Source of the DNA: a virus
Lineage: Duplodnaviria > Caudoviricetes
Length of the DNA stretch: 64,000 nt
Direction: 5' to 3' (one strand)
Virus record (IMG/VR): IMGVR_UViG_3300012983_000033
Location: 1 to 64,000 of that record
The notes below the pieces were generated by a model. It was not told the origin of the DNA. It did not search any database and worked only from the letters and a program-made list of their open reading frames with translations. Both the position numbers and the translations under genes were made by a program. The first letter of the stretch is position 1. Each line of letters begins with the position of its first letter. Below are positions 1 to 64,000 of this stretch, one piece after another.

Positions 1-1
1 A

Positions 2-1717
2 ACTCTTATCAATGAGATGCCAAAACCCCATCAAAAACTTCTTGCTTTTAATAAAATTTACTATGAAATAAATAAGAAGTATGGTTTTAAAACAGCAAAT
101 GATTGGCTTCGCGCTGAATGGGACGGACATCTTTATATGCACGATGGCAACACAACAAGCTTCGTTCATTATTGTTTTGCATATGACTTAAAAGACCTTG
201 CTGAAAAAGGATTATTCTTCATTGATAACTTCAATGCAGAACCACCTCAGCATCTTGATACTTTTGTTGATTTTGTTAAGGAATTTGTAAGCTGGACTTG
301 TAACCGTAGTTCAGGCGCAGTTGGTCTTCCTAACTTAATTCCTTATATGTATTATTTCTGGAAGAAAGATGTGTTAAGTGGTTACTTCACAAGAAGCCAT
401 CGTCTTTATGCCGAACAGCAAATTCAAAGACTCATTTATGCTTTGAATCAACCTTTCTTGCGCGGCGGCATCCAATCTGCATTTACTAATACATCAGTAT
501 TCGATCACGAATATCTTGAAGCTCTTTTTGGTGGCGCAGAATTCCCCGACGGTTCATTTATGATTGACGAAATCGAAGGTATTATGAACTTCCAAAAAAT
601 CTATCTTGAAACAATGTCAAAAATTCGTTCAAAGAATATGATGACATTCCCAGTTAATTCAATTAGTCTTGTTAAGAAAGACGGAAAATTCCTTGATGAA
701 GAATTTGCAAGATATGCTTGTGAACATAATATGAAATGGTGTGACTCAAACCTTTTCGTTGATGATAGTGTAACAAGTCTTTCAAACTGCTGTCGTCTTA
801 AAAGTAATATTGAAGACCTTGGCTATTTTAATAGTATCGGCGGAACTGCTCTTAAAGTAGGTTCAGTAAAAGTAAATACAATTAACCTTGCAAGACTTGC
901 GCTTGAACATTCAACAGAAAAAGAATACCTTAATGCGCTTCGTGAACTTGTTGAGCTTGATCTTAAAGCACTTGATTGTGTAAGACATATTATTCAGAGA
1001 AATGTTGAGAAAAATCTTCTTAAAAACTTCTCATACGGTGTAGTTGATTTTGAACATCTTTATAATACAATCGGTTTTATCGGTATTTACGAAACAATGA
1101 AAACATTTGGATATACAGAAACTGATGAATTTGGCAATGTTTTCTATACAGAAGAAGCAGAAGCTTTTGGCAAAAAAATCTTTGATGTTATCCATAATGT
1201 AAAAGATATTTTTGGTCTTGATAAAGATTATAAGATTAACTGTGAAGCAATCCCTGGTGAGACGGCGGCCGCAAAGCTTATGAAGAAAGATAAATTCTTC
1301 TTTGGAGATAAAGTTGTTGATGACCTTCCTCTTTACGGTAATCAGTTTATTCCTCTTGGAATTAAAACAACTCTTGCAGAAAGAGTAAGAATCGCTTCAA
1401 TGTTTGATAGCTTCTGTAATGGTGGTTCAATTCTTCACGTAAATATTGAAGCTCCATTTAAAACATTTGAACAGGCTTGGGATATGCTTAATTATGTGTC
1501 AGATGCTGGTGTGACATATTTTGCATTTAATACAAAAATCCAAGTTTGTAAACATAATCACGCTTTCCACGGAACTGTATGTCCAGAATGCGGCGGTCCT
1601 GTTGATACAGAATACACAAGAATTGTTGGTTTCTATGTTCCTTATAAAACATATTCCGCAGAAAGAGAAGCAGAAGTTCTTATGAGAGAATGGGAGGATG
1701 TTAATAATGGAGCTTGA
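2..1717 (+). CDS. nrdD: Anaerobic (class III) ribonucleotide reductase, 5' end outside window
   Basis: SNCCRL motif, CKHNH/CPEC Zn site and C-terminal glycyl-radical motif YTRIVGFY; frame is open to the window edge. Confidence 0.93.
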   Translation, partial: TLINEMPKPHQKLLAFNKIYYEINKKYGFKTANDWLRAEWDGHLYMHDGNTTSFVHYCFAYDLKDLAEKGLFFIDNFNAEPPQHLDTFVDFVKEFVSWTCNRSSGAVGLPNLIPYMYYFWKKDVLSGYFTRSHRLYAEQQIQRLIYALNQPFLRGGIQSAFTNTSVFDHEYLEALFGGAEFPDGSFMIDEIEGIMNFQKIYLETMSKIRSKNMMTFPVNSISLVKKDGKFLDEEFARYACEHNMKWCDSNLFVDDSVTSLSNCCRLKSNIEDLGYFNSIGGTALKVGSVKVNTINLARLALEHSTEKEYLNALRELVELDLKALDCVRHIIQRNVEKNLLKNFSYGVVDFEHLYNTIGFIGIYETMKTFGYTETDEFGNVFYTEEAEAFGKKIFDVIHNVKDIFGLDKDYKINCEAIPGETAAAKLMKKDKFFFGDKVVDDLPLYGNQFIPLGIKTTLAERVRIASMFDSFCNGGSILHVNIEAPFKTFEQAWDMLNYVSDAGVTYFAFNTKIQVCKHNHAFHGTVCPECGGPVDTEYTRIVGFYVPYKTYSAEREAEVLMREWEDVNNGA

Positions 1718-2072
1718 AACACTTGGTACAGTAACGCTTGAAAGACTTTGTCATATTGTTGATGTGATAAGACGACATAATCACGGAAAAGAAGACAAAG
1801 ATGTCGATGTGACTATGGAGTTTTTGGTTGGTTCTTTATTCCCAGAACTATTCCAAAACTTTCAAGCAAAAATGAATGAAGAATATCACCGTGGTTTTAA
1901 AGATGGTTATGACTGCGGTCTTGAATCTGGTTGGGATGATTTTGTAACAGCATTAAAAAATCTTGGTATTCTTATACAAGATGAAGAAGGTAATTATAAA
2001 AGCACTCATGAAATATTGAGTGAAATGTCAGATAAATGGAAGGAAGCTGAAGAAAAGAATGAAATTAATTGA
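1707..2072 (+). CDS. Hypothetical protein with a C-terminal tape-measure-like motif
   Basis: GGAGG RBS before ATG 1707; C-terminus ALKNLGILIQDEEGNYKSTHEILSEMSDKW. Confidence 0.7.
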   Translation: MELETLGTVTLERLCHIVDVIRRHNHGKEDKDVDVTMEFLVGSLFPELFQNFQAKMNEEYHRGFKDGYDCGLESGWDDFVTALKNLGILIQDEEGNYKSTHEILSEMSDKWKEAEEKNEIN

Positions 2073-2538
2073 TATAGTTGATTATGATATAAGTAACTAT
2101 AAGAAACCTTCAATGTTTTTAATTTTTCCTTATTGCTCATTCAAATGCGGGCGCGCTGAGTGTCAAAACCGCGCGCTCGAGCGTATTGAGCATATTGATA
2201 TTGATATACGAAAAGTCATTGATAGATATGAACAAAATCCACTAACTCAATCAATCGTATGCGGCGGTCTTGAGCCTTTTGATAGTTGGTCAGAATTACA
2301 AACTTTTATTATGTTTTTTAGATATTGGTATGCTGATGAAATCGTTATCTATACTGGATATACAGAAGAAGAATTAAAAGATAAAATTGAGTGGCTTTCT
2401 TTGTATGAAAACATTATTATTAAATTTGGCAGATATCTCCCCAACCAAGAACATCATTTTGATGAACTTTTGGGAGTTGAATTGGTTAGTCCAAATCAGT
2501 ACGCAAAAGCCTATAATGTTATGGAGGGATATTGTTGA
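2059..2538 (+). CDS. nrdG: Anaerobic RNR activating radical-SAM protein
   Basis: CSFKCGRAEC cluster motif, GGLEP and IYTGY motifs, next to nrdD. Confidence 0.88.
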   Translation: MKLIDIVDYDISNYKKPSMFLIFPYCSFKCGRAECQNRALERIEHIDIDIRKVIDRYEQNPLTQSIVCGGLEPFDSWSELQTFIMFFRYWYADEIVIYTGYTEEELKDKIEWLSLYENIIIKFGRYLPNQEHHFDELLGVELVSPNQYAKAYNVMEGYC

Positions 2539-2741
2539 TAAAAGGAAATTTTAAAGGACAAAAAATCTTTTTTAATCCAGATGAAGAGTATGTAAAAGAA
2601 ATTCGTCAAAAACTAAAAGAGAATGACGGCTACTGTCCTTGCCGCCTTACTAAGTCAGAAGATACAAAGTGTATGTGCAAAGAATTTCGTGAGCAAGAAA
2701 GTGGATATTGTCATTGTGGACTCTTTTATAAAGAAGATTAA
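2532..2741 (+). CDS. Ferredoxin-thioredoxin reductase catalytic-subunit-like protein
   Basis: CPC...CMC...CHC motif set in a 69-aa protein. Confidence 0.8.
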   Translation: MLIKGNFKGQKIFFNPDEEYVKEIRQKLKENDGYCPCRLTKSEDTKCMCKEFREQESGYCHCGLFYKED

Positions 2742-2743
2742 AT

Positions 2744-2772
2744 TTGACAATAATTTCAATTTTTAGTATAAT
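2744..2772 (+). promoter_or_regulatory. sigmaA-type promoter
   Basis: TTGACA-17 nt-TATAAT upstream of GAGGTG RBS and ATG 2793. Confidence 0.85.
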
Positions 2773-2792
2773 AATTATAAGAGGTGAGACAA

Positions 2793-3458
2793 ATGATTAT
2801 ATCTAATCTTAAAGTATATGACTTAGAAGAATCGCTTCTCGCAAGCGGTTATGCTATGAGAACAGAACTCGATGAAATAGTGGTTACAGACAAAACTTTA
2901 AAGCGTGCTAAGAGTCTTACAAAAGCTTCAAACGGCAACGGCGCGCACGGTTAGTTTTTGACTGGTATCAGAGTAAACTTTGATTTAACTTTTAGCCTAA
3001 AAGCTTGGGTTGAAGCAGAGCGCTATCGTTTCTTAGAGTTCGTAACAAGTCAATCAACAATGCATCGTATTACAAAGTTTGATATTAAAAAACAATGTAA
3101 TGAATATGTTGATGATCGTGTTATTGCAGTTGTAGAAGAAAAGGTTAAAATCTATAATGAAATTTTAGATGCCATAAAAACAGAAGCATACAAAGAACAC
3201 GGATATACATTGGAAGGTATGCAAGAACTCGCAAAAGATGCTTATCTAAGAGTATTATATAACGTACCTTCAGGCTTCCAACTTACTGCAAGGATGGCAA
3301 CAAACTATCGTTGTTTATTAAATATCTATATTCAAAGACACGTTCACAGACTTCCTGAATGGAGAAAATTCTGTGAACTTCTACTTGAACTTCCTTACTT
3401 TAAGGAACTTGTAGATGCTTATTATTCAAAAGAAATAGAGTTAAAGGAGGAAAACTAA
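2793..3458 (+). CDS. thyX: ThyX-like flavin-dependent thymidylate synthase (one in-frame TAG)
   Basis: ATG 2793 with RBS; TAG at 2952 gives GAHG(Q)FLTG; RYRF..SQSTMHR and HRLPEW motifs. Confidence 0.8.
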
Positions 3459-3459
3459 C

Positions 3460-4404
3460 ATGGGACAAAAGGATAATATCATCAATATGCAAAATCATTT
3501 CGATGAAAAAGCAAAAATGATGGAAGACCGCAACAAACAAGTTATCGGTAATCGTTTTACTGAAATTATGAATATGATTGATTCAACAGGTAGCGAAGAA
3601 GGTATTGCACCTATCGCGGCAATTCTCTCTATGCCTGATAAAGATCTTACAATGTTCTCTGAAATTTTCTTAGGAGAATTAGAGAGAGCAATGAGAAATA
3701 GTAATGAAGCTCTTCTTATGGCACAGGCGCTTAATATGTCTGGCGGCAATATTGATGACCTCAATTCTGCTTTTCAGGAACTTCTTGTTGAAATTGAAAA
3801 ATCAGACGAGCTTTCAGATACTAAAAAGGATTTCTTAAAACGCTTCTTTATGATTATCATTAATGCTATTGCTGAAACAGAAGGCGTTTCAAAGAAAATT
3901 ATTGAAATTCCAATCGAGCTTATGGAGGGCGCAAAAGTCCCAGTTTATGCTCGTCTTGGAGATGCGGGACTTGATATTTATTCAACAGAAGATATTGAAG
4001 TTCTTCCCGGCGAAACAAAACTTGTTCATACAGGTATTAAAGTTGCTATCCCTCGTGGTTACGAACTTCAAGTTAGACCAAAGAGCGGTATTAGTTTAAA
4101 AACAAAACTTCGTGTTGCTAATACACCAGGTACTATTGATAGCGGTTACCGTGATGAAGTTTGTGTAATTATCGAAAATGTTGATCCTCCAATCAAAGAT
4201 ATTACTTATGACTTTGATGACAAAGGTCATCCAGTAATTACCTCAATCCTTCATGGTTCACCTTATACAATTGAAGCAGGTCAGAAAATTGCACAGTTCG
4301 TTCTTAATGAAGTTGTTGTTGCTAACTTCAATGAAGTTACTAATATTTCTGAAGTTGAGGGAGAAAACCGTGGCGGCGGATTTGGTAGCACGGGATTGAA
4401 ATAA
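3460..4404 (+). CDS. dut: Trimeric dUTPase with ~145-aa N-terminal extension
   Basis: DAGLD, RPKSG, GTIDSGYRDE, KIAQ and RGGGFGSTG motifs. Confidence 0.92.
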   Translation: MGQKDNIINMQNHFDEKAKMMEDRNKQVIGNRFTEIMNMIDSTGSEEGIAPIAAILSMPDKDLTMFSEIFLGELERAMRNSNEALLMAQALNMSGGNIDDLNSAFQELLVEIEKSDELSDTKKDFLKRFFMIIINAIAETEGVSKKIIEIPIELMEGAKVPVYARLGDAGLDIYSTEDIEVLPGETKLVHTGIKVAIPRGYELQVRPKSGISLKTKLRVANTPGTIDSGYRDEVCVIIENVDPPIKDITYDFDDKGHPVITSILHGSPYTIEAGQKIAQFVLNEVVVANFNEVTNISEVEGENRGGGFGSTGLK

Positions 4405-5144
4405 TGGCTAAAATTAAAATTGAAGACATTCGTTAGAGTGTTGAAGAACTCGGTTGGAAAGTTATTAGTGGAAAATATGATAACTTAGAGACCGAAATGG
4501 AATTTGAATGTAATGAGGGGCATAGAATATATGCCCCTTGGAAAAAACTTCGCAATAAAATAGAATGTCCTATTTGTAAGGCGAATGTATATAAAAGTAC
4601 AGAAACTAAGGTTGTTCCTAAAAGGAAAGGATAGAAAAGAATCCTCGCTTTAGACCAAGCAACTAAAGTAACTGGCTATGCAATATATGATGGAGAGGAT
4701 CTCGTAAAGTACGGCACATTCTCCACATACAAAGATAATCAAGAAGATAAATTTTCAGAAGTGCGCGGCTGGTTAATAAATATGATAAATGTTTGGCAAC
4801 CAGAGTTCATTGGTTTTGAGGGAATTCAATTACAGGATAATGTTGCTGGTGGTCAAAAAATGGGTGTTACAACATTTGAGGCTCTCGCGCGACTTCAAGG
4901 CGTAATTATGATTACTTGTAAGGAAATGAATATTCCTTTTGAAATTTATCCTACAAATACTTGGCGCCAAGCTTGCGGCGTAAAAGGACGCGCGCGAGCA
5001 GAGAAAAAACGCTCTATGAGAGAACTTGCAAAAAAATGGTTTGATATAACTGTTACTGAAGACGAGGCGGACGCGATAGGTATTGGAAAGCATACTGCGA
5101 GCCAGTTTAGCAAGGCGCATACTATTTTTAATTGGGAAACATAA
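4404..5144 (+). CDS. RuvC-like Holliday junction resolvase with N-terminal Zn ribbon (two in-frame TAG)
   Basis: ATG overlaps the dut stop; read-through of TAG 4434 and 4632 gives CNEGH..CPIC then ILALDQATKVTGYA, FEGI and DEADAIGI. Confidence 0.85.
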
Positions 5145-5147
5145 AAA

Positions 5148-5171
5148 GAGAAGGTAAGTAATCTTACCTTC
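5148..5171. terminator. Hairpin between convergent genes
   Basis: AGAAGGTAAG-TAAT-CTTACCTTCT. Confidence 0.6.
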
Positions 5172-5535
5172 TCACTTTATATATTCCCCATATAAAACGG
5201 TCGCGTGGATCAAAAGTATCATAAATGCATCCATCAATACAGCAAGTTATATGACCACTCATAGTTATTAGGTAAATACCTCTTGGTTGTGAAGCAATAA
5301 AATCACGAATGGAGACATTACAGCCTCGATCGCAATAATATATTTTTTCAAAGTGTTCGTTTAAATAATCATCAATACTGTTTATGTCATCAGGCATTAC
5401 ACAATGATATCGAGCATATTCACATAACTCTTTATAAATTGAATCCCAAGAACGTCCCGTAGCTAACGATATCGATCTTATGGTGCAGTCGTGTACGTGC
5501 AGTTGCTTGGGATTAGCATTATAATATTTAAACAT
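5164..5535 (-). CDS. Putative papain/C39-like cysteine peptidase-fold protein
   Basis: NANP..DCTIRSI, GHITCCIDG and YDTFD suggest a Cys-His-Asp triad. Confidence 0.55.
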   Translation of the reverse strand: MFKYYNANPKQLHVHDCTIRSISLATGRSWDSIYKELCEYARYHCVMPDDINSIDDYLNEHFEKIYYCDRGCNVSIRDFIASQPRGIYLITMSGHITCCIDGCIYDTFDPRDRFIWGIYKVRR

Positions 5536-6086
5536 TAGATATTTTTAATTTTTTGGATATGTTTGCGAATTGTTTCCTTTTCTTCTGGAGTTTCCGCAGT
5601 ATCCATTAAACTTTCAACAAGTGTACAAACCGCATACATGGTTTTTTCAAGTCCTTCCACCATTTGACCTGAATGCGCGCCATCATGATAACGACCTTTA
5701 CCCATATAATATTCTTCAAGGAAGTCTACCATACGGTCGATTTTTTCATAAAAGCGGCTCATATCGGGGCTATAGTGTTGATATCTCCCAGAACCACCAC
5801 GTTCATAGTTTCCATAGCCCGTATCACCTCCATACATGCGAGGACGTTCAAAGGTCATTGGATACATACTACCATAATTATAATCTCCGCGGCCTCCGCG
5901 TTCATAGTATCTCATACTATCGCCTCCTTTCATTTCTTTTTTTGTTTCTTCTACTTCTTTAATATCCTTTAAAATATCCATAAGCTTAGAAGTGGTTTCT
6001 AAATTAGCACTTGTTAAGCCTTTTTCACCAATTTGCTCTAATTCTTTGGTTACTAATTCTTCAAGTTTTTTGAGCTTTTCTTCCAT
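5535..6086 (-). CDS. Hypothetical protein: helical ends with a central Y/G/R-rich low-complexity region
   Basis: GGAGG RBS; stop overlaps the next ATG; repeated YERGG segments. Confidence 0.8.
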   Translation of the reverse strand: MEEKLKKLEELVTKELEQIGEKGLTSANLETTSKLMDILKDIKEVEETKKEMKGGDSMRYYERGGRGDYNYGSMYPMTFERPRMYGGDTGYGNYERGGSGRYQHYSPDMSRFYEKIDRMVDFLEEYYMGKGRYHDGAHSGQMVEGLEKTMYAVCTLVESLMDTAETPEEKETIRKHIQKIKNI

Positions 6087-6099
6087 TTAGATTACCTCC

Positions 6100-6492
6100 T
6101 TAAGCGCCGGCTTCTTCTGTAATAGGCAAAGATGCCGCGTTGTTTACACAACGAGAGCAAGGCAATCTACCCAACAGTTTAAATACGCCGTCTTGAATAT
6201 TTGTGTTGACCATTACCGAATACCGAGTACGCGCATTAATTGAACAAGCCAAAACATTCGTACAATCGCAGTTAAGTAAAGGATACTCAGTTGTACCATC
6301 ACCGATTGTGATGACTACATTAGCTGCAACAGTTGTAGCTGCAGGTATTGTCTAAGCAACAACAATACAATACTTTTCACAATCATTATAATTTCCTTCT
6401 GGGATGTTGATTGTGAGTGTGTCGTCTGCAAAAGTGACTGCTTCTGATATAACCAGTCTTTTACAAAGTCTCTTATAATTAGGACAACTCAT
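6100..6492 (-). CDS. Cys-rich beta-strand protein, 130 aa (TAG at 6352)
   Basis: MSCPNYKRLC...CIVVA(Q)TIPAATT...NCDC...PCSRC; ends at TAA 6100. Confidence 0.8.
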
Positions 6493-6572
6493 AATTTCAC
6501 TCCTTAAAAATTTGGAGGAAGATGCGGGTATATCTTCCTCCAATAATCACGCATTAGCGGAAAGTTTTTTAA

Positions 6573-7364
6573 TTATGCACAGCCACAGCCGCAACCGTTG
6601 TTAAATCCGTTGTAGCCTAAACCAAAAGCTGCTGCATAAGGACTGCAAGTAAGGTAAGCAGGTTTTGCTACAGGCATAAGCTGATTTACGATGTTGCTTG
6701 TCTGAGAGAGCTGAGATAACTGGAATTGCGCAGACTGAAGTTCTGTGCGAAGTTTATCCATCTCTGTTTGAGTGAGATAGTTGATGATTCTGTCTGTGTT
6801 CTTGTCGTTGGCTACGAGGATATCATTTGCGGCCTGAGAAACAGCATATTTGATATTCTCTTGGCCACGGCCAAGATCGCAGCAGCAAGAAGCCATCTGG
6901 TTAGCAAGACTATTGAAGCCTGCTTGGTTAGTAAAGTTTGACTAAAGAATTGACTTATCAACGCCGCAGAAGCCCTGGGCCATTTCAAAGCCTACGTTAG
7001 CAATAGATTGCTGTGTCTGGCAGCAGCAATTCTGAAGAGCAGCCTGAAGAGAAGCGATGTTTGCAGAAGTTGTATAGAAACCATCGCAAATTCCATTCTG
7101 AATTCCTCTGAGACCATTGTCTAACTGATTAAAGTTAAAGGCATCAGTCATGCCTTGCATTGTAGCGGGTGTGCAACAAGCATTAGCGTAATAATTTGCG
7201 CCGTCGCCATTACCACCGAAACCATTACGATTCCAGCCACCTGCAAAAAGTAGGATAAGTAGAACAATCCACCATCCATTGTCTCCGCCCCAACCATTGT
7301 TGTTGTCTGAACCTGTGTTTCTAAGGGCAAGAGCGTCAGCTACAGAAATTCCTTCGTTCATCAT
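6573..7364 (-). CDS. Gly/Asn-rich, single-TM, coiled-coil, Cys-rich protein, 263 aa (TAG at 6942)
   Basis: Two track ORFs fuse in frame: KSIL(Q)SNFTNQAGFNSLANQMASCCC; WWIVLLILLF hydrophobic segment; GCGCGCA C-terminus. Confidence 0.85.
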
Positions 7365-7406
7365 TGTGTTTCCTCCTTTTTGGAAAAATTTTTTATCTCA
7401 AAACGC

Positions 7407-7649
7407 TTACATATTTTGAATTGTAGAAAAGAGATTGTTCATCTCAGTATTAAAATCTCTACCCTATTGTCCAAAATATTGTTTAGCGAATTGTTCAAGA
7501 CCTTGAACATCACCATTCTAACCCATTCGTAAAAGATTCATCATCATTGGGTTATCTGCATAGTTAGTTTGTATAATCTGTTCGGCGACCGCACGAGGGT
7601 TGCCGTTTTTTATTTGTTGTAATAATTGTATTGGATTTATACCTGCCAT
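7407..7649 (-). CDS. Gln/Asn/Met-rich helical protein, 80 aa (two TAG)
   Basis: MAGINPIQLLQQIKNGNP...RMG(Q)NGD...FGQ(Q)GRDF...; absent from the code-11 track. Confidence 0.75.
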
Positions 7650-8059
7650 TCTATCTTACCTCCAAGTTTTTCTTTTATTTTTAAGACAGCATCTTCGATA
7701 CGATTAAGACGCTCATCATATTCTTTAAACATGCCGGCGGGCACCTCTTCAGTAGGAGAGGAAGTAACAGTACCCTCTATTGGGCTTAAACGGTATCCTA
7801 ATAACATCGGCGCACCGTTTTGAAAAGATTTTATATACATCAGATTTTCAGACAAACATAAACCTACCGAAACATTCGCGCCCGCCGGCACATTATTTAT
7901 ATCGGAAGCTGTGTTTAAGCTGAATAAGTTACCTACTGGTTGTAAAAAAATACTTGGTTGTATTTGATTAAATTGCGGCATAGTTGGCGCCGCGGCTTGT
8001 GGCTAAGATTGCTGTGTTTGCTGTGGATTAAAAGGGTAGTTTGGATAATTGTTTGTCAT
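7637..8059 (-). CDS. Hypothetical protein with Pro/Gln-rich N-terminus (one TAG)
   Basis: GGAGG RBS and ATG 8059 in frame with track ORF 7637-7981. Confidence 0.78.
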
Positions 8060-8243
8060 ATGTTTTCCTCCTTGTTTCTTTGTCCTTTCAATCTAAAGTA
8101 GAAAAACCGTATAGAAGCTTTACAGCTTACTATACGGAGACAAAAAGTTTGTCAATCTATGACAAATTATTTTTATAGTATTTTGTGAAAATTGCACAAA
8201 AAGTTTGACCCATTATGTAAGATACATAGTGGGTCTTTGTTAA

Positions 8244-8624
8244 TTATTCAGTTACAAAAGAAATGATGCCTTGAATTTCATCCATACTAAGTTCGAGACT
8301 TTCGATTTCTGAAATATTAATTGGCGCCGCTTCAATTTCAAATTCAAATGCGAGAAGTTCATTAAACTTTTCATTACATTCTACGATTTTATCTGGGATT
8401 ACTTTGAAATTTCCAACATCATCGCGCACGATATTTCCGTTTTCGTCTTTTTCAGCATATTCATTTAAAATTGCTGAAAGTTGCTCTTGATAGAATGAGA
8501 AGTGAGGATCGATTGCTTTTGCAATACAATTGAGGCGATATCCCGTACGAAGTGGGAATTTGCGGTCTTTGATTTTTGAATAGAAACTACGGAAGCTTAA
8601 AGCTTCGCTGAATGATATTTTCAT
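8244..8624 (-). CDS. Conserved phage hypothetical protein (DUF1617-like by inspection)
   Basis: RBS AAGGAG; upstream TTGAAT-17-TATAAT promoter; EYAEKDENG motif. Confidence 0.6.
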   Translation of the reverse strand: MKISFSEALSFRSFYSKIKDRKFPLRTGYRLNCIAKAIDPHFSFYQEQLSAILNEYAEKDENGNIVRDDVGNFKVIPDKIVECNEKFNELLAFEFEIEAAPINISEIESLELSMDEIQGIISFVTE

Positions 8625-8687
8625 TTTAAATCTCTCCTTTTACTTTTCTATATTTATTATATATGAATTTTTAGGAGAATTCAAATT

Positions 8688-10874
8688 TTATTCATCAGCT
8701 GGCGGCTCGCCCAATTCAAAACCAGATAGGTAAATTTTTCCATTTTTAAAATGGATTTTTGCTACTATATTATTTCCACTTTTATCAACTTCAGGAGAAT
8801 ATAAGGCGATACATTTTTTAATATCAAGACAATTTATTTGTATGAATTCATCATCTGGAAGTAATTGACCTGCTGTACCGTTTATAATCATTCCATTTTT
8901 TCTATGTCCAATTGTAGGACGCCCAAAACTTGCTGTTGTAATGTTAAGTCTTAATGTACATATTACTTCACCATTTCGTGAACAAAATATTTCAATATTA
9001 TATTCTGTTTCACTTGTAAATTTAAAATCATCTGTTACTGGATAAAAAACTTCGTCTTTTTTTAAAACATTAGAAAGATATTCATATGTTTTATTTCCTA
9101 ATTTAAAGGTTATTTTACTATTTTCTGCATAAGTCAAATCTGTTAAAATTTCATTATTTAATACAAGCTCATTATAGTTATCTAAATTACCAAGTTTGTT
9201 AAAAGTAAAAGCTGGTAAAGAATTTTTTCCCAATGCCTCTATTGCTATATTACTCATTGCAATTGTTGGATTAATAGAATAACGTAATTTTATTTTTTCA
9301 CCAATTGTTCTCAATTCTTTTAAATCCTAATTATTATAATAAGGATAGACTGAAATTTCAATTTCACTTATTCCATATTCTGAATTTTCAACTTTTATAT
9401 CATCTAATGAAATAATAATTTTTTTAGAAGATTCGGTAACAGTTTTCCATTCCTATTCATTAATACGATACTCATATTTTAATTGAATATTATCATCTTG
9501 TTCATCGTATGCATTTGATAGTTCAATATAACAAGAGTCTTTTTTATCTTCTATTTGTAATAAAGTAGGAAGCCCGCTAAATTCAATTAAGTTTTCAGCC
9601 TCATTGCGCAACTCAATTTTTTTATATGAACTTCCATCCCACTTAGGGGAGGCTTTTGTTTTTACTGCTTTATCAATTTTTAATGATTCTTTAGTAGAAA
9701 TTACTACATTGCCAAAGCTATCATATGCAAATAATTCTACTTTATCAAAACAAGCATATCCCTCTCCATCGCCCCATATCTAATCCTAAAACATTCTTGT
9801 TAAGGCTCGTTTTAAAGTATATTCCTAATTATCCATAATAACAGGAGTTTTTTCTTCTATTCTATAATGAAAATAAGAACTGTCTCCATAAATAATATTC
9901 AAAGAATCTATATGAGGTATATCTATAATAAGTTTTCGTTCACCTTTTGTTAAAAATATTTTTAACTATAAATTATAAGCATAATTTATTACATTACCAA
10001 TATATTCTTTAGAGGTTTCGTCTAAAATGAAAGAAAGTACAGTTTTATATTTATCATTTGGAAGGTCAAAGAGAGGTAGATTAGAATTTATTAATTGATA
10101 ATCTAATTCCACAAAACTTTCTGATAATAATGATACTTTTTCATAGGTTACAGTAAGATGAGAAAGAAGAATTGAAAAATTTTTATTCTATTCATTTGCA
10201 CAAAATATTTTAAAAGTATGTAAGTCAGAAGTAAAGTCTTTAGTATTTAATGAAACCTTTATAACCTCTGTTGTATTATCCAAAACTTCAATATCTTTAT
10301 CATCTATTTTTACTCCATCAGCGATTATAATAACGCCACTAATTTCTATTCCCGATGTTAAAACAGGTTTTATTATTTCTAATTTTAATTCTTCGTTAAA
10401 ACAATTATTAGTTAAATTCAATGCCCTTACTGCACGCGGAGCCGCATCCACATAGTCTATTACTTTATAACCAATTTCATGGTCTAATTTACCTATCATA
10501 TCATTATTTCTATTATATAACTAAAGTCTGCAATATTTAACAAAATCTCCCGGTTTTAAATCACTAATATCTGTTTGTTTAAATGCTGTTTTAACCTCAA
10601 AGGTTCCGGTTGTTCCTAAACCAGTAGTATCTAACTCGCAATCTTTATCAATACTAACTACTTTTTCACCATTATTATTATCTATTATTAGATATATTTC
10701 TGCTCTATCTAAAAAGTTAAATACACTAGGTCTTGTCCAATTTCCTGTAATTGTTATTGTTTCACTAGTTTTATTTTGTGTCCAATATTTTACTGTATTC
10801 CCTTGTGAATCAGTATAGCTATGATAACCAAAACCAATTACAGAATTGATATTAAAATTCCAATTACTAGCCAT
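8688..10874 (-). CDS. Tail-associated or receptor-binding protein, 728 aa (multiple TAG)
   Basis: Track ORFs 10521-10874, 10188-10499 and 8688-9314 are in one frame; junction stops are TAG; follows the tail-tip gene. Confidence 0.7.
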
Positions 10875-10904
10875 ATATTATTCCTCCTTTCCGCGATTAG
10901 GCGG

Positions 10905-13900
10905 TTATGCTATATAAATATCATAACCGCCACTTACGGCTTCATATTTTATAGAACTTTGTGTTTTTTCTGATTTTAATTTTAGGTCTGTCTCTATTAT
11001 TGTATCATTCTCATTTGTTTTAAATTTTGGTGTGTAGTTTCCTTCTGCATTCTTTATGTTTATATAAAAATAATCTTTATCACTACTAATCTTATATTTA
11101 TAATCTGACTCACCATTAAACTCAATACCCTAATCATCTATATATATTTTATCAGACCAATTTATAGATGTTGCTAATATAGAATTTTTGAACATGGATA
11201 ATACTGCTATTTCCATTTTTTCAGAATTCAGTGAGAATAAATTATCTGTGCTTTCGGCTAACGCAAAGCGTATAGCATTACCGCCACCATAAATAGATAA
11301 TCCATATTCATCTGTTCCTGTACCAGTAATTTTAGCAGTTTTTAATTCTGAGGCCTGTATGACAGATTCAGAAATAATAGTACCTTTAAAATAACCAGAG
11401 TTAGCAAAAAGATTACCATATTCATCAACTGCAAAATTATAAGTATATTTTGTATTTGTACCATCTTGTACATGAGTTCCGCCATAGAAAACAACTTTTC
11501 CAGATGTTATTTTCCATTCATCATTTATTGTACTATCAATTATGTTTGCTAATTCAACAGTATTTAATGTATCTATACCAGCAAAGCTAGATGTACCCTT
11601 AACTTCTAAAGCACCATTTAAATAAACATTATCTGCATAAAGTCCATAATTATTATTAGGTCGATCTTTAAAAATTGAAGCAATATGATTAGAAATACTA
11701 TCTGCATCATTTTCTGAAGGAATTTTACCTAAGAAAATTCTATTTTTTATATTCCACGAAAAACCTTCGGAAATTGTGCCGCTTGACCAAGTTTCAAAAA
11801 TACTTATACCATTTGAAGGAAAAATAATATTCTCATTAGAACTGTTAAAAACAATTCCAATATCTTTATTAGCAGAAGTATTTCTTCCAATATCTATAAT
11901 AGTTGAATTATTAAAATCTAAATCTAAAGTCTAATATTCACTTTCTCTCAACTAAACAAATATAACAGTTTTAGAATTAACAATCTATGAATTTATAGTT
12001 AAATAAAGATATTTATTCTAATTAGTGGCTTCAAGAAGAGAATTATTTTTATTTTTAGGAATAATTTTTATAATATTTCCATTTGTGTGTCCCATTTGAG
12101 AGTTTAATGTTAAAACTAAAAACTTATCTTCTGATAATAAAGCTGGTGTATTATTTGCTTGATTTATATATTTATTAGAAAACTCTGTCCAAGTTAAAAA
12201 TTCGTAACTTTCAACGATAGCCGTAGGTCTAACCAAGAAAGTGCCACCAATTGTTTGAATTTCTTGATACTCAAAAGTCGCCGCCTTAATTGAACCAGAA
12301 ACAACAACATTATTAAAACGAGCTTCTGTTGGAGTAATTCTCCATCCATTAGTAGAATTTAAAATATTAAATGATTTTGTTTGTATTCCACCATTTGCTA
12401 TTTCAAGATCACCAATTGTACCAGTAGTAGCGTTTATATGTCCCTCGATCCAAGCGTTCTTTGCATAAAGATTACCATTATCAAATATTGCAAAAGTTTC
12501 ATTTTGTTCGATTAATTGTGAAATCTAATTATCAGCAAACTATTCAAAACCAATATTGCCATTAGCTTTTACAGAAAACACCTTAGTTAAATAATCAACC
12601 GAACTATAGGTTTTTTGCGGTGTCTCGACTTTTACATAATTCTCTCCACGCTTATAAACATCAACAATACCAAGTGTAACCCTATCTTTTGGATAGATAA
12701 ATGAATTATTCCATTCTATATCACTTATCTAAATTGAAGTAATAATATCAAAATCCATATTATAATAAGTTTTTGTTTTAACACCATTAACTTCTTCATA
12801 CTTATAATAATATTCATTTGGTAACTCATTTTCATTAACAGTAATAACTTCTCCAGTATTCTTAACGTAAGTATAAACGCTCTAGTCAATACCATCACTA
12901 AAGTTAGAAATTCTTAATTTCTACTTTAAATAAAGTTCGCCATCATCATTAGTATCCATAACAACTTGTCCCAAAGCATTCTATAAGCGGAAGCCATAGT
13001 ATTCTTCTCCCTCATCATTTTCCATTTTACCAATGATAACTCTATCAACCCAATCTCTACGTTCTTCTGAATATTCAGACATTTTAAAATCTTGAGAAGT
13101 ACCAATAGTAACTCGGCCAGTACCATCTCCAGTATTTAAGAAGAAACCGTCCCAAGTAAGTCCAAACATTGCATTTGGATTATTAGTGATTTCAGAAAGT
13201 CGTTTTGGAGCAAAAGTATCTTTATAATTAAATTCGTTTACTTCTTCTCCTTTAATACCATAAAAACCAAACTAATCCATTCGTACAAAAGTGGAATGAT
13301 CGATCTTGCCTTCATTTGTTTTATAAGCTGAAATACCAACTTTATCCCAGAAGAAATTAGGACTATTATTAGCACCAATTAGGACATTATCAACATTAAG
13401 TTTACCAACTGAAAGAATGTCAGCGCTAAAACCATCGCCTGTAAGAGCAGTTTTATAAGTGCTGCCACCGTCTTTACTAATCAAAATTCCTCGACTTACA
13501 ATTTTAACCACATTTGCGCGGTCGCTCTCACTTACAACTGTAATTCCGTCGTGTCCCCAAGTAACTTTTTCATTATTTGAGTGAAGAAGGATTGATTCGC
13601 TACTCTCAATACTCTCTTTAAGAAACTCCTCTTTAATTGTACCATCATCATTTATTAATGAAGCAGCGCGTCCATACGAACCTTCATTAAATTGAAGAGT
13701 CTAAGATGTTGCAGCAATACGCTGGAATAAATCATCAAATTGAGTTGAATAGTTTTTAACTTTTGTTTGATTTTGAGAAGGATCGTTTAAGTTATAAATC
13801 TTCTCAGATACTACAACCATTTCCCAATAAGGAGTAATACCATCATCCTTATAACCAAAAAATTCAGTATCTTCAACATATGTTCTGTCGCCAAGTTCAC

Positions 13901-16900
13901 TTTCAAGAACCACGCGGTCTTCTTCATACTCATACGCGGCCGCAATATCTACGACACCAATATCATAGGTAATTTTTGGTTTGCTTGAAGTTCTTAAAAC
14001 AGCCAATGCGTCGAGATAATAAAGATTATCATCAATATAATTTTCATCGACCCAAGAACCTTCTTGAATAAATCGTGCATACTTGTGATAGAATAATCGA
14101 TTTAATTCATTTTTCTTTTCAACAATTATTTTTGAAAGAGTAAGTAAATCTTGAATTTGTCTTTCAAGGTCCTCTTTCTCAGGTTTTAATTTTGCAATAA
14201 GTTTTTCATTATTAATTGCTTCCTTCTGATAGATATCCATCTAATCAAGTAAAGTTCTTAAACCATCGTTATATTTTGGATAATCAATTTGTGTTGCGGT
14301 TTCTGGAACATTAAGAATGATTGTTATTTGATCATCGCCATCGATTGGATTATCTATTGTTTTCTGGAATGTTGAAGCCGGAGCTGAAGCTTGTACTCTA
14401 GTTTCATACTCTTGGCTTTGATTAAACTACCAAGGTGTGGTGAGAACCTCACCATAACTATCATAGTTTGAAGTTATTGTATAGGTAGTTTTTCTGATTT
14501 CTTCAAGTGCTGCCTCATACGCGAGCATTGCAGTATCATAATCTGCCTTAACCTTATCTAAACTAATTTGAAGCGAAGAAAGTTGTAAAGCAATATCGTC
14601 ATTCTTTCTATTTAAGTAGGAAAGTCTTCCATAGTAATTCAATCTTGTATTAACGCTTGTATATAAATCATTGATAAGTTCTGAATTATTTAAAAGTCTT
14701 TGTTGTACATAATAAGAGAAATCAATTAAAAAGTTTTCTTTTAATGTGTTTTCTGGTGCGCGTTGAATTGTACAGAAACCATCTGTTGCGTGTTCATTTT
14801 TGTTGGGTTTAACAATAACACGAGTTGAAATCTGATTTGAATCAATGGTTCTTTTAATGTGTTTAAGATTAACACCATACTTGAAACCATTCCAGTTTTC
14901 TGCGCCAACATAACGCTTAAATCTAATCTTCTTATCAGGAACAATCATATAATGCTTAATCGGATTTGAATCAAGTCTATTTCTTAAAGCAATTAAACGA
15001 TTTAACTCTTTAATTTCATATTCTTGCTCAATTTCACACTCTTCATCGTCTACCCATACATATTCATTAACATTAGCCTCGTTTGAAATGCGCCCGCCAA
15101 ACTTTTTGATAAGTCGCTCAATCTTATCATCAACTTTGGCTTTTTTGTGTTCTTCGCCTACATAGATTTGCGGCTCTCCATCATCTGCTTCCTCGTCTAT
15201 ATAAACTATTTTTTCAACGTATTCTACACGGCCGCGCTCGTCGTGAGCAATTATTGGCTCAAGCCAGCAATCAAACGAGTCGCAAGTGTCTTGAAGTAGT
15301 TTGAAGTAGTTTGACTCTTTACCCTTTATACTACGAATTTTCTGACAGAGCGGATCATAAGCAATCTCATAGTCTTCATATGGATTTGTACCAACATAGT
15401 CATAAACAACATCTGTTAAATCAGTAATTGTTTCTGGGTCATAGATGTAATAATTTGACCTTTTGAGTTCTGTCGCATCGGGTGGCTGACCGGGGAACAA
15501 TGGAATAATTTCCGTACTTTCTAATTCGCGAAGTTCGATTGAATAGACAGTATTTTCTCCTTCCTCTTGACTTTTAATAAATATTGAGATATTATATCTT
15601 TTAAGGAAGTTTTCCAATAAAAGTTTCTTATGCTCATTATTTGTATTTAAAAGTTTAAGAGCAACTTCTTGTGTTGTATTGTCCCCAACGCTTTCCAAAA
15701 ATGGATCGTAAGCGAATAACTTTGTATAAATCTATTTGATTAATTCTGCATATTCAACACCAAAAGCATCAAGGATTTCTTGTTCTTTAGTCTTATTCAA
15801 AATGTTAGAATATTTCTCTTTCCATTCATCAAGTGAAGAATATCCAACATCCGAAAGAAGAGTTTCAAGTTTATATTCCATAGTGCCATTTGGGACAACT
15901 AATGGCTTAATCTCTTTTTTCTTTAGAGTTCTTTCATAAGGTATATGCTTAAATAACTGCATACCTAAGAACGGATATTTTGTCATTTCTGGATTGATGA
16001 TATTATCATCATCATCTTTTTTGATTGTCTTTTCAAAAAACATACCAAATTTTTGGAATGGATCTTTTGTTAAAGATAAACCATTATTAACTTTTGCAAT
16101 CCAGTAAACCCATTTTTCTTTTACAGTTCTTTCATCAATGGTATCTTCCGTAACAACGAAACTCATTTCGCCAGAGGGTTGTTGTGATAAATCAAAAGTT
16201 AAGTATTTTTGTCTATTGATTTCAGTTGGTATATCTGTGATAGCAAAGGTCTCTGCTTTATAATCATAATCATCGATCAAAGATACTCTTAAATCACGAT
16301 AATCAAGTTTACCAACAAAACCATATTTATCTCGATATTCTGAAAATGGCATATAGATATCATCTTGATATACATAAGCATCTTCTTTTGAATTAACTCT
16401 CATACGAGTAAAGCGTTCTTTTCTTCCAAAGATGCGCTCATCATATACAATCATTATATCATTATATGGTAAATAGAAATCTGGTAAATAATATTCAAAT
16501 ATTGGTTCTTCATTTTCTTTTTCGCCAACCTTAAGGGCTATTAAACCAAGTGTCTCATCATAATGGGTATCGCTGGTTTTACCAAGCCACCAATCACCTT
16601 CATCAAATTCTGATTCACTAGCAACTTCAATTTCTTTGAAGCAGTCAATCCATTTACCAAAGTGTCCATCCCACAAACGAATTTCGCCATCACCAGTTTT
16701 ATAATGACGTAGATAGTCTTCACCATTCGGAGATTCTACCCAATATGCCTTGTTTTTCTTATCTTGGAGCTACATTACATATTTTGTTGCGCCATAGTCT
16801 TCTTCTTTTGCTTGACGATATGTTACTATTGGCTCGGATAGATAGAAGGATGGTGTGACACCAATTTTACCAGTAACTGCTCCACTCGCAATTTCCATTT

Positions 16901-19900
16901 CATGTTCTTTATTAAAATTTTCGGCTTCCGTATTATAGTCAATAGCTTCCTAATGAGTCATAATACGATAATCGGCAGAAATGCAATCTTGAACATTATT
17001 ATATGGTTTATAAGTAACAACACCATTTACATTACGATATACACAAATCTTTGGTTTAAATGAATATCTATCTACACCCCAGTGTCTCCAGTTATACCAT
17101 TTAAACTTTGTATAAGTTTCTGCAACGATTGGATTTTCAGCAGTCCCTTCTTCAGCAATCATTGCGGGTTCGTTAGTATTTATCTCAATTAATTTATCTC
17201 TATTTTGAGAAACTTCTGCTGGATTTTCTATATCATCAATGGCAGGCGCGGCAATTGAAACATAATCATCGCCTTGTTTTACAGTGTAAACTGTAATACT
17301 TGTGCGATCTTCGTCGTAGTAGTCGTTATCGCCTTTACCAATATTACTTGCCTTTAAACCATATCTAATTGATGTATCGACTCCAGAGAAAAAGTCTTTT
17401 ACCTAATCAATAAAACTCCTAATCTTACCATCTATTCTCGAAAGAATTGGATAAGACTGTCCATTTACCTTAAAACCATCGTTTTGTACCGAAACTTTTG
17501 TATTACCAATCGTATCTCTATAATCATCATACTCAACTGCTTGAGTTTCTCGAGTTTTATTCTTTTCCCAAAAAGCCTTTTTGATTTCTTTTGTTTTAAT
17601 ATATTTACCATCAGGATCTAGTATGTAAAGGTCTGTCTGATAGCCAACAGGATAAGTAATCGGATACTAAACATCCTTACCATCATAATGACCTGTTTCA
17701 ATAACGTGAGTCTCCCTGTCCAAATAAACATAGCCCTCATTTGGATCTTCACGAAGCCTAACCATACGATAGCGAGTTGGAGTTTCTTCCCAACTACCAA
17801 TATGTCCATCAAACCACTTCATTGGGTGATGAGTAATATCACCATACACACCAAGCTCATCATCGCTTTTGAATGTTACTGGATCTTTTTTTACATCAGA
17901 GCGCCAATTTCTAAAAGGACGATATACGCCTTGAAATGGATCAAAAATAAAATCGCCATCGTCATCTTTAACTGGTTTATAGGTTGCATTCAACAAATCT
18001 TTTTCAAAGTCGAATAAACGAATTTGTTTTGTATTTCTATCAAATACATAACCACCCGGATCCTCAGGGCTTTCGTTAGTATATGGGTTATATCTTGTTT
18101 TTATCGCAACATATTTAGCATTAGCTGAGAAAGTTGTGAATTTTTCTTTTCGCCAATTTAAATCTGTATCTTGTATCCAAATTTCTTCACGAGCCTCAGT
18201 TTGTGTTGGTATCTTATTACCATTTCCATCAACTTTGTAATAAGTGTAGTCATCTTCATTTTCCTTAACTCCACCAACTTCTGTGGAAAATTCTGTTTCG
18301 AGATCAAATACTCTATCATTGTAAACAAAAGTACCAACAATATGCTTGTCTCTCCAATTCTTCATAAAGAATTGAGCAAAAATTAAATAGTAATAAGAAT
18401 GTTTGGTGCCTTGTAGATATTCTTCAATCCACCCGATAAGCTCTGCATTGTACTGCGCATTATATTCAGCTCCACCGACTTCACCAACTGGAAAGCGTAC
18501 TTTAAGGGTGTTTTCCTTTTCAAGTAAGAAATTACCGAATGCCTCATAGTCGATACTCTCTGGTTTTGTGAATAATTCATTTCCATCTTCAAGTTTTTTT
18601 ACTATCTCTTGAGCCTCTTTTGTAGCGTTTGTATTTTTGTACACCGGCCATTCCTTTCCATCACCATCTGTTTCTGTTTTACCAGTATCAATATAATTAT
18701 CGCCGGTTTGCCAGTTCTAAAGATATCTTTGATAGATTGATCCACCTTGTGGATTAAAAGTATCGGGAGTTTCATATTGCTGTGAATAGTTAAGAGCTTC
18801 ATAATCAGTAGGATTTGATTTTAATAATTCATCATATGCTGCGCTAACTATACCAACAATTTTTTGTTGAACTTCTATGAATTTTGCTGTCTACTCTTCC
18901 TCTGTTAGACCCTCATAGGAAAGCAATTCCGTGTTCCATTCCAGTATTGTGCCTGTGTTTTTAGTAAAGGCATCTCTTAGGGCATAATATAAAGTACCAA
19001 AAAAAGCTTCATTTAAAGAGCGAGCAAAAATAACCAAATCTTGTGTGAGGTCATCAAATTCTGGATATTGAGCATCATCATAACCCATTGGTTCCCATTT
19101 ATATTTTTTACCATTGGCATCTGCAATAAGTAAAACTGCAAAAGCCATAGCAGGATATAGTCCATAAAAGTAGCCATATTCATTAGCATATCTTGGATTT
19201 TCTTCTGACCAACCTTCTGGTCTATCAATAAAAGCTTCGTATAAAGCACGAGCAACAGAAATATCTTTTGGTTTATTAGTACAATAATCTATTAATCGCG
19301 CCGCGAGAGAAGTGCAGAAATACCATTGTGTATTGTTACTAGTATTATTTGGCGGGTTATAAGTGAAAGTTTTTTGATCTGTTAAGTGCTCCCTAAACTC
19401 TCTTTTAAACTCTTTACCACCAGCTCGCCAATTATCTGTTGCTTCTGTTGAGGCATTATTTAGAATATCATTATATTTTTCTTTATATTCTTTAGTTCTT
19501 GCTTCGATAAACTTTTGATAAGTTTCGTCATATTTCTCTTTATAAACAAGATTCATCAAATAATACTTATATGGATTTTGTTCCATAACTTTATCTGTTG
19601 CCTCAAGTGCGTCGGCGCCAGCGTCTGCAGCAAATTTATCATCTTCATATATATTAGAAAATTTATAAAATTCAGTTGGTGTTTTAGCACCATAATAAAT
19701 CTCAGTATATTCTTCTACTGTTTCACCATTAACTTCTTTTAAAGTGCAATAATGTGGCTCATTTTCTGTTGTGCCATCTTCATTCTCAATATATTTACCA
19801 AGAGAAACAGCAAACATATATTCTTCATTTGGAGTTAAAGATTCAATAACTGAGCGGTTCGCGGCGATACCAGTATTAATAGCATAGCGCGAGCGAACTG

Positions 19901-21626
19901 AATAACGGAGACTAAGAAGATATTCATTTATCATATCCTCAATTTCATCATCAGTTTTATCAAGATAACCGTCTACGCCATTCTTTCTATTTTCGTAGAA
20001 AGCAGCACGAATATTATCTTCTATAACATCTCCTTTAGCAGAAGCCACTTCTACAAATTCTACAGGAACTTGCTCACCATCTCTTGTCTCGAATTTATTG
20101 CAATAAAATTCACCTTGAGTGTCTGGATAGTGTTCTGCGCCGCCCTCATTTTTCAGCTATAAAACAAGAACACTTTCTTGTTCTGGTTTGTTTTCAGAAA
20201 CCAGTGTGGTGTCCATAGTATATAATTGTCCACTATAACCTGCGGTCTTTTCTATACCTTTTGTTCTTGTTGTTTTTGCAGGAATTCCTTCAAAAACCCA
20301 TCCACTATCAAGACTTATAAAATTATCAGAGTTTGCTAAGTAATTTTGCGCGAGTTCTGATGAAAGAATATCAATCTTGCAATATCCATAATATTCTTTG
20401 TCTGTATCGGCTAATCCATTTGCATCTTTCTTGTAGAACTTGAAAATAAACTTATCCAAGTCAGGGTCGTAACCAGAAAGTTGACTTTTGATCACTTTTT
20501 CGCCGCGCGCGAAGTCGTAAACAGATAATTGATTTTCAATAATATTAGGAATACTTGTAATAGTTTCAGCACTTGCATATAACACAGTTTCTTCGATTAT
20601 ATAGTTACAAGCATTAATAATAATATCTTCGTTAGCATCTTTCTCGTAAAATTCTGGTGCTTCGATTGGGTCTTTATAATCCAAGGTGCCATCTTCTTTT
20701 TGTTCAAAGCGACAAAGCACTTGTGGATTCTTTTTGTTATCAGCAACATCAGAATAGAAGAATAAAACACTAGCGCCGCCTGAAAGAGTTGCGGTTTCTG
20801 GTTGATCGGACGTATCAAGCAAGTCTTTAGGTGCGTATCTGTTGACTAGCTTGATTGGTACATCTTTGTTTAAAATACCAACAAAAAGTGGCTCGATTTT
20901 TGTCTCAACAAGAATATCTGAGTGGTCTTTGTCAACTGTCCAATCTGTATCGAGTAAAATTGTTTCTGCAAGTTGTGTTACAGTGCCTTGATTGTTTTCG
21001 AGTTCTGCATCAAGTTCAACTTTAAAACCGTTCTTGTTTAACTCATTTACATAGATATCTTTGCAAGTGTAATTGAACATAAAATTTGTTGAATCTTCTA
21101 TACAACTCTTAACAACTAAATCATACCACTTACCGCGAAAGTTTAGTTTTACTTTTGCCTCGTTTGTGAGTAGTTGGGTAAAAGGATTAATGTTGTAATC
21201 AAGAAGATCTGGATCATATGGTTTATAATATAAACCAAAAGTTAAATCAACGCTTCCATTTACGTTCTTTTTGAGGATTGGATTAACCGCCGCGTAAACT
21301 GAATCCATATCGTGCGCGCCGATAATAATTCCTTGAACCTCTTCATAGTGTTCCATTATCACTTTTTCATACTTATAATCAGGTCTAGATATTTTTGTAT
21401 TCCATTCTGCCGCAGTGATTGTTTCAACATTATGATCGTAAGCATAATAATATTTATCTGGATTTTCTTGTGATTGCGTCCAATTTTCTTTATAATCTTG
21501 ACTTTGATACTCCTCTTCTGTTAAGTGTCCACCAGTAAAGTCTGCGTTTTCGTAGTAGATTGACTTAGAAGGCACTAACTCCTCTTCCCATACTGATATT
21601 GAGTATGGTTCTTTTATATTGCTCAT
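10905..21626 (-). CDS. Giant tail-tip (Tal-like) or minor structural protein, ~3573 aa (many TAG)
   Basis: Ten track fragments share one frame and all ten end in TAG; TAA at 10905; lies directly after Dit. Confidence 0.82.
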
Positions 21627-21638
21627 TTTATCACCTCG

Positions 21639-23279
21639 TTATACATAGTAATAATGTTTATAAGATATTTTATTATTGGTTTGGCTATATGGAAGCATGG
21701 AAAAATTACTTATTAATAACAAATACTCGTTTTCTTGACAAGCAGGAAGTTTAAAAAAATCTCCGTTTTTAATATTATTATTAAAAACTCGCTCTACTCC
21801 ATTTTCTTCAATTTTTTTTAGCATTTTTAATTTTGTATCAATTATAAAATCAAGAGAAGTAGTAGATAATGGTCGAGTAAAAAGAATTTCTCCTAAAAAA
21901 ATCTTCTCTTCATCATTTGAATTTTTAACTATTTTGTAAAGCTACAATAAACAATCTTTGTCTTCATTTGTAACTACAGTATTATTGCATTTTAAAAGCA
22001 TGTTAGTTTCTATATCTCCAGGATTGTGTAGCTCAACATAATGTCCGGTTGGAATATTATATTTATTTGAAAACTCATTCTATTTTGATTGAGAAAAACC
22101 ATCTCTAAAATCAAAAGAATATTTTAATCCACTCGCTTCTTTCCATTCTTTAAAGTTATAATTATTTTGAAGAGAAGCAACAAAATTCTTTGGAATAATT
22201 ATAGATACTGGAAAATATTTGTGATGTTTTGTCCCCCAGTAAACAGTTCCGTGTATCTAAAATATAGTATAAGTAGGTGCAGGTTCACATAGAAAACCCT
22301 CATATGCTAATTCAGTGCACTCGCGATCTCTATATATTTTAGTATTAAGTAACTCTAAAATATTCTTCTACTCTTTTAATTTATATTCTTCTTCAGATAA
22401 AAAAACTTTTTTTATGTAAAATTTTGTATCATTTTCTATTTCTTCCCAATCGCTATCAATCTATCCTTCTTTATCTTTAAAAATTTTTAATTTTCGAATT
22501 GAGCACTCTGTGATAGAATCATCAATCTCTACTTCATTATATGTATAAAAAAAGATTTTATCATCTTCAATATATAAATATTTTTTACTATCTTCATGAT
22601 AAAGCCATTTATTAGTATTATCAAAATATAAGAAGTTGCCAGTGCCTTTTTCCTAATCTGTTAATTTTCTTAGTGGAAACTTATCTTCTATTATGAATTC
22701 TCTTTTCTTTGTAGCTTTACTCCAAATCCAATATTCTTCATATATTGATTTGTTTTCGGACATCTTTTTTATAATTTTATGTCCCTCTTTTACATAAACA
22801 TAAGGAACAATTTCATCCAAATAAGTAACTCTACTCTATGCATAAGGATTTCTACACTTAAAAACAAGCGTTCCCTCACCCTTATAAATTCTCTTTTCCT
22901 TTCCATTATGACTTTCATCAAAACAAACCCATTTAAAATCCTAAACATTAGCCGACTTAACAATCCATTCTTTATAAGGACTTTCATCAAACCATAAGCT
23001 CTTCGGTTTCTTATCCGCCAAAAGCTATGTTAATCTTCTAAAACTCTCTTCCGTCATGTTATCAAATGCCACTGGCACTTTGATTTCCTTAGCCTTATAA
23101 TTCGTACCAAATAAAACCTCGCCATCGCGACCAGCTACTTGCCCAACTTTATCTTCTAAAGGAGGAAGCAGGTCCGTATTGTACCTGCTTCCATCACTTA
23201 CTCTTACAAGACCAAGTTCGGAAGAGTGAACGTCGCCAAAAGTAAAGCCTATATAGTCTCCTTTTATGCTTCTTTCCAT
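21639..23279 (-). CDS. Distal tail protein (Dit)-like, 546 aa (multiple TAG)
   Basis: GFTFGDVHSSELG N-terminus; read-through of TAG 23025 gives LWFDESPYK; in frame with 21639-21824; lies after the tape measure. Confidence 0.75.
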
Positions 23280-23392
23280 ATTTCACTTTCCTCCTTTGTC
23301 ACCTATATTTTTTGTATAGTTAATATACATTTTACTCATATTAAAAGTAGTATTTATATGATTTACCTCTATAAAATTATTATCAAATAGAG

Positions 23393-23422
23393 TTTAAGGA
23401 GTGAATTTCTTCACTCCTTAAA
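23393..23422 (-). terminator. Hairpin after tape measure gene
   Basis: TTTAAGGAGTGAA-TTTC-TTCACTCCTTAAA. Confidence 0.6.
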
Positions 23423-23425
23423 TTG

Positions 23426-26400
23426 TTATCGACTTCTTTGTAAACTGTTTATCGGAGAAGTAAACATTCCTTTAATAGCATTTGAAACCTTATCAACCAT
23501 ATCATCAAGACTAATACTTTCACCAACAGTTCCAATTGTAAACGTATTGTTAATATTAGTATCTCCATAGCTTTGGTTTCCACCTGTGTTAAAGGCAAGA
23601 TTTTTTGCACTATTTGAATTTTTACTAAATGCTTTTGCGAACCATTCTGCGGCGTCGTCTCCAGCTTTCTTTAAGCCAGCAAAGAATGTCGATTGAACTT
23701 GTTCTGCTTTATAGCCTTCAAAATTATAATTTGCCCATTCTTCATTACCAAAGAGTTTTCCAAAAGCGTTTTTAAAAGCTTCGTCTATGCGACCAATACC
23801 ATTAACAATACCAAGATCGCTATTAACAAAATACTTCTTAAACATAATTTCCATACTATAGAGCACTCCCCATACTCCTTCTGGAATTTCTTGTTCGGGA
23901 TAAGCATAGTTTGGATCGTCTGCACCTGGATCGTCAAGCGCCCAACGATTTTTCCAATTTCCATCTACACCATTTACGCCAACAAATGCGCCATAATACT
24001 TACCAAGAAGTTTCAGTTCTTCTGAATCAAGCACTGCGCTCCATGTTGACATTCCTATTCTATCAGAGAAAGTACCAAGCATTTTCGCAAGTTCACTATT
24101 CTCACGAATATTACCATCTATATCAAAGTTTTCTGGTTTTAGTATTGCATTACCGTTTTCATCGAAGGTATAAAGCATACCATAGATTGTATCCCAATAT
24201 AAACCATATTTTTGATTCCATTCAAGCTGTGCTTGAAGAAGTTCGATTTGTTGTTGACGCTGTTCTGCGGCCTTGTCATTTTGTTCTTGAAGTTCAGAGA
24301 TTTTTTGGTCAATAAGAGTATCAGTATAATCTTCATGACCTTCTTCAAGTTCTTCTTCGAGTTTCTTGATTTCCATCATGTTGGCGCCAGAAGTATCTTG
24401 ACGAAGGTATGCAAGTCTACGCTCTTTCTCACCAAGTTCTTCTTCTTTCTTCTCGTTTTCACGATCTTGACGTATTTTTTCAAGATTGTTTTGAAGAGTA
24501 GAAATAAGTTTTGAATTTGCATCAGTAATTGCCTCATTAAGGCGAGTTAGTTCATCAATTTGTTCTTGTTCTTTTTGAATTAAGGCTTCAAGAACTTTTT
24601 CTTCAAATTGTGTAGCTTCTTCTGCGCCTGCCTTCACAAGCTCGAGACGTTGGTCTTCAATGTCAAGAATTGCCTGCTCGGCCGCGAGACGGTCTTCATA
24701 AGAATTCTGAACGCGCTCATCATAATCTTCGTAAAGTTGATTGAGCTATGAGAAAAATGCACCAGTTCCAAAAGGAGCAAATGCTTCACCAAGACCAATA
24801 ATAACATCCCATAAGAATTTAACTTCACGGTTTTCGTAGAGTGTATCAGATGTTGGATCCCAACCGCTTATAAGTTGGAATGGATTCCAACGAGAACGAT
24901 TAAGTTCATCTTGACGAGTTTCAAGACGTTCTTGTTGTTCTTCAAGTTGAGTTTGTAATGATTTCCATTGTTCATTCCAGTTACGTTTGATATCTTCGAC
25001 GGACGCTGTACGACCTTTTTGGAATTGATTATCTTCGCGTTGAAGTTTTTCGTATTCTTGAAGATGTTTTTCGATTATTTTAAGGAAGTTATAGAGATAA
25101 TCTTCACGATTTGTCCATGCGTCGATTATTACTTGGGTTGCTTGAGTGATATAACCAACGAGCTCTTCGATTTTTGAAGAAACTTGTTCAAACATTCCCT
25201 TTGCACCATTAAATAGTTCAAGACCGGTGCCTAACATATCAAAATTAAGGAAGCCACCAGCACTTTCAAGTATACTACCTAATGCGCCAGCACCAAAACT
25301 AGTTAATTCACCAACAGATAATCCATCACCATATCCTAGCTCAGAAACTGGCACTCCTAGACCAGATTTTTCTAAGAAGCTTACAATTTTTTCGTTGCCA
25401 AGAATTGCTTGCCACTATTCATCACTCATTTTTGGAATGATTGTTTTATTTAGAATCTCTTTAGCAAATTCGCTGTCTTCTAATTTGTCTGCTAAATTAT
25501 TTAAGGCGTCATCTAAAGCTTCAAAACCAGTTTCAATTTTTAGATAATCATCATCAAAATCACTATCTTGCACTTCGTTTGCAAAAGCTTTTAAGGCTTT
25601 TCCGGCACTAGTCATACCTTTAGTAATAATTCCACCAGATAATTCATCAGAAACTTCTTTCCATTTTTTAGCAAAATCCTACATCTAATTGAATTCATCT
25701 AGAATAACCTTACGAGTATCCTCATGTAATCCTGGATCTGAAATTGCTTCTTCATCTAGTTTAAAACTTTGTGTTATTGGATCCCAATCATAATATTTCC
25801 CTTCACCAGTTCCTGCAAATTCACTATCATTATATTTTGCACGCATCTGTTCTTCTAAATCTGCCTTTAATCCCTGATTAATTCCTACTTCCTACGCTTC
25901 ATATACTAAATCCATGCCCAGTAATCCAAGATTAAGTGGTCCTTGAACTTCTTCAGGAAGTTTGCCGACTAATTCTTTATATTTTTCATTTTCATTGCGT
26001 TGACGATCGAGATGCTCTAAATCGGTTCTAGCATTTGTTTCGCCGGCATATCCACGATAATACTATTCTTCATCACGAATATCTTTGAATTCAAGATCTT
26101 TCATCTTATCTTCAATTTCATTCATTTCATCATTAATCTTTTTAACTTCCTCGTATTCTTGTTCAACTTCTTTCTATAAATCTTCGGCTAATTCATTAAC
26201 TTTTTCCTCATCAAGTAGAATTGTATCTAAGACATCATCATAATGGAAGAAAGCTTTTTCAGCGTTATTTTCAAGCTCATACTCAAGATTGTGCTATAAT
26301 ATCGCATATTTTGCAGCGAGTGCGGCATCATTTGTTTCCTAATATTCTACTGCATTCATTTCTCGATTTTCATAACTTCTTTCTGTAGCCTCTATAACAG

Positions 26401-29400
26401 CATCCGCTTTTGCAATAGATTTTATTGTAGGAATCATTTTTCCAATTTCGGTATTAACTTCAAGAAGAGAATCATTAATTTCTTTAAGTCTTTGATATTC
26501 CTTTTCAACCTCTGATTTTCGTTCATCGCTTAAAGAATTAAATTTTTCTTCATTATATAAGAACTCACCATTTTCACCAATTTTAAAGAAGCCTTTTTCT
26601 TTACTATTGGCTAAGGCTGTTTCAAATTCTTTTTGAAGATATCCTTGTTTTAAAGTAAGTAGTCCTTTTTTCTCAAGTTGATATTGAGCAGCATCAATAT
26701 CACCATTTTCTCTGCGTTTTTCAAGATTTTCTAGTTTCTCTTCTATGTTTTCAAGACTTGGGTTTGTGTAGTTTTTTTCTTTATCTTTACTTGAAGAGCC
26801 TCCAGACCCTCCTGAGCTACCACCGCCTGCTGGATCTCCAGTAGGAGTATTTGATAACATATTTGACAAAAGATCAGCATATAACATATCTTCGTTATAT
26901 TCAACTTCAGTATTATTTTTTTGATCCTACTCCGCATGTCCCTAAATTATTTCAACCCACTCATTTAACTGTTGTTTAGTTGTATCATCAATTGTGTCGT
27001 TAGTCCCATCACCATCTTTGTCAACAGTTCCGCTTGTCATATACTAATAGACCATATCTGATGTAACCCATTCAGTCTGATCAACAAAGCTTTCATAATT
27101 TGCTGGATTTGAACCAGGAACTGCAGCAAGATCACTTGGTTTAATTTTTTTGCCCCAAAAAGCATCCCACATTAAACCATAATTACCGGTTACAGCTTTT
27201 ATTCCTTCGTTTATTTCAGATAATGAGGCCAATGTAGCCACAGCAGTTGCCTTTGCAGATTCAATACCTAGGTTTGTTGTCTTTTCTGTTGTTTGAGCTT
27301 CAGCTTGAGCCTATCTTTCTTTTGTTAAAGCCTCTTCAATATAGTTTTTAATAATTTCATCAGAAGCATCTCCAGCGGCAGCTTTAATTGCATCATAATT
27401 ATTTGGCTATTCCGCCATTACCTGAGCCATTGCATCAAAAGCCGCTGCAGCCTTAACAATATTTTCTTCATTTTTTTTACCAGTTTCGGCATGAGCCTGT
27501 TCCGCTTTTCCTAACTCGGTTTTCATATCACCGACAACTCTCTAATAAGTCTCTTTAGAAATTCGTGCCGTCCCATCACCTAATAATTGAACTCCCTCTA
27601 ACAACTCAGGAGCCAGCTCTTTTATTTGAGTAAAATCTTCGTAGTCTATAGAAAAATCAGATCCGATTAAAGAAACCGCATTTGCTAAATTCTGAGCCTC
27701 ATTAGCCGTTGCTTCAAAAACCGCTTTGTTTGCTGCTGCATCTGCTTCTTCTATGGCTATTTTTACAACTTTAATATTATCTACATAATCATCTAATTCC
27801 GTAGCGAACTCATCAAAATTTGAACTATCTACTTCTATTTCTATAGGATCTAATTCTTTTCCTTCTTCATCAAACTATTTAATTTCTACAGTAGCTTTTT
27901 CTATTTTTCCTTCTTCGTCAACAATAGGTGTTATTTTAATACCCTTTTTTTCAAGTTCTTGGAGTTCTTCTAAATTTTTAAATACTTGCTAATTATTACC
28001 AGTTTCTTGATATTCTATCGAAGTCATAAAACGACGATTACCGTTATTATCGGTTGTCACTGCCGTTTGCATATCATCATAAGCTAAAACATCAAAAGCA
28101 TCATTCAAACCATTGATTAAAAAATCAATATCGTCAAAATTTTTCTTTTTATCATTAGTAAAATCATATGTAGCTGTTGAATCAAAACCGGCATTATATA
28201 AGACATGAGATAGCGTATTTTCAGCCTCTAATCGGGTGTCTAGATTTGGATCTTTACTGTTTATTTCTTCCCTTAATGCTCCATACTGCGTTGAAGAATT
28301 ATCTATTGCTTCTTGTTTTGCTGCTGCGTTTTCGTTTTTTAATGTTGTAGGATCAACCTAGTATCCTTCTCCATAAAATACATCCACAACCTCAGTAACA
28401 ACTTCATTAGCTATACCCGAACCATATTCAACCCATCGTTCTGCTATACTAAGCTCGCCTTCATCATTACTAAACCAATTAACCGGATTCACACTATCCT
28501 TTACAAGTTCCCAACCTGCCTGGGTAGCCCCACCAGGACCAGCGTTAGAAATTTCTTTTCCAGCTGCTAAGGACATATTTGTTGCAGATGATGCATAACT
28601 ATCATAAACTGACTATACTTTTGCTATCTCATCAGCACTGTGTTTAATATAATCATTGTTTATATCTACAATTGATTTATTATAACTATCTATATGCTAT
28701 TGTGCGTTCCAGTTACCATCTAATGCCTTATCACCGGTATATTTTGTTATTGTATTTATTTCATCCTATGTTAACGCCCTCTATTCTTTATAGGCCGTTT
28801 CTACGATATTTATTGCCTCATTTCGTGCATTTCGTGAAGCAACATCTTTTTCATACTGACTTGTTTCACCATCTTTTGGTTTAAAATATTCAATACCAGA
28901 AAAGACAGCGTCATCTAAATAATCTTTATAGGTATCTCTTATAGTTTCTCCCTTAACTTTCTAAGTTTGAGCCAATTCAGTAAGAAAATCTAACTAACTT
29001 GATTTATCAGCATCTTTTACTAATTCCCATTTACTCTACTCAGCAAAGCCATAATCTGAAGCGATGTACTAAGACATGGCTATTTTATCATCGTCAGTAA
29101 TTTCCTCATCAGCTACAATTTTGTCTCCATAAGAAACCAAATTTTCCATTCGTTTAGTCTAACCAAACATTGCATCTAAAACATTAGCTTCTTCTACAGC
29201 CTTTTGAATCTAAAGTTTTGTTGATTCCTAATCTATTTTAACTTCTCCATTAACTATTAATCGAATTTCAGAATTATCCAAATTTTTTATATAATTCTAA
29301 AGCTCTGTATCATCCACATTTAATTTCATTAGTTCTGAATGAGCTTGTCCATACATAAATGTGGATGGCTATTGTTTAACTAATGCATCTTTTACAATAG

Positions 29401-32400
29401 AAATTTTATCTTCTTCTGTAAGCTATCCATATTTTTCTTCGTCAGACAATTCTTTTAATATATTATCAATTGCTGTATCAAAATCTTGATAGCTTATAAC
29501 TTTATTGGCTGGCTTTATTGCTTCTTTTTCTGCAGTTTCTCTAGCTACTTCTTTTTGTGTTTCTTTTTGAGCATCGTGAGTTTCTTCAGCTGCTTCATAA
29601 TAAGAACCAACTTTACCCCAATATTCCATTAACGCACTGTATCCAGTACTGTCTCCACCAGTTTCTTCCTAATATTTAGACATTACTTGAGAGATAATTT
29701 TCATCCATATTCTCTAATCTTCAGGAGAATTTTTTAAGCCAGAAATTTCCATATTGCCCCAAGTGTTTTGCTTCATGGAAAGTCCAGTAACACCTTCCGC
29801 TGCAGCAATTTCTTCTATTAAAGAAGATAGAGCAGAATAATCATCTCCAGCACCTAAATTAATTTTAAAACCTGAACCACCATTAGTCCACCCAGTTCCT
29901 TCATACGCCGCGGCCTCTCCTTCGGTAAGAGCGTTTGCTACAGCACCCTATAATCCAGCACTCTATTTTATCTAGTTGGTTTCAAGCATCTCCATACGAG
30001 CCTTTCTAGCTGCTTCAGCAACTTCATCATAACTCGATGTTAAAGCATTAACTCCATATTTTTCAAGCTCTAAAGATTCAATTAATTCTTCTTTTGAAGT
30101 TTTTAAATCTTCTGTTTCTTCTCCATTTTCTTTATAAACTTTATAAAGCTCTTCATATGCTTTTACCTACTCATTAACTGCATTAACTTCGTCATTATAT
30201 TCTTTTGCTGTATTTACTGCTTCTTCATTAAATTCTTTCTGTTTTTCTGCCGCCTATCCAATTAAGCTAGCAATAGTTGTAATTACACCAATAATTATAG
30301 CAGCAGCGGCTAAATATACATTACTTGCCGCAGTAAGATTAAAAGCTTTTTGAACAGTGGTTACCATTGATAGCATAGAACCAGTAGTAGAAAGACCAGA
30401 TGATAAAGTTTTAACCATATCGGCTGCTTCTTTACTCATTGCGCCAGATTCTTCAAGAGAGGAAGCTAATAAATTTCCAGCCATACCAGCCGCTGCAAGT
30501 CCCATACCTATTTCATCAACACTTGCTTTTATTTTTTCAGCATTTTTTGCTGTTGTTTCGTCTATATTTAAAGACGCTTTTGGTTTTCCTTTTATTTTTA
30601 CACCCGGCTTTGTTGTTTCACTTGTAGGAGTTTGTACATTTAAGTTATTTTTTGCCTAATCTAATTTTTTCTTTTTCGAAGCTTCATCCTCTTCTTTTGT
30701 TCCAAAATATTTAGTAGCATCATCACTACTTAAATCAGCGGCAAGTTTATTTTCTAATTCTTCAACCGCTCCTTCAACATCTCCACTCTACATTCTTTGA
30801 ATGAAAGCATCAATCAATCCATCTGCCCAAGCCTATCCCTCTTCAGATAAATTATTAGTATTTAAAGCAGCCGCCAAAGACCCTTCCATAGTTTTTGCAA
30901 TTCTTGGCATTTCTTTTGAAAACTATTCTGGACTTAAACCAGTCTTCATATTTTGAACCCAAGAACTCGCATCAACATCAATATCAGCCTCATTAGCCCT
31001 CTAAAAAGTTTCCTTATTGATTTTTTTATAATCTTTTCTTGATGTCAGTTTTTTACCAAAATCTTTTGCGCTAATACCAGCCTTCTAAAAAGCATTTTTA
31101 CCAGTAAATTTCATTCCATCAGTCAGACCTTTATTAAAGGCCTCGGCGCCCTTTCTTCCTTCTCCCATAAATCGAGAAGCAACACCTGAAAACATATTAT
31201 CAAAAATGTTTTTACCAAGCTTTAATCCACCCATAATTACAAAGGCACGACTTATAAGAGTAGAAAAACCACCAATACCATCAGTAGCCTTATTTATTGT
31301 ATCTAATAATTTAGTAAGAGCATCTACAACTGCCTTAATTGCTTCATTATTAGCAAGACCAAGAGTAAATTCCTACCAAGTATCTTTTAATCTATTTAAT
31401 TTAGCTTCAAGTGAATCCTATGTTTTTGCAAACTGTGCAGCAGATGCACCAGAACTATCATAAGCAGCGTCAACTAACTCCATAGTTCTATCATAGTTAG
31501 ACATCATAGCGATAAATCTTGACTGTTGACGAGAACCTGCTGCAGTAGTAGCAATATATCTTTGTGTCATTAAATCAAGATGATCCCAGTTCTACGCTAA
31601 TTCAAGAAATACATCATCAAGATCACGGAATTCACCACTCGTATCTCTTAACTAAACACCCGCACTCTTTAATGCTGCCTCAACCTTATTAACAGAAACT
31701 TCTTCACCATCAACATTAATAATATCAGAAGTCGCTTTTTTCATTTCTGTAAAACGAGCAATAATTGTTTTCATTGCTGTACCAGCAGTTTCAGCAGGCT
31801 CGCGAGTTGTTTCAATAATCTATGATAAGAATGCCGCAGTAGTTTCAAATTCCATATTTGCATTAGCTGCAATAGATGCTGTTTTTGTCATCGCAGTAGC
31901 AATTTCATTTGTATCTGCTGCGGTAATCGCTGCAAGTTCTGAATATACATCGTTAATACGAGTAGCATTGGCTGCATCAACTTCCATATTAAAACCACGA
32001 AGTGCTGCAGTCATTAAGTCAGTAGCATCTGCATATTCAAGACCAGCAATACGCGCCATCTTCATTGTTTCGGTACCAACTTCCATTACTTGATCGTTAT
32101 CAAGACCTTGTTGATAGAATAATGTCATTGTTTCATAGGCACCAAGTGTTGTTGCACCAAGTTCTTTGGCCATATTTGTATATTCAGGAAGTTTATCCCA
32201 CATATCGCCAATACTAAAATCGGTAACAACGGCAGTTTCTGTCATTGCTGCGTCAAGTTCTTTAACAGATTCAAAAGCAGATTGGATTGCTCTTCTAAAT
32301 AATAGAACACTATTAGTTAAACTAAAGAAATCCTAAACGCGATGTTTAATTTGCTCCATTTGTCCATTAAATGAATACATATCTTGAGCACTATTGCTAA

Positions 32401-33277
32401 TAGCATCGCCAAACTATTCAGCATGATTCTTAGCTCCACTTAAAGCGTTTCCGACATCATCGAAGCTCTGTTCCATTTTATTAACTTGAATATTTTCTAA
32501 TCGTCCAATGCGTTCACTAAGTTCGTTTATTTCTGTATTTATTTTTCCAATATCGGTATCTCCCATCTAATCAAAGCCTTTTCTTGCTTCAATCGCCGCA
32601 ACGGCAACTTTCTTCATGTTTTCAGGCATACCTTTTAATTTTTTTTCAATATCCTTTAAATTACCGTTATTCCAAGCATCCTAAAAACTTTTAGCTGCAG
32701 TTTTTGCTTCTTTTTCTCCCCTAGCAAAATTAGCTAATCCCGCAACAATACCATTTAAATCTTCACGAGCGCTATCTAAATTTAAATGTGTAAAAGATTC
32801 TTGAAGACTCTTTGCTGCGCCACTTTTAGATAAAGAAGTAATTTGTTCAATCTACTCCTTTAATTTCCTAAAAGAGTCAGTTTCAACTTTTCCGCTTAGT
32901 TGTTGTTTTAAGTCCTATAACTCCTTTTTTGCCTGTTTGATTTCGTCAGTATTGAAATCAACATTCATCATCAAACTTTCATCTTTAAACGATGAATAAA
33001 GATTCTATAATGTGTTGTAAAGATTATTAATATTTTTCTTTGATTTTTCAAATCCAGTCACATCACTTTTTGTTTTAAAACCAGATTGCATCAAAGTTTG
33101 AACTTTTGTTATTTCTGCTTCTAATCCTTTAAAAGTCTTTTCAAACTGTTCCTCTAGTCCTGTAGGCATCTTAAAATTCTTCAAAGTATTTTGTATTGCT
33201 TTTGCATTACTTTGAACATCAGATATATCCATACCAACTTGGACCGTAGCTTTTATAATTGTTTCTTTACTACTCAT
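23426..33277 (-). CDS. Tail tape measure protein, ~3283 aa (many TAG)
   Basis: Ten fragments in one frame and nine internal junction stops all TAG; TP901-type core (ATDLMTAALRGF, TAAFLS(Q)IIETTRE); hydrophobic segment near 30300. Confidence 0.9.
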
Positions 33278-33344
33278 ATATCCTTTTTCGCCTCCTAAAT
33301 AAAAAATCGACATTAATTACTTAAAATTAATGTCGATTCAAAAC

Positions 33345-34130
33345 TTAAAAATCACTATCTATATCATCTTCGAGGAAAAGAATTTCCATAACCTTAGAAT
33401 CTCCTCTCGACCCAACTGGACATCCAATCGCCTTAAATGTACCCATCTGCGGCGGTGCGTTCTCACCCAGTCTCATAGACAAATCGGACATTAATTTTAA
33501 TTGTGGAATTTTAATAATTCCAGTTCTTGTGTGTCCAGTTACATCGTCTTTTACTCTCGTTCTTGCTTCGAGCGAGAGGTATCCTTTTACTAATTCTTGA
33601 CCTATAATTAATTCTGATACAGTTGATGTATAAATAAAATTATAATCACAAATTAGTTCCTCGTAAGCACTATTATTTACAGTTATCTCCTTATCTTTTA
33701 TTACAATACGATTTGAGGGAATTCGTTCACCTTTTGTATTATATATAAAAGGAGAAGAATACGGTAAATTCTTTAGCTCAAATTTTCCATTTTCATCTGT
33801 CTCAACTTTTTCGCGCGCAGTCAGTTCAATCGTTTTCCCCGATTTTATGAGGTTGGCGCCAGTCAAAACAGCGAACTGTTCTTTTGAGAAGATACCTTGT
33901 GAGAAGATGAAATCAATTTCTTTTGTTGTTTTCCATATAACATGCGGGCGGTTATCAAATCCACCATTTGCAGAAGCTATTTTTTGGATTTCTTGAAAGT
34001 TCGCAAGTTGAATTTTATCAAAAGCCGCGATGATTTCTCCTTCTTCAAAGTCTTTTCCATTTATTCTCATAGGATAAGTAGTTTTTAAGAAGACAGAGTA
34101 TAGTTCTTTCATGCCGAATTCATTACTCAT
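33345..34130 (-). CDS. Tail tube-like paralog or minor tail protein
   Basis: EFGMKELYSV and ANGGFDN resemble RYGIKEVADV and ARGGKGN of the adjacent tail protein. Confidence 0.55.
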   Translation of the reverse strand: MSNEFGMKELYSVFLKTTYPMRINGKDFEEGEIIAAFDKIQLANFQEIQKIASANGGFDNRPHVIWKTTKEIDFIFSQGIFSKEQFAVLTGANLIKSGKTIELTAREKVETDENGKFELKNLPYSSPFIYNTKGERIPSNRIVIKDKEITVNNSAYEELICDYNFIYTSTVSELIIGQELVKGYLSLEARTRVKDDVTGHTRTGIIKIPQLKLMSDLSMRLGENAPPQMGTFKAIGCPVGSRGDSKVMEILFLEDDIDSDF

Positions 34131-34195
34131 TTCCTTTTACCTCCAAAATAAAGAAAAGGTGGATAGACCAGCCATCCACCTTTTTTATTTAATTA

Positions 34196-35089
34196 TTAGT
34201 CATCTAAAATAACTGCACCTGAAACAGGATCATTACCTGTAAGGTCATACTGAACAAGTTTCATCATATCGCCACTTTCTGGACGAAGAACAGTGAGATT
34301 CATGTTAAATACTGAAGGATCTCCTTCTGCTTCAAGTGTGATTGTATTTTCTGATGTAACTTTTGCTTTTGGAATAATAAACTGGAAGAATTGGTCGTCA
34401 CCAGTAACATCTGAACGAGCATATGTATCACCAGTTACATAGTATGTACCAGGGAATGAATCTGCAGAAACAACAATTTCTCTTGTGATAGCTGTAGCAA
34501 GATAAGTAATAAATACTTTTTCACCTGCTTCGCCCTTGAAACTTGCAACATTATTACTTGTAACTGTAGTTTCTGTTGTGCCATCTTCAGAAGTAATTTT
34601 TGTTATTAAAAGTTTAGAATTTGCTAATGAAACTGAATCGTTTGGAAGTGTTTCATTTGTGTTTGTCAAATGAACTTTTTTTCTTTCTGAACCAGTAACC
34701 TTACCGGTCGCATCTTTTACAGCAACGTCTGCCATAATATATTTAGGAAGAGCGCCATTTGCATCAAGTCTAGCCATAACTGTTCTTTGAATCTGATCAG
34801 CAGCATTTTTATTAACTGTACCATCACCAAACATAATAGCAAGAGATTTTGCACTGAAGAGAGCGTCTTCAAGAGTTACTGTAATATCCTTACCATAGTC
34901 CCAAGTGATAAGTTTTGGATTACCTTTACCACCGCGAGCATCAGATTGTTCAGCTGTCTGTTCAATTGTTGAAACTTTAAGAGTATCAAGATAAAGAACT
35001 GGCTTGCCTGCTTCACCCTGCTCAGTGATTTCATAGAAAGTTACGTCAGCAACTTCCTTAATACCATATCTGTCAAGAATACTTGCCAT
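34196..35089 (-). CDS. Major tail tube protein
   Basis: Position, size, no TAG; followed by hairpin AAAAGGTGGAT...ATCCACCTTTT (34155-34184). Confidence 0.72.
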   Translation of the reverse strand: MASILDRYGIKEVADVTFYEITEQGEAGKPVLYLDTLKVSTIEQTAEQSDARGGKGNPKLITWDYGKDITVTLEDALFSAKSLAIMFGDGTVNKNAADQIQRTVMARLDANGALPKYIMADVAVKDATGKVTGSERKKVHLTNTNETLPNDSVSLANSKLLITKITSEDGTTETTVTSNNVASFKGEAGEKVFITYLATAITREIVVSADSFPGTYYVTGDTYARSDVTGDDQFFQFIIPKAKVTSENTITLEAEGDPSVFNMNLTVLRPESGDMMKLVQYDLTGNDPVSGAVILDD

Positions 35090-35112
35090 ATTAAATATCC
35101 TCCTTTAATAAG

Positions 35113-35862
35113 TTATTTTTCTTGTAATTTATTCATCCAATATTGGGGCTTCACTTTTTTAGCATCAGCACCCGCTATTAAACTACGAATATCAATATCA
35201 TATCGTTCCTTTTGTTGGAACTTAGACATTATTTTTGTCATGGACGCATAACTCATTTCTCTAATATTAAGAGGATTTATACCTATGCCCATACAACAAA
35301 TTGAGGTCAAACTATCTTCAAGAGTAATTCCACCACCTTGCTTGGCTTTCACTCTATCACGATAGCGCGCTTTTGCTTTCATTTTTCTCACTCGAATATT
35401 CTTCTCAATTTTATCTTCTTTTTTCTATTCATCTCCCAAGCAACTTCGGATTATATTTTGAAAAGCAAAATAATTATTTTCATCAATAATTGGTAATTCA
35501 GAAATTTCTGTCAAACTTAACAAAGTTTCCACATCACCAATAATAATCATTTTCTCTTCAACATCCACACTCGCTTTCTTATGAGTAAAATATTCAATTG
35601 CCTACTCAACAAGTTTTTTATATCCCTTGTCTTTCTTACAGCAATCAATCAAATTCTCATAAGGAGTTGGAATTGTGACGTTCGGGTCGATCTCTTGGTC
35701 ATTAAAAATAGCATCCTCAAGATCTTCTTGAGTCATTGTAAGAATCATACGATACTTCTAAAAATCTTTTAAACCAAGCACATCACCAACCGATGGAGGA
35801 TATACTTCACATAATCCTTCAAAGTCTACTGGAAGACCAAGAAAAACTTTTGCATCAATCAT
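35113..35862 (-). CDS. Tail assembly or neck-region protein, 249 aa (TAG read-through)
   Basis: ATG 35862 overlaps the upstream gene end and is in frame with track ORF 35113-35391. Confidence 0.62.
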
Positions 35863-36346
35863 AAGTTATTAAATGAAACTCCTGTTCATAGGCAGAAATT
35901 TCTTCAGTAAGAAAGTTTAAAGCAAAATCGCCGCCAGTCATCTTACCGAGCCCATTGATTGTTTTTCCATTTAGAGATTTTTGAACTTCACCCATAATTG
36001 CAAAAGGTCGTAGATTATCATCCTTGATGATCCACTATGTAAGCGGAACAAAGCTTTCAATATTAATATTAATATTTTTAAACTCTGTATTACTACTATC
36101 GGTTGAACCTCTACCTACCTTTATAACAAGAACTGAATGAGCGGTTTCTTTCGGTCCGACGCGTGGAACGATTTTTATAAGTTTTTCATAAATCTCTTTT
36201 TTAATTTGTTCTTGAGTCAAATCGGGTTGAGAATACGGATCTTTATCCGTGTAATAAAGCAATTTTAAAAGGTTTTGATTAGTAAAAAGTCTTGTCATAA
36301 TCTTTTGAAGATTTATTCCAATCTCTTCGCAATTGCGTACACCCAT
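35855..36346 (-). CDS. Putative tail terminator or neck protein (TAG at 36035)
   Basis: FVPLT(Q)WIIKDDNLRPF continues to TGA at 35855. Confidence 0.6.
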
Positions 36347-37071
36347 TATTCAGCACCTCCATTAATCCAGAAGAAATCTTCTGCATCTGATTCAGTAGTT
36401 TGAACTGGATCTGGAGACTCATCTCTTAGATAAACAGGGTCAACAGTAACATACTCAACACCCGGAGTAGACTAAATATCATAGCCAGTGACTCTATATG
36501 CTTCTTTCAGCTTTCCTTCACCAACCGTTAGATAATCGTCTTTTCGAATATTTTCATTAGTGGGCATTACAAAAAAACTCATTTTTAAAGCCTCAGTATA
36601 TAATGCATCACTACGACTGCGCGAGCGCAATTCATCTTTAAGCATATTGTCCTCTTGACCATACATATAAGCAAAAGAGCTTTGTGTATTGCCGTCTCTG
36701 TCTTTCCATTTGATATAATGAGTCATTTTTAACATTATATATTTATTATAACCGCTCGCTTGTATCTCCTCTAACCAATAAACCATCCAAGGCACTTTAT
36801 CACCTTTACTATTCGGAATTAAAAGAGTAGTTCCGCTTGGTAAATCAGTTGCGCGTCTTGTTAAAAGATAGGCGAGCGTTTCAGTTTCGTCTTGTTTATA
36901 ACGCTCGAAGCTTGCGGGAATTGTTTCATAACCGTATTCAATATCAACGCGACTAGTTGTTTTGAGTAAATAATGCTCAAACTCAGCTTCGCGCTAATTC
37001 TGAACTCTACTATTATAATCCATACCATAGCGATTTAATCGCTTTAAGTAAATGTCCTGATAATATCCCAT
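36346..37071 (-). CDS. Putative head closure protein, 241 aa (TAG read-through)
   Basis: ATG 37071 with GAGG RBS, in frame with 36472-36795; TAA overlaps the next ATG. Confidence 0.6.
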
Positions 37072-37082
37072 GGCCGCACACC

Positions 37083-37340
37083 TCACTTTAAAAGGTTCAT
37101 ACAATCAAAAATTGTTGTGCGGAAGTATTCGTATTTTAAATAACGAAGACTTGATAATTTATAATATAGAATATAATAGTTAATTGTTTTTTCTTCATCA
37201 GAATATCCTAAAAGTTCAATTAGAATGGAATCAAGAAACTTCTCCCATTCACGCCCCTTTTCAAACTCACAAAGAAGTCCAAACATTTTGCTTTTTAACT
37301 TATTGTTATATGCTTCTTGCATTGCAGGTACTTTTTCCAT
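37083..37340 (-). CDS. Hypothetical neck-module protein
   Basis: Start overlaps the upstream stop; located in the head-tail block. Confidence 0.6.
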   Translation of the reverse strand: MEKVPAMQEAYNNKLKSKMFGLLCEFEKGREWEKFLDSILIELLGYSDEEKTINYYILYYKLSSLRYLKYEYFRTTIFDCMNLLK

Positions 37341-37768
37341 TACTAATCACCTGCCAGTTTTCCATAATTAAAGGGCTTATTATCAATAGAACGATAATAA
37401 ATAGATTCAATTCGCTTTGCCTCTCTTTTCTCGAATTCAAGCGAATCATAAAGCTTATCGAGCATATTAGCCATTGAGAAATCTCTTTCCTCATAAAGAG
37501 GTTTAATATTTTCCCAAGTTAAAATTGAGCGATTAAGCCATTCGCATTTCATATATCGTGCAAGAATTTGAATTTCAGTATTATTCAACTCTCCTACAAA
37601 GTTATCACCATCAATTGTTAAATCAACTCTTGGAAAACGGAACTGCGGCATCGCTGTAGCAAGAATTGCGCGCAAATCCTATTCAACTTCATAGTCAGTC
37701 CATAATTGCCATTCATCTTCAAGCATTGTCGCAAGAAATGCGTCAAATACTTTCTGAAGCGGAGTCAT
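37340..37768 (-). CDS. Putative head-tail adaptor (TAG at 37679; ends TAG-TAA)
   Basis: GGAGG RBS and ATG 37768 in frame with track ORF 37343-37675. Confidence 0.62.
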
Positions 37769-37786
37769 TAAAATTCCTCCTTATCA

Positions 37787-38248
37787 TTATTCTTCTTTTG
37801 CTGCTTTATTGAGTTTAATTGCCTCAATAATATCAATATTAGTAACTTCTTTTAAGAAGGTAGCTTTATCAAAATTACCAATCTCGTTATCAATTGCAAA
37901 ATACACAAGATCAAGAATTTGTTGTTCATTCAATTTCTTACAAGTTTCCTTTAAATCATGAAGGGGCGCAATTGTAAGAAGGCGTTTCTTTTGATTGTCA
38001 TCAAGAATAAAGACTTCTTCTTCAAAGCCAAGTTCAATTCTTGCTTCTTTATCTTCAATAGTAAGAATCCCCAACTTAAACATTTCCTCAGCGCCATCGT
38101 TATATATACTCTGTGCCAAAACATCAAAAGGAATTGGTTTTATCGCACCCTTTTTTTCAAAAGTTCTTGTGAAGCCAAGATCGGGAAGATGAAAAACAAC
38201 AGTAGCGTTTGAATTGCTTTTGACCATAACTTTTTTATTCATATCCAT
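37787..38248 (-). CDS. Hypothetical virion-module protein
   Basis: AGGAG RBS; directly after the major capsid gene. Confidence 0.7.
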   Translation of the reverse strand: MDMNKKVMVKSNSNATVVFHLPDLGFTRTFEKKGAIKPIPFDVLAQSIYNDGAEEMFKLGILTIEDKEARIELGFEEEVFILDDNQKKRLLTIAPLHDLKETCKKLNEQQILDLVYFAIDNEIGNFDKATFLKEVTNIDIIEAIKLNKAAKEE

Positions 38249-38284
38249 AATGATACTCTCCTTTTATCTCGTAGATTTTAGTAA

Positions 38285-38310
38285 GAGGGGAGGAAGTCCT
38301 TCCTCCCCTC
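38285..38310 (-). terminator. Hairpin after major capsid gene
   Basis: GAGGGGAGGAAG / CTTCCTCCCCTC inverted repeat. Confidence 0.7.
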
Positions 38311-38325
38311 GTTTTATATCAAATA

Positions 38326-39426
38326 TTATTCTTCAATACCGAGTTCTTCGTTAGCGAAAACGCCTTGGAAGTGACCCTGAGTATTTGTGATTTTGCGGTT
38401 TCTATAGATACCCCAGTTATGAGTTGAGAGGATAGCTGCACCAAGTTTTTTGTAAACATGCATTTCCATAGAACCATCTGTATTTGTCCAGTCACGAACT
38501 TGTGTTTTACCTTCAAATACGATTTTAACAACTTTCTCACCATTTGTTGGAAGAACGAAAGCGTACTGAGGATTAAGCCAAGTTTTTTCGTGTGTATCGT
38601 CTGTATAAGACTGACGAAGCTGAACAATTGGTGTACCGCGGAACATTGTGATGAAACCTGTGTTGCGGATATCATCAATGTCCTGTGGATGGTAGATACC
38701 TGCATAAGCAGCTGTACCAGGAACAACAGCAACTGAAGTTTCCATTTCAGCAACGAATTCAGGTGTAGCGAAGATTACTGCGCCATTACCATATGATTTA
38801 ACGATTGTGATAAGACTCTGCATTGATTTAGCTTCGAATTCTGTAGCATCAATGAAAGTTTTTGAACGATTTACTGTACCTGTACCAGCAGCGATACCAC
38901 TGTTGAAAGATGAAATAAGTGCTTTCTGAACTTCGTAGTAAACAGCGTCAAGCATTGCTTCATTTACAATGTCCATATATTCAGCGATTGTTTCAGCACC
39001 ATCGAGCATTCTTTCGAAGTCGATGCGAACTGCACCACCGATTGCGTGTGCACTTACTGTGAATTCTTCAGCATCAAGACGGAATGTTTCGTAGAGACCT
39101 GAAAGACCAACTTGTGTAACAAATTTCTTTGCACGGTTTCTACCAAGTTTTCTCTTAAATACTGCTTTCTGACCCTGACCTACTGTCTGGATTTCAGCAA
39201 ACATGCCAAGTTCAGCAATTGTTTTAGCAGGAACAACTTCGTCGATTGTTGTAATCATAAGATCATAAAGATCATAACGGTTTTTCATAAATGTGATGTA
39301 GTCTGAGCAAACCTTACCAAGTTCTTCTCTGAAAGCATCGTTTACATTTTCAGAAGAGAAATTTGTAGGAGCTGTACCCTTTGCTGAATGAAGAGCAAGA
39401 GCTTTTAAATTTTTAAAATCAGCCAT
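38326..39426 (-). CDS. Major capsid protein
   Basis: 366 aa; follows protease and decoration genes; strong codon bias; no TAG; GFITMFRGTPIV HK97-like segment. Confidence 0.82.
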   Translation of the reverse strand: MADFKNLKALALHSAKGTAPTNFSSENVNDAFREELGKVCSDYITFMKNRYDLYDLMITTIDEVVPAKTIAELGMFAEIQTVGQGQKAVFKRKLGRNRAKKFVTQVGLSGLYETFRLDAEEFTVSAHAIGGAVRIDFERMLDGAETIAEYMDIVNEAMLDAVYYEVQKALISSFNSGIAAGTGTVNRSKTFIDATEFEAKSMQSLITIVKSYGNGAVIFATPEFVAEMETSVAVVPGTAAYAGIYHPQDIDDIRNTGFITMFRGTPIVQLRQSYTDDTHEKTWLNPQYAFVLPTNGEKVVKIVFEGKTQVRDWTNTDGSMEMHVYKKLGAAILSTHNWGIYRNRKITNTQGHFQGVFANEELGIEE

Positions 39427-39445
39427 TTCTATTTACCTCCTCTGA

Positions 39446-40015
39446 TTAACCTCTGATAGCTTCGAGCTTAACGCCGAACTGACCATCAGGCATAGTATAA
39501 ACTTCAATTACACGAAGAACTGGACCGAACTCAGGAATAGTTGCTGTGAGTTTTTCATAGCCAAGTTCGCAAGCACCAGCGTAAACAGGTTTTGTAGCGA
39601 AATTTTCGAGAGCTTCCATAAGTGCTTCTTCTGTTGCGAATTCTTCTGTATCATAGCATACACAGTTTGTTGTGTATTTGTCACCTGCTGAAAGGTAACC
39701 AAGACGAGGATAGAAATCATTTACGCTGTTAAGTCTGAATGTCTTAAGAGCATATTCTCTCTCATCATACATATGTTCTGTGCTGTAGTTAAGAGCATAA
39801 ATGTCGCCTTCGGCTGGTTCTGCCTTATCTACGCAACGATTTGCGCCGTCAACTTTGAGGAGCATACCGTTTTCTAAATATCTGTCGTCTCCTGTAGCAC
39901 CTGTGAAAGTAGTACCAGCTTTATGCTGAGCAACTACTCTACCTGTACGAGGGAAGGCAACGAGATTTAACTCTAACTGGCCATAGCCATCTTTAGTGAT
40001 TTTCTGTAGAGCCAT
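39446..40015 (-). CDS. Putative capsid decoration or minor head protein
   Basis: LENGMLL motif; lies between protease and major capsid genes. Confidence 0.62.
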   Translation of the reverse strand: MALQKITKDGYGQLELNLVAFPRTGRVVAQHKAGTTFTGATGDDRYLENGMLLKVDGANRCVDKAEPAEGDIYALNYSTEHMYDEREYALKTFRLNSVNDFYPRLGYLSAGDKYTTNCVCYDTEEFATEEALMEALENFATKPVYAGACELGYEKLTATIPEFGPVLRVIEVYTMPDGQFGVKLEAIRG

Positions 40016-40036
40016 AATCAAAAACCTCCAATAAAA

Positions 40037-41431
40037 TTAATTTTTCTTGTATTTGCTCAGAAGAGCTTCTAAACTACCTTCTTCATACTCATCTGACTTA
40101 GGAATAAAGCCATTATGTGGTTCCTGAGCAGAGAAGATGGAAGGATCGTGAGCAACCAATTCAAGAGCAAGCTCTTTCTCTAAGTCGCTAATTGTGAACT
40201 CACCAAGTCTTGCGCGATATTCTTCGATTTTTTCTTCATCGAGACGAAGAGCATACTTATCAACGATAGCTGTTTTCTCCTTTTTTTCAACGCCTGATTT
40301 AAATGTATTGAGTTCTTCAACTGTTGCGTTGAGTCCTTCAATTGTACCGTTAAGTTCTTCAATCTGTGCTTGAGCTTCTGAAGCTTGAGTTGAGAAAGTA
40401 TCTCTTTCTGTAGTTAAAGTAGAGATTGTTTCTTCATTCTCTGCAAGTTTCTGCTCAAAACCAGAAATTTGTTCATCAGCTTTTAAGCCCTTTTCTACAG
40501 TATCCTGCATATTTTCATAAGTACCACCGTTAAGAGCCTGAACAGCCATAAGAGTGTTGTACTCTGTTTCTGTTACATCAACGATAAAAGCATCAACTAC
40601 ATCTCCAAGAGAAACTGTATCATCTTCATTCTTTGTGTAGTAAGCTCTTGAATATTTGTTTGTTTCATAGTTCCAAACAAGTGCATATTCATCGTAGATT
40701 TCGCAGATAGAGCAATCGATAGTCCAATTTCCTTCTTCGTTGAAATTAGGGTTTAAAGCACTAAAAAGTAAGTTGTGCTTCTGTCCATCTGACAACTTAA
40801 AATTAAGTGTAGGCATATCTTCTTGTCCTCCTTCATTAACTTGATAATTTTCTATTTTTTTGATTGCTTCCATTAAAGAATCATATAGTTCAAAGAAGGC
40901 AGCACCCTCAAAGCACGGCTCTACGGTGTCTCCAAGTACTTGGAGTCCCATAAAACATCCTTCTTCAAAAACAAAATATTTTGTACCATTGCGCATTTCA
41001 AAGTAACCTTTGATTGATGGCGGATAAAGTTCCATTGATTGAGATTTACCAATAATTTCAGTGGCTTCTTCATAGATAGCTGTGAATAAGAAAACATTAC
41101 AACAAGCATATTCTCTTAAAACACCATCTTCATCTAAATGAAATTCCCAAGCAAAATCCATTTTTGCTTCATCTGGAACAATACCATAAATGCGCCCGTC
41201 CGTTGGTTTGTCGTGTTTTCCGTAATCTTCTCCATCATATATGCCCTTAACAGGAGTATATGGAAGAGTTGCAATAAGTTTTTCTGCAAACTCCTCTGTT
41301 ATGAACGAAGCGTTACGATTTTCATATTTATAAAAGATACGACAACGACCCATAGAAAGTACATCATTATACTTTTTCAAATCGCCATAAATAACGACTG
41401 AAAACTTTGATAAAAATTCATTACCATCCAT
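40037..41431 (-). CDS. Prohead protease-scaffold fusion
   Basis: KH..GRIYG, QSMEL and GLQVLG..VEPCFEGA N-domain plus an acidic coiled-coil C-terminus. Confidence 0.78.
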   Translation of the reverse strand: MDGNEFLSKFSVVIYGDLKKYNDVLSMGRCRIFYKYENRNASFITEEFAEKLIATLPYTPVKGIYDGEDYGKHDKPTDGRIYGIVPDEAKMDFAWEFHLDEDGVLREYACCNVFLFTAIYEEATEIIGKSQSMELYPPSIKGYFEMRNGTKYFVFEEGCFMGLQVLGDTVEPCFEGAAFFELYDSLMEAIKKIENYQVNEGGQEDMPTLNFKLSDGQKHNLLFSALNPNFNEEGNWTIDCSICEIYDEYALVWNYETNKYSRAYYTKNEDDTVSLGDVVDAFIVDVTETEYNTLMAVQALNGGTYENMQDTVEKGLKADEQISGFEQKLAENEETISTLTTERDTFSTQASEAQAQIEELNGTIEGLNATVEELNTFKSGVEKKEKTAIVDKYALRLDEEKIEEYRARLGEFTISDLEKELALELVAHDPSIFSAQEPHNGFIPKSDEYEEGSLEALLSKYKKN

Positions 41432-42930
41432 TATGCTATTGACCCTCCTTTATCTAAAGATTCTTCCTTAGCTAAAGTAGTTTCTGCCTTTTCACTTTGC
41501 TCTTTTGCGGTACGGCCGCCGCCTTGTGCGGTTGGATCTTCGGCACCTTGGGTAAATGCTGACTAAAGAGGAATTAATAATTCAGAAAGTTCAAGAACAT
41601 CATTCTCTAATTCCTTAATATTAACTATATCTCTTTGTGATAAATCCATAGCTATCGCAGGAAGTATAAAACTAAATCCAGCATTAGCAAGTTTAAGAGC
41701 ATTGTCTGTATACTTAAAAGCATTATGATGTGTAATAGGAAGAATTGTATATTTAAAATTTACTTTTTTATTAGAAAAAAGCATATTTATGATTTCCGTA
41801 ACGAAAATCGAATATTTATAAATCAGGTTTTGCATAAAAGTCATATCGTTTGTGATAGAAGTATCTACAGCAGAACTGCTGTTCGCTTTAAATATCTAAT
41901 CACTAACACCTGTTTTATAATAAACATTACTTGCCATTTTTTCAATGGTATTTGTGGTAGCTTCAGATTTTGTGTTAGATGATACAACATCAACGTCCGC
42001 ATAAGTTGTAAGAACGCTAACGTTCTTATTGTGCTTCATCATCCCTGAAGTACCCTTATGAATTTCCTCTGCTTCAGGTGGTTCAAATAAAAGTTCACCA
42101 GTTGAAGTTAAATGAGGAATTTTCTGCACAATAATCTTTTTAATCTCTTCTGCTTCACGATCTAACTCATTAGCAATAGCCATATCATAATAAATCGTAG
42201 CAGGGATTATATCTAAAAACGCTGGTCTTCCATCTAAGAAAGAGAAATAAACACTAATGTTTGATGGCACAAAGAACCAAGACTTTCCACCTTTCTCAAA
42301 TTCTTTATAAGCTTTCGCAAAACACTTTGGAAAACTTTTGAGAACCGATTTACGCTCGTCTTCAGATATGGAGTTAAAATAAGTTAAATCAAATTCTATA
42401 ATGTCTTTTCCATTCAAATCTTTGTAGCGAGAAGCACAATATTTTGAGGGTAATTCAATTAAATGGAATTCCTTTGTATTTGCTTCTCCAACTACACCAA
42501 AGTAAGCACCATTAACTAAAGCTTGAACACTCATTTCACCAAAAAGTTTGGCTAAATTCATATTCTCAACATAGTCAATACCTTGCTTATATCTTTTCTT
42601 TACAGAGGAATCTGATAAAGAAGAGCCGAAAGTTGTGTTTGGAATAAGAAGACCTGCATACTTATATAAATAAGCATAGTGCATAATAATCTTCTTATAG
42701 AACCCATCTCTTGCAAAAAAGGTTCTTGACAAAATTCTCTTTTCCTCAAGGCTACCATCATTCACGATATGTTCGATTTCAGACATAGTATAATTCTTCA
42801 ATCGTTCAACTCCGTGGCGAGTGCTATCCTTTAAAAGATTTCCTAATGTAATAGACACCATATTTGAATAACTTTTTTGAAAATCCGCAAGAGAAAAATT
42901 GTGTAACTTTCTTTGTTGTGTAGTTTCCAA
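41431..42930 (-). CDS. Portal protein, 499 aa (TAG at 41896 and 41563)
   Basis: In-frame fusion; lies between terminase and protease; C-terminal GGGRP motif. Confidence 0.82.
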
Positions 42931-44736
42931 TTAAAACCCTCCCGAGAAAAAAGTTAATCGTCTGGTGGCGCCATTTGCGAAACGACGAGCTTTCTTTGTA
43001 TTGGCTTCTTCAAGTTCTTTAATTCGCCATAATCCATAAGAGAAAGCAGAATACTTATCCTTAGGGAAGCGCGCATTAATTTGCTCAAGAGTAATATCTG
43101 AAGAAGAGGTTGTTTTCTTCAAACGAAGATTAGCCATTTCCTCAAAAAGTTTTGTTGTCATTTCGTGTGGCATTAAGCGTTTTATTCTTTGCTCTGATGA
43201 CATTCTTTGACCTTTCTTTGTAGAAAGAAGCATAGTTTTAGCTTCCTATTCTTTTACTAAGAATCTAACCAATCCACTGTTGAGTCGAGAGAATGCGTTA
43301 CCATGAATTTTAGAGTTGAGAGCAGAGTTAGCTTTAATTCCATAAAGAATACGAATACTATCTTTTGGCTATACTTTTTTATAAACATCATCATTGGTAA
43401 AACCATACGCGGGAAGAATTTCTCCGTTTTCATCAGTATGTACGCGAATCATTTCATCTGCAAGTCCAACACCAAGACCGTTAGTATCTATAACAACTTC
43501 TCTTGGATTGAACGAGCGGATAATTTTCTTTAACTCAATTGCTTGTTGCAAGAAAGTTTTATGAGCCGAGTCTCTACCGAGCACGTATAAATTAACCAAA
43601 GTGCAATAATATTTGCCACTGAGAACGTTGATACGGAACACGCAGCAAACAGTTTGGTCATGTATTCGTCCAACGTCTACTGATAATAAGTAGAATTGTT
43701 CAGAACCTGCTCTACTAATTGCGTGCGTTTCTGGATTTTTAATTTTTCGATGCTTTTGCATCTTATCAAAATTAAACCAAGCCTCATCGCTCGCGCCAGA
43801 CCATAAACTCATATACTCGCGCGCAAAAGAGTCTTCATTAAACGATGGAGACATTTTTAGTTTATTGATGAAGTTTTTATCAAGAAGTCCATGTAAGATT
43901 GGAACTCGATAGTCACAACCAAAACAAAATGAGTTTTTAGGATCGATAATTGAGTTTTCAAAAACGTCAATTAATTTCTCATATGCAAACGAAGTCTTAA
44001 CGCCCGCAGATGTCATACATATTTGTTGTTGGTTTGGTTCTTTTTCATTAACTGTATTATCTGGGAGACGACGTGAAACGTTCATCAGAGGAAGCACAAC
44101 TTCGTTCAGTGGTTTTTCTTCGTGGTCACGAATCTCGTCTATTAGTCCACCGTGTCTACGTCCACCACGTTGTGAGTCGAGCGCACCAACAACGTCAAAT
44201 ATACTACCATTTCTAAATTTAAGGGTAACATAGTCTTTACCAAAATTACCCGGCATATCCATAATATCTCCACCAAGCACTTCTTTTCTAAGAAGAGGCC
44301 AGTGATTATAAATTTCCGCAATCTTTTCTTTTGCGATTTGAGCTGACTGGTTTTTATTCGGGGCGCAAATAAAGCGCTTGGTGCCCGGCATAAATACACA
44401 CTGGAGCATCATCGCAAGAATTGTTAAGAATGATTTTGAGAACGCACGGGGCGCAGTACCATAAACTTCGCGGTAGCGCATAATCGCACGTAAAGTAATT
44501 CTCTGATAAAAGAATAACGAAAAGTCATCATCTGACGGCTTAATTAAATCCAAAAAGATGTCAGGATAGGCAGAGAAAATTGAGAACATCTCGCATAAAT
44601 GATCGTAATTCTTAATAAGATAATCTTCTGTAAGAGCAACACCTTTCTCAATTTCTGTGCCGTCGCGCATACCTACAAGTATATTGTTCGTAATATCTGT
44701 AATAATGGATAAATCAATGAGCTTTTTCTTAGCCAT
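42931..44736 (-). CDS. terL: Terminase large subunit, 601 aa (TAG at 43369 and 43246)
   Basis: Walker A APRAFSKS, Walker B GLIDE, nuclease motifs SVDVG and KDKYSA. Confidence 0.92.
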
Positions 44737-45724
44737 TATTATCACCGTCCAAGTCAAGCTCAAACTCTTCACCCATCATTAACTTTTCAAAACCTTCGTG
44801 TTCATATAAATCAATATTTTCATCATAATCAATTCCAACACCATAAATATTTTCAGTGGCGTCAACGTGTTTTAAAGCTTCAATACGTCTTGTGATTTCA
44901 TCACCAATACCACTTTCATTTGTATATAAGCGCTGAACAAAATTCTAATAATTTTTAAGTGTCTCATCAACGACATCTCTTGTGACGTTATCATAGAATT
45001 TGTTATGCCAACCTCTTTTTTCGCACCATTTAATAACTTCACCGAAGCTATCAAAGTCATTAATATTCTTAACATTCTTTGGAGTAAACTCTGCTATCTT
45101 AACGAGTTTATCATACGAAGTCAAAAGCTTATCGTAATCAGAACCTTCTCGAATTCTACTATCAATCTCAAGCGAGATCTTACATATCTTCAAAGCTTGG
45201 TCAGTCTGAAGCGCGCCATTAATATTCTGGGTAGTAGTAAGACCGTTAAAAAGATTCTCAAGATATATCATATCTTCATTATCATATCCCGGTCCCCATT
45301 TCTATACCATCTTACGCTTTCTGTCTTCATCAAGCAAAGGAAGTTCTGCTTCAATCATATCACTATCTTCAAGAGCTTTAAACTCTTTATAATAGTCCGC
45401 CCATCCAAGACCTTCAAAATCTTCACTTAAGAAAACACGCGCATATGCTGGAAAAGCACCCTGCGCATTCATTTCTTTTATTCTTGTCCATTCTTTTGGC
45501 ACAAAAGGAATATCGGCATACTAACAAAGTTTATCGACCGCATCCCACTCATTATCATAATTATCAATAAATTCCTAAATACAGTCATTACACCACGGCA
45601 AATATCCGTTATAAAAAGGAGAGGTAGTGGGACTAAAGTTTTCCTCTCCAAACCGGCCGCCGCACTTTGTACATTGCTTTGTGACAAAGGTTTGATTAGT
45701 TTTTATTTTTGGCTAAAGTCCCAT
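44729..45724 (-). CDS. Zn-finger protein upstream of terL, possible small terminase, 331 aa (several TAG)
   Basis: CTKC...WCNDC N-terminus; fragments 45302-45502 and 44945-45271 are in frame; overlaps the terL start. Confidence 0.6.
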
Positions 45725-45728
45725 TTAA

Positions 45729-45971
45729 TCACTTCCCTTTAACAGTTTTCTTCATAACATCAAGTATATCTACTCTAACTGCTGGTTTAAGTTGAATAAA
45801 TTTGTCATACATCTCTGAGAAAACTTCTTCAAAATCTCTGGTTTTTTCAATATCATTATCTTCCGTAAAAGGAACACAAAGCATTTGAGCAATACCAATA
45901 AACTCAATTAATGTCATTTTAGATAAATATTTAACAAAGCGTTTTATTTCTTTATGTGTAGCTTGTTCCAT
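45729..45971 (-). CDS. Hypothetical protein
   Basis: AGGAGG RBS, 80 aa. Confidence 0.7.
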   Translation of the reverse strand: MEQATHKEIKRFVKYLSKMTLIEFIGIAQMLCVPFTEDNDIEKTRDFEEVFSEMYDKFIQLKPAVRVDILDVMKKTVKGK

Positions 45972-45986
45972 TTTAAAAATCCTCCT

Positions 45987-47333
45987 TTAAGATTTCTTGC
46001 GCTCACGGTCTGCTTTATCACAACATTTGCAACGATTAGTAAAACCGTCTTTTGCGCGACTTTTTCTAACAAAATTATAAGGGTCTCTTAAGAGGAGACG
46101 GCGGCAAGTATTACATTCCTTAAACTCCTCTGGGAAAAATAAATTCTCACAAACTCTTAAATGATATTTCGCTGCTTCAACTATAGCGGGAATAATTTTC
46201 TGGCGGAATATAGTTGAAATATAATTAACAGTATATGATTTGCCATACTTAGAGTTTATGGCGGCCGCAATCTACTAATTTTGATTACCCTTAATCTTAA
46301 AGTCAAGAATTTCTCTTTGGACTTCATTAAGTTCGGCAATCTCAACATAATACCATAGTGTGCTAAGGAAATTAGCAGTAGATCTATTTAGCGTTTCACG
46401 GTCGGCCGCATCTTCTAAGTCAGAAATCTATAAGAAAGCATTATAGATATGCTCTACCTCAAAAAAGTCAAAATAGTTAGATTCTGGGCGTTCTCTATGC
46501 GACCAAATTAGTCTAGAGAGTTGTTCAAGCTCTTTCTCGGAAAAATTCTTTGGTACAACCTCTGTAAGGGGCTTAAATAGTTTTTCTGAAACGAACCCCG
46601 GGGTTTTTATGCCTAAGGGAAAAACGGGAATATCTGCATCGAGAACTGGCTCAAAGTCTTTTGGATTTTGAGGGAAGCGACCTTGGCTGGAGTCGCGCAT
46701 TAGTAGGTTAGAGTATGAATCTTTGAATTGATATTGCTGTTGGCGCAATTCTACGAGAAGATGGCGCAATTTGAGATAGTGGTATTGTGATAGTTTTTCG
46801 GCTTTTGCTTTTAGAAGAAATTGATCTTCTTCTGTAAAACGTTGGAGAAGTTCTTCTCGTGGAGGATTTTTACGTTTATTGTGCGCGAGGTCATAAAAAT
46901 TGATGATGAGGTCGGTTTCGTCGATTTGACGGAAGAGAGCTTCGAGTTCGGGTAGAAGTGAAACGTCGATTTGCGCGCGGGCCTCATCTCGAGAGAAAAC
47001 GGTACGGGGAATTTTTGTACGAACTTCGCCCGGCCGCATAATTGTGTTTTCATCGAAGGTAGGGGATTCAATTAGTGCGTCGAGAGATTCGACATTTTCA
47101 GAGTTTGACCATAGTTTCGATTTAGTATCTATCTCAAACTCTTTTCGTTGTACGGCGTTTTTGCCGTCGTCTCTATTTTTACCCCATAGTATATAGTTTG
47201 ATATAGTTTCTAATTCTTCTTTAGAGGGAGGGGTAGTAACGAATTGTTGTTGTGTTAGGTAGTTATTGACGAAGTCTGCGCGCTCGTCAATAAATTCGAG
47301 GGAAAAATCAAGTTTTAGTCTATTATAAGCCAT
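45987..47333 (-). CDS. Putative DNA-binding protein with HTH-like segment and C-terminal Zn ribbon, 448 aa
   Basis: Read-through of TAG 46428 and tandem TAG-TAG at 46272-46277 gives N(QQ)IAAAINSKYGKSYTVNYISTI and CNTC...RCKCC. Confidence 0.68.
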
Positions 47334-47893
47334 ATTAGTAGGCCTCCATATTATAAGTAGAGTAGTAAGAAGAGAAGTAAACAAAGGGTTAGTAAAAAGT
47401 TTTAGATGTGGATTAAGGTCTTTACTTACCTGTTTACTTTTTCGTTCTTCCTATTAAAAGTATACTAAAATTTTAGTAGTGTGTCAAATTTTTTTATCGG
47501 AAATTAACGGGGAGGGAATAGTTGGCGGGTCCCATTTTGAAAAATTCATTTCGTGGGGAATTGTTTTCAGGGGATTACGATTTAAAACAGAACATTTATT
47601 CAGTTTTCTAAATTACTCCCCCGTACATTTGTTCGGTAAATGTCAATAATAATAAAATTTTCTGAAATCGGTTGCAGTCGCAAAATATTGCGAAATTTGC
47701 CCATTAAATTAATTTTCTATTTCAAGCGGTTAAATTATACCATAAAAACAAAAATGCGTTTATGGGCGTATTTTCGCAACATTTCGGAAATAAAAAAATT
47801 TTTAAAAAAATCAAAAAAATTTTAAAAAAAGTATTGACAATATAATTTTATTGTGATATACTTGTATCAAGATAAAGAAAGGCGGTCATCAAT

Positions 47894-48298
47894 ATGACAT
47901 CAACACAATTCAAAGCAATTCAGACAACAGAAAACTATAACAACGGACAAAAGGCAGAGCAGATCGCCCGCTTTAATATGACGGGTGAATTTTGCAAGGC
48001 AGACAACAAAAAAGCAACAGAGTGCGGCGACTGTATGGGCTATCAAATCAAATCTGCAAGAGCCACAATCTGCAAGGGTACAGACATCGCAGCCCACATC
48101 GAAAGCGACGCAGCAATCGGTTACATCTACATCACAAAAGAGCTTGTAGCCTACACAATGAGCAAAGCCGAATATCTTGAGTTTGCAACACTGTTCGCAA
48201 CGCTCACAAGAGAGAGCACCAAGAACGGCGGAGCCGAAAAGATGAGATTCAAAAGCGAAAGTAAGACACTTCTTGAGTGGCTCAGAGCAAGAGCCTGA
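47894..48298 (+). CDS. Hypothetical protein, possible PD-(D/E)xK-like fold
   Basis: Own promoter and RBS; NNGQKAE...GD...YQIK. Confidence 0.6.
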   Translation: MTSTQFKAIQTTENYNNGQKAEQIARFNMTGEFCKADNKKATECGDCMGYQIKSARATICKGTDIAAHIESDAAIGYIYITKELVAYTMSKAEYLEFATLFATLTRESTKNGGAEKMRFKSESKTLLEWLRARA

Positions 48299-48350
48299 GC
48301 CACTCCCACAAACCACAACAACAATAACAATACAAAAGGAGATAATTAAA

Positions 48351-48533
48351 ATGGATAAATTTGAAAAGGTAATGTTCACAATCACAGCAGTAATAATCGC
48401 AGGTATAATTGCTTTAGCAATATGGGCTTGCGTAGAGTGTGCAGGCACTGATGTAGATACAACACTCACAAACACAAACACAATCATCACAAGTACAAAT
48501 GCGATAATCAATACGGTTAGAACAGTGTTCTAA
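48351..48533 (+). CDS. Small single-TM membrane protein
   Basis: AGGAG RBS; hydrophobic stretch ITAVIIAGIIALAIW. Confidence 0.65.
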   Translation: MDKFEKVMFTITAVIIAGIIALAIWACVECAGTDVDTTLTNTNTIITSTNAIINTVRTVF

Positions 48534-48797
48534 CCGTAAACCTTTATTATTAAAACGAACATTTGTTCACTCATATAAACGAACATTTGTTCACTTCATC
48601 TTGCCCGGGCGACCCGCTTTAGCGAGTTAAAGCGTTAAAGCATAAGGAAGCCCCGCTTTCACGCTTTAAAGCGTTAAAGTGTCAAGTACCACAATGAGCA
48701 AAGTCCCATTAGTTGGACTATGTATATATGATGTATTGTATATTAGGTGTAAGTATGTTATACTATGTATGTAATCAAGAGAGATTGAAAGGAAGTA

Positions 48798-49256
48798 ATG
48801 ATAATGACAAAAGCAATATACTTTGATATGGATGGCACAATCGCAGACTTATATGCAGTTAATGATTGGTTGCCTATGTTAAGAGCCTATGACCCTAAAC
48901 CCTATGCACAGGCAAAACCACTTGTAAATATGCAAGTGTTAGCAAGGTTGTTAAACAGATTGAAAGCAAATGGTTATCACATTGGTATTATCAGTTGGTT
49001 ATCAAAAGAGAGTACAACAGAGTATGACAATGCAGTAACAAAAGCAAAGATTGAATGGCTTAACAAACATCTTAAAAGCGTTGAATGGGATGAAGTCAAC
49101 ATAGTTGCTTATGGTACACCAAAACAGAACATCGTCACTTATAACAATGGTATCTTGTTTGATGATGAACTTAATAATCGAGTTAATTGGGTAGGTACTG
49201 CATACGATGTTGATAACATCATTGAAGTATTAAAAGGGGTATTACATACAATGTAA
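48798..49256 (+). CDS. HAD-superfamily phosphatase (5'-nucleotidase-like)
   Basis: YFDMDGT motif I and ILFDD motif IV. Confidence 0.82.
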   Translation: MIMTKAIYFDMDGTIADLYAVNDWLPMLRAYDPKPYAQAKPLVNMQVLARLLNRLKANGYHIGIISWLSKESTTEYDNAVTKAKIEWLNKHLKSVEWDEVNIVAYGTPKQNIVTYNNGILFDDELNNRVNWVGTAYDVDNIIEVLKGVLHTM

Positions 49257-49387
49257 TATCCCTATTGCCCTACAAGGGCGGGCGGTGATGAAACACGCGG
49301 GTCAGTTGTAATTATAATGATAAAAAGACTTGACAAAAAGATATATATATGATATAATATATATGTAATAAGAAAGGGGTGTTATAT

Positions 49388-49585
49388 ATGACAGAACTTG
49401 AAAAAATGATTGATGTACTTGAAAAAAGTGGATATAGAAGAAACAATGGCTATTTTGTGCAATATGGTATTGAAAGAGATACTCTCACAATTTATAAGGA
49501 AGTTAGGGTAGATTGGTATTCTACTGAAACAATTGAAACAAATTTTGAGTATAACAAAATGGGTGAATTAGTTGAAATTTGGTAA
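49388..49585 (+). CDS. Hypothetical protein
   Basis: Promoter 49330 and RBS. Confidence 0.7.
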   Translation: MTELEKMIDVLEKSGYRRNNGYFVQYGIERDTLTIYKEVRVDWYSTETIETNFEYNKMGELVEIW

Positions 49586-49597
49586 AGGGTGAAAAAT

Positions 49598-49780
49598 ATG
49601 GAAAAATATCAGAAAATCAATAATCAAATTCATAAAGTAAATTATAAAATTTTTAAAAAGGCAAATGAAATCTATTACGGAAATTTTCCGAAATTTTTCA
49701 AAAATTTTCTTTTAAAGAAATATTGCAAAAAGATGAAAATTTCTGTTGATGATTTTATGATGTGGGAAAAATTTTGTTGA
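49598..49780 (+). CDS. Small basic hypothetical protein
   Basis: GGGTG RBS; ends inside a hairpin. Confidence 0.6.
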   Translation: MEKYQKINNQIHKVNYKIFKKANEIYYGNFPKFFKNFLLKKYCKKMKISVDDFMMWEKFC

Positions 49781-49966
49781 ATTTTTCCCAAAAATCTGCC
49801 CGCTTTAGCACTTTAAAGCGTTAAAGTGCTCGGGCAGAAAATACCGAACATTTGTTCGGTTGCGTTAAAAAATTTTTTTACATTTTTTCTAAAAAAAGTA
49901 TTGACAAAATAAAATTTATGTGTTATAATAATATCAAGATAAAGATAAAAAAGGAGATAAAAAATT

Positions 49967-50125
49967 ATGAAAAAAATTCTTAAAGTGATAATTCTTCTTG
50001 TGGCAATTGTTGGAACTTTTTGGTACACTATGGATAATTTGCACATTACAGTAAACACAGAAGAAAAGGGTGCAATGGTGGAATGTTTTGGTCAAGTGTG
50101 GTATCACGAAGTAGAAATAATTTAA
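49967..50125 (+). CDS. 52-aa protein with N-terminal signal or TM segment
   Basis: Promoter 49901 and AAGGAG RBS; MKKILKVIILLVAIVGTFW. Confidence 0.7.
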   Translation: MKKILKVIILLVAIVGTFWYTMDNLHITVNTEEKGAMVECFGQVWYHEVEII

Positions 50126-50204
50126 AAAATTTCTACAAAAGGTATTGACAAGTCGGACAATATATGATATAATAATTACAGAAAGAAACGAAAGGAAGAT
50201 AAAA

Positions 50205-50345
50205 ATGTTTACAGTAGAAGTTAGAAAAGATTGGCACTCAGATTGGGAACTTTGGGGAACTTATTCAACACGAAATGAAGCAAACGAAATGGCAATAATT
50301 GCTCTTGAAGAAAATGTTGATGTTTTCGTTGAAGAAATTAAATAA
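50205..50345 (+). CDS. 46-aa hypothetical protein
   Basis: Promoter 50145 and AAGGA RBS. Confidence 0.68.
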   Translation: MFTVEVRKDWHSDWELWGTYSTRNEANEMAIIALEENVDVFVEEIK

Positions 50346-50437
50346 AAAATTTCTTCAACTTTTTTCCAAAAAACTATTGACAAATGCCCGCTTTTATGAT
50401 ATAATAGTATCAAGATAAAGGAAAGGAAATGATAAAT

Positions 50438-50566
50438 ATGACACTTACAAGAAACGAAAAACACTATCTCACAGAAATGCAGATTGATTGGGTTGAAAGA
50501 TTTGGAAGAACTCCCACAAAAGAAGAAATGGAAAATGCAATAAAAAATTTAAGAAAAAGGGGTTGA
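50438..50566 (+). CDS. 42-aa hypothetical protein
   Basis: Promoter 50377 and RBS; TGA stop overlaps the next -35 TTGACA. Confidence 0.65.
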   Translation: MTLTRNEKHYLTEMQIDWVERFGRTPTKEEMENAIKNLRKRG

Positions 50567-50624
50567 CAAACAACTCTTTTTATGGTATAATAATTACAGA
50601 AAGAAACGAAAGGGGTCAATTAAA

Positions 50625-50807
50625 ATGACAGAAAAAAGACAGAAATTACTTGATAGAATAATCCGTATTTATGGTTACGAACACGAAATCACAATTGATT
50701 TTGCAAAGATGTGTGAAAACTATCCTAACGGAGAAAATTGTGAAAAGGCACTTGAAACACTCGTAAAAATCCACGAAAGTAGACCTTACACAGAAGACGA
50801 TGAATAA
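50625..50807 (+). CDS. Hypothetical protein
   Basis: Promoter 50563 and RBS; hairpin plus T-tract at the end. Confidence 0.72.
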   Translation: MTEKRQKLLDRIIRIYGYEHEITIDFAKMCENYPNGENCEKALETLVKIHESRPYTEDDE

Positions 50808-51071
50808 TCGTCTTTTATTTTTACGAACAAACCGAACATTTGTTCGGTCTGCCCGGGCGAGCACTTTAGCGGTTTAAAGTGCTAAAGTTTAAATGCGGTC
50901 GCTCTTCCACAATACCATTATATCACAATATAGTCAAATAGTCAATAGTCAAAATGCACAAATATTTTTTCTTTTATTTGTGCAACTTTTTTTGAAAAAA
51001 AGGGTTGACAAGTCCGTCAATATATGGTATACTATATATGTAATCAAGAGAAACGAAAGGACTTGAAGAAA

Positions 51072-51554
51072 ATGACAAAAGACTTCGCAAAGGCAAATCT
51101 CATCAACAGATATACAAAGGGTGCATACACAGACAACTATATTTTCGGCTTTGTTCGTGACGGTTTTGTGTGGGCTTGTATGGTAGAAAATGCAGACAAT
51201 ATCATCAGTGAAGTCAGTTTTGCAGAAAAGCGTTCAAAAAATGGTTGGGTACTTCGTTACAGACCAACAAAGACAATGCAAGACATCATCATAGCAAATG
51301 CAAAAGAAATCAAAGTTTTATATTCAACTTCTGTAATGGAAAGCGAAAAAGAAAATCACAAGAAAAATCGTGGTTATATGTTTGAAGATATCTGCACAGA
51401 AGTTTGGAAAGGCACACAGACAGAAGAAAATCTTGACTTCACAAAAGGTGGTGACATCATAATAAATGGTGTACACTATCAAGCAAAATTCGGTTGTTCA
51501 AAAGGTGCGGCGACTTTCTCAAGTGAAAAAACATTGTTAAATCTTGGCTTATAA
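51072..51554 (+). CDS. Hypothetical protein, possible PD-(D/E)xK-like fold
   Basis: Promoter 51005; NRGYMFE...GGD...YQAK. Confidence 0.65.
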   Translation: MTKDFAKANLINRYTKGAYTDNYIFGFVRDGFVWACMVENADNIISEVSFAEKRSKNGWVLRYRPTKTMQDIIIANAKEIKVLYSTSVMESEKENHKKNRGYMFEDICTEVWKGTQTEENLDFTKGGDIIINGVHYQAKFGCSKGAATFSSEKTLLNLGL

Positions 51555-51581
51555 GTCAAGATTTAACGGAAAGGATTCGAT

Positions 51582-51740
51582 ATGTATAATACTGAAATGT
51601 ATATGAATATATATAAGAAATTCGGAAAGGATTCCGAACAATTGAAGCGATTCAAAAAGTACCTTGCCATTTATATGAATAAACCCCACGTAATGGAACG
51701 CATTTATAAAGCCATTATGAAAGAAACTTCATCGCTTTAA
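51582..51740 (+). CDS. 52-aa hypothetical protein
   Basis: AAGGA RBS, open frame to TAA. Confidence 0.55.
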   Translation: MYNTEMYMNIYKKFGKDSEQLKRFKKYLAIYMNKPHVMERIYKAIMKETSSL

Positions 51741-52008
51741 TGCGGTAAAGTGTGCCCGGGTGCAACCGAACATTTGTTCGATGCCCGGGCGGATGAAACG
51801 CCAGGCACCGTTGTAGAATTGAAAAAAGTTTTTAAAAAGGGTTGACATTTTTATCATTATGTGGTATAATAATAATGTCAAGAGGAGATGGAAACAGTCT
51901 CCAAGCAGTAATGGGTTGAGCCTCTGCGGTGAGTAGTCAGACGAAAATCTTTAAAAAAAATTCAAAAAACCTCTTGACAAATAGCACGAGATGTGCTATA
52001 ATATAAAT

Positions 52009-52185
52009 GTAAGGAAGAGAGTTGGCAGACCGAAGAGGTTGCCCACGAGAGCAAGTAAGACCAACTCGCCAAAGACTTCCTACCGCAAGGTATGTAGGTT
52101 TGCGGTATAGAAATGTGAACCAGTGCCCAAAGGCTGAAATAATTTGGGATGATGCCTACTATAAAGCCACTAACTGCCTTTCTTT
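52009..52185 (+). ncRNA. Candidate structured non-coding RNA
   Basis: Promoter 51974; no convincing RBS-ATG; nested stems GGAAG/CTTCC, GAGTTGG/CCAACTC, TACCGCAA/TTGCGGTA, CCCAA/TTGGG. Confidence 0.5.
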
Positions 52186-52364
52186 AATATTCATTTTTTA
52201 TTTCCTTTTGAGAACGAGCTTGAGCTATACGCTCAGGCTCGCGCTCGTCTGCGCCCGGGCGGCCGCAGCATTGTGCACAAAAATTTCGCATAAGTTTGTG
52301 CATTTTGCATATTGACTTTTATATTATTATTTGATATACTATATATAGAAAGCGAGGGGTCAAA

Positions 52365-52472
52365 ATGGAATGGTTTGAAAAACTTTTCTTTACACTCATA
52401 TTCATTAACTCAATTATGTGCTTGTGTGGTTTAGGATATGCGATTTTTTTATTTTGTGTAAATTATTTTTAA
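52365..52472 (+). CDS. 35-aa hydrophobic peptide
   Basis: Promoter 52312 and GAGG RBS. Confidence 0.55.
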   Translation: MEWFEKLFFTLIFINSIMCLCGLGYAIFLFCVNYF

Positions 52473-52541
52473 AAAAGACTTGACAAACTTTTAAAAGTAT
52501 GATATAATATATATGTAATAAAGATAAACGAGGTAACGAAA

Positions 52542-52673
52542 ATGCTTGAAAAAAATAAAGAAAAAGAAAAAAGAAGAAATCGTGATACTTGGGTTGGTTA
52601 CTTCCCACGAGTAACAAAAGACAAAAAGAAATATTCACGAAAAGAAAAACATAAAGGAAAGGAAAATTACTGA
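52542..52673 (+). CDS. 43-aa basic protein, ArfA-like by motif
   Basis: Promoter 52480 and GAGG RBS; FPRVTKDKKKYSRKEKHK. Confidence 0.5.
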   Translation: MLEKNKEKEKRRNRDTWVGYFPRVTKDKKKYSRKEKHKGKENY

Positions 52674-52674
52674 T

Positions 52675-52851
52675 ATGGAATTTATGAAAATCGCAACTGC
52701 AATTATCGTTGGTATTTATATTTTACTTGATTGGCTTTTCACTATATCAAAAAACTTTGAAGATTTTTCACGAAAAGATTATCTCAAATGTTTTATTGAG
52801 CCTTTTTGTTTAATAGGCATAGTTTTAATTGCTATGGAATTATGGGGGTAA
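52675..52851 (+). CDS. 58-aa two-TM membrane protein
   Basis: Two hydrophobic stretches; coupled to the upstream gene. Confidence 0.55.
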   Translation: MEFMKIATAIIVGIYILLDWLFTISKNFEDFSRKDYLKCFIEPFCLIGIVLIAMELWG

Positions 52852-53060
52852 TAAAATGAAAAATGAAATTATACAAAGATTTGCAGATAATGGATATAAT
52901 CCCATTCACTTGTTTGGTAATTGGTATTTAATCAGACATAAAAGCAAAAACTATTGTAAAATAAGTTATTATAAATTAAGAAAATTTTAAAAAAACTCTT
53001 GACAAAATATCAAAACTATGATATAATAAATACATAAAAAAAAGAAAGGAATTGATATTT

Positions 53061-53327
53061 ATGTCACTCGTTGTTAACTCAAAAGACACAATAGAAAACA
53101 AAACACATCTTTTCGGAGATTATATGGCTTTCCTCGATGATGATGGCGATTTTTGGCTTATTGATGAAGAAGATGAGTATGTTACTCGCTTAACTGACAG
53201 GGGTTGTATTTGTCAAAACACTTCTGAATATGACACTATCGAAGATTTTTTACGCGTAAGTTTTGGTTGTAAACTTGTAAAAGTTTTCAACAAAGTTGAA
53301 GATTTTAAAATCGTTATTGAATGTTAA
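53061..53327 (+). CDS. Acidic hypothetical protein
   Basis: Promoter 52999 and AAGGA RBS. Confidence 0.72.
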   Translation: MSLVVNSKDTIENKTHLFGDYMAFLDDDGDFWLIDEEDEYVTRLTDRGCICQNTSEYDTIEDFLRVSFGCKLVKVFNKVEDFKIVIEC

Positions 53328-53488
53328 AACTGTAAAGGCGAAAGCCTTTACAGCGCCCGGGCGTTTTCGTCAATGTATACAAAAATTTATTCATATTGTG
53401 GAAAATTTTTTACTTGACAAAACTAATATTATATAGTATAATATATATGTAATCAAGAGAAAATATGAAATTCAAAGGAGAAAAAATT

Positions 53489-53914
53489 ATGAAAAAAATC
53501 GAAATCTTTATCAATGGTCATCTTTATCAGGGAAATTATGATATTCTTAAAGACGCACTTGACAAACTTGAAAAATATCGCAAGACTTCTTTTCTTTCAA
53601 AACCTTTTATTGCTTCAGAAGTTGAAGTTAATGGTTCAACTTTGGGAAGTCTTTGCAGAATGGGACTTATCACAAAAGTTGGTGAAAGAAAAGTATGGTG
53701 TCAGATAAACGAAGATACTATGAAATTGCAGTCAGTCAATGAATATCTTATAGTCAGAGATATTGACTATTTTAAAACAGAAGTTAATAAATGGGTTGCT
53801 CGTCACTATACAGATAGAATTGCTTGTCTTAAACATAACATCAGGATAGCAAACGAAGAAATGCAGAAAGTTCTTCTTGAAATAGCAGAAATGGGAATAG
53901 AAATGGGGATCTAA
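53489..53914 (+). CDS. Putative winged-helix protein
   Basis: GSTLGSLCRMGLI helix-wing pattern; promoter 53414. Confidence 0.55.
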   Translation: MKKIEIFINGHLYQGNYDILKDALDKLEKYRKTSFLSKPFIASEVEVNGSTLGSLCRMGLITKVGERKVWCQINEDTMKLQSVNEYLIVRDIDYFKTEVNKWVARHYTDRIACLKHNIRIANEEMQKVLLEIAEMGIEMGI

Positions 53915-54055
53915 TCCCCATTTTTTCTTATATAGAAACGAACATTTGTTCGCGCCCGGGCCGCGGCAATTTGCACAAAAGTTTTTTGAAATTGGGGAAA
54001 ATTTTCGTCATTTTGACGATTGACTTTTCATTAAAATTTTGATATAATAATATTG

Positions 54056-54118
54056 TTCTTGAGAGGGGAATGAGTTCCTAAAAGGTGAGCAGTAAGCAAG
54101 CCTTTGTTCTCTCAAGAA
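54056..54118 (+). ncRNA. Candidate ~63-nt three-way-junction RNA
   Basis: Promoter 54020; closing stem TTCTTGAGAG/CTCTCAAGAA with two internal hairpins; no ORF. Confidence 0.5.
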
Positions 54119-54356
54119 AAAAATAAAAAAACTTTAAAAAAAACTCTTGACAAAAATAAAAATCTATGATATAATATATATGTAGTTGAGAGAGAAAGAG
54201 AAAAAATCAAACGAAAAAAAAATTAAAAAAAAGTTTGAAAAAACTCTTGACAAATAACACAAAATGTGTTATAATATATATGTAATCAAGAGAGAACACT
54301 CTCTATGAAATAAAAATAGGGTGATGACCAACATCAACGATAGAAAGGAAAAAATT

Positions 54357-54731
54357 ATGACAAAAATGACACAGAGAGAATTTCTTATGGAAGTTAAGAA
54401 AGCAAACATCAGTGACGCACTTAACGAAAAAGCAGATGAACTCATCGCAGGTCTTGACAAGAGAAATGCACAGAAGTCTGCAACACAGACAAAAACACAG
54501 AAAGAGAACGAAGTTCTCAAAGCAGAAATGCTTAATAAACTCGAAAAAGGCAAGGGTTATCTTGCAGTCGAAATCGCAAGTGTAATGGGCTTTTCAACAT
54601 CAAAGGCTTCTGCACTCGCAAAGCAGTTGGTTGACAGTGGCAAAGCAACTGTTTGTGATGTAAAAGTAAAGGGTAAAGGTATGCAGAAATGCTACACACT
54701 CACTCTTGCAACTGATGAAGTTGCAGAGTGA
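54357..54731 (+). CDS. Winged-helix DNA-binding protein (paralog of 61470-61811)
   Basis: AVEIASVMGFSTSKASALAKQLVDSG...KVKGKG. Confidence 0.7.
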   Translation: MTKMTQREFLMEVKKANISDALNEKADELIAGLDKRNAQKSATQTKTQKENEVLKAEMLNKLEKGKGYLAVEIASVMGFSTSKASALAKQLVDSGKATVCDVKVKGKGMQKCYTLTLATDEVAE

Positions 54732-54941
54732 TGCCCTAAAAATTGAAGTGAAGTAGGGTGGCAATAGTCACCCTATTTTTTAACTTTAGCACTTTAACAC
54801 TTTAAAGCGGTGAAGCGCCCGGGCCGCGTGAAACACGAGGGTCAGTTGTGGTTTAAAAAATTTTTTATAAAAAAGACTTGACAAATTCAAAAATTTCTGC
54901 TATAATATATATGTAATCAAGAGAAGAAAGGAAATGATGAA

Positions 54942-55406
54942 ATGAATTTGATTATCTCTTTTATCGTACTGAATATTATCAATGTTGTTATTCAGACAGT
55001 AAAATCTATTGCTACAATTAAATGTGGTAAGTTGGTCGCAGCGATAGTAAATGCAGTCGCTTATGGTTTATACACAGTAGTAGTTGTGTATATGGTTTGT
55101 GAACTTCCTTTGTGGTTTAAAGTTCTTGTAATTGCAGTCGCTAATCTCATAGGTGTTTATGTGGTTAAGTGGGTTGAAGAAAAAAATCGCAAAGACAAGT
55201 TATGGAAAGTTGAAGCAACAGTAAAAGATGTTGCTTGTTACGAAGAACTTACAGAAATGGGAATTTCTTGTAATTGTCTTTACATTACAAATGGTGGTTA
55301 TATTGTAAACTGTTTTTGTCCAACACAAAAAGAAAGTGCAATAGTCAAGAAAGTTCTTGATTCTTATAATGCAAAATATTTTGTAACTGAAAGTAAAACA
55401 TTATAA
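54942..55406 (+). CDS. Multi-TM membrane protein (UPF0316/DUF5698-like by inspection)
   Basis: Three N-terminal hydrophobic helices, NLIGVYV, soluble C-domain. Confidence 0.6.
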   Translation: MNLIISFIVLNIINVVIQTVKSIATIKCGKLVAAIVNAVAYGLYTVVVVYMVCELPLWFKVLVIAVANLIGVYVVKWVEEKNRKDKLWKVEATVKDVACYEELTEMGISCNCLYITNGGYIVNCFCPTQKESAIVKKVLDSYNAKYFVTESKTL

Positions 55407-55423
55407 TAAAGGAGAGTAAAAAA

Positions 55424-55708
55424 ATGAAAATTATTGACACAAATGACGCAAACAAGGTAAGAGTTGAAAGTATTCCTGAAGGAGTTGCTTTCAGACACGA
55501 AGGAAAATACTTTTTAAAAACAGCAAATGTTTTTACCTATGCAGATGTTGACGATTATCTTGATGAATATACTCATCTTCGTAATGTTGACGAACTCGAA
55601 GAATATACTGATTATTACAACGCTTTAATTCTTTCAGTTGGTGGTTTTTGTTACATAAACGAAGATACACTTGTTGAGCCACTTCATACAGAACTTCACA
55701 TTGTGTAA
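55424..55708 (+). CDS. Small beta-rich protein, family A
   Basis: IPEGVAFRHEGKYFLK; similar to 58402, 59853 and 60463. Confidence 0.7.
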   Translation: MKIIDTNDANKVRVESIPEGVAFRHEGKYFLKTANVFTYADVDDYLDEYTHLRNVDELEEYTDYYNALILSVGGFCYINEDTLVEPLHTELHIV

Positions 55709-55874
55709 AGGGATTTCCCTTTACACTTTTTTTATACGAACATTTGTTCGCGGGCGCGCCCGGGCACGTTGTGCATGTTGCACAAAAATTCTGCCGAAAT
55801 GTGGAAAATCTTTTACTTGACAAAATTGTATTTATGGTGTATAATATATATGTAATAAGAAAGGAGTGTTGCTA

Positions 55875-56246
55875 ATGGCAAAGTCACAGAAGGTCTTGAA
55901 TGACGAAATCAAGTCACTTTACTTCACTAAAGTAAAAGAAATGCTTGAAGGTCTTGGCGAAGATGTTATTCAGGTCAAATCAAATGAGATCGCTTTTCCT
56001 GTGGTTGATAGCGAAGGCAACGAAAAATCTGTTGTAATCGTTATAAAAGTTCCCACTGGTGCTAATAAGGGAACAGAGCCTTATGATCCTTACGCAATGG
56101 GCGAAGAATTTCAGTTGAAGGAAAAACTGAAAAAAGAAAAAGCCGAAAAAATGGCGAAGGCAAAAGCCGAAAAAATCGCAAAGGATAATGCAAGGCGAGA
56201 AAAAGAAAAAGAAATAAAAGCCAAGCGAGAAGGTGTAAAGGTGTAA
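55875..56246 (+). CDS. Hypothetical protein with basic helical tail (copy 1)
   Basis: Near-identical to 57836-58219. Confidence 0.8.
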   Translation: MAKSQKVLNDEIKSLYFTKVKEMLEGLGEDVIQVKSNEIAFPVVDSEGNEKSVVIVIKVPTGANKGTEPYDPYAMGEEFQLKEKLKKEKAEKMAKAKAEKIAKDNARREKEKEIKAKREGVKV

Positions 56247-56419
56247 GCCTTTACACTTTTTTTATCTTTCCCGCTTTAGCACTTTAAAGTGCGAAAGCGT
56301 ACCCGGGCGCGCCATCAAAATGCACAATAATATATAGTAAACTTTGTGCAATATTACATATTGACTTTTTATGTATAATAGTGTATAATAAATACATCAA
56401 ATGAAACGAGGTTATAAAA

Positions 56420-57064
56420 ATGATTGAAAAATTTATTGTGCTTGACACAGAAACAACAAACGATATTGAATGCCCCATTGTATATGATATTGGTTTTGCA
56501 GTAATTGACAAGAGTGGATTTGTCTATGAAAAATTTTCTTTTGTGGTTGCAGATGTTTTTCTTAATGAAGAACTTATGTCAAGTGCTTATTTTATTGAAA
56601 AAATTCCTATGTATTGGGAACAGATAAAAAAAGGTGAAAGAGTTTTAAAAAGACTTTACAACATAAGAAAAGTTATAATTGAAATAATGATGAAATATAA
56701 TACAAAAATTGTAATTGCACACAATGCACGATTTGATTATATTTCAACTGCGACCACTCAAAGATATTTGACAAAATCAAAATACAGATACTTTTTCCCC
56801 TATGGCACAGAATTTTGGGATACTTTAAAAATGTCTAAAGAAGTTTTTAAAGATGACGAAGATTATTGTGCATTTTGCACAGAAAACGATTATCTCACAA
56901 AGAATAATTCAGTAAAATTGACTGCTGAAATTCTGTATAGATATTTAACAAATGATAATTCTTTTATCGAAAGTCACACAGGTCTTGAAGATGTGCTAAT
57001 TGAAAAAGAAATTTTTGTTGAATGTGTACGAAGAAATCCAAATATCAATGGCAAACTTTGGTGA
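56420..57064 (+). CDS. DEDDh 3'-5' exonuclease
   Basis: LDTETT, AHNARFD, DTL and HTGLED motifs. Confidence 0.88.
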   Translation: MIEKFIVLDTETTNDIECPIVYDIGFAVIDKSGFVYEKFSFVVADVFLNEELMSSAYFIEKIPMYWEQIKKGERVLKRLYNIRKVIIEIMMKYNTKIVIAHNARFDYISTATTQRYLTKSKYRYFFPYGTEFWDTLKMSKEVFKDDEDYCAFCTENDYLTKNNSVKLTAEILYRYLTNDNSFIESHTGLEDVLIEKEIFVECVRRNPNINGKLW

Positions 57065-57201
57065 GTTTGCCCATTGACTTTTGGCCGGGCATTCGTCAAT
57101 ATGCACAAAGGGACGACCGCAAGTTTGGTGATTTTGACGATTGACAAAAGTATGATTATGGTGTATAATAATATTGTAATAAAGAGAAAGGAACTAACGA
57201 T

Positions 57202-57555
57202 ATGGAAAGAATTACTAAAAAAGTTTTAAAAGAAGAAGAATTTTTTGTAGCAAGAGATGGCAAGGAATTTGAAGATGAGGGAGAATGCCTTGACTATGAA
57301 AATGAATTAAACATCAAATCCATTGAAGCATACGATGAAGATTTCAACAGAATAGACTTTGACAGTGCAACATATGTTGTTATTCATTCTGATGAAGAAC
57401 TAAACCTCATTTGTGAAGTGTGTGATTACAATGGTTGGACTTCAGATGGTCTTTGTGAAAATGGTCTTTACAGATATAATAGTTCTTGGAGAGATGACAG
57501 ATGGGAAAAAGTCAAAATCCCTTATTTCCTTAAAGACTTTGTTGAGTTCATCTAA
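57202..57555 (+). CDS. Acidic hypothetical protein
   Basis: ARDGKEFEDEGECLDYE motif; promoter 57141. Confidence 0.72.
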   Translation: MERITKKVLKEEEFFVARDGKEFEDEGECLDYENELNIKSIEAYDEDFNRIDFDSATYVVIHSDEELNLICEVCDYNGWTSDGLCENGLYRYNSSWRDDRWEKVKIPYFLKDFVEFI

Positions 57556-57835
57556 GGGTGTAAAGGCGTAAGCCTTTACGTGCCCGGGCGCGGCACTTTA
57601 GCACATTAAAGTATTAAAGCGAACATTTGTTTTGTTAATATAAACAAAAATTTGTCTTAGTAAAATTTATTTTTTTAAATTTTTAAACTTGACAAAATTT
57701 AAAATTTTTGATATAATATATATAGAAAAGTTAAGAAAAAACAAAATAAAAAAATAAAAAACTTTTTGAAAACCTATTGACAAAAGCAATTAAATGTGCT
57801 ATAATATGTATGTAAACGAAAGGAGATTTGATAAT

Positions 57836-58219
57836 ATGGCTAAATCACAGAAAATTCTTAATGATGAAATCAAAGCAAACTACTTTGAAAAAATTTGGGG
57901 TTTCCTTGAAGAACTTGGTGAAGATGTCATCAAAGTAAAATCAAACGAAATTGCGTTTCCAATCTGCGACAGTGAGGGTAACGAAAAATCAGTAGTCATT
58001 GTCATTAAAGTACCCACAGGTGCAAACAAAGGCACTGAACCCTATGACCCCTATGATATGGGTGAGGAATACGAACTCAAAGAAAAAGCAAAAAGGGAAA
58101 AGGCAGAAAAACAAGCCAAAGCCAAAGCAGAAAAGATTGCCAAAGATAAAGCAAGACGCGAAAAAGAAAAGGCAATCAAAGAAAAACGCGAAAGTCGAAA
58201 TGAGGTGAGTGGTGAGTAA
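57836..58219 (+). CDS. Hypothetical protein with basic helical tail (copy 2)
   Basis: Shares VKSNEIAFP and DSEGNEKSVVIVIKVPTGANKGTEPYDPY with copy 1. Confidence 0.8.
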   Translation: MAKSQKILNDEIKANYFEKIWGFLEELGEDVIKVKSNEIAFPICDSEGNEKSVVIVIKVPTGANKGTEPYDPYDMGEEYELKEKAKREKAEKQAKAKAEKIAKDKARREKEKAIKEKRESRNEVSGE

Positions 58220-58401
58220 TCACCACTCAAACACTCCCACACTTTAACAGTTTAAAGCGTAGCGCTTTAGTGCGCGAAAGCGCGCCCGGCGTTCGTCATT
58301 CTATACAAATCAACCGCCGCATCTTTGTGCATTTTAACTGTTGACAAACTTACTAATCTATGTTATAATATATACATCAGATGAAGAAAGGAAATGATAA
58401 T

Positions 58402-58671
58402 ATGAAAGTAAATAAACCCACTATTAAAGGCGAAAAATTTTACAGAATGTGTATAGGTTCAACCTTTTTCGTAGGTGACGCAATTTATATGCGATTGGGT
58501 TATAACGAATGTCAGTATATAGAATGTACTGAATGTTCAACAATGAATGACATTGAAGAAACAGGTTACTACGCAGTAAATCTTGAAACAGGCGAAGTAA
58601 GACAGTTTGAACCAGACGACTGTTTTGAAATGTGTAATTGTGAAGTAACAATCGTGGATGTAAAGGTGTAA
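58402..58671 (+). CDS. Small beta-rich protein, family A, with CTEC insert
   Basis: IGSTFFVGDAIYMR...AVNLETG. Confidence 0.7.
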   Translation: MKVNKPTIKGEKFYRMCIGSTFFVGDAIYMRLGYNECQYIECTECSTMNDIEETGYYAVNLETGEVRQFEPDDCFEMCNCEVTIVDVKV

Positions 58672-58804
58672 ACCTTTACACTCCCGGGCGTTCGTCAGAA
58701 TGCACAAAAATTTAATGTATTTTTCTATGTATTTTTACTTGACAAAATAACAAAAATAGTGTATAATAATATTGTAATCAAGAGAAACGAAAGGAGTTTT
58801 GAAA

Positions 58805-58957
58805 ATGGATAGACAGTTATTAGTTGAATGTCCCATACAAGACCCAAGTTGTCCTTATTGGGATTGGAAAACCCATAAATGCACAATGCCTTTATCAGGT
58901 TTACATCCCATAGATGAATGTGATGATTATTATGCAGAAGTGGGTGATGAAGAATGA
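58805..58957 (+). CDS. 50-aa Cys-rich protein
   Basis: Promoter 58739 and AAGGAG RBS; ECP..SCPYW..KC..EC. Confidence 0.6.
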   Translation: MDRQLLVECPIQDPSCPYWDWKTHKCTMPLSGLHPIDECDDYYAEVGDEE

Positions 58958-59136
58958 CAAGAGAACTTGCAAACAAAGCAAGTCTTGCTTTGCAGGGTGT
59001 TGACGATTTTCGTATGTTCATAGATGAAATTGAAATACTTATTGATGAATGTGAAGTCTTTGACTTTCGTGATAAGTTAATGAATTTTCTTGATAAAGAA
59101 CTTGAACGCAGAGAAGAAATTTTAAAAAATTTATAA
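58954..59136 (+). CDS. Small helical hypothetical protein
   Basis: ATGA overlap with the upstream gene. Confidence 0.65.
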   Translation: MTRELANKASLALQGVDDFRMFIDEIEILIDECEVFDFRDKLMNFLDKELERREEILKNL

Positions 59137-59204
59137 AAAACACTTGACAAACAATGAAAAGTGTGATATAATATATATGTAATAAAGAAAAGGAGATGCT
59201 AATT

Positions 59205-59471
59205 ATGTCAAGAACTTATTATTGCCCTAAAGAAAGACTTGTGTTTGTATCAGAGGAAGATACAAGAAACTTTTTCTTCGAAGAACAGGTTTACACTTCT
59301 ATGGAATACGAAGGTGATTTTGAAGATTTTCTGTCTGATAAATACACAAGAGCAGATATTTTCAGAATGACAGATGAAGAAAAAGCAGAAGTTCTCGCAG
59401 ATTACCACGAAGTGCTTTTTGAACAGTGGTGTGATGAAGAACTCGAAAGTTGCGACATCTACGCAGATTAA
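59205..59471 (+). CDS. Highly acidic hypothetical protein
   Basis: Promoter 59144 and AAGGAG RBS; strongly E/D-rich. Confidence 0.72.
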   Translation: MSRTYYCPKERLVFVSEEDTRNFFFEEQVYTSMEYEGDFEDFLSDKYTRADIFRMTDEEKAEVLADYHEVLFEQWCDEELESCDIYAD

Positions 59472-59635
59472 ACGAAAAGGTGTAAAGGGATACCCCTTTA
59501 CACCGCCCGGGCATTCGTCATATTGACTAAAATTATGCGGTCGCCGCATTGTAAGTTTGGTTAATATGACGATTGACTTTTCTTTTATTATGGTGTATAA
59601 TAGTATTGTAATCAAGAGAAACGAGGTAAAGAATT

Positions 59636-59806
59636 ATGTTATCTGTTGAAAATGTAAGTTATGACTTAATGTTAATCTCACTTGCAAAACAATTGGGTGC
59701 AGAAGTCGCAGTGGAGTTTGCAGAATTTGTTGTTGCTTCTGGTGACCATTTCGCAATTCAAAAAAAATATGAAGAAATTTTAAAAAACCACTTGACAAAC
59801 ACATAA
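59636..59806 (+). CDS. 56-aa hypothetical protein
   Basis: Promoter 59573 and GAGG RBS. Confidence 0.55.
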   Translation: MLSVENVSYDLMLISLAKQLGAEVAVEFAEFVVASGDHFAIQKKYEEILKNHLTNT

Positions 59807-59852
59807 AACTATGCTATAATATATATGTAATCAAACGAAAGGACTTGATAAT

Positions 59853-60152
59853 ATGGCACTTAATATCAACATTGAAAAAAAGACAGAAGATGTCACTTAT
59901 TTTGGTGATATTCGCAGAGGGGAGTTCTTCCTTTTAGGTGGCAAGGTTTTTGTGAAACTTGAAGAATTTTTTATCACAGACGAAATCATAACAGAACTTG
60001 AATACCAACACGATTTGCAACACGAGTATGACATCGACTCTAACAGGTATAATTGTTGGTTGGTTGGTAGTGAATGTGATTATCGCTATTTTAATAACAC
60101 TACAATAGTTGAAAGAGTTAATATTGATATGAATGTGAGGTATGCAGAATGA
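59853..60152 (+). CDS. Small beta-rich protein, family A
   Basis: FGDIRRGEFFLLGGKVFVK. Confidence 0.7.
   Translation: MALNINIEKKTEDVTYFGDIRRGEFFLLGGKVFVKLEEFFITDEIITELEYQHDLQHEYDIDSNRYNCWLVGSECDYRYFNNTTIVERVNIDMNVRYAE

Positions 60153-64000: not shown

What the first reader, a model, noticed from the sequence alone, without database searches (positions are those of the whole stretch)
2793..47333. Genome-wide TAG-to-Gln stop codon reassignment (code 15)
Seen: all ~30 fragment-ending stops checked in tape measure, tail-tip, Dit, terminase, portal and neck genes are TAG, and the fragments are in one frame. True gene ends are TAA/TGA, often overlapping the next ATG. A tandem TAG-TAG is at 46272-46277. 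Gln fits the context (GAHG*FLTG, AFLS*IIETTRE, LVKE*EAK, QQS*PQ). Established: TAG=Gln recoding is known in gut phages such as Lak and some crAss-like phages. Here it occurs in an SPbeta-like siphovirus architecture.
Basis: partly seen in the sequence, partly recalled or inferred. Interest (0 to 1): 0.75.

Follow-up and report, generated by a model that had tools for sequence, protein, structure and literature searches.

The report
Phage reads TAG as glutamine
This is a complete 140-kb gut or rumen tailed phage that reads the stop codon TAG as glutamine in its virion, lysis and homing-nuclease genes, a known phage habit; the unusual part is its TAG-reading tRNA, which carries an extra hairpin showing the normal glutamine anticodon.

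Summary
Reading TAG through raises coding density in 2793-47333 from 0.68 to 0.98. It fuses fragments into a 3295-aa tape measure (57 TAG), a 3573-aa tail protein (23 TAG), and intact Dit, portal and TerL. Every gene ends in TAA or TGA.

At 83 TAG columns aligned to standard-code relatives, Gln fits best by 32 log-likelihood units. Both TerL TAG columns are Gln in 70 of 70 relatives.

The window is the first 64 kb of a complete 139,671-bp IMG/VR phage. Outside the window the phage encodes 30 tRNAs, including one tRNA-CUA. It encodes no release factor and no GlnRS/GluRS.

TAG use is uneven. It makes up 23% of Gln-type codons in the late module and is absent from the capsid, tube and replication genes.

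This is a new member of a known kind: code-15 phages (Borges et al.) and the similarly built phAss-1 group (PMC10607447).

The less ordinary part is the suppressor tRNA. It has a Gln-type body plus a long variable arm whose loop shows CUG. I found 45 of 49 similar amber tRNAs in IMG/VR showing CUG or UUG, and 5 of 5 long opal tRNAs showing CCA. This scan already reported both the recoding and the tRNA on this genome, and the decoy arm on about 20 others.

The parts
2784..3458 (+). 224-aa protein of unknown function (phrog_6721), 1 in-frame TAG at 2952-2954
4404..5144 (+). RuvC-like Holliday-junction resolvase, 2 in-frame TAG
6100..8059 (-). four small late genes (6100-6543, 6573-7364, 7407-7649, 7637-8059) with 1, 1, 2 and 1 TAG; 4 of the 5 TAG columns are Gln in the closest complete standard-code relative
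8688..10874 (-). 728-aa tail-region protein with no family match, 8 in-frame TAG
10905..21626 (-). 3573-aa tail-tip or fibre protein, 23 in-frame TAG and no TAA/TGA
21639..23279 (-). distal tail protein Dit (PF05709, phrog_202/33), 9 in-frame TAG
23426..33313 (-). tail tape measure protein, 3295 aa, 57 in-frame TAG
33345..35089 (-). two paralogous virion structural proteins (phrog_2729; tail-tube position), 0 TAG
35113..37104 (-). three neck or head-tail genes (35113-35862, 35855-36346, 36346-37104) with 3, 1 and 2 TAG; columns 36346-aa104, 37104-aa37 and aa211 are 85-100% Gln in relatives
37340..37768 (-). 142-aa gene with a TAG at codon 30 and a TAG as last codon directly before TAA; relatives have their stop at that last position, so it looks like an old stop with a back-up stop
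38326..41431 (-). major-capsid candidate (phrog_4088), 191-aa protein and a scaffold-like 464-aa protein, all with 0 TAG
41431..42930 (-). portal protein (phrog_2739), 2 in-frame TAG (aa 345 is Gln in 50 of 63 relatives; aa 456 is Ser in 55 of 60)
42931..44772 (-). terminase large subunit (phrog_2/9), 2 in-frame TAG; both columns are Gln in 70 of 70 standard-code relatives
44729..45724 (-). 331-aa conserved protein (phrog_3314), 5 in-frame TAG; 2 columns are at least 95% Gln
45987..47384 (-). 465-aa protein whose C-terminal part matches a phage sigma-factor family (phrog_5767); 3 TAG including the tandem TAG-TAG at 46272-46277
47479..64000 (.). early-gene block; every ORF of at least 100 aa on the coding (+) strand has the same ends under both codes, so none uses TAG either as a sense codon or as its stop

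Best explanation
The window is the late (virion) half and part of the early region of a complete 139.7-kb siphophage, probably of gut or rumen Bacillota, that uses genetic code 15.

Shown:
- TAG is an in-frame sense codon in 20 of the 31 late-module genes. Elsewhere in the genome it occurs in the endolysin and in GIY-YIG homing endonucleases.
- TAG stands where relatives have Gln.
- All genes stop at TAA or TGA.
- The phage encodes a single tRNA with anticodon CUA. Its D-arm is identical to that of the phage's own tRNA-Gln(UUG). Positions 1:72 are unpaired, and the discriminator is G73.

Inferred:
- A host enzyme charges this tRNA with Gln, because the phage encodes no GlnRS, GluRS or release factor.
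- Early and replication genes, which are TAG-free, are translated first. Late genes become translatable as the suppressor accumulates. This is the regulatory model of Borges et al.
- The most highly expressed virion genes avoid TAG because suppression competes with host RF1.
- The extra variable-arm hairpin of the tRNA shows a Gln anticodon (CUG). It most likely restores recognition by the Gln-charging enzyme, which the G36-to-A change in the real anticodon weakens.
For: - Coding density rises from 0.678 to 0.982 with TAG read through.
- Giant in-frame ORFs appear, with family matches spanning the TAG codons.
- The late module has 126 TAG and 0 TAA in frame, although CAA outnumbers CAG.
- In 83 TAG columns Gln is best by 32 nats. 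TerL is 70 of 70 Gln at both sites.
- Codons opposite TAG in relatives are mainly CAA (293) and CAG (153).
- tRNA-CUA: ARAGORN call; Rfam tRNA model at 55 bits with a 17-nt insertion; the only CUA anticodon arm with a T-loop in the genome; D-arm identical to the phage tRNA-Gln.
- No RF-1-domain or class-Ic synthetase gene.
- TAG-free replication genes, and TAG-bearing endolysin and homing endonucleases.
- About 70 of 80 TerL relatives use the standard code. They end 12% of homologous genes with TAG, their rarest stop.
- Decoy arm: 45 of 49 distinct long U1/A1 CUA tRNAs carry YUGA in the variable region. The same motif occurs in Ser 1 of 23, Leu 1 of 26 and Tyr 1 of 8. The closing pair of the arm covaries G-C with U-A. 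All 5 long UCA tRNAs show U-CCA-A.
- A Faecalibacillus MAG that holds a related contig has a GlnRS-type gene.
Against: - There is no protein-level evidence; the amino acid is inferred from alignments only.
- About half of the TAG columns are not Gln in relatives. Portal aa 456 is Ser in 55 of 60. This matches the behaviour of ordinary Gln codons but leaves room for some misincorporation.
- The long variable arm and G73 are also features of tRNA-Ser.
- The host is not identified. MAG bins holding related contigs include an implausible Methanobrevibacter bin.
- Timing of suppressor expression was not examined.
- GlnRS is a monomer (from my own knowledge of GlnRS structure, not tested here). A 3-4-bp variable arm cannot obviously reach its anticodon-binding domain, so how a decoy loop would act is not established.
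Confidence: 0.94

Rival explanations
1. TAG is read as another amino acid. Candidates are Ser (the tRNA has a long variable arm and G73, both SerRS features), Tyr (a supF-like type II CUA tRNA), Glu (charged by GluRS without amidation) or pyrrolysine (ARAGORN's label).
For: The tRNA is 90 nt with a long variable arm and G73. One well-sampled TAG column is Ser in 55 of 60 relatives, and others are Glu, Gly, Asp or Phe. ARAGORN labels any CUA tRNA as Pyl.
Against: - Log-likelihood falls short of Gln by 39.7 nats for Ser, 49.8 for Glu, 41.1 for Lys (the Pyl proxy) and 106.7 for Tyr.
- The majority-Gln rate at TAG columns equals that of true Gln codons.
- The D-arm is identical to the phage tRNA-Gln and 1:72 is unpaired.
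- The variable-arm stem is only 3-4 bp and its loop shows a Gln anticodon.
- No synthetase gene of the GlnRS/GluRS class was found in the phage; a PylRS gene was not searched for specifically.
Confidence: 0.03
2. The in-frame TAGs are damage: a decaying phage, or sequencing or assembly errors, and not a code change.
For: Under code 11 the conserved genes look broken.
Against: - Only TAG interrupts frames: 126 TAG against 0 TAA in the late module, although CAA is 3.3 times commoner than CAG.
- All fragments stay in one frame.
- Ten related contigs from other samples show the same TAG-only pattern, with 8 to 45 TAG each.
- The genome is complete, with terminal repeats.
- A matching suppressor tRNA is encoded.
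Confidence: 0.01
3. The recoding is real but has no regulatory role. After a suppressor tRNA was acquired, TAG drifted into tolerant, weakly expressed or fast-evolving genes. The early/late contrast then reflects expression level and constraint, not a timing switch.
For: - TAG is densest in the fastest-evolving proteins: tape measure 57, tail protein 23, homing endonucleases 4-6.
- It is absent from the most abundant virion proteins, although those are late genes too.
- Recoded and standard-code lineages are interleaved in the TerL tree, so the trait flips often.
Against: Essential late genes (TerL, portal, Dit) carry TAG at invariant Gln sites, so the late programme depends absolutely on the suppressor. 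Replication genes are fully TAG-free, as the timing model of Borges et al. predicts.
Confidence: 0.35

Closest known systems
Code-15 (TAG to Gln) recoded gut phages: crAss-like, Lak and the gemstone clades of Borges et al. (bioRxiv 10.1101/2021.08.26.457843); proteomic proof in crAss-like phages (PMC9523058)
   Same: TAG aligns with Gln. A phage-encoded tRNA-CUA is present. Recoding is concentrated in structural and lysis genes. Close standard-code relatives exist. The genome is low in GC (about 34%). TAG is the rarest stop in the standard-code relatives. No phage synthetase is found. The size (140 kb) and gut/rumen Firmicutes setting fit their large Firmicutes-infecting clades, such as Agate at 154 +/- 27 kb.
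   Different: Membership of a named clade could not be tested because their sequences are not held here. This phage has no RF2. Homing endonucleases inside the replication module also carry TAG.
phAss-1 / proposed Phassvirus group (PMC10607447; OQ749652)
   Same: A siphophage of about 136 kb with a tape measure of about 3150 aa, 28-36 tRNAs, TAG=Gln in TerL, portal, tape measure and fibre genes, no synthetase, and a predicted Clostridia-type host. Recoding is patchy among relatives. phAss-1 also has a long (88-nt) CUA tRNA with a CUCUGAA loop in its extra arm, next to a 72-nt one.
   Different: TerL is only 34% identical, so this is a different genus-level or higher lineage. This phage has one suppressor tRNA, not two or three. 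The paper does not mention the variable arm.
Classical amber suppressor supE (E. coli tRNA-Gln with anticodon CUA), from my own knowledge
   Same: A tRNA-Gln body with the G36-to-A anticodon change inserts Gln at UAG using the host enzyme.
   Different: supE is a 75-nt class I tRNA. This one has a 16-17-nt insertion that forms a variable-arm hairpin showing CUG.
Engineered 'pseudo-anticodon' variable arms (Mukai 2020, PMC7590224)
   Same: A hairpin in the variable-arm position that copies a cognate anticodon loop and is used to recruit a synthetase to an amber suppressor tRNA.
   Different: That system is synthetic. It used an allo-tRNA chassis and HisRS fused to an extra anticodon-binding domain, and the effect was modest. 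Here the design is natural and conserved, and the enzyme is presumably unmodified host GlnRS (or TrpRS for the opal class).

Membership tests
Code-15 (TAG=Gln) recoded phage | In-frame TAG, and only TAG, interrupts conserved genes; read-through restores full-length homologues | tested here: met
Code-15 (TAG=Gln) recoded phage | TAG columns align with Gln in standard-code homologues | tested here: met
   83 columns, Gln best by 32 nats; TerL 70 of 70
Code-15 (TAG=Gln) recoded phage | True gene ends use only TAA or TGA | tested here: met
   four genes have TAG as last codon directly followed by TAA or TGA
Code-15 (TAG=Gln) recoded phage | Phage-encoded suppressor tRNA with anticodon CUA (found in about 40% of such phages according to Borges et al.) | tested here: met
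   genome 95354-95443(-), outside the window
Code-15 (TAG=Gln) recoded phage | Recoding biased to late, structural and lysis genes | tested here: met
   8.6 against 3.4 TAG per 1000 codons; replication genes 0; endolysin 1
Code-15 (TAG=Gln) recoded phage | Gln found at TAG positions in the protein | not testable with these tools
   needs mass spectrometry
Phassvirus (phAss-1 genus) | High nucleotide identity (80-86% among members) and shared synteny | tested here: not met
   TerL 34% aa identity
Spbetavirus / SPbeta-like phages | Close similarity of hallmark proteins to SPbeta (for example YonF terminase) | tested here: not met
   TerL of the same broad family, but only about 30-36% identical to the YonF-annotated phage TerLs (Sundance, AM9) and 34% to B. 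subtilis phages; the best cultured hit is Geobacillus virus E3 at 44%
tRNA-Gln-derived amber suppressor | Gln-type body: weak or unpaired 1:72, and a D-arm like tRNA-Gln | tested here: met
   D-arm identical to the phage tRNA-Gln(UUG); U1.U72; G73. U1 in 13 of 15 family members
tRNA-Gln-derived amber suppressor | Class I tRNA with a 4-5-nt variable loop | tested here: not met
   16-17-nt insertion forms a variable-arm hairpin
Pyrrolysine tRNA (ARAGORN label) | Lys-like residues at TAG columns (Pyl is a lysine derivative; the tRNA-Pyl fold and a PylRS partner were not tested) | tested here: not met
   Lys falls 41 nats short of Gln at TAG columns; the tRNA has a long variable arm and a Gln-type D-arm

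The most novel reading that the evidence does not exclude
The suppressor tRNA belongs to a widespread natural class of 'two-headed' phage suppressor tRNAs that I could not find published. The real anticodon reads the stop codon. A conserved extra hairpin in the variable-arm position shows the sense anticodon of the amino acid being assigned: CUG or UUG for TAG=Gln, and CCA for TGA=Trp. That hairpin would act as a decoy identity element, so that the unmodified host GlnRS or TrpRS still charges the tRNA. If so, this is how phages rewire the code without bringing their own synthetase.
Probability: 0.5. Interest if true: 0.85.

Novelty: new member of a known kind. Interest (0 to 1): 0.4.

Why it matters
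For annotation, this genome and about ten related IMG/VR contigs must be translated with table 15. Otherwise the tape measure, tail, Dit, portal and terminase genes appear as dozens of fragments.

For biology, the clade is a useful natural series. Recoded and standard-code lineages at 65-75% TerL identity are interleaved. Old TAG stops are caught with a back-up stop right behind them. This matches the proposed route to recoding: a rare stop, then capture of a suppressor, then spread of TAG into late genes.

The part with real reach is the suppressor tRNA. If its extra arm is a decoy anticodon, that would explain how such phages charge suppressors without their own synthetase. It would also be a natural template for engineering orthogonal tRNAs.

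Tried and rejected
- The window holds no tRNA and no Rfam family. The code-change machinery lies outside it.
- A search for relatives of Dit in IMG/VR found nothing. I fetched the tail regions of five complete standard-code relatives instead.
- BLASTN of the suppressor tRNA against five complete standard-code relatives gave only chance or partial tRNA matches. Against five recoded relatives it gave nothing, but those are 17-67% complete fragments, so this says nothing about absence.
- BLASTN against GenBank phages found only generic tRNA matches.
- No RF-1 domain and no GlnRS/GluRS domain in the genome.
- Readings of TAG as Ser, Tyr, Glu or Pyl were rejected on the column likelihoods.
- The ORF 57790-58242(-), with 4 'TAG', was dropped as a spurious antisense ORF. 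Relatives show TAA or TAT there.
- A family-level search for GlnRS around a candidate host failed on a tool rule. I replaced it with a search of four MAGs; only one had a match, and the MAGs are of unknown completeness.
- Literature searches found no description of natural pseudo-anticodon variable arms. The library is not exhaustive.


Full report
**What the window is.** The window is the first 64 kb of a single-contig, 139,671-bp IMG/VR virus record with direct terminal repeats, rated 100% complete. GC content is about 34%. The minus-strand block from about 5.1 to 47.4 kb is a siphophage morphogenesis operon. It holds, in order:
- a protein with a sigma-factor-like C-terminal part;
- phrog_3314, TerL, portal, a scaffold-like protein and a capsid candidate;
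- neck genes and two phrog_2729 structural proteins;
- a tape measure, Dit, a 3573-aa tail protein and smaller genes.

The plus-strand genes at 17-5144 are NrdD, a dUTPase-like protein and a RuvC-like resolvase. Positions 47.5-64 kb are small early genes.

The nearest cultured TerL is Geobacillus virus E3 at 44% identity. Next come Alicyclobacillus and Enterococcus phages at 39-44%, phAss-1 at 34%, and Bacillus, SPbeta-type and Lactococcus 949-type phages at 30-36%.

**Checking the observation.** Under code 11 the late region is a string of fragments. Reading TAG through fuses them in frame:
- 3295 aa with 57 TAG;
- 3573 aa with 23 TAG;
- 546 aa with 9 TAG;
- 728 aa with 8 TAG;
- TerL and portal with 2 TAG each.

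Coding density in 2793-47333 rises from 0.678 to 0.982. Reading TGA or TAA through instead gives 0.724 and 0.857. All late genes end in TAA (27) or TGA (4), and many junctions overlap or abut.

This is not decay. There are 126 in-frame TAG and no in-frame TAA in 14,654 late codons, although CAA is 3.3 times commoner than CAG.

**Which amino acid.** A TerL-based scan of IMG/VR returned 80 related loci at 59-75% identity (most 64-75%), with flanks. About 70 of them have 0-1 in-frame TAG over 1300-5700 aligned codons, so they use the standard code. Ten have 8-45 in-frame TAG.

Opposite this phage's TAG codons, relatives carry mainly CAA (293) and CAG (153). Using only standard-code relatives, 9 of 19 TAG columns are majority-Gln. 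That is the same rate as true Gln codons (71 of 153), against 0-3% for the six other residues I compared (S, L, Y, E, K, W). Both TerL sites are Gln in 70 of 70.

I then added the tail and replication regions of five complete standard-code relatives. This gave 83 TAG columns:
- Gln is best by 32 nats over Thr, Ala, Ser and Lys; Tyr falls 107 nats short.
- Homologues carry Gln at 23.5% of TAG columns.
- They carry Gln at 38.8% of true Gln columns and at 0.4-5.6% of columns for the eight other residues checked.

TAG therefore means Gln.

**The machinery.** The window has no tRNA. The genome has 30 tRNAs at 92.8-102.5 kb, including one with anticodon CUA at 95354-95443 on the minus strand. It is the only CUA anticodon arm followed by a T-loop in the genome. 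The Rfam tRNA model scores it at 55 bits with a 17-nt insertion in the variable region. Its D-arm is identical to that of the phage tRNA-Gln(UUG), positions 1:72 are unpaired, and the discriminator is G73.

The genome has no RF-1-domain protein and no GlnRS/GluRS-type synthetase, so host enzymes must charge the tRNA (inference).

Related contigs sit in goat-gut MAG bins, a Faecalibacillus MAG, and uncultured Clostridium and Bacillales MAGs. Binning of phage contigs is unreliable; one of the bins is Methanobrevibacter. The Faecalibacillus MAG encodes a GlnRS-type protein.

**Distribution of TAG.**
- TAG supplies 22.7% of Gln-type codons in the late module and at most 10.6% elsewhere.
- TAG is absent from the capsid candidate, the scaffold-like protein, the two phrog_2729 proteins, the early genes in the window, and GyrB, DnaB, RecJ and both PolIII-alpha parts.
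- TAG is present in the endolysin (1) and in two GIY-YIG homing endonucleases (6 and 4).
- Four genes have TAG as their last codon directly before TAA or TGA. For 37340-37768, relatives have their stop at exactly that position, so this looks like an old stop with a back-up.
- Standard-code relatives end 12% of homologous genes in TAG, their rarest stop.
- In a TerL tree (C-terminal 357 aa, FastTree, midpoint root, support values not examined), recoded lineages are interleaved with standard-code ones at four or five places.

All of this fits the model of Borges et al.: a rare stop, then capture of a suppressor, then TAG spreading into late genes with a possible timing role.

**Comparison with what is known.** Code 15 in phages is established and has proteomic support in crAss-like phages (abstract of PMC9523058). 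This phage is a distant relative at 34% TerL identity, not a member of that genus. Verdict: a new member of a known kind.

**The unusual part.** I tested this in five steps.
1. The hairpin in this phage is a G-C, C-G, C-G (plus U.G) stem with CUG at the centre of the loop.
2. A scan of IMG/VR that fixed only the CUA anticodon loop and the T-arm found 49 distinct long CUA tRNAs (at least 82 nt) that begin with U or A. Of these, 45 carry YUGA in the variable region, typically as a CUCUGAA or CUUUGAA loop, which is an anticodon-like loop with CUG or UUG. In long-armed tRNAs from the same loci the motif occurs in Ser 1 of 23, Leu 1 of 26 and Tyr 1 of 8.
3. On 15 diverse members the cloverleaf is 97% paired, with compensatory changes in every helix. 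The closing pair of the extra arm switches between G-C (8) and U-A (6).
4. phAss-1 carries such a tRNA next to a short one. The phAss-1 paper does not mention the variable arm.
5. The same kind of scan for opal suppressors found five distinct 93-95-nt UCA tRNAs. All five show U-CCA-A, the Trp anticodon, in the loop of their extra arm.

After these tests I found that this scan had already reported the Trp version many times: its index lists 23 notes in at least 21 genomes for my search words, and all eight it showed describe the Trp version.

I found no paper describing the natural design. An engineered counterpart exists (PMC7590224). The decoy-identity mechanism is inference only. From my own knowledge of GlnRS structure, it is unclear how a short variable arm could reach the anticodon-binding domain of a monomeric enzyme.

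Noticed in passing
genome 95354-95443 (-), outside the window (= L081:3355-3444:-): The only tRNA-CUA has a Gln-type body plus a 16-17-nt variable-arm hairpin with CUG at the centre of its loop. IMG/VR holds at least 49 distinct similar tRNAs, 45 of them with CUG or UUG there. phAss-1 (L119:12445-12532:-) has one too.
   Followed up: yes
L223, L227, L230, L264, L283 (IMG/VR contigs): Five distinct 93-95-nt opal suppressor tRNAs (UCA) all have an extra-arm loop reading U-CCA-A, the Trp anticodon. This parallels the Gln case.
   Followed up: partly
genome 101409-101485 (-), outside the window: A tRNA with an 8-nt anticodon loop (ARAGORN anticodon 'caat'). It could be an Ile/Met-type tRNA with one extra base or a frameshift-type tRNA. 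Similar four-base calls appear in L105, L106 and L111.
   Followed up: no
window 37340-37768 (-); also 60626-61090 (+); genome 64552-64959 (-) and 97868-98176 (-): TAG is the last codon and is directly followed by TAA or TGA. For 37340-37768, relatives stop at exactly the TAG position, so it looks like an old stop with a back-up stop.
   Followed up: partly
L001-L080 (TerL relatives): TAG recoding is patchy. About 10 of 80 relatives are recoded, and they fall in four or five places in a TerL tree, each beside standard-code lineages.
   Followed up: partly
window 10905-21626 (-) and 23426-33313 (-): A 3573-aa tail protein with no family match, and a 3295-aa tape measure. At the usual ~1.5 Å of tail per tape-measure residue (my own knowledge, not a tool result), that length implies a tail of roughly 0.5 micrometre.
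   Followed up: no
genome 114098-115150 (+) and 129350-130081 (+), outside the window: GIY-YIG homing endonucleases carry 6 and 4 TAG although they sit among replication genes that have none.
   Followed up: no
window 45987-47384 (-): The first gene of the late operon has a C-terminal part matching a phage sigma-factor family (phrog_5767) and itself contains three TAG. If it is a late regulator, its own synthesis would depend on the suppressor.
   Followed up: no
L141, L156, L169, L182, L210, L220; L161, L195, L199: Other phages carry further odd long tRNAs: 84-91-nt tRNA(CCA) with a type II-like body, long-armed tRNA-Arg(UCU), and 85-86-nt tRNAs that ARAGORN reads as UUA.
   Followed up: no
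L131 (JAFRFD010000017.1): A contig related to this phage sits in a Methanobrevibacter MAG bin, most likely through mis-binning. MAG-based host calls for this clade need care.
   Followed up: no
genome 84846-86982 (-), outside the window: A T4 Rnl1-type RNA ligase and a P-loop kinase (AAA_33) lie side by side, both TAG-free. They look like a tRNA-repair pair in a phage that depends on its own tRNAs.
   Followed up: no

Follow-up and report, generated by a model that had tools for sequence, protein, structure and literature searches.

A co-conserved six-gene cassette of gut phages encodes a predicted membrane anchor, a fibre-tip-like protein and a papain-fold peptidase

The window analysed here is a 64,000-nt stretch (positions 1 to 64,000 of IMG/VR record IMGVR_UViG_3300012983_000033) of a complete, siphovirus-like gut phage genome of 139.7 kb. 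Six minus-strand genes, located between positions 5164 and 8059, form a single operon that closes the late region. The features of this cassette are, from its upstream to its downstream boundary:

8207-8235, no strand assigned: hairpin with a 13-bp stem, a terminator-like site lying between g1 and the tail-region gene before it (8244-8624); sets the upstream limit of the cassette
7637-8059, minus strand: g1, 140 aa; ORF with an RBS, homologues syntenic in the relatives L004-L015
7407-7649, minus strand: g2, 80 aa; Q/N/M-rich helical protein, TAG codons at Gln44 and Gln62
6573-7364, minus strand: g3, 263 aa; match to phrog_16490 (E 3e-28), TAG codon at Gln141
6512-6543, minus strand: stem-loop with a 12-bp stem in the g3-g4 spacer, directly upstream of the g4 RBS
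6100-6492, minus strand: g4, 130 aa with corrected start; Cys-rich all-beta protein
5535-6086, minus strand: g5, 183 aa; match to phrog_28802 (E 3e-17)
5164-5535, minus strand: g6, 123 aa; stand-alone predicted papain-fold cysteine peptidase, phrog_3754
5148-5173, no strand assigned: bidirectional intrinsic terminator, detected on both strands; downstream boundary of the cassette

Reading TAG as glutamine opens all six ORFs at these coordinates, with one such codon in g1 (Gln19), two in g2, one in g3 and one in g4. The g4 codon corresponds to Gln47, a column that the alignment showed to be invariant across 14 homologues, and two adjoining late ORFs stay open only with 23 (3573 aa) and 57 (3295 aa) TAG read-throughs. 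The recoding of TAG to Gln is real. The six ORFs that a first-pass annotation of this DNA had described after TAG read-through were all present, and the compositions that it gave for the six proteins hold. The start of g4 had to be corrected to the ATG at 6492, which gives a protein of 130 aa instead of 147, because an AAGGAG RBS is found there and the resulting MSC... N-terminus agrees with that of all homologues. The tight coupling of the genes was also confirmed: g1 extends 13 nt into g2, the stop codon of g5 overlaps the start codon of g6 (TAATG), a strong GGAGG-type RBS precedes each of g1 to g5 and hairpins bound the set. The downstream terminator is common to the cassette and to a convergent RuvC-like gene (4404-5144), and the stem-loop between g3 and g4 may be an attenuator or an RNA-processing site. 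The six genes are one late operon, self-contained and with a hairpin on each side.

The first-pass annotation had named a lack of co-conservation as a reason to abandon its reading of these genes as a functional set; synteny and gene counts upheld co-conservation. The complete set of six keeps its order in the 12 large relatives and in unrelated phages of 14-60 kb, and distant phages of 25-70 kb retain g3 and g4, in some cases together with g6. Among the g6-seeded loci with enough upstream DNA (n = 69), g5 was present in 67 and g3 in 64. The g3 family comprises 3,736 clusters at 50% identity, almost all from phages, and IMG/VR contains at least 521 relatives of g6; the cassette as such recurs in gut phages by the thousand, crAss-like ones among them. 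Carriers include Clostridium perfringens phages (CPD1, XP41-N3), a Bacteroides uniformis phage and Crassvirales; in crAss-like cassettes g3 is present and g6 was not detected. Bacterial genomes almost lack the cassette: a set of 185,579 species genomes yielded just five MAG contigs. The core made of g3 and the gene in the fourth slot travels, in one large clade, with g5, g6, g1 and g2. Judged from gene order and homology, the six genes are one co-conserved portable accessory module and not unrelated small genes. The idea that similar gene sets occur in gut Firmicutes phages stands as far as their recurrence in gut phages is concerned; their confinement to Firmicutes phages does not, as the cassette spans Crassvirales, whose hosts are Bacteroidota, and Clostridia phages. 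That no function had been assigned to the set also holds, since none of the six proteins matches a characterised function: no characterised homologue was found for any part, Pfam and NCBIfam gave no matches, and no cassette protein matched the PADLOC anti-phage defence profiles at E up to 0.01.

The signature gene of the cassette is g3. The protein starts with an acidic N-terminal tail of 29 aa, followed at residues ~31-44 by a predicted Trp-flanked hydrophobic anchor, which is its one hydrophobic segment. Next come Cys-studded helical repeats with a high content of Q, N, G, S and T, in which CC stands at 63-64 and CCC at 113-115 and again at 160-162. They are followed by a coiled coil, then by a P-x-P-AY-x-TC-SPY linker, and the GCGCGC tail comes last. 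An alignment of 19 diverse homologues shows the CCC column to be invariant, charge statistics for a 31-aa acidic N-tail gave a mean of -2.4, the CGCG tail is near-universal, and members of the family measure between 220 and 320 aa. Homologues also conserve an N-terminal helix followed by (F/W)GG ahead of the hydrophobic segment, with a variable spacing between helix and GG. The charges flanking the segment show a weak asymmetry in which neither flank is basic, a pattern that favours a cytoplasmic C-terminal domain. The earlier claim of a membrane anchor and a coiled coil with Cys clusters is therefore borne out, inasmuch as all these elements can be read in the sequence.

With the lambda Rz/Rz1 spanins and with class I fusion proteins, g3 shares an N-terminal segment that looks like a hydrophobic anchor or, being Gly-rich, like a fusion peptide, and behind it long helices, conserved cysteines and a coiled coil. 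These likenesses account for the labels ‘spike protein/glycoprotein’ and ‘LysB-like’ found in crAss-like records. In contrast to spanins, the cassette has no lipoprotein partner, occurs in phages of monoderm hosts and is accompanied by separate lysis genes. Unlike class I fusion proteins, g3 lacks a second, C-terminal TM segment, and its profile matches in the PDB, to S2 HR1 and HA2, reached only E 0.02-0.5; the best of them (E 0.018) was confined to Gly-rich and coiled-coil stretches and is not significant. Membrane organisers of the phi29 p16.7 type have a single N-terminal TM helix and a cytoplasmic coiled coil, and g3 might be likened to them by architecture, that is, by an anchor and a coiled coil that would face the cytoplasm. 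Unlike the cassette, p16.7 is an early protein that binds DNA, and it has neither Cys clusters nor knob proteins as partners.

The g4 protein, encoded beside g3, carries cysteines at positions 3, 10, 38, 42, 75, 77, 83, 112 and 115, and its AF2 model (pLDDT 79) contains eight strands. Compared with BFVD, the model matched phage fibre proteins of the collagen-like, hyaluronidase and T7 types in their C-terminal parts, with E values of 1e-4 to 1e-3. Its best PDB neighbour was the C-terminal domain of the Pa193 tail fibre (residues 242-340; rmsd 4.0 over 94 residues), which leads the next neighbour by more than one Z unit at Z 4.7, a value that speaks for a fold class and not for a function. The model thus suggests a small beta-sandwich fold for g4, similar to that of phage fibre tips. 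No Pfam family, BclA_C included, matched g4 at E up to 1. The occupant of this fourth slot changes between phages: among 146 distinct g3 genes, 36 had a g4-type neighbour, 60 a BclA_C-like protein and 50 some other protein. Sister-cassette proteins matched Pfam BclA_C (PF18573) with E values of 5e-7, 9e-6, 0.02 and 0.07, all below the cut-off; the best of these covered profile positions 3-127 of 128 with 30 bits against a gathering score of 38. Profile comparison between the g4-type and the BclA_C-like slot proteins found no homology. At least two types of protein thus occupy the slot, with no sequence homology detected between them and both akin to fibre-tip knobs. The first-pass description of a Cys-rich beta protein can accordingly be refined to a predicted fibre-tip-like fold, for which sister cassettes swap in a BclA_C-like protein, BclA_C being the fold of the exosporium nap protein.

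In an accessory virion fibre, g3 would trimerise into a coiled-coil shaft that bears the slot-4 protein as a swappable receptor- or glycan-binding knob, with g1, g2 and g5 as chaperones or adaptors and g6 as a maturation protease, the whole decorating the tail or the head. The predicted g4 fold is consistent with this, as are the BclA_C-like alternative, whose fold forms the knob in collagen-like fibres, and the swapping itself, typical of receptor-binding modules. So are the late, TAG-dependent expression read from the sequence, the Q, N, G, S, T-rich repeats of g3, and the position of the cassette after tail or fibre genes in the window and in L016, L032 and cr52_1. Nevertheless, the same g3 N-terminus is found in podo-, sipho- and myovirus backgrounds, which leaves no docking site that they could all share; Trp-flanked hydrophobic anchors are not usual in fibres; none of the g3 homologues examined is fused to a larger fibre protein; and in the C. 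perfringens phages and in Bacteroides phage C3_41T2LP the cassette lies amid recombination and early genes. We consider both the fibre architecture and the roles that it gives to the remaining proteins doubtful.

The same swap bears on a spore coat or exosporium modifier, in which Cys-rich proteins would be built into host spores and protect or spread the phage. Exosporium and ENA fibres use Cys-rich termini as connectors (PMC12357932); the link from there to the cassette is one that we infer. The composition of the cassette proteins is reminiscent of Cys-rich exosporium proteins, the spore-former C. perfringens is among the carrier hosts, and sister proteins match the profile of the C-terminal knob of BclA, a TNF/C1q-like domain of the Bacillus exosporium nap, along the whole of that profile. 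The differences from BclA are that g4 itself has no BclA_C match and the sister matches stay under the gathering score, that no cassette protein has a collagen-like GXX stalk or repeats, that the knob is a separate polypeptide, and that the hosts include non-sporulating bacteria. Moreover, no cassette protein matched the ExsY/CotY/CotZ-type or Ena families of Pfam at E up to 1, and the PDB fold-match lists of the g4 model name no exosporium/crust or ENA family, an absence from a list that does not exclude them. A spore-specific role does not fit a family found in C. perfringens and Bacteroides phages and common in Crassvirales, the hosts of the last two being unable to form spores, and the near absence of this family from bacterial genomes also speaks against the spore role put forward in the first-pass annotation, which we regard as highly improbable.

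The AF2 model of g6 (pLDDT 90) and the alignment of 14 homologues, in which Asp16-Cys17, His95 and Asp106 are invariant, agree with the earlier suggestion of a probable cysteine peptidase. Its nearest solved folds were PCAT1 (Z 6.9), PeiR (6.8), ComA (6.6) and YopQ (6.3), followed by LahT150, 3b79 and AvrPphB (6.0 each); C39 domains are tied with PeiR, YopQ and AvrPphB, and Z values under 8 indicate a fold class and not a family or function. On the basis of the model, g6 is a predicted papain-fold peptidase with a Cys-His-Asp triad, nearest to the C39 double-glycine peptidases. It is similar to C39 domains in size (about 125-150 aa) and in the order and spacing of the triad, and they are its top neighbours at Z 6.0-6.9 with ~100 residues aligned. 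It differs from them by lacking a PF03412 match, an ABC transporter and a recognised substrate with a canonical leader, and Z values under 8 do not set it apart from PeiR, AvrPphB or Josephin. Neither g6 nor its 14 homologues matched any Pfam family at E up to 1, PF03412 included, and its sequence profile found no match in the PDB; the Atlas offered a weak Peptidase_C39 lead (15% of one cluster, score 0.91).

Since C39 domains are the nearest folds, g6 could cut a g3 leader at Gly-Gly and release a Gly/Trp-rich, membrane-inserting, bacteriocin-like product directed against other cells. The Atlas lead and the conserved helix with (F/W)GG in g3 point in the same direction, and prophage SPbeta encodes a Cys-rich bacteriocin together with a C39-bearing transporter. 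However, no transporter gene was found anywhere in the window or at related loci, and neither an ABC transporter nor any other export gene lies within or beside the cassette; the varying distance between helix and GG is unlike that of true double-glycine leaders, the canonical spacing of which is absent at the GG sites of g1, g3 and g5; g3 proteins, with their conserved coiled coil, are far above bacteriocin size; and crAss-like cassettes do without a detected g6. This makes a secreted product very unlikely.

The first-pass annotation had placed the cassette where lysis genes often lie. This placement did not survive, because an Amidase_2 endolysin is encoded at genome positions 108780-109922, ~100 kb from the cassette, next to two single-TM proteins (108427-108780 and 107797-108402), all of them within genome positions 107.8-110 kb; Amidase_3 and GH25 were looked for in this phage and were absent. 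These genes rule out the cassette as the canonical holin-endolysin set of this phage. It could still supplement that set, g3 being a spanin-, fusion-protein- or holin-like disruptor and g6 a small cell-wall endopeptidase. Such an aid would agree with the i-spanin-like anchor and Cys-bearing coiled coil of g3, with its weak S2 HR1 and HA2 matches and with the likeness of g6 to peptidoglycan or pseudomurein peptidases (PeiR at Z 6.8; Tae4 as the top Foldseek match). In L021, an NlpC/P60-like gene and multi-TM proteins precede the cassette, and in CPD1 the cassette lies a few kb beyond amidase and holin genes. No match to a peptidoglycan hydrolase domain was found for the six proteins in Pfam or NCBIfam, and among the neighbours of the papain-like g6 fold, C39 domains rank as high as PeiR and Tae4. 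Against a lysis aid, the lysis set located elsewhere is complete; no cassette protein has a lipobox, no hydrophobic N-terminus was found in g1, g2, g4, g5 or g6, and there is no o-spanin partner among the cassette proteins; the cassette is carried by phages of C. perfringens, a monoderm in which spanins would be pointless; and the fusion-protein matches are due to coiled-coil composition. We therefore think a non-canonical lysis aid unlikely.

The three other proteins look like low-complexity helpers. g1 consists of a disordered P/Q/N/Y-rich head, a small beta domain and a C-terminal helix ending in a GG-x3-W motif that is clade-specific in the alignment of its homologues; distant g1-like proteins belong to phrog_21718, a family of unknown function. 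Small M/Q/N-rich ORFs like g2 were present upstream of g3 in 70 of 85 cases with a strong hydrophobic anchor vs 4 of 50 without it, a difference confounded by shared ancestry. In g5, a disordered Y/G/R-rich stretch (YERGG) separates an N-terminal helix from a helical domain at the C-terminus, and blocks of the protein are conserved among homologues; the gene lies immediately upstream of g6 in 76 of 80 g6-seeded loci, and in other cassette variants a DUF7841 protein takes its slot.

A self-assembling, Cys-stapled structure is a fair reading of the cassette because of the anchor, coiled coil and Cys clusters of g3, the fibre-tip-like g4 and its BclA_C-like replacement, and the g6 peptidase. We tentatively propose a portable anchor-stalk-knob complex, assembled in the cytoplasm, held by cysteines and trimmed by g6. 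The core of the module is g3 together with the small beta-sandwich protein encoded beside it. No cassette protein has an export signal, and assembly would take place within the infected cell, in its cytoplasm. The hydrophobic segment of g3 would anchor an oligomeric stalk, with the N-terminus outside and the C-terminal domain in the cytoplasm, and the Met/Gln-rich g2 might cover this segment until insertion. The Cys-rich tail of g3 would grip the knob, by way of a bound metal within the cell or by disulfides once the cell has lysed, and g6 would cut one partner at Gly-Gly, with G26-G27 of g3, G54-G55 of g5 and G133-G134 of g1 as candidates. The target of the complex could then be the membrane or envelope of the host, where it might, for example, serve exclusion, mask receptors or contribute to a step linked to lysis, without virion-specific docking. 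This envelope or membrane purpose is a guess, and a virion part would fit equally because the cassette adjoins tail-fibre or virion genes in many phages.

More speculatively, the anchor-stalk-knob complex might represent a novel class of accessory structure that is portable between phages, common to Crassvirales and Clostridia phages. It would combine a membrane-anchored, Cys- or metal-stapled g3 stalk with a swappable fibre-tip or TNF-like knob, put together in the cytoplasm with the help of prion-like low-complexity proteins, matured by a stand-alone C39-type peptidase and acting late on the host envelope, for example in receptor masking, superinfection exclusion or lysis conditioning.

The cassette is among the more widespread unexplained gene sets of gut and rumen phages. 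Its role, once known, would explain a late function common to many abundant human-gut phages and would add a predicted stand-alone C39-like protease; since CPD1, XP41-N3 and C3_41T2LP are cultured carriers, this role is directly testable. The labels ‘spike protein/glycoprotein’, ‘outer capsid protein/viral fibre’ and ‘ubiquitin-like protein’ mislead, because the matches behind them are driven by composition. The conservation of the cassette is high enough for it to be a homing endonuclease target.

The complete phage genome comprises 139,671 bp with direct terminal repeats, and the window corresponds to its first 64 kb. In the minus-strand late genes TAG encodes an amino acid, and the ORFs of 3573 and 3295 aa require 23 and 57 read-throughs, respectively. 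The late genes are ordered as terminase, portal, capsid, tail-tube paralogues, a gene of tape-measure size, Dit and the 3573-aa, 728-aa and 126-aa proteins, which is a siphovirus-type morphogenesis operon. The six genes of the cassette, g1 to g6, come directly after the gene of the 126-aa protein (phrog_1401), which is also conserved 5′ of the cassette in the 11 large phages most closely related to this one (26-42% identity). The features considered are the following:

8244-8624: upstream neighbour, 126 aa, function-unassigned family phrog_1401
8207-8235: 13-bp hairpin between the tail genes and the cassette
8148-8166: perfect inverted repeat, 7 bp around a 5-bp centre (TTTGTCA TAGAT TGACAAA), in the 145-nt spacer 5′ of g1
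5164-8059, minus strand: cassette, from g1 (7637-8059) to g6 (5164-5535)
g3-g4 spacer: 12-bp stem-loop
5148-5173: bidirectional terminator that closes the cassette and is common to it and the convergent RuvC-like gene
4404-5144, plus strand: RuvC-like Holliday-junction resolvase, convergent with the cassette
107797-110638 of the genome, outside the window (locus L084): Amidase_2 endolysin and two single-TM proteins, likely lysis cassette

All six ORFs were present as the first-pass annotation had described them. The single TAG of g4 corresponds to Gln47, a residue that is invariant in the homologues of standard-code phages, and the TAGs in g2 and g3 align with Gln of close homologues, so that alignment confirms TAG recoding within the cassette. 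A 147-aa form of g4 with a TTG start was discarded as an artefact; from its true start, the ATG at 6492, g4 is 130 aa long. A ribosome-binding site of the GGAGG type precedes each of g1 to g5. The reading frames of g1 and g2 share 13 nt, and the stop codon of g5 overlaps the start codon of g6. The inverted repeat 5′ of g1 overlaps a TTGACA hexamer with a TATAGT 15 nt downstream, and together they may constitute a putative operator and promoter of the cassette. The RuvC-like gene has two TAG codons despite its location on the plus-strand replication side, and its product carries an extra N-terminal segment of ∼70 aa matching endonuclease/HNH PHROGs.

We then examined whether the six genes travel together. 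By tblastn on 80 IMG/VR loci retrieved with g3, all six genes were found in order in 12 large phages (g3 identity of 47-73%), and g3 plus g4, often with g6, in distant phages of 25-70 kb. IMG/VR contains at least 521 g6 relatives; among the best 80 of these loci, g5 lies directly 5′ of g6 in 76. In 69 of these 80 loci the upstream DNA extends for 2.6 kb or more; g3 was present in 64 of the 69 and g5 in 67. Contigs of 14-61 kb that do not resemble this phage elsewhere also carry complete g1-g6 or g2-g6 sets. The genes are thus co-conserved, which strongly indicates that they form one module. The g3 family gave 1,533 matches in a database clustered at 90%. At 50% identity it comprises 3,736 clusters, 2,105 of them with E up to 1e-10, and all are 220-370 aa long. 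Only five MAG contigs with this family appeared in the scan of one genome per species for 185,579 prokaryote species (alignment A5), and the ESM Atlas clusters of g6 and of the g3 homologue P0001 were all viral, without names. The g3 family is essentially viral.

Cassette homologues are carried by cultured Clostridium perfringens siphoviruses (CPD1, XP41-N3, 17DYC, HMD-PC1 and PMQ04), by a Bacteroides uniformis phage (C3_41T2LP) and by many Crassvirales, whose g3 bears the label 'spike protein/glycoprotein'. In CPD1 the cassette is organized as follows:

CPD1 genes 036, 037, HNH insert (CPD1_038, L002 5104-5754), 039 and 040

The first-pass annotation had suggested, as one option, that the product modifies the spore coat or exosporium. 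Because phages of C. perfringens, Bacteroides and Crassvirales all carry the cassette, we dropped this spore-specific reading. The HNH insert of CPD1 is a homing endonuclease gene located between g2 and g3, and an I-HmuI-like homing endonuclease gene precedes g3 in C3_41T2LP (L090 3895-4515). In the crAss-like phage cr52_1 (L001 1136-3667), the cassette directly follows an Mtd-like tail protein and the reverse transcriptase of a diversity-generating retroelement.

A role in lysis had also been proposed, and the position of the genes had been likened to that of lysis genes; in some other phages the cassette is found close to lysis genes. In this phage, the canonical lysis genes are elsewhere, at 107.8-110 kb: an Amidase_2 endolysin of 380 aa, with one TAG and a C-terminal half of ∼190 aa without family match, is followed by two proteins with one TM helix each. 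Since these genes lie there, the cassette is not the lysis cassette of this phage, and the lysis-slot idea found no support.

The signature protein g3 begins with a short N-tail (median 31 aa, mean net charge -2.4), followed by a short, strongly hydrophobic core with Trp and Gly flanks that is weaker in crAss-like forms. Downstream there are helical repeats with conserved Cys, among which one CCC column does not vary across 19 diverse sequences. The C-terminal part consists of a coiled coil, then a Pro-rich linker and finally a CGCG tail that is near-universal. Against PDB profiles, g3 matched only coronavirus S2 HR1 and influenza HA2, below significance (E 0.02-0.5), and these weak matches explain the misleading public labels. 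A canonical double-glycine leader at the N-terminus was considered and dropped, the helix-to-GG spacing differing among homologues. We sought g3 fusions between 462 and 2000 aa long and detected none, a result of little evidential weight. In one metagenome contig (L172), an acyl-CoA dehydrogenase fragment enters a g3 homologue (P0149) in frame exactly at the Trp-rich anchor; we rejected a true fusion in favour of a chimeric contig or read-through, an assembly chimera being most likely. No export signal or TM segment was detected in the cassette proteins other than g3. Among these, g1 starts with a prion-like head, continues with a small beta domain followed by a helix, and has a GG-x3-W C-terminus in this clade. 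In g5, a disordered stretch rich in Tyr, Gly and Arg separates a conserved N-helix from the helical domain at the C-terminus. The Met/Gln/Asn-rich g2 is found with anchor-bearing g3: both were present in 70 loci, the anchor only in 15, g2 only in 4 and neither in 46, counts that are confounded by shared ancestry.

The gene next to g3 (slot 4) was more variable. The g4 model is an eight-strand beta protein (pLDDT 79), whose best BFVD matches were to predicted phage fibre proteins, in their C-terminal parts (E 1e-4 to 1e-3). One BFVD match was a crAss-like protein carrying DUF7841, the domain of the g5 slot in other cassette variants, which hints at a fusion of g4 and g5-slot parts. The best PDB match, which at Z 4.7 stood alone above background, was the distal Pa193 tail-fibre domain, and Foldseek against PDB gave nothing at E up to 1e-3. 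The PDB match lists included no TNF/C1q/BclA or Ena/DUF3992 structures, an absence that does not exclude them. Most g6-seeded loci contain a different protein of ∼155 aa between g3 and g5, which aligned over its full length with Pfam BclA_C below threshold (E 5e-7, 9e-6). Because hhalign profile comparison revealed no homology between g4 and these BclA_C-like proteins, slot 4 has undergone replacement, not divergence. Among 146 distinct g3 genes, the neighbour was g4-type in 36, BclA_C-like in 60 and another protein in 50; given the lack of g4/BclA_C-like homology, the slot is conserved and its occupant swapped, like that of receptor-binding tips.

Concerning the peptidase, homologue alignment showed that Asp16-Cys17, His95 and Asp106 of g6 are invariant. 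The predicted fold (pLDDT 90) had only papain-like structural neighbours, headed by equally sized domains of C39 double-glycine peptidases (PCAT1, Z 6.9; ComA, 6.6; 3b79, 6.0; LahT150, 6.0), which were tied with the pseudomurein endoisopeptidase PeiR (Z 6.8). This relation was invisible to Pfam and PDB sequence profiles: 14 g6 homologues gave only noise against Pfam, and Foldseek of the model against PDB gave nothing at E up to 1e-3. The probable Cys peptidase recognised at first pass is thus borne out, and we regard g6, from its model, as a papain-fold cysteine peptidase, C39-like in shape, whose C39 family membership is unproven.

Searches of all six proteins against Pfam, NCBIfam, PHROGs and PADLOC matched only unknown-function PHROGs, and PDB single-sequence and profile searches of g4, g6, g1 and g3 yielded nothing significant. 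In agreement with the first-pass annotation, profile searches of the six proteins and fold searches of g4 and g6 gave no confident match to a characterised function. Literature searches on DUF7841, the relevant PHROG families, the crAss 'spike/LysB' labels and Cys-rich phage modules provided nothing relevant, with no mention of DUF7841 or these PHROG families in the library searched, and the papers retrieved on C. perfringens phages are genome notes without virion proteomics of cassette genes. Comparison with lysis cassettes, spanins, C39/PCAT systems, BclA/exosporium proteins, fibre tips, class I fusion proteins and defence systems gave no full fit to all defining features of any of them.

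The cassette is real, strongly conserved and very widespread: one operon, expressed late and tightly co-inherited, that encodes a Cys-rich coiled-coil protein with a hydrophobic anchor (g3), a swappable knob-like partner and a peptidase. How it works we infer as follows. Because the partners lack export signals and the N-tail of g3 is short and acidic, the assembly would probably be built on the cytoplasmic side, with the g3 N-terminus across the membrane. The likely joint is between the tail of g3 and the ends of slot-4 proteins, all of them rich in Cys; metal might hold it together in the reducing cytoplasm, or disulfides once the cell has lysed. Cytoplasm-built, Cys-linked assemblies have precedent in exosporium and ENA proteins (PMC12357932). 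The peptidase g6 would probably cleave a partner after Gly-Gly. The main rival explanation is an accessory virion fibre, consistent with the fold likeness of parts to fibres and with the frequent placement of the cassette after tail-fibre genes. As target we favour the cell membrane or envelope, common to all hosts, and consider docking onto a particular virion less probable. That the cassette acts as a lysis aid or spore modifier, or yields a bacteriocin-like product, is less likely. The membrane-anchored, Cys-crosslinked structure initially envisaged was a reasonable intuition, in contrast to the spore and lysis-slot ideas. What makes the finding valuable is how broadly the module occurs, together with the existence of cultured carrier phages in which the cassette is testable.

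Additional genes accompany the cassette in some loci. A ferritin/Dps-like helical protein of 175-198 aa lies 3′ of it in two unrelated phages (L016 7395-7991; L002 7421-7948), and DUF5856 is faintly matched by g5 (E 0.13), two observations that might point to metal handling. Many cassette variants encode a further helical protein of 62-77 aa; it lies between the slot-4 protein and g5 in L106, L107, L111, L118 and L120, and is also found in L002 at 6833-7033 (CPD1_041). Some but not all copies carry K/R-G-G close to the C-terminus, with a short tail after it, a sequence that represents another possible Gly-Gly site.
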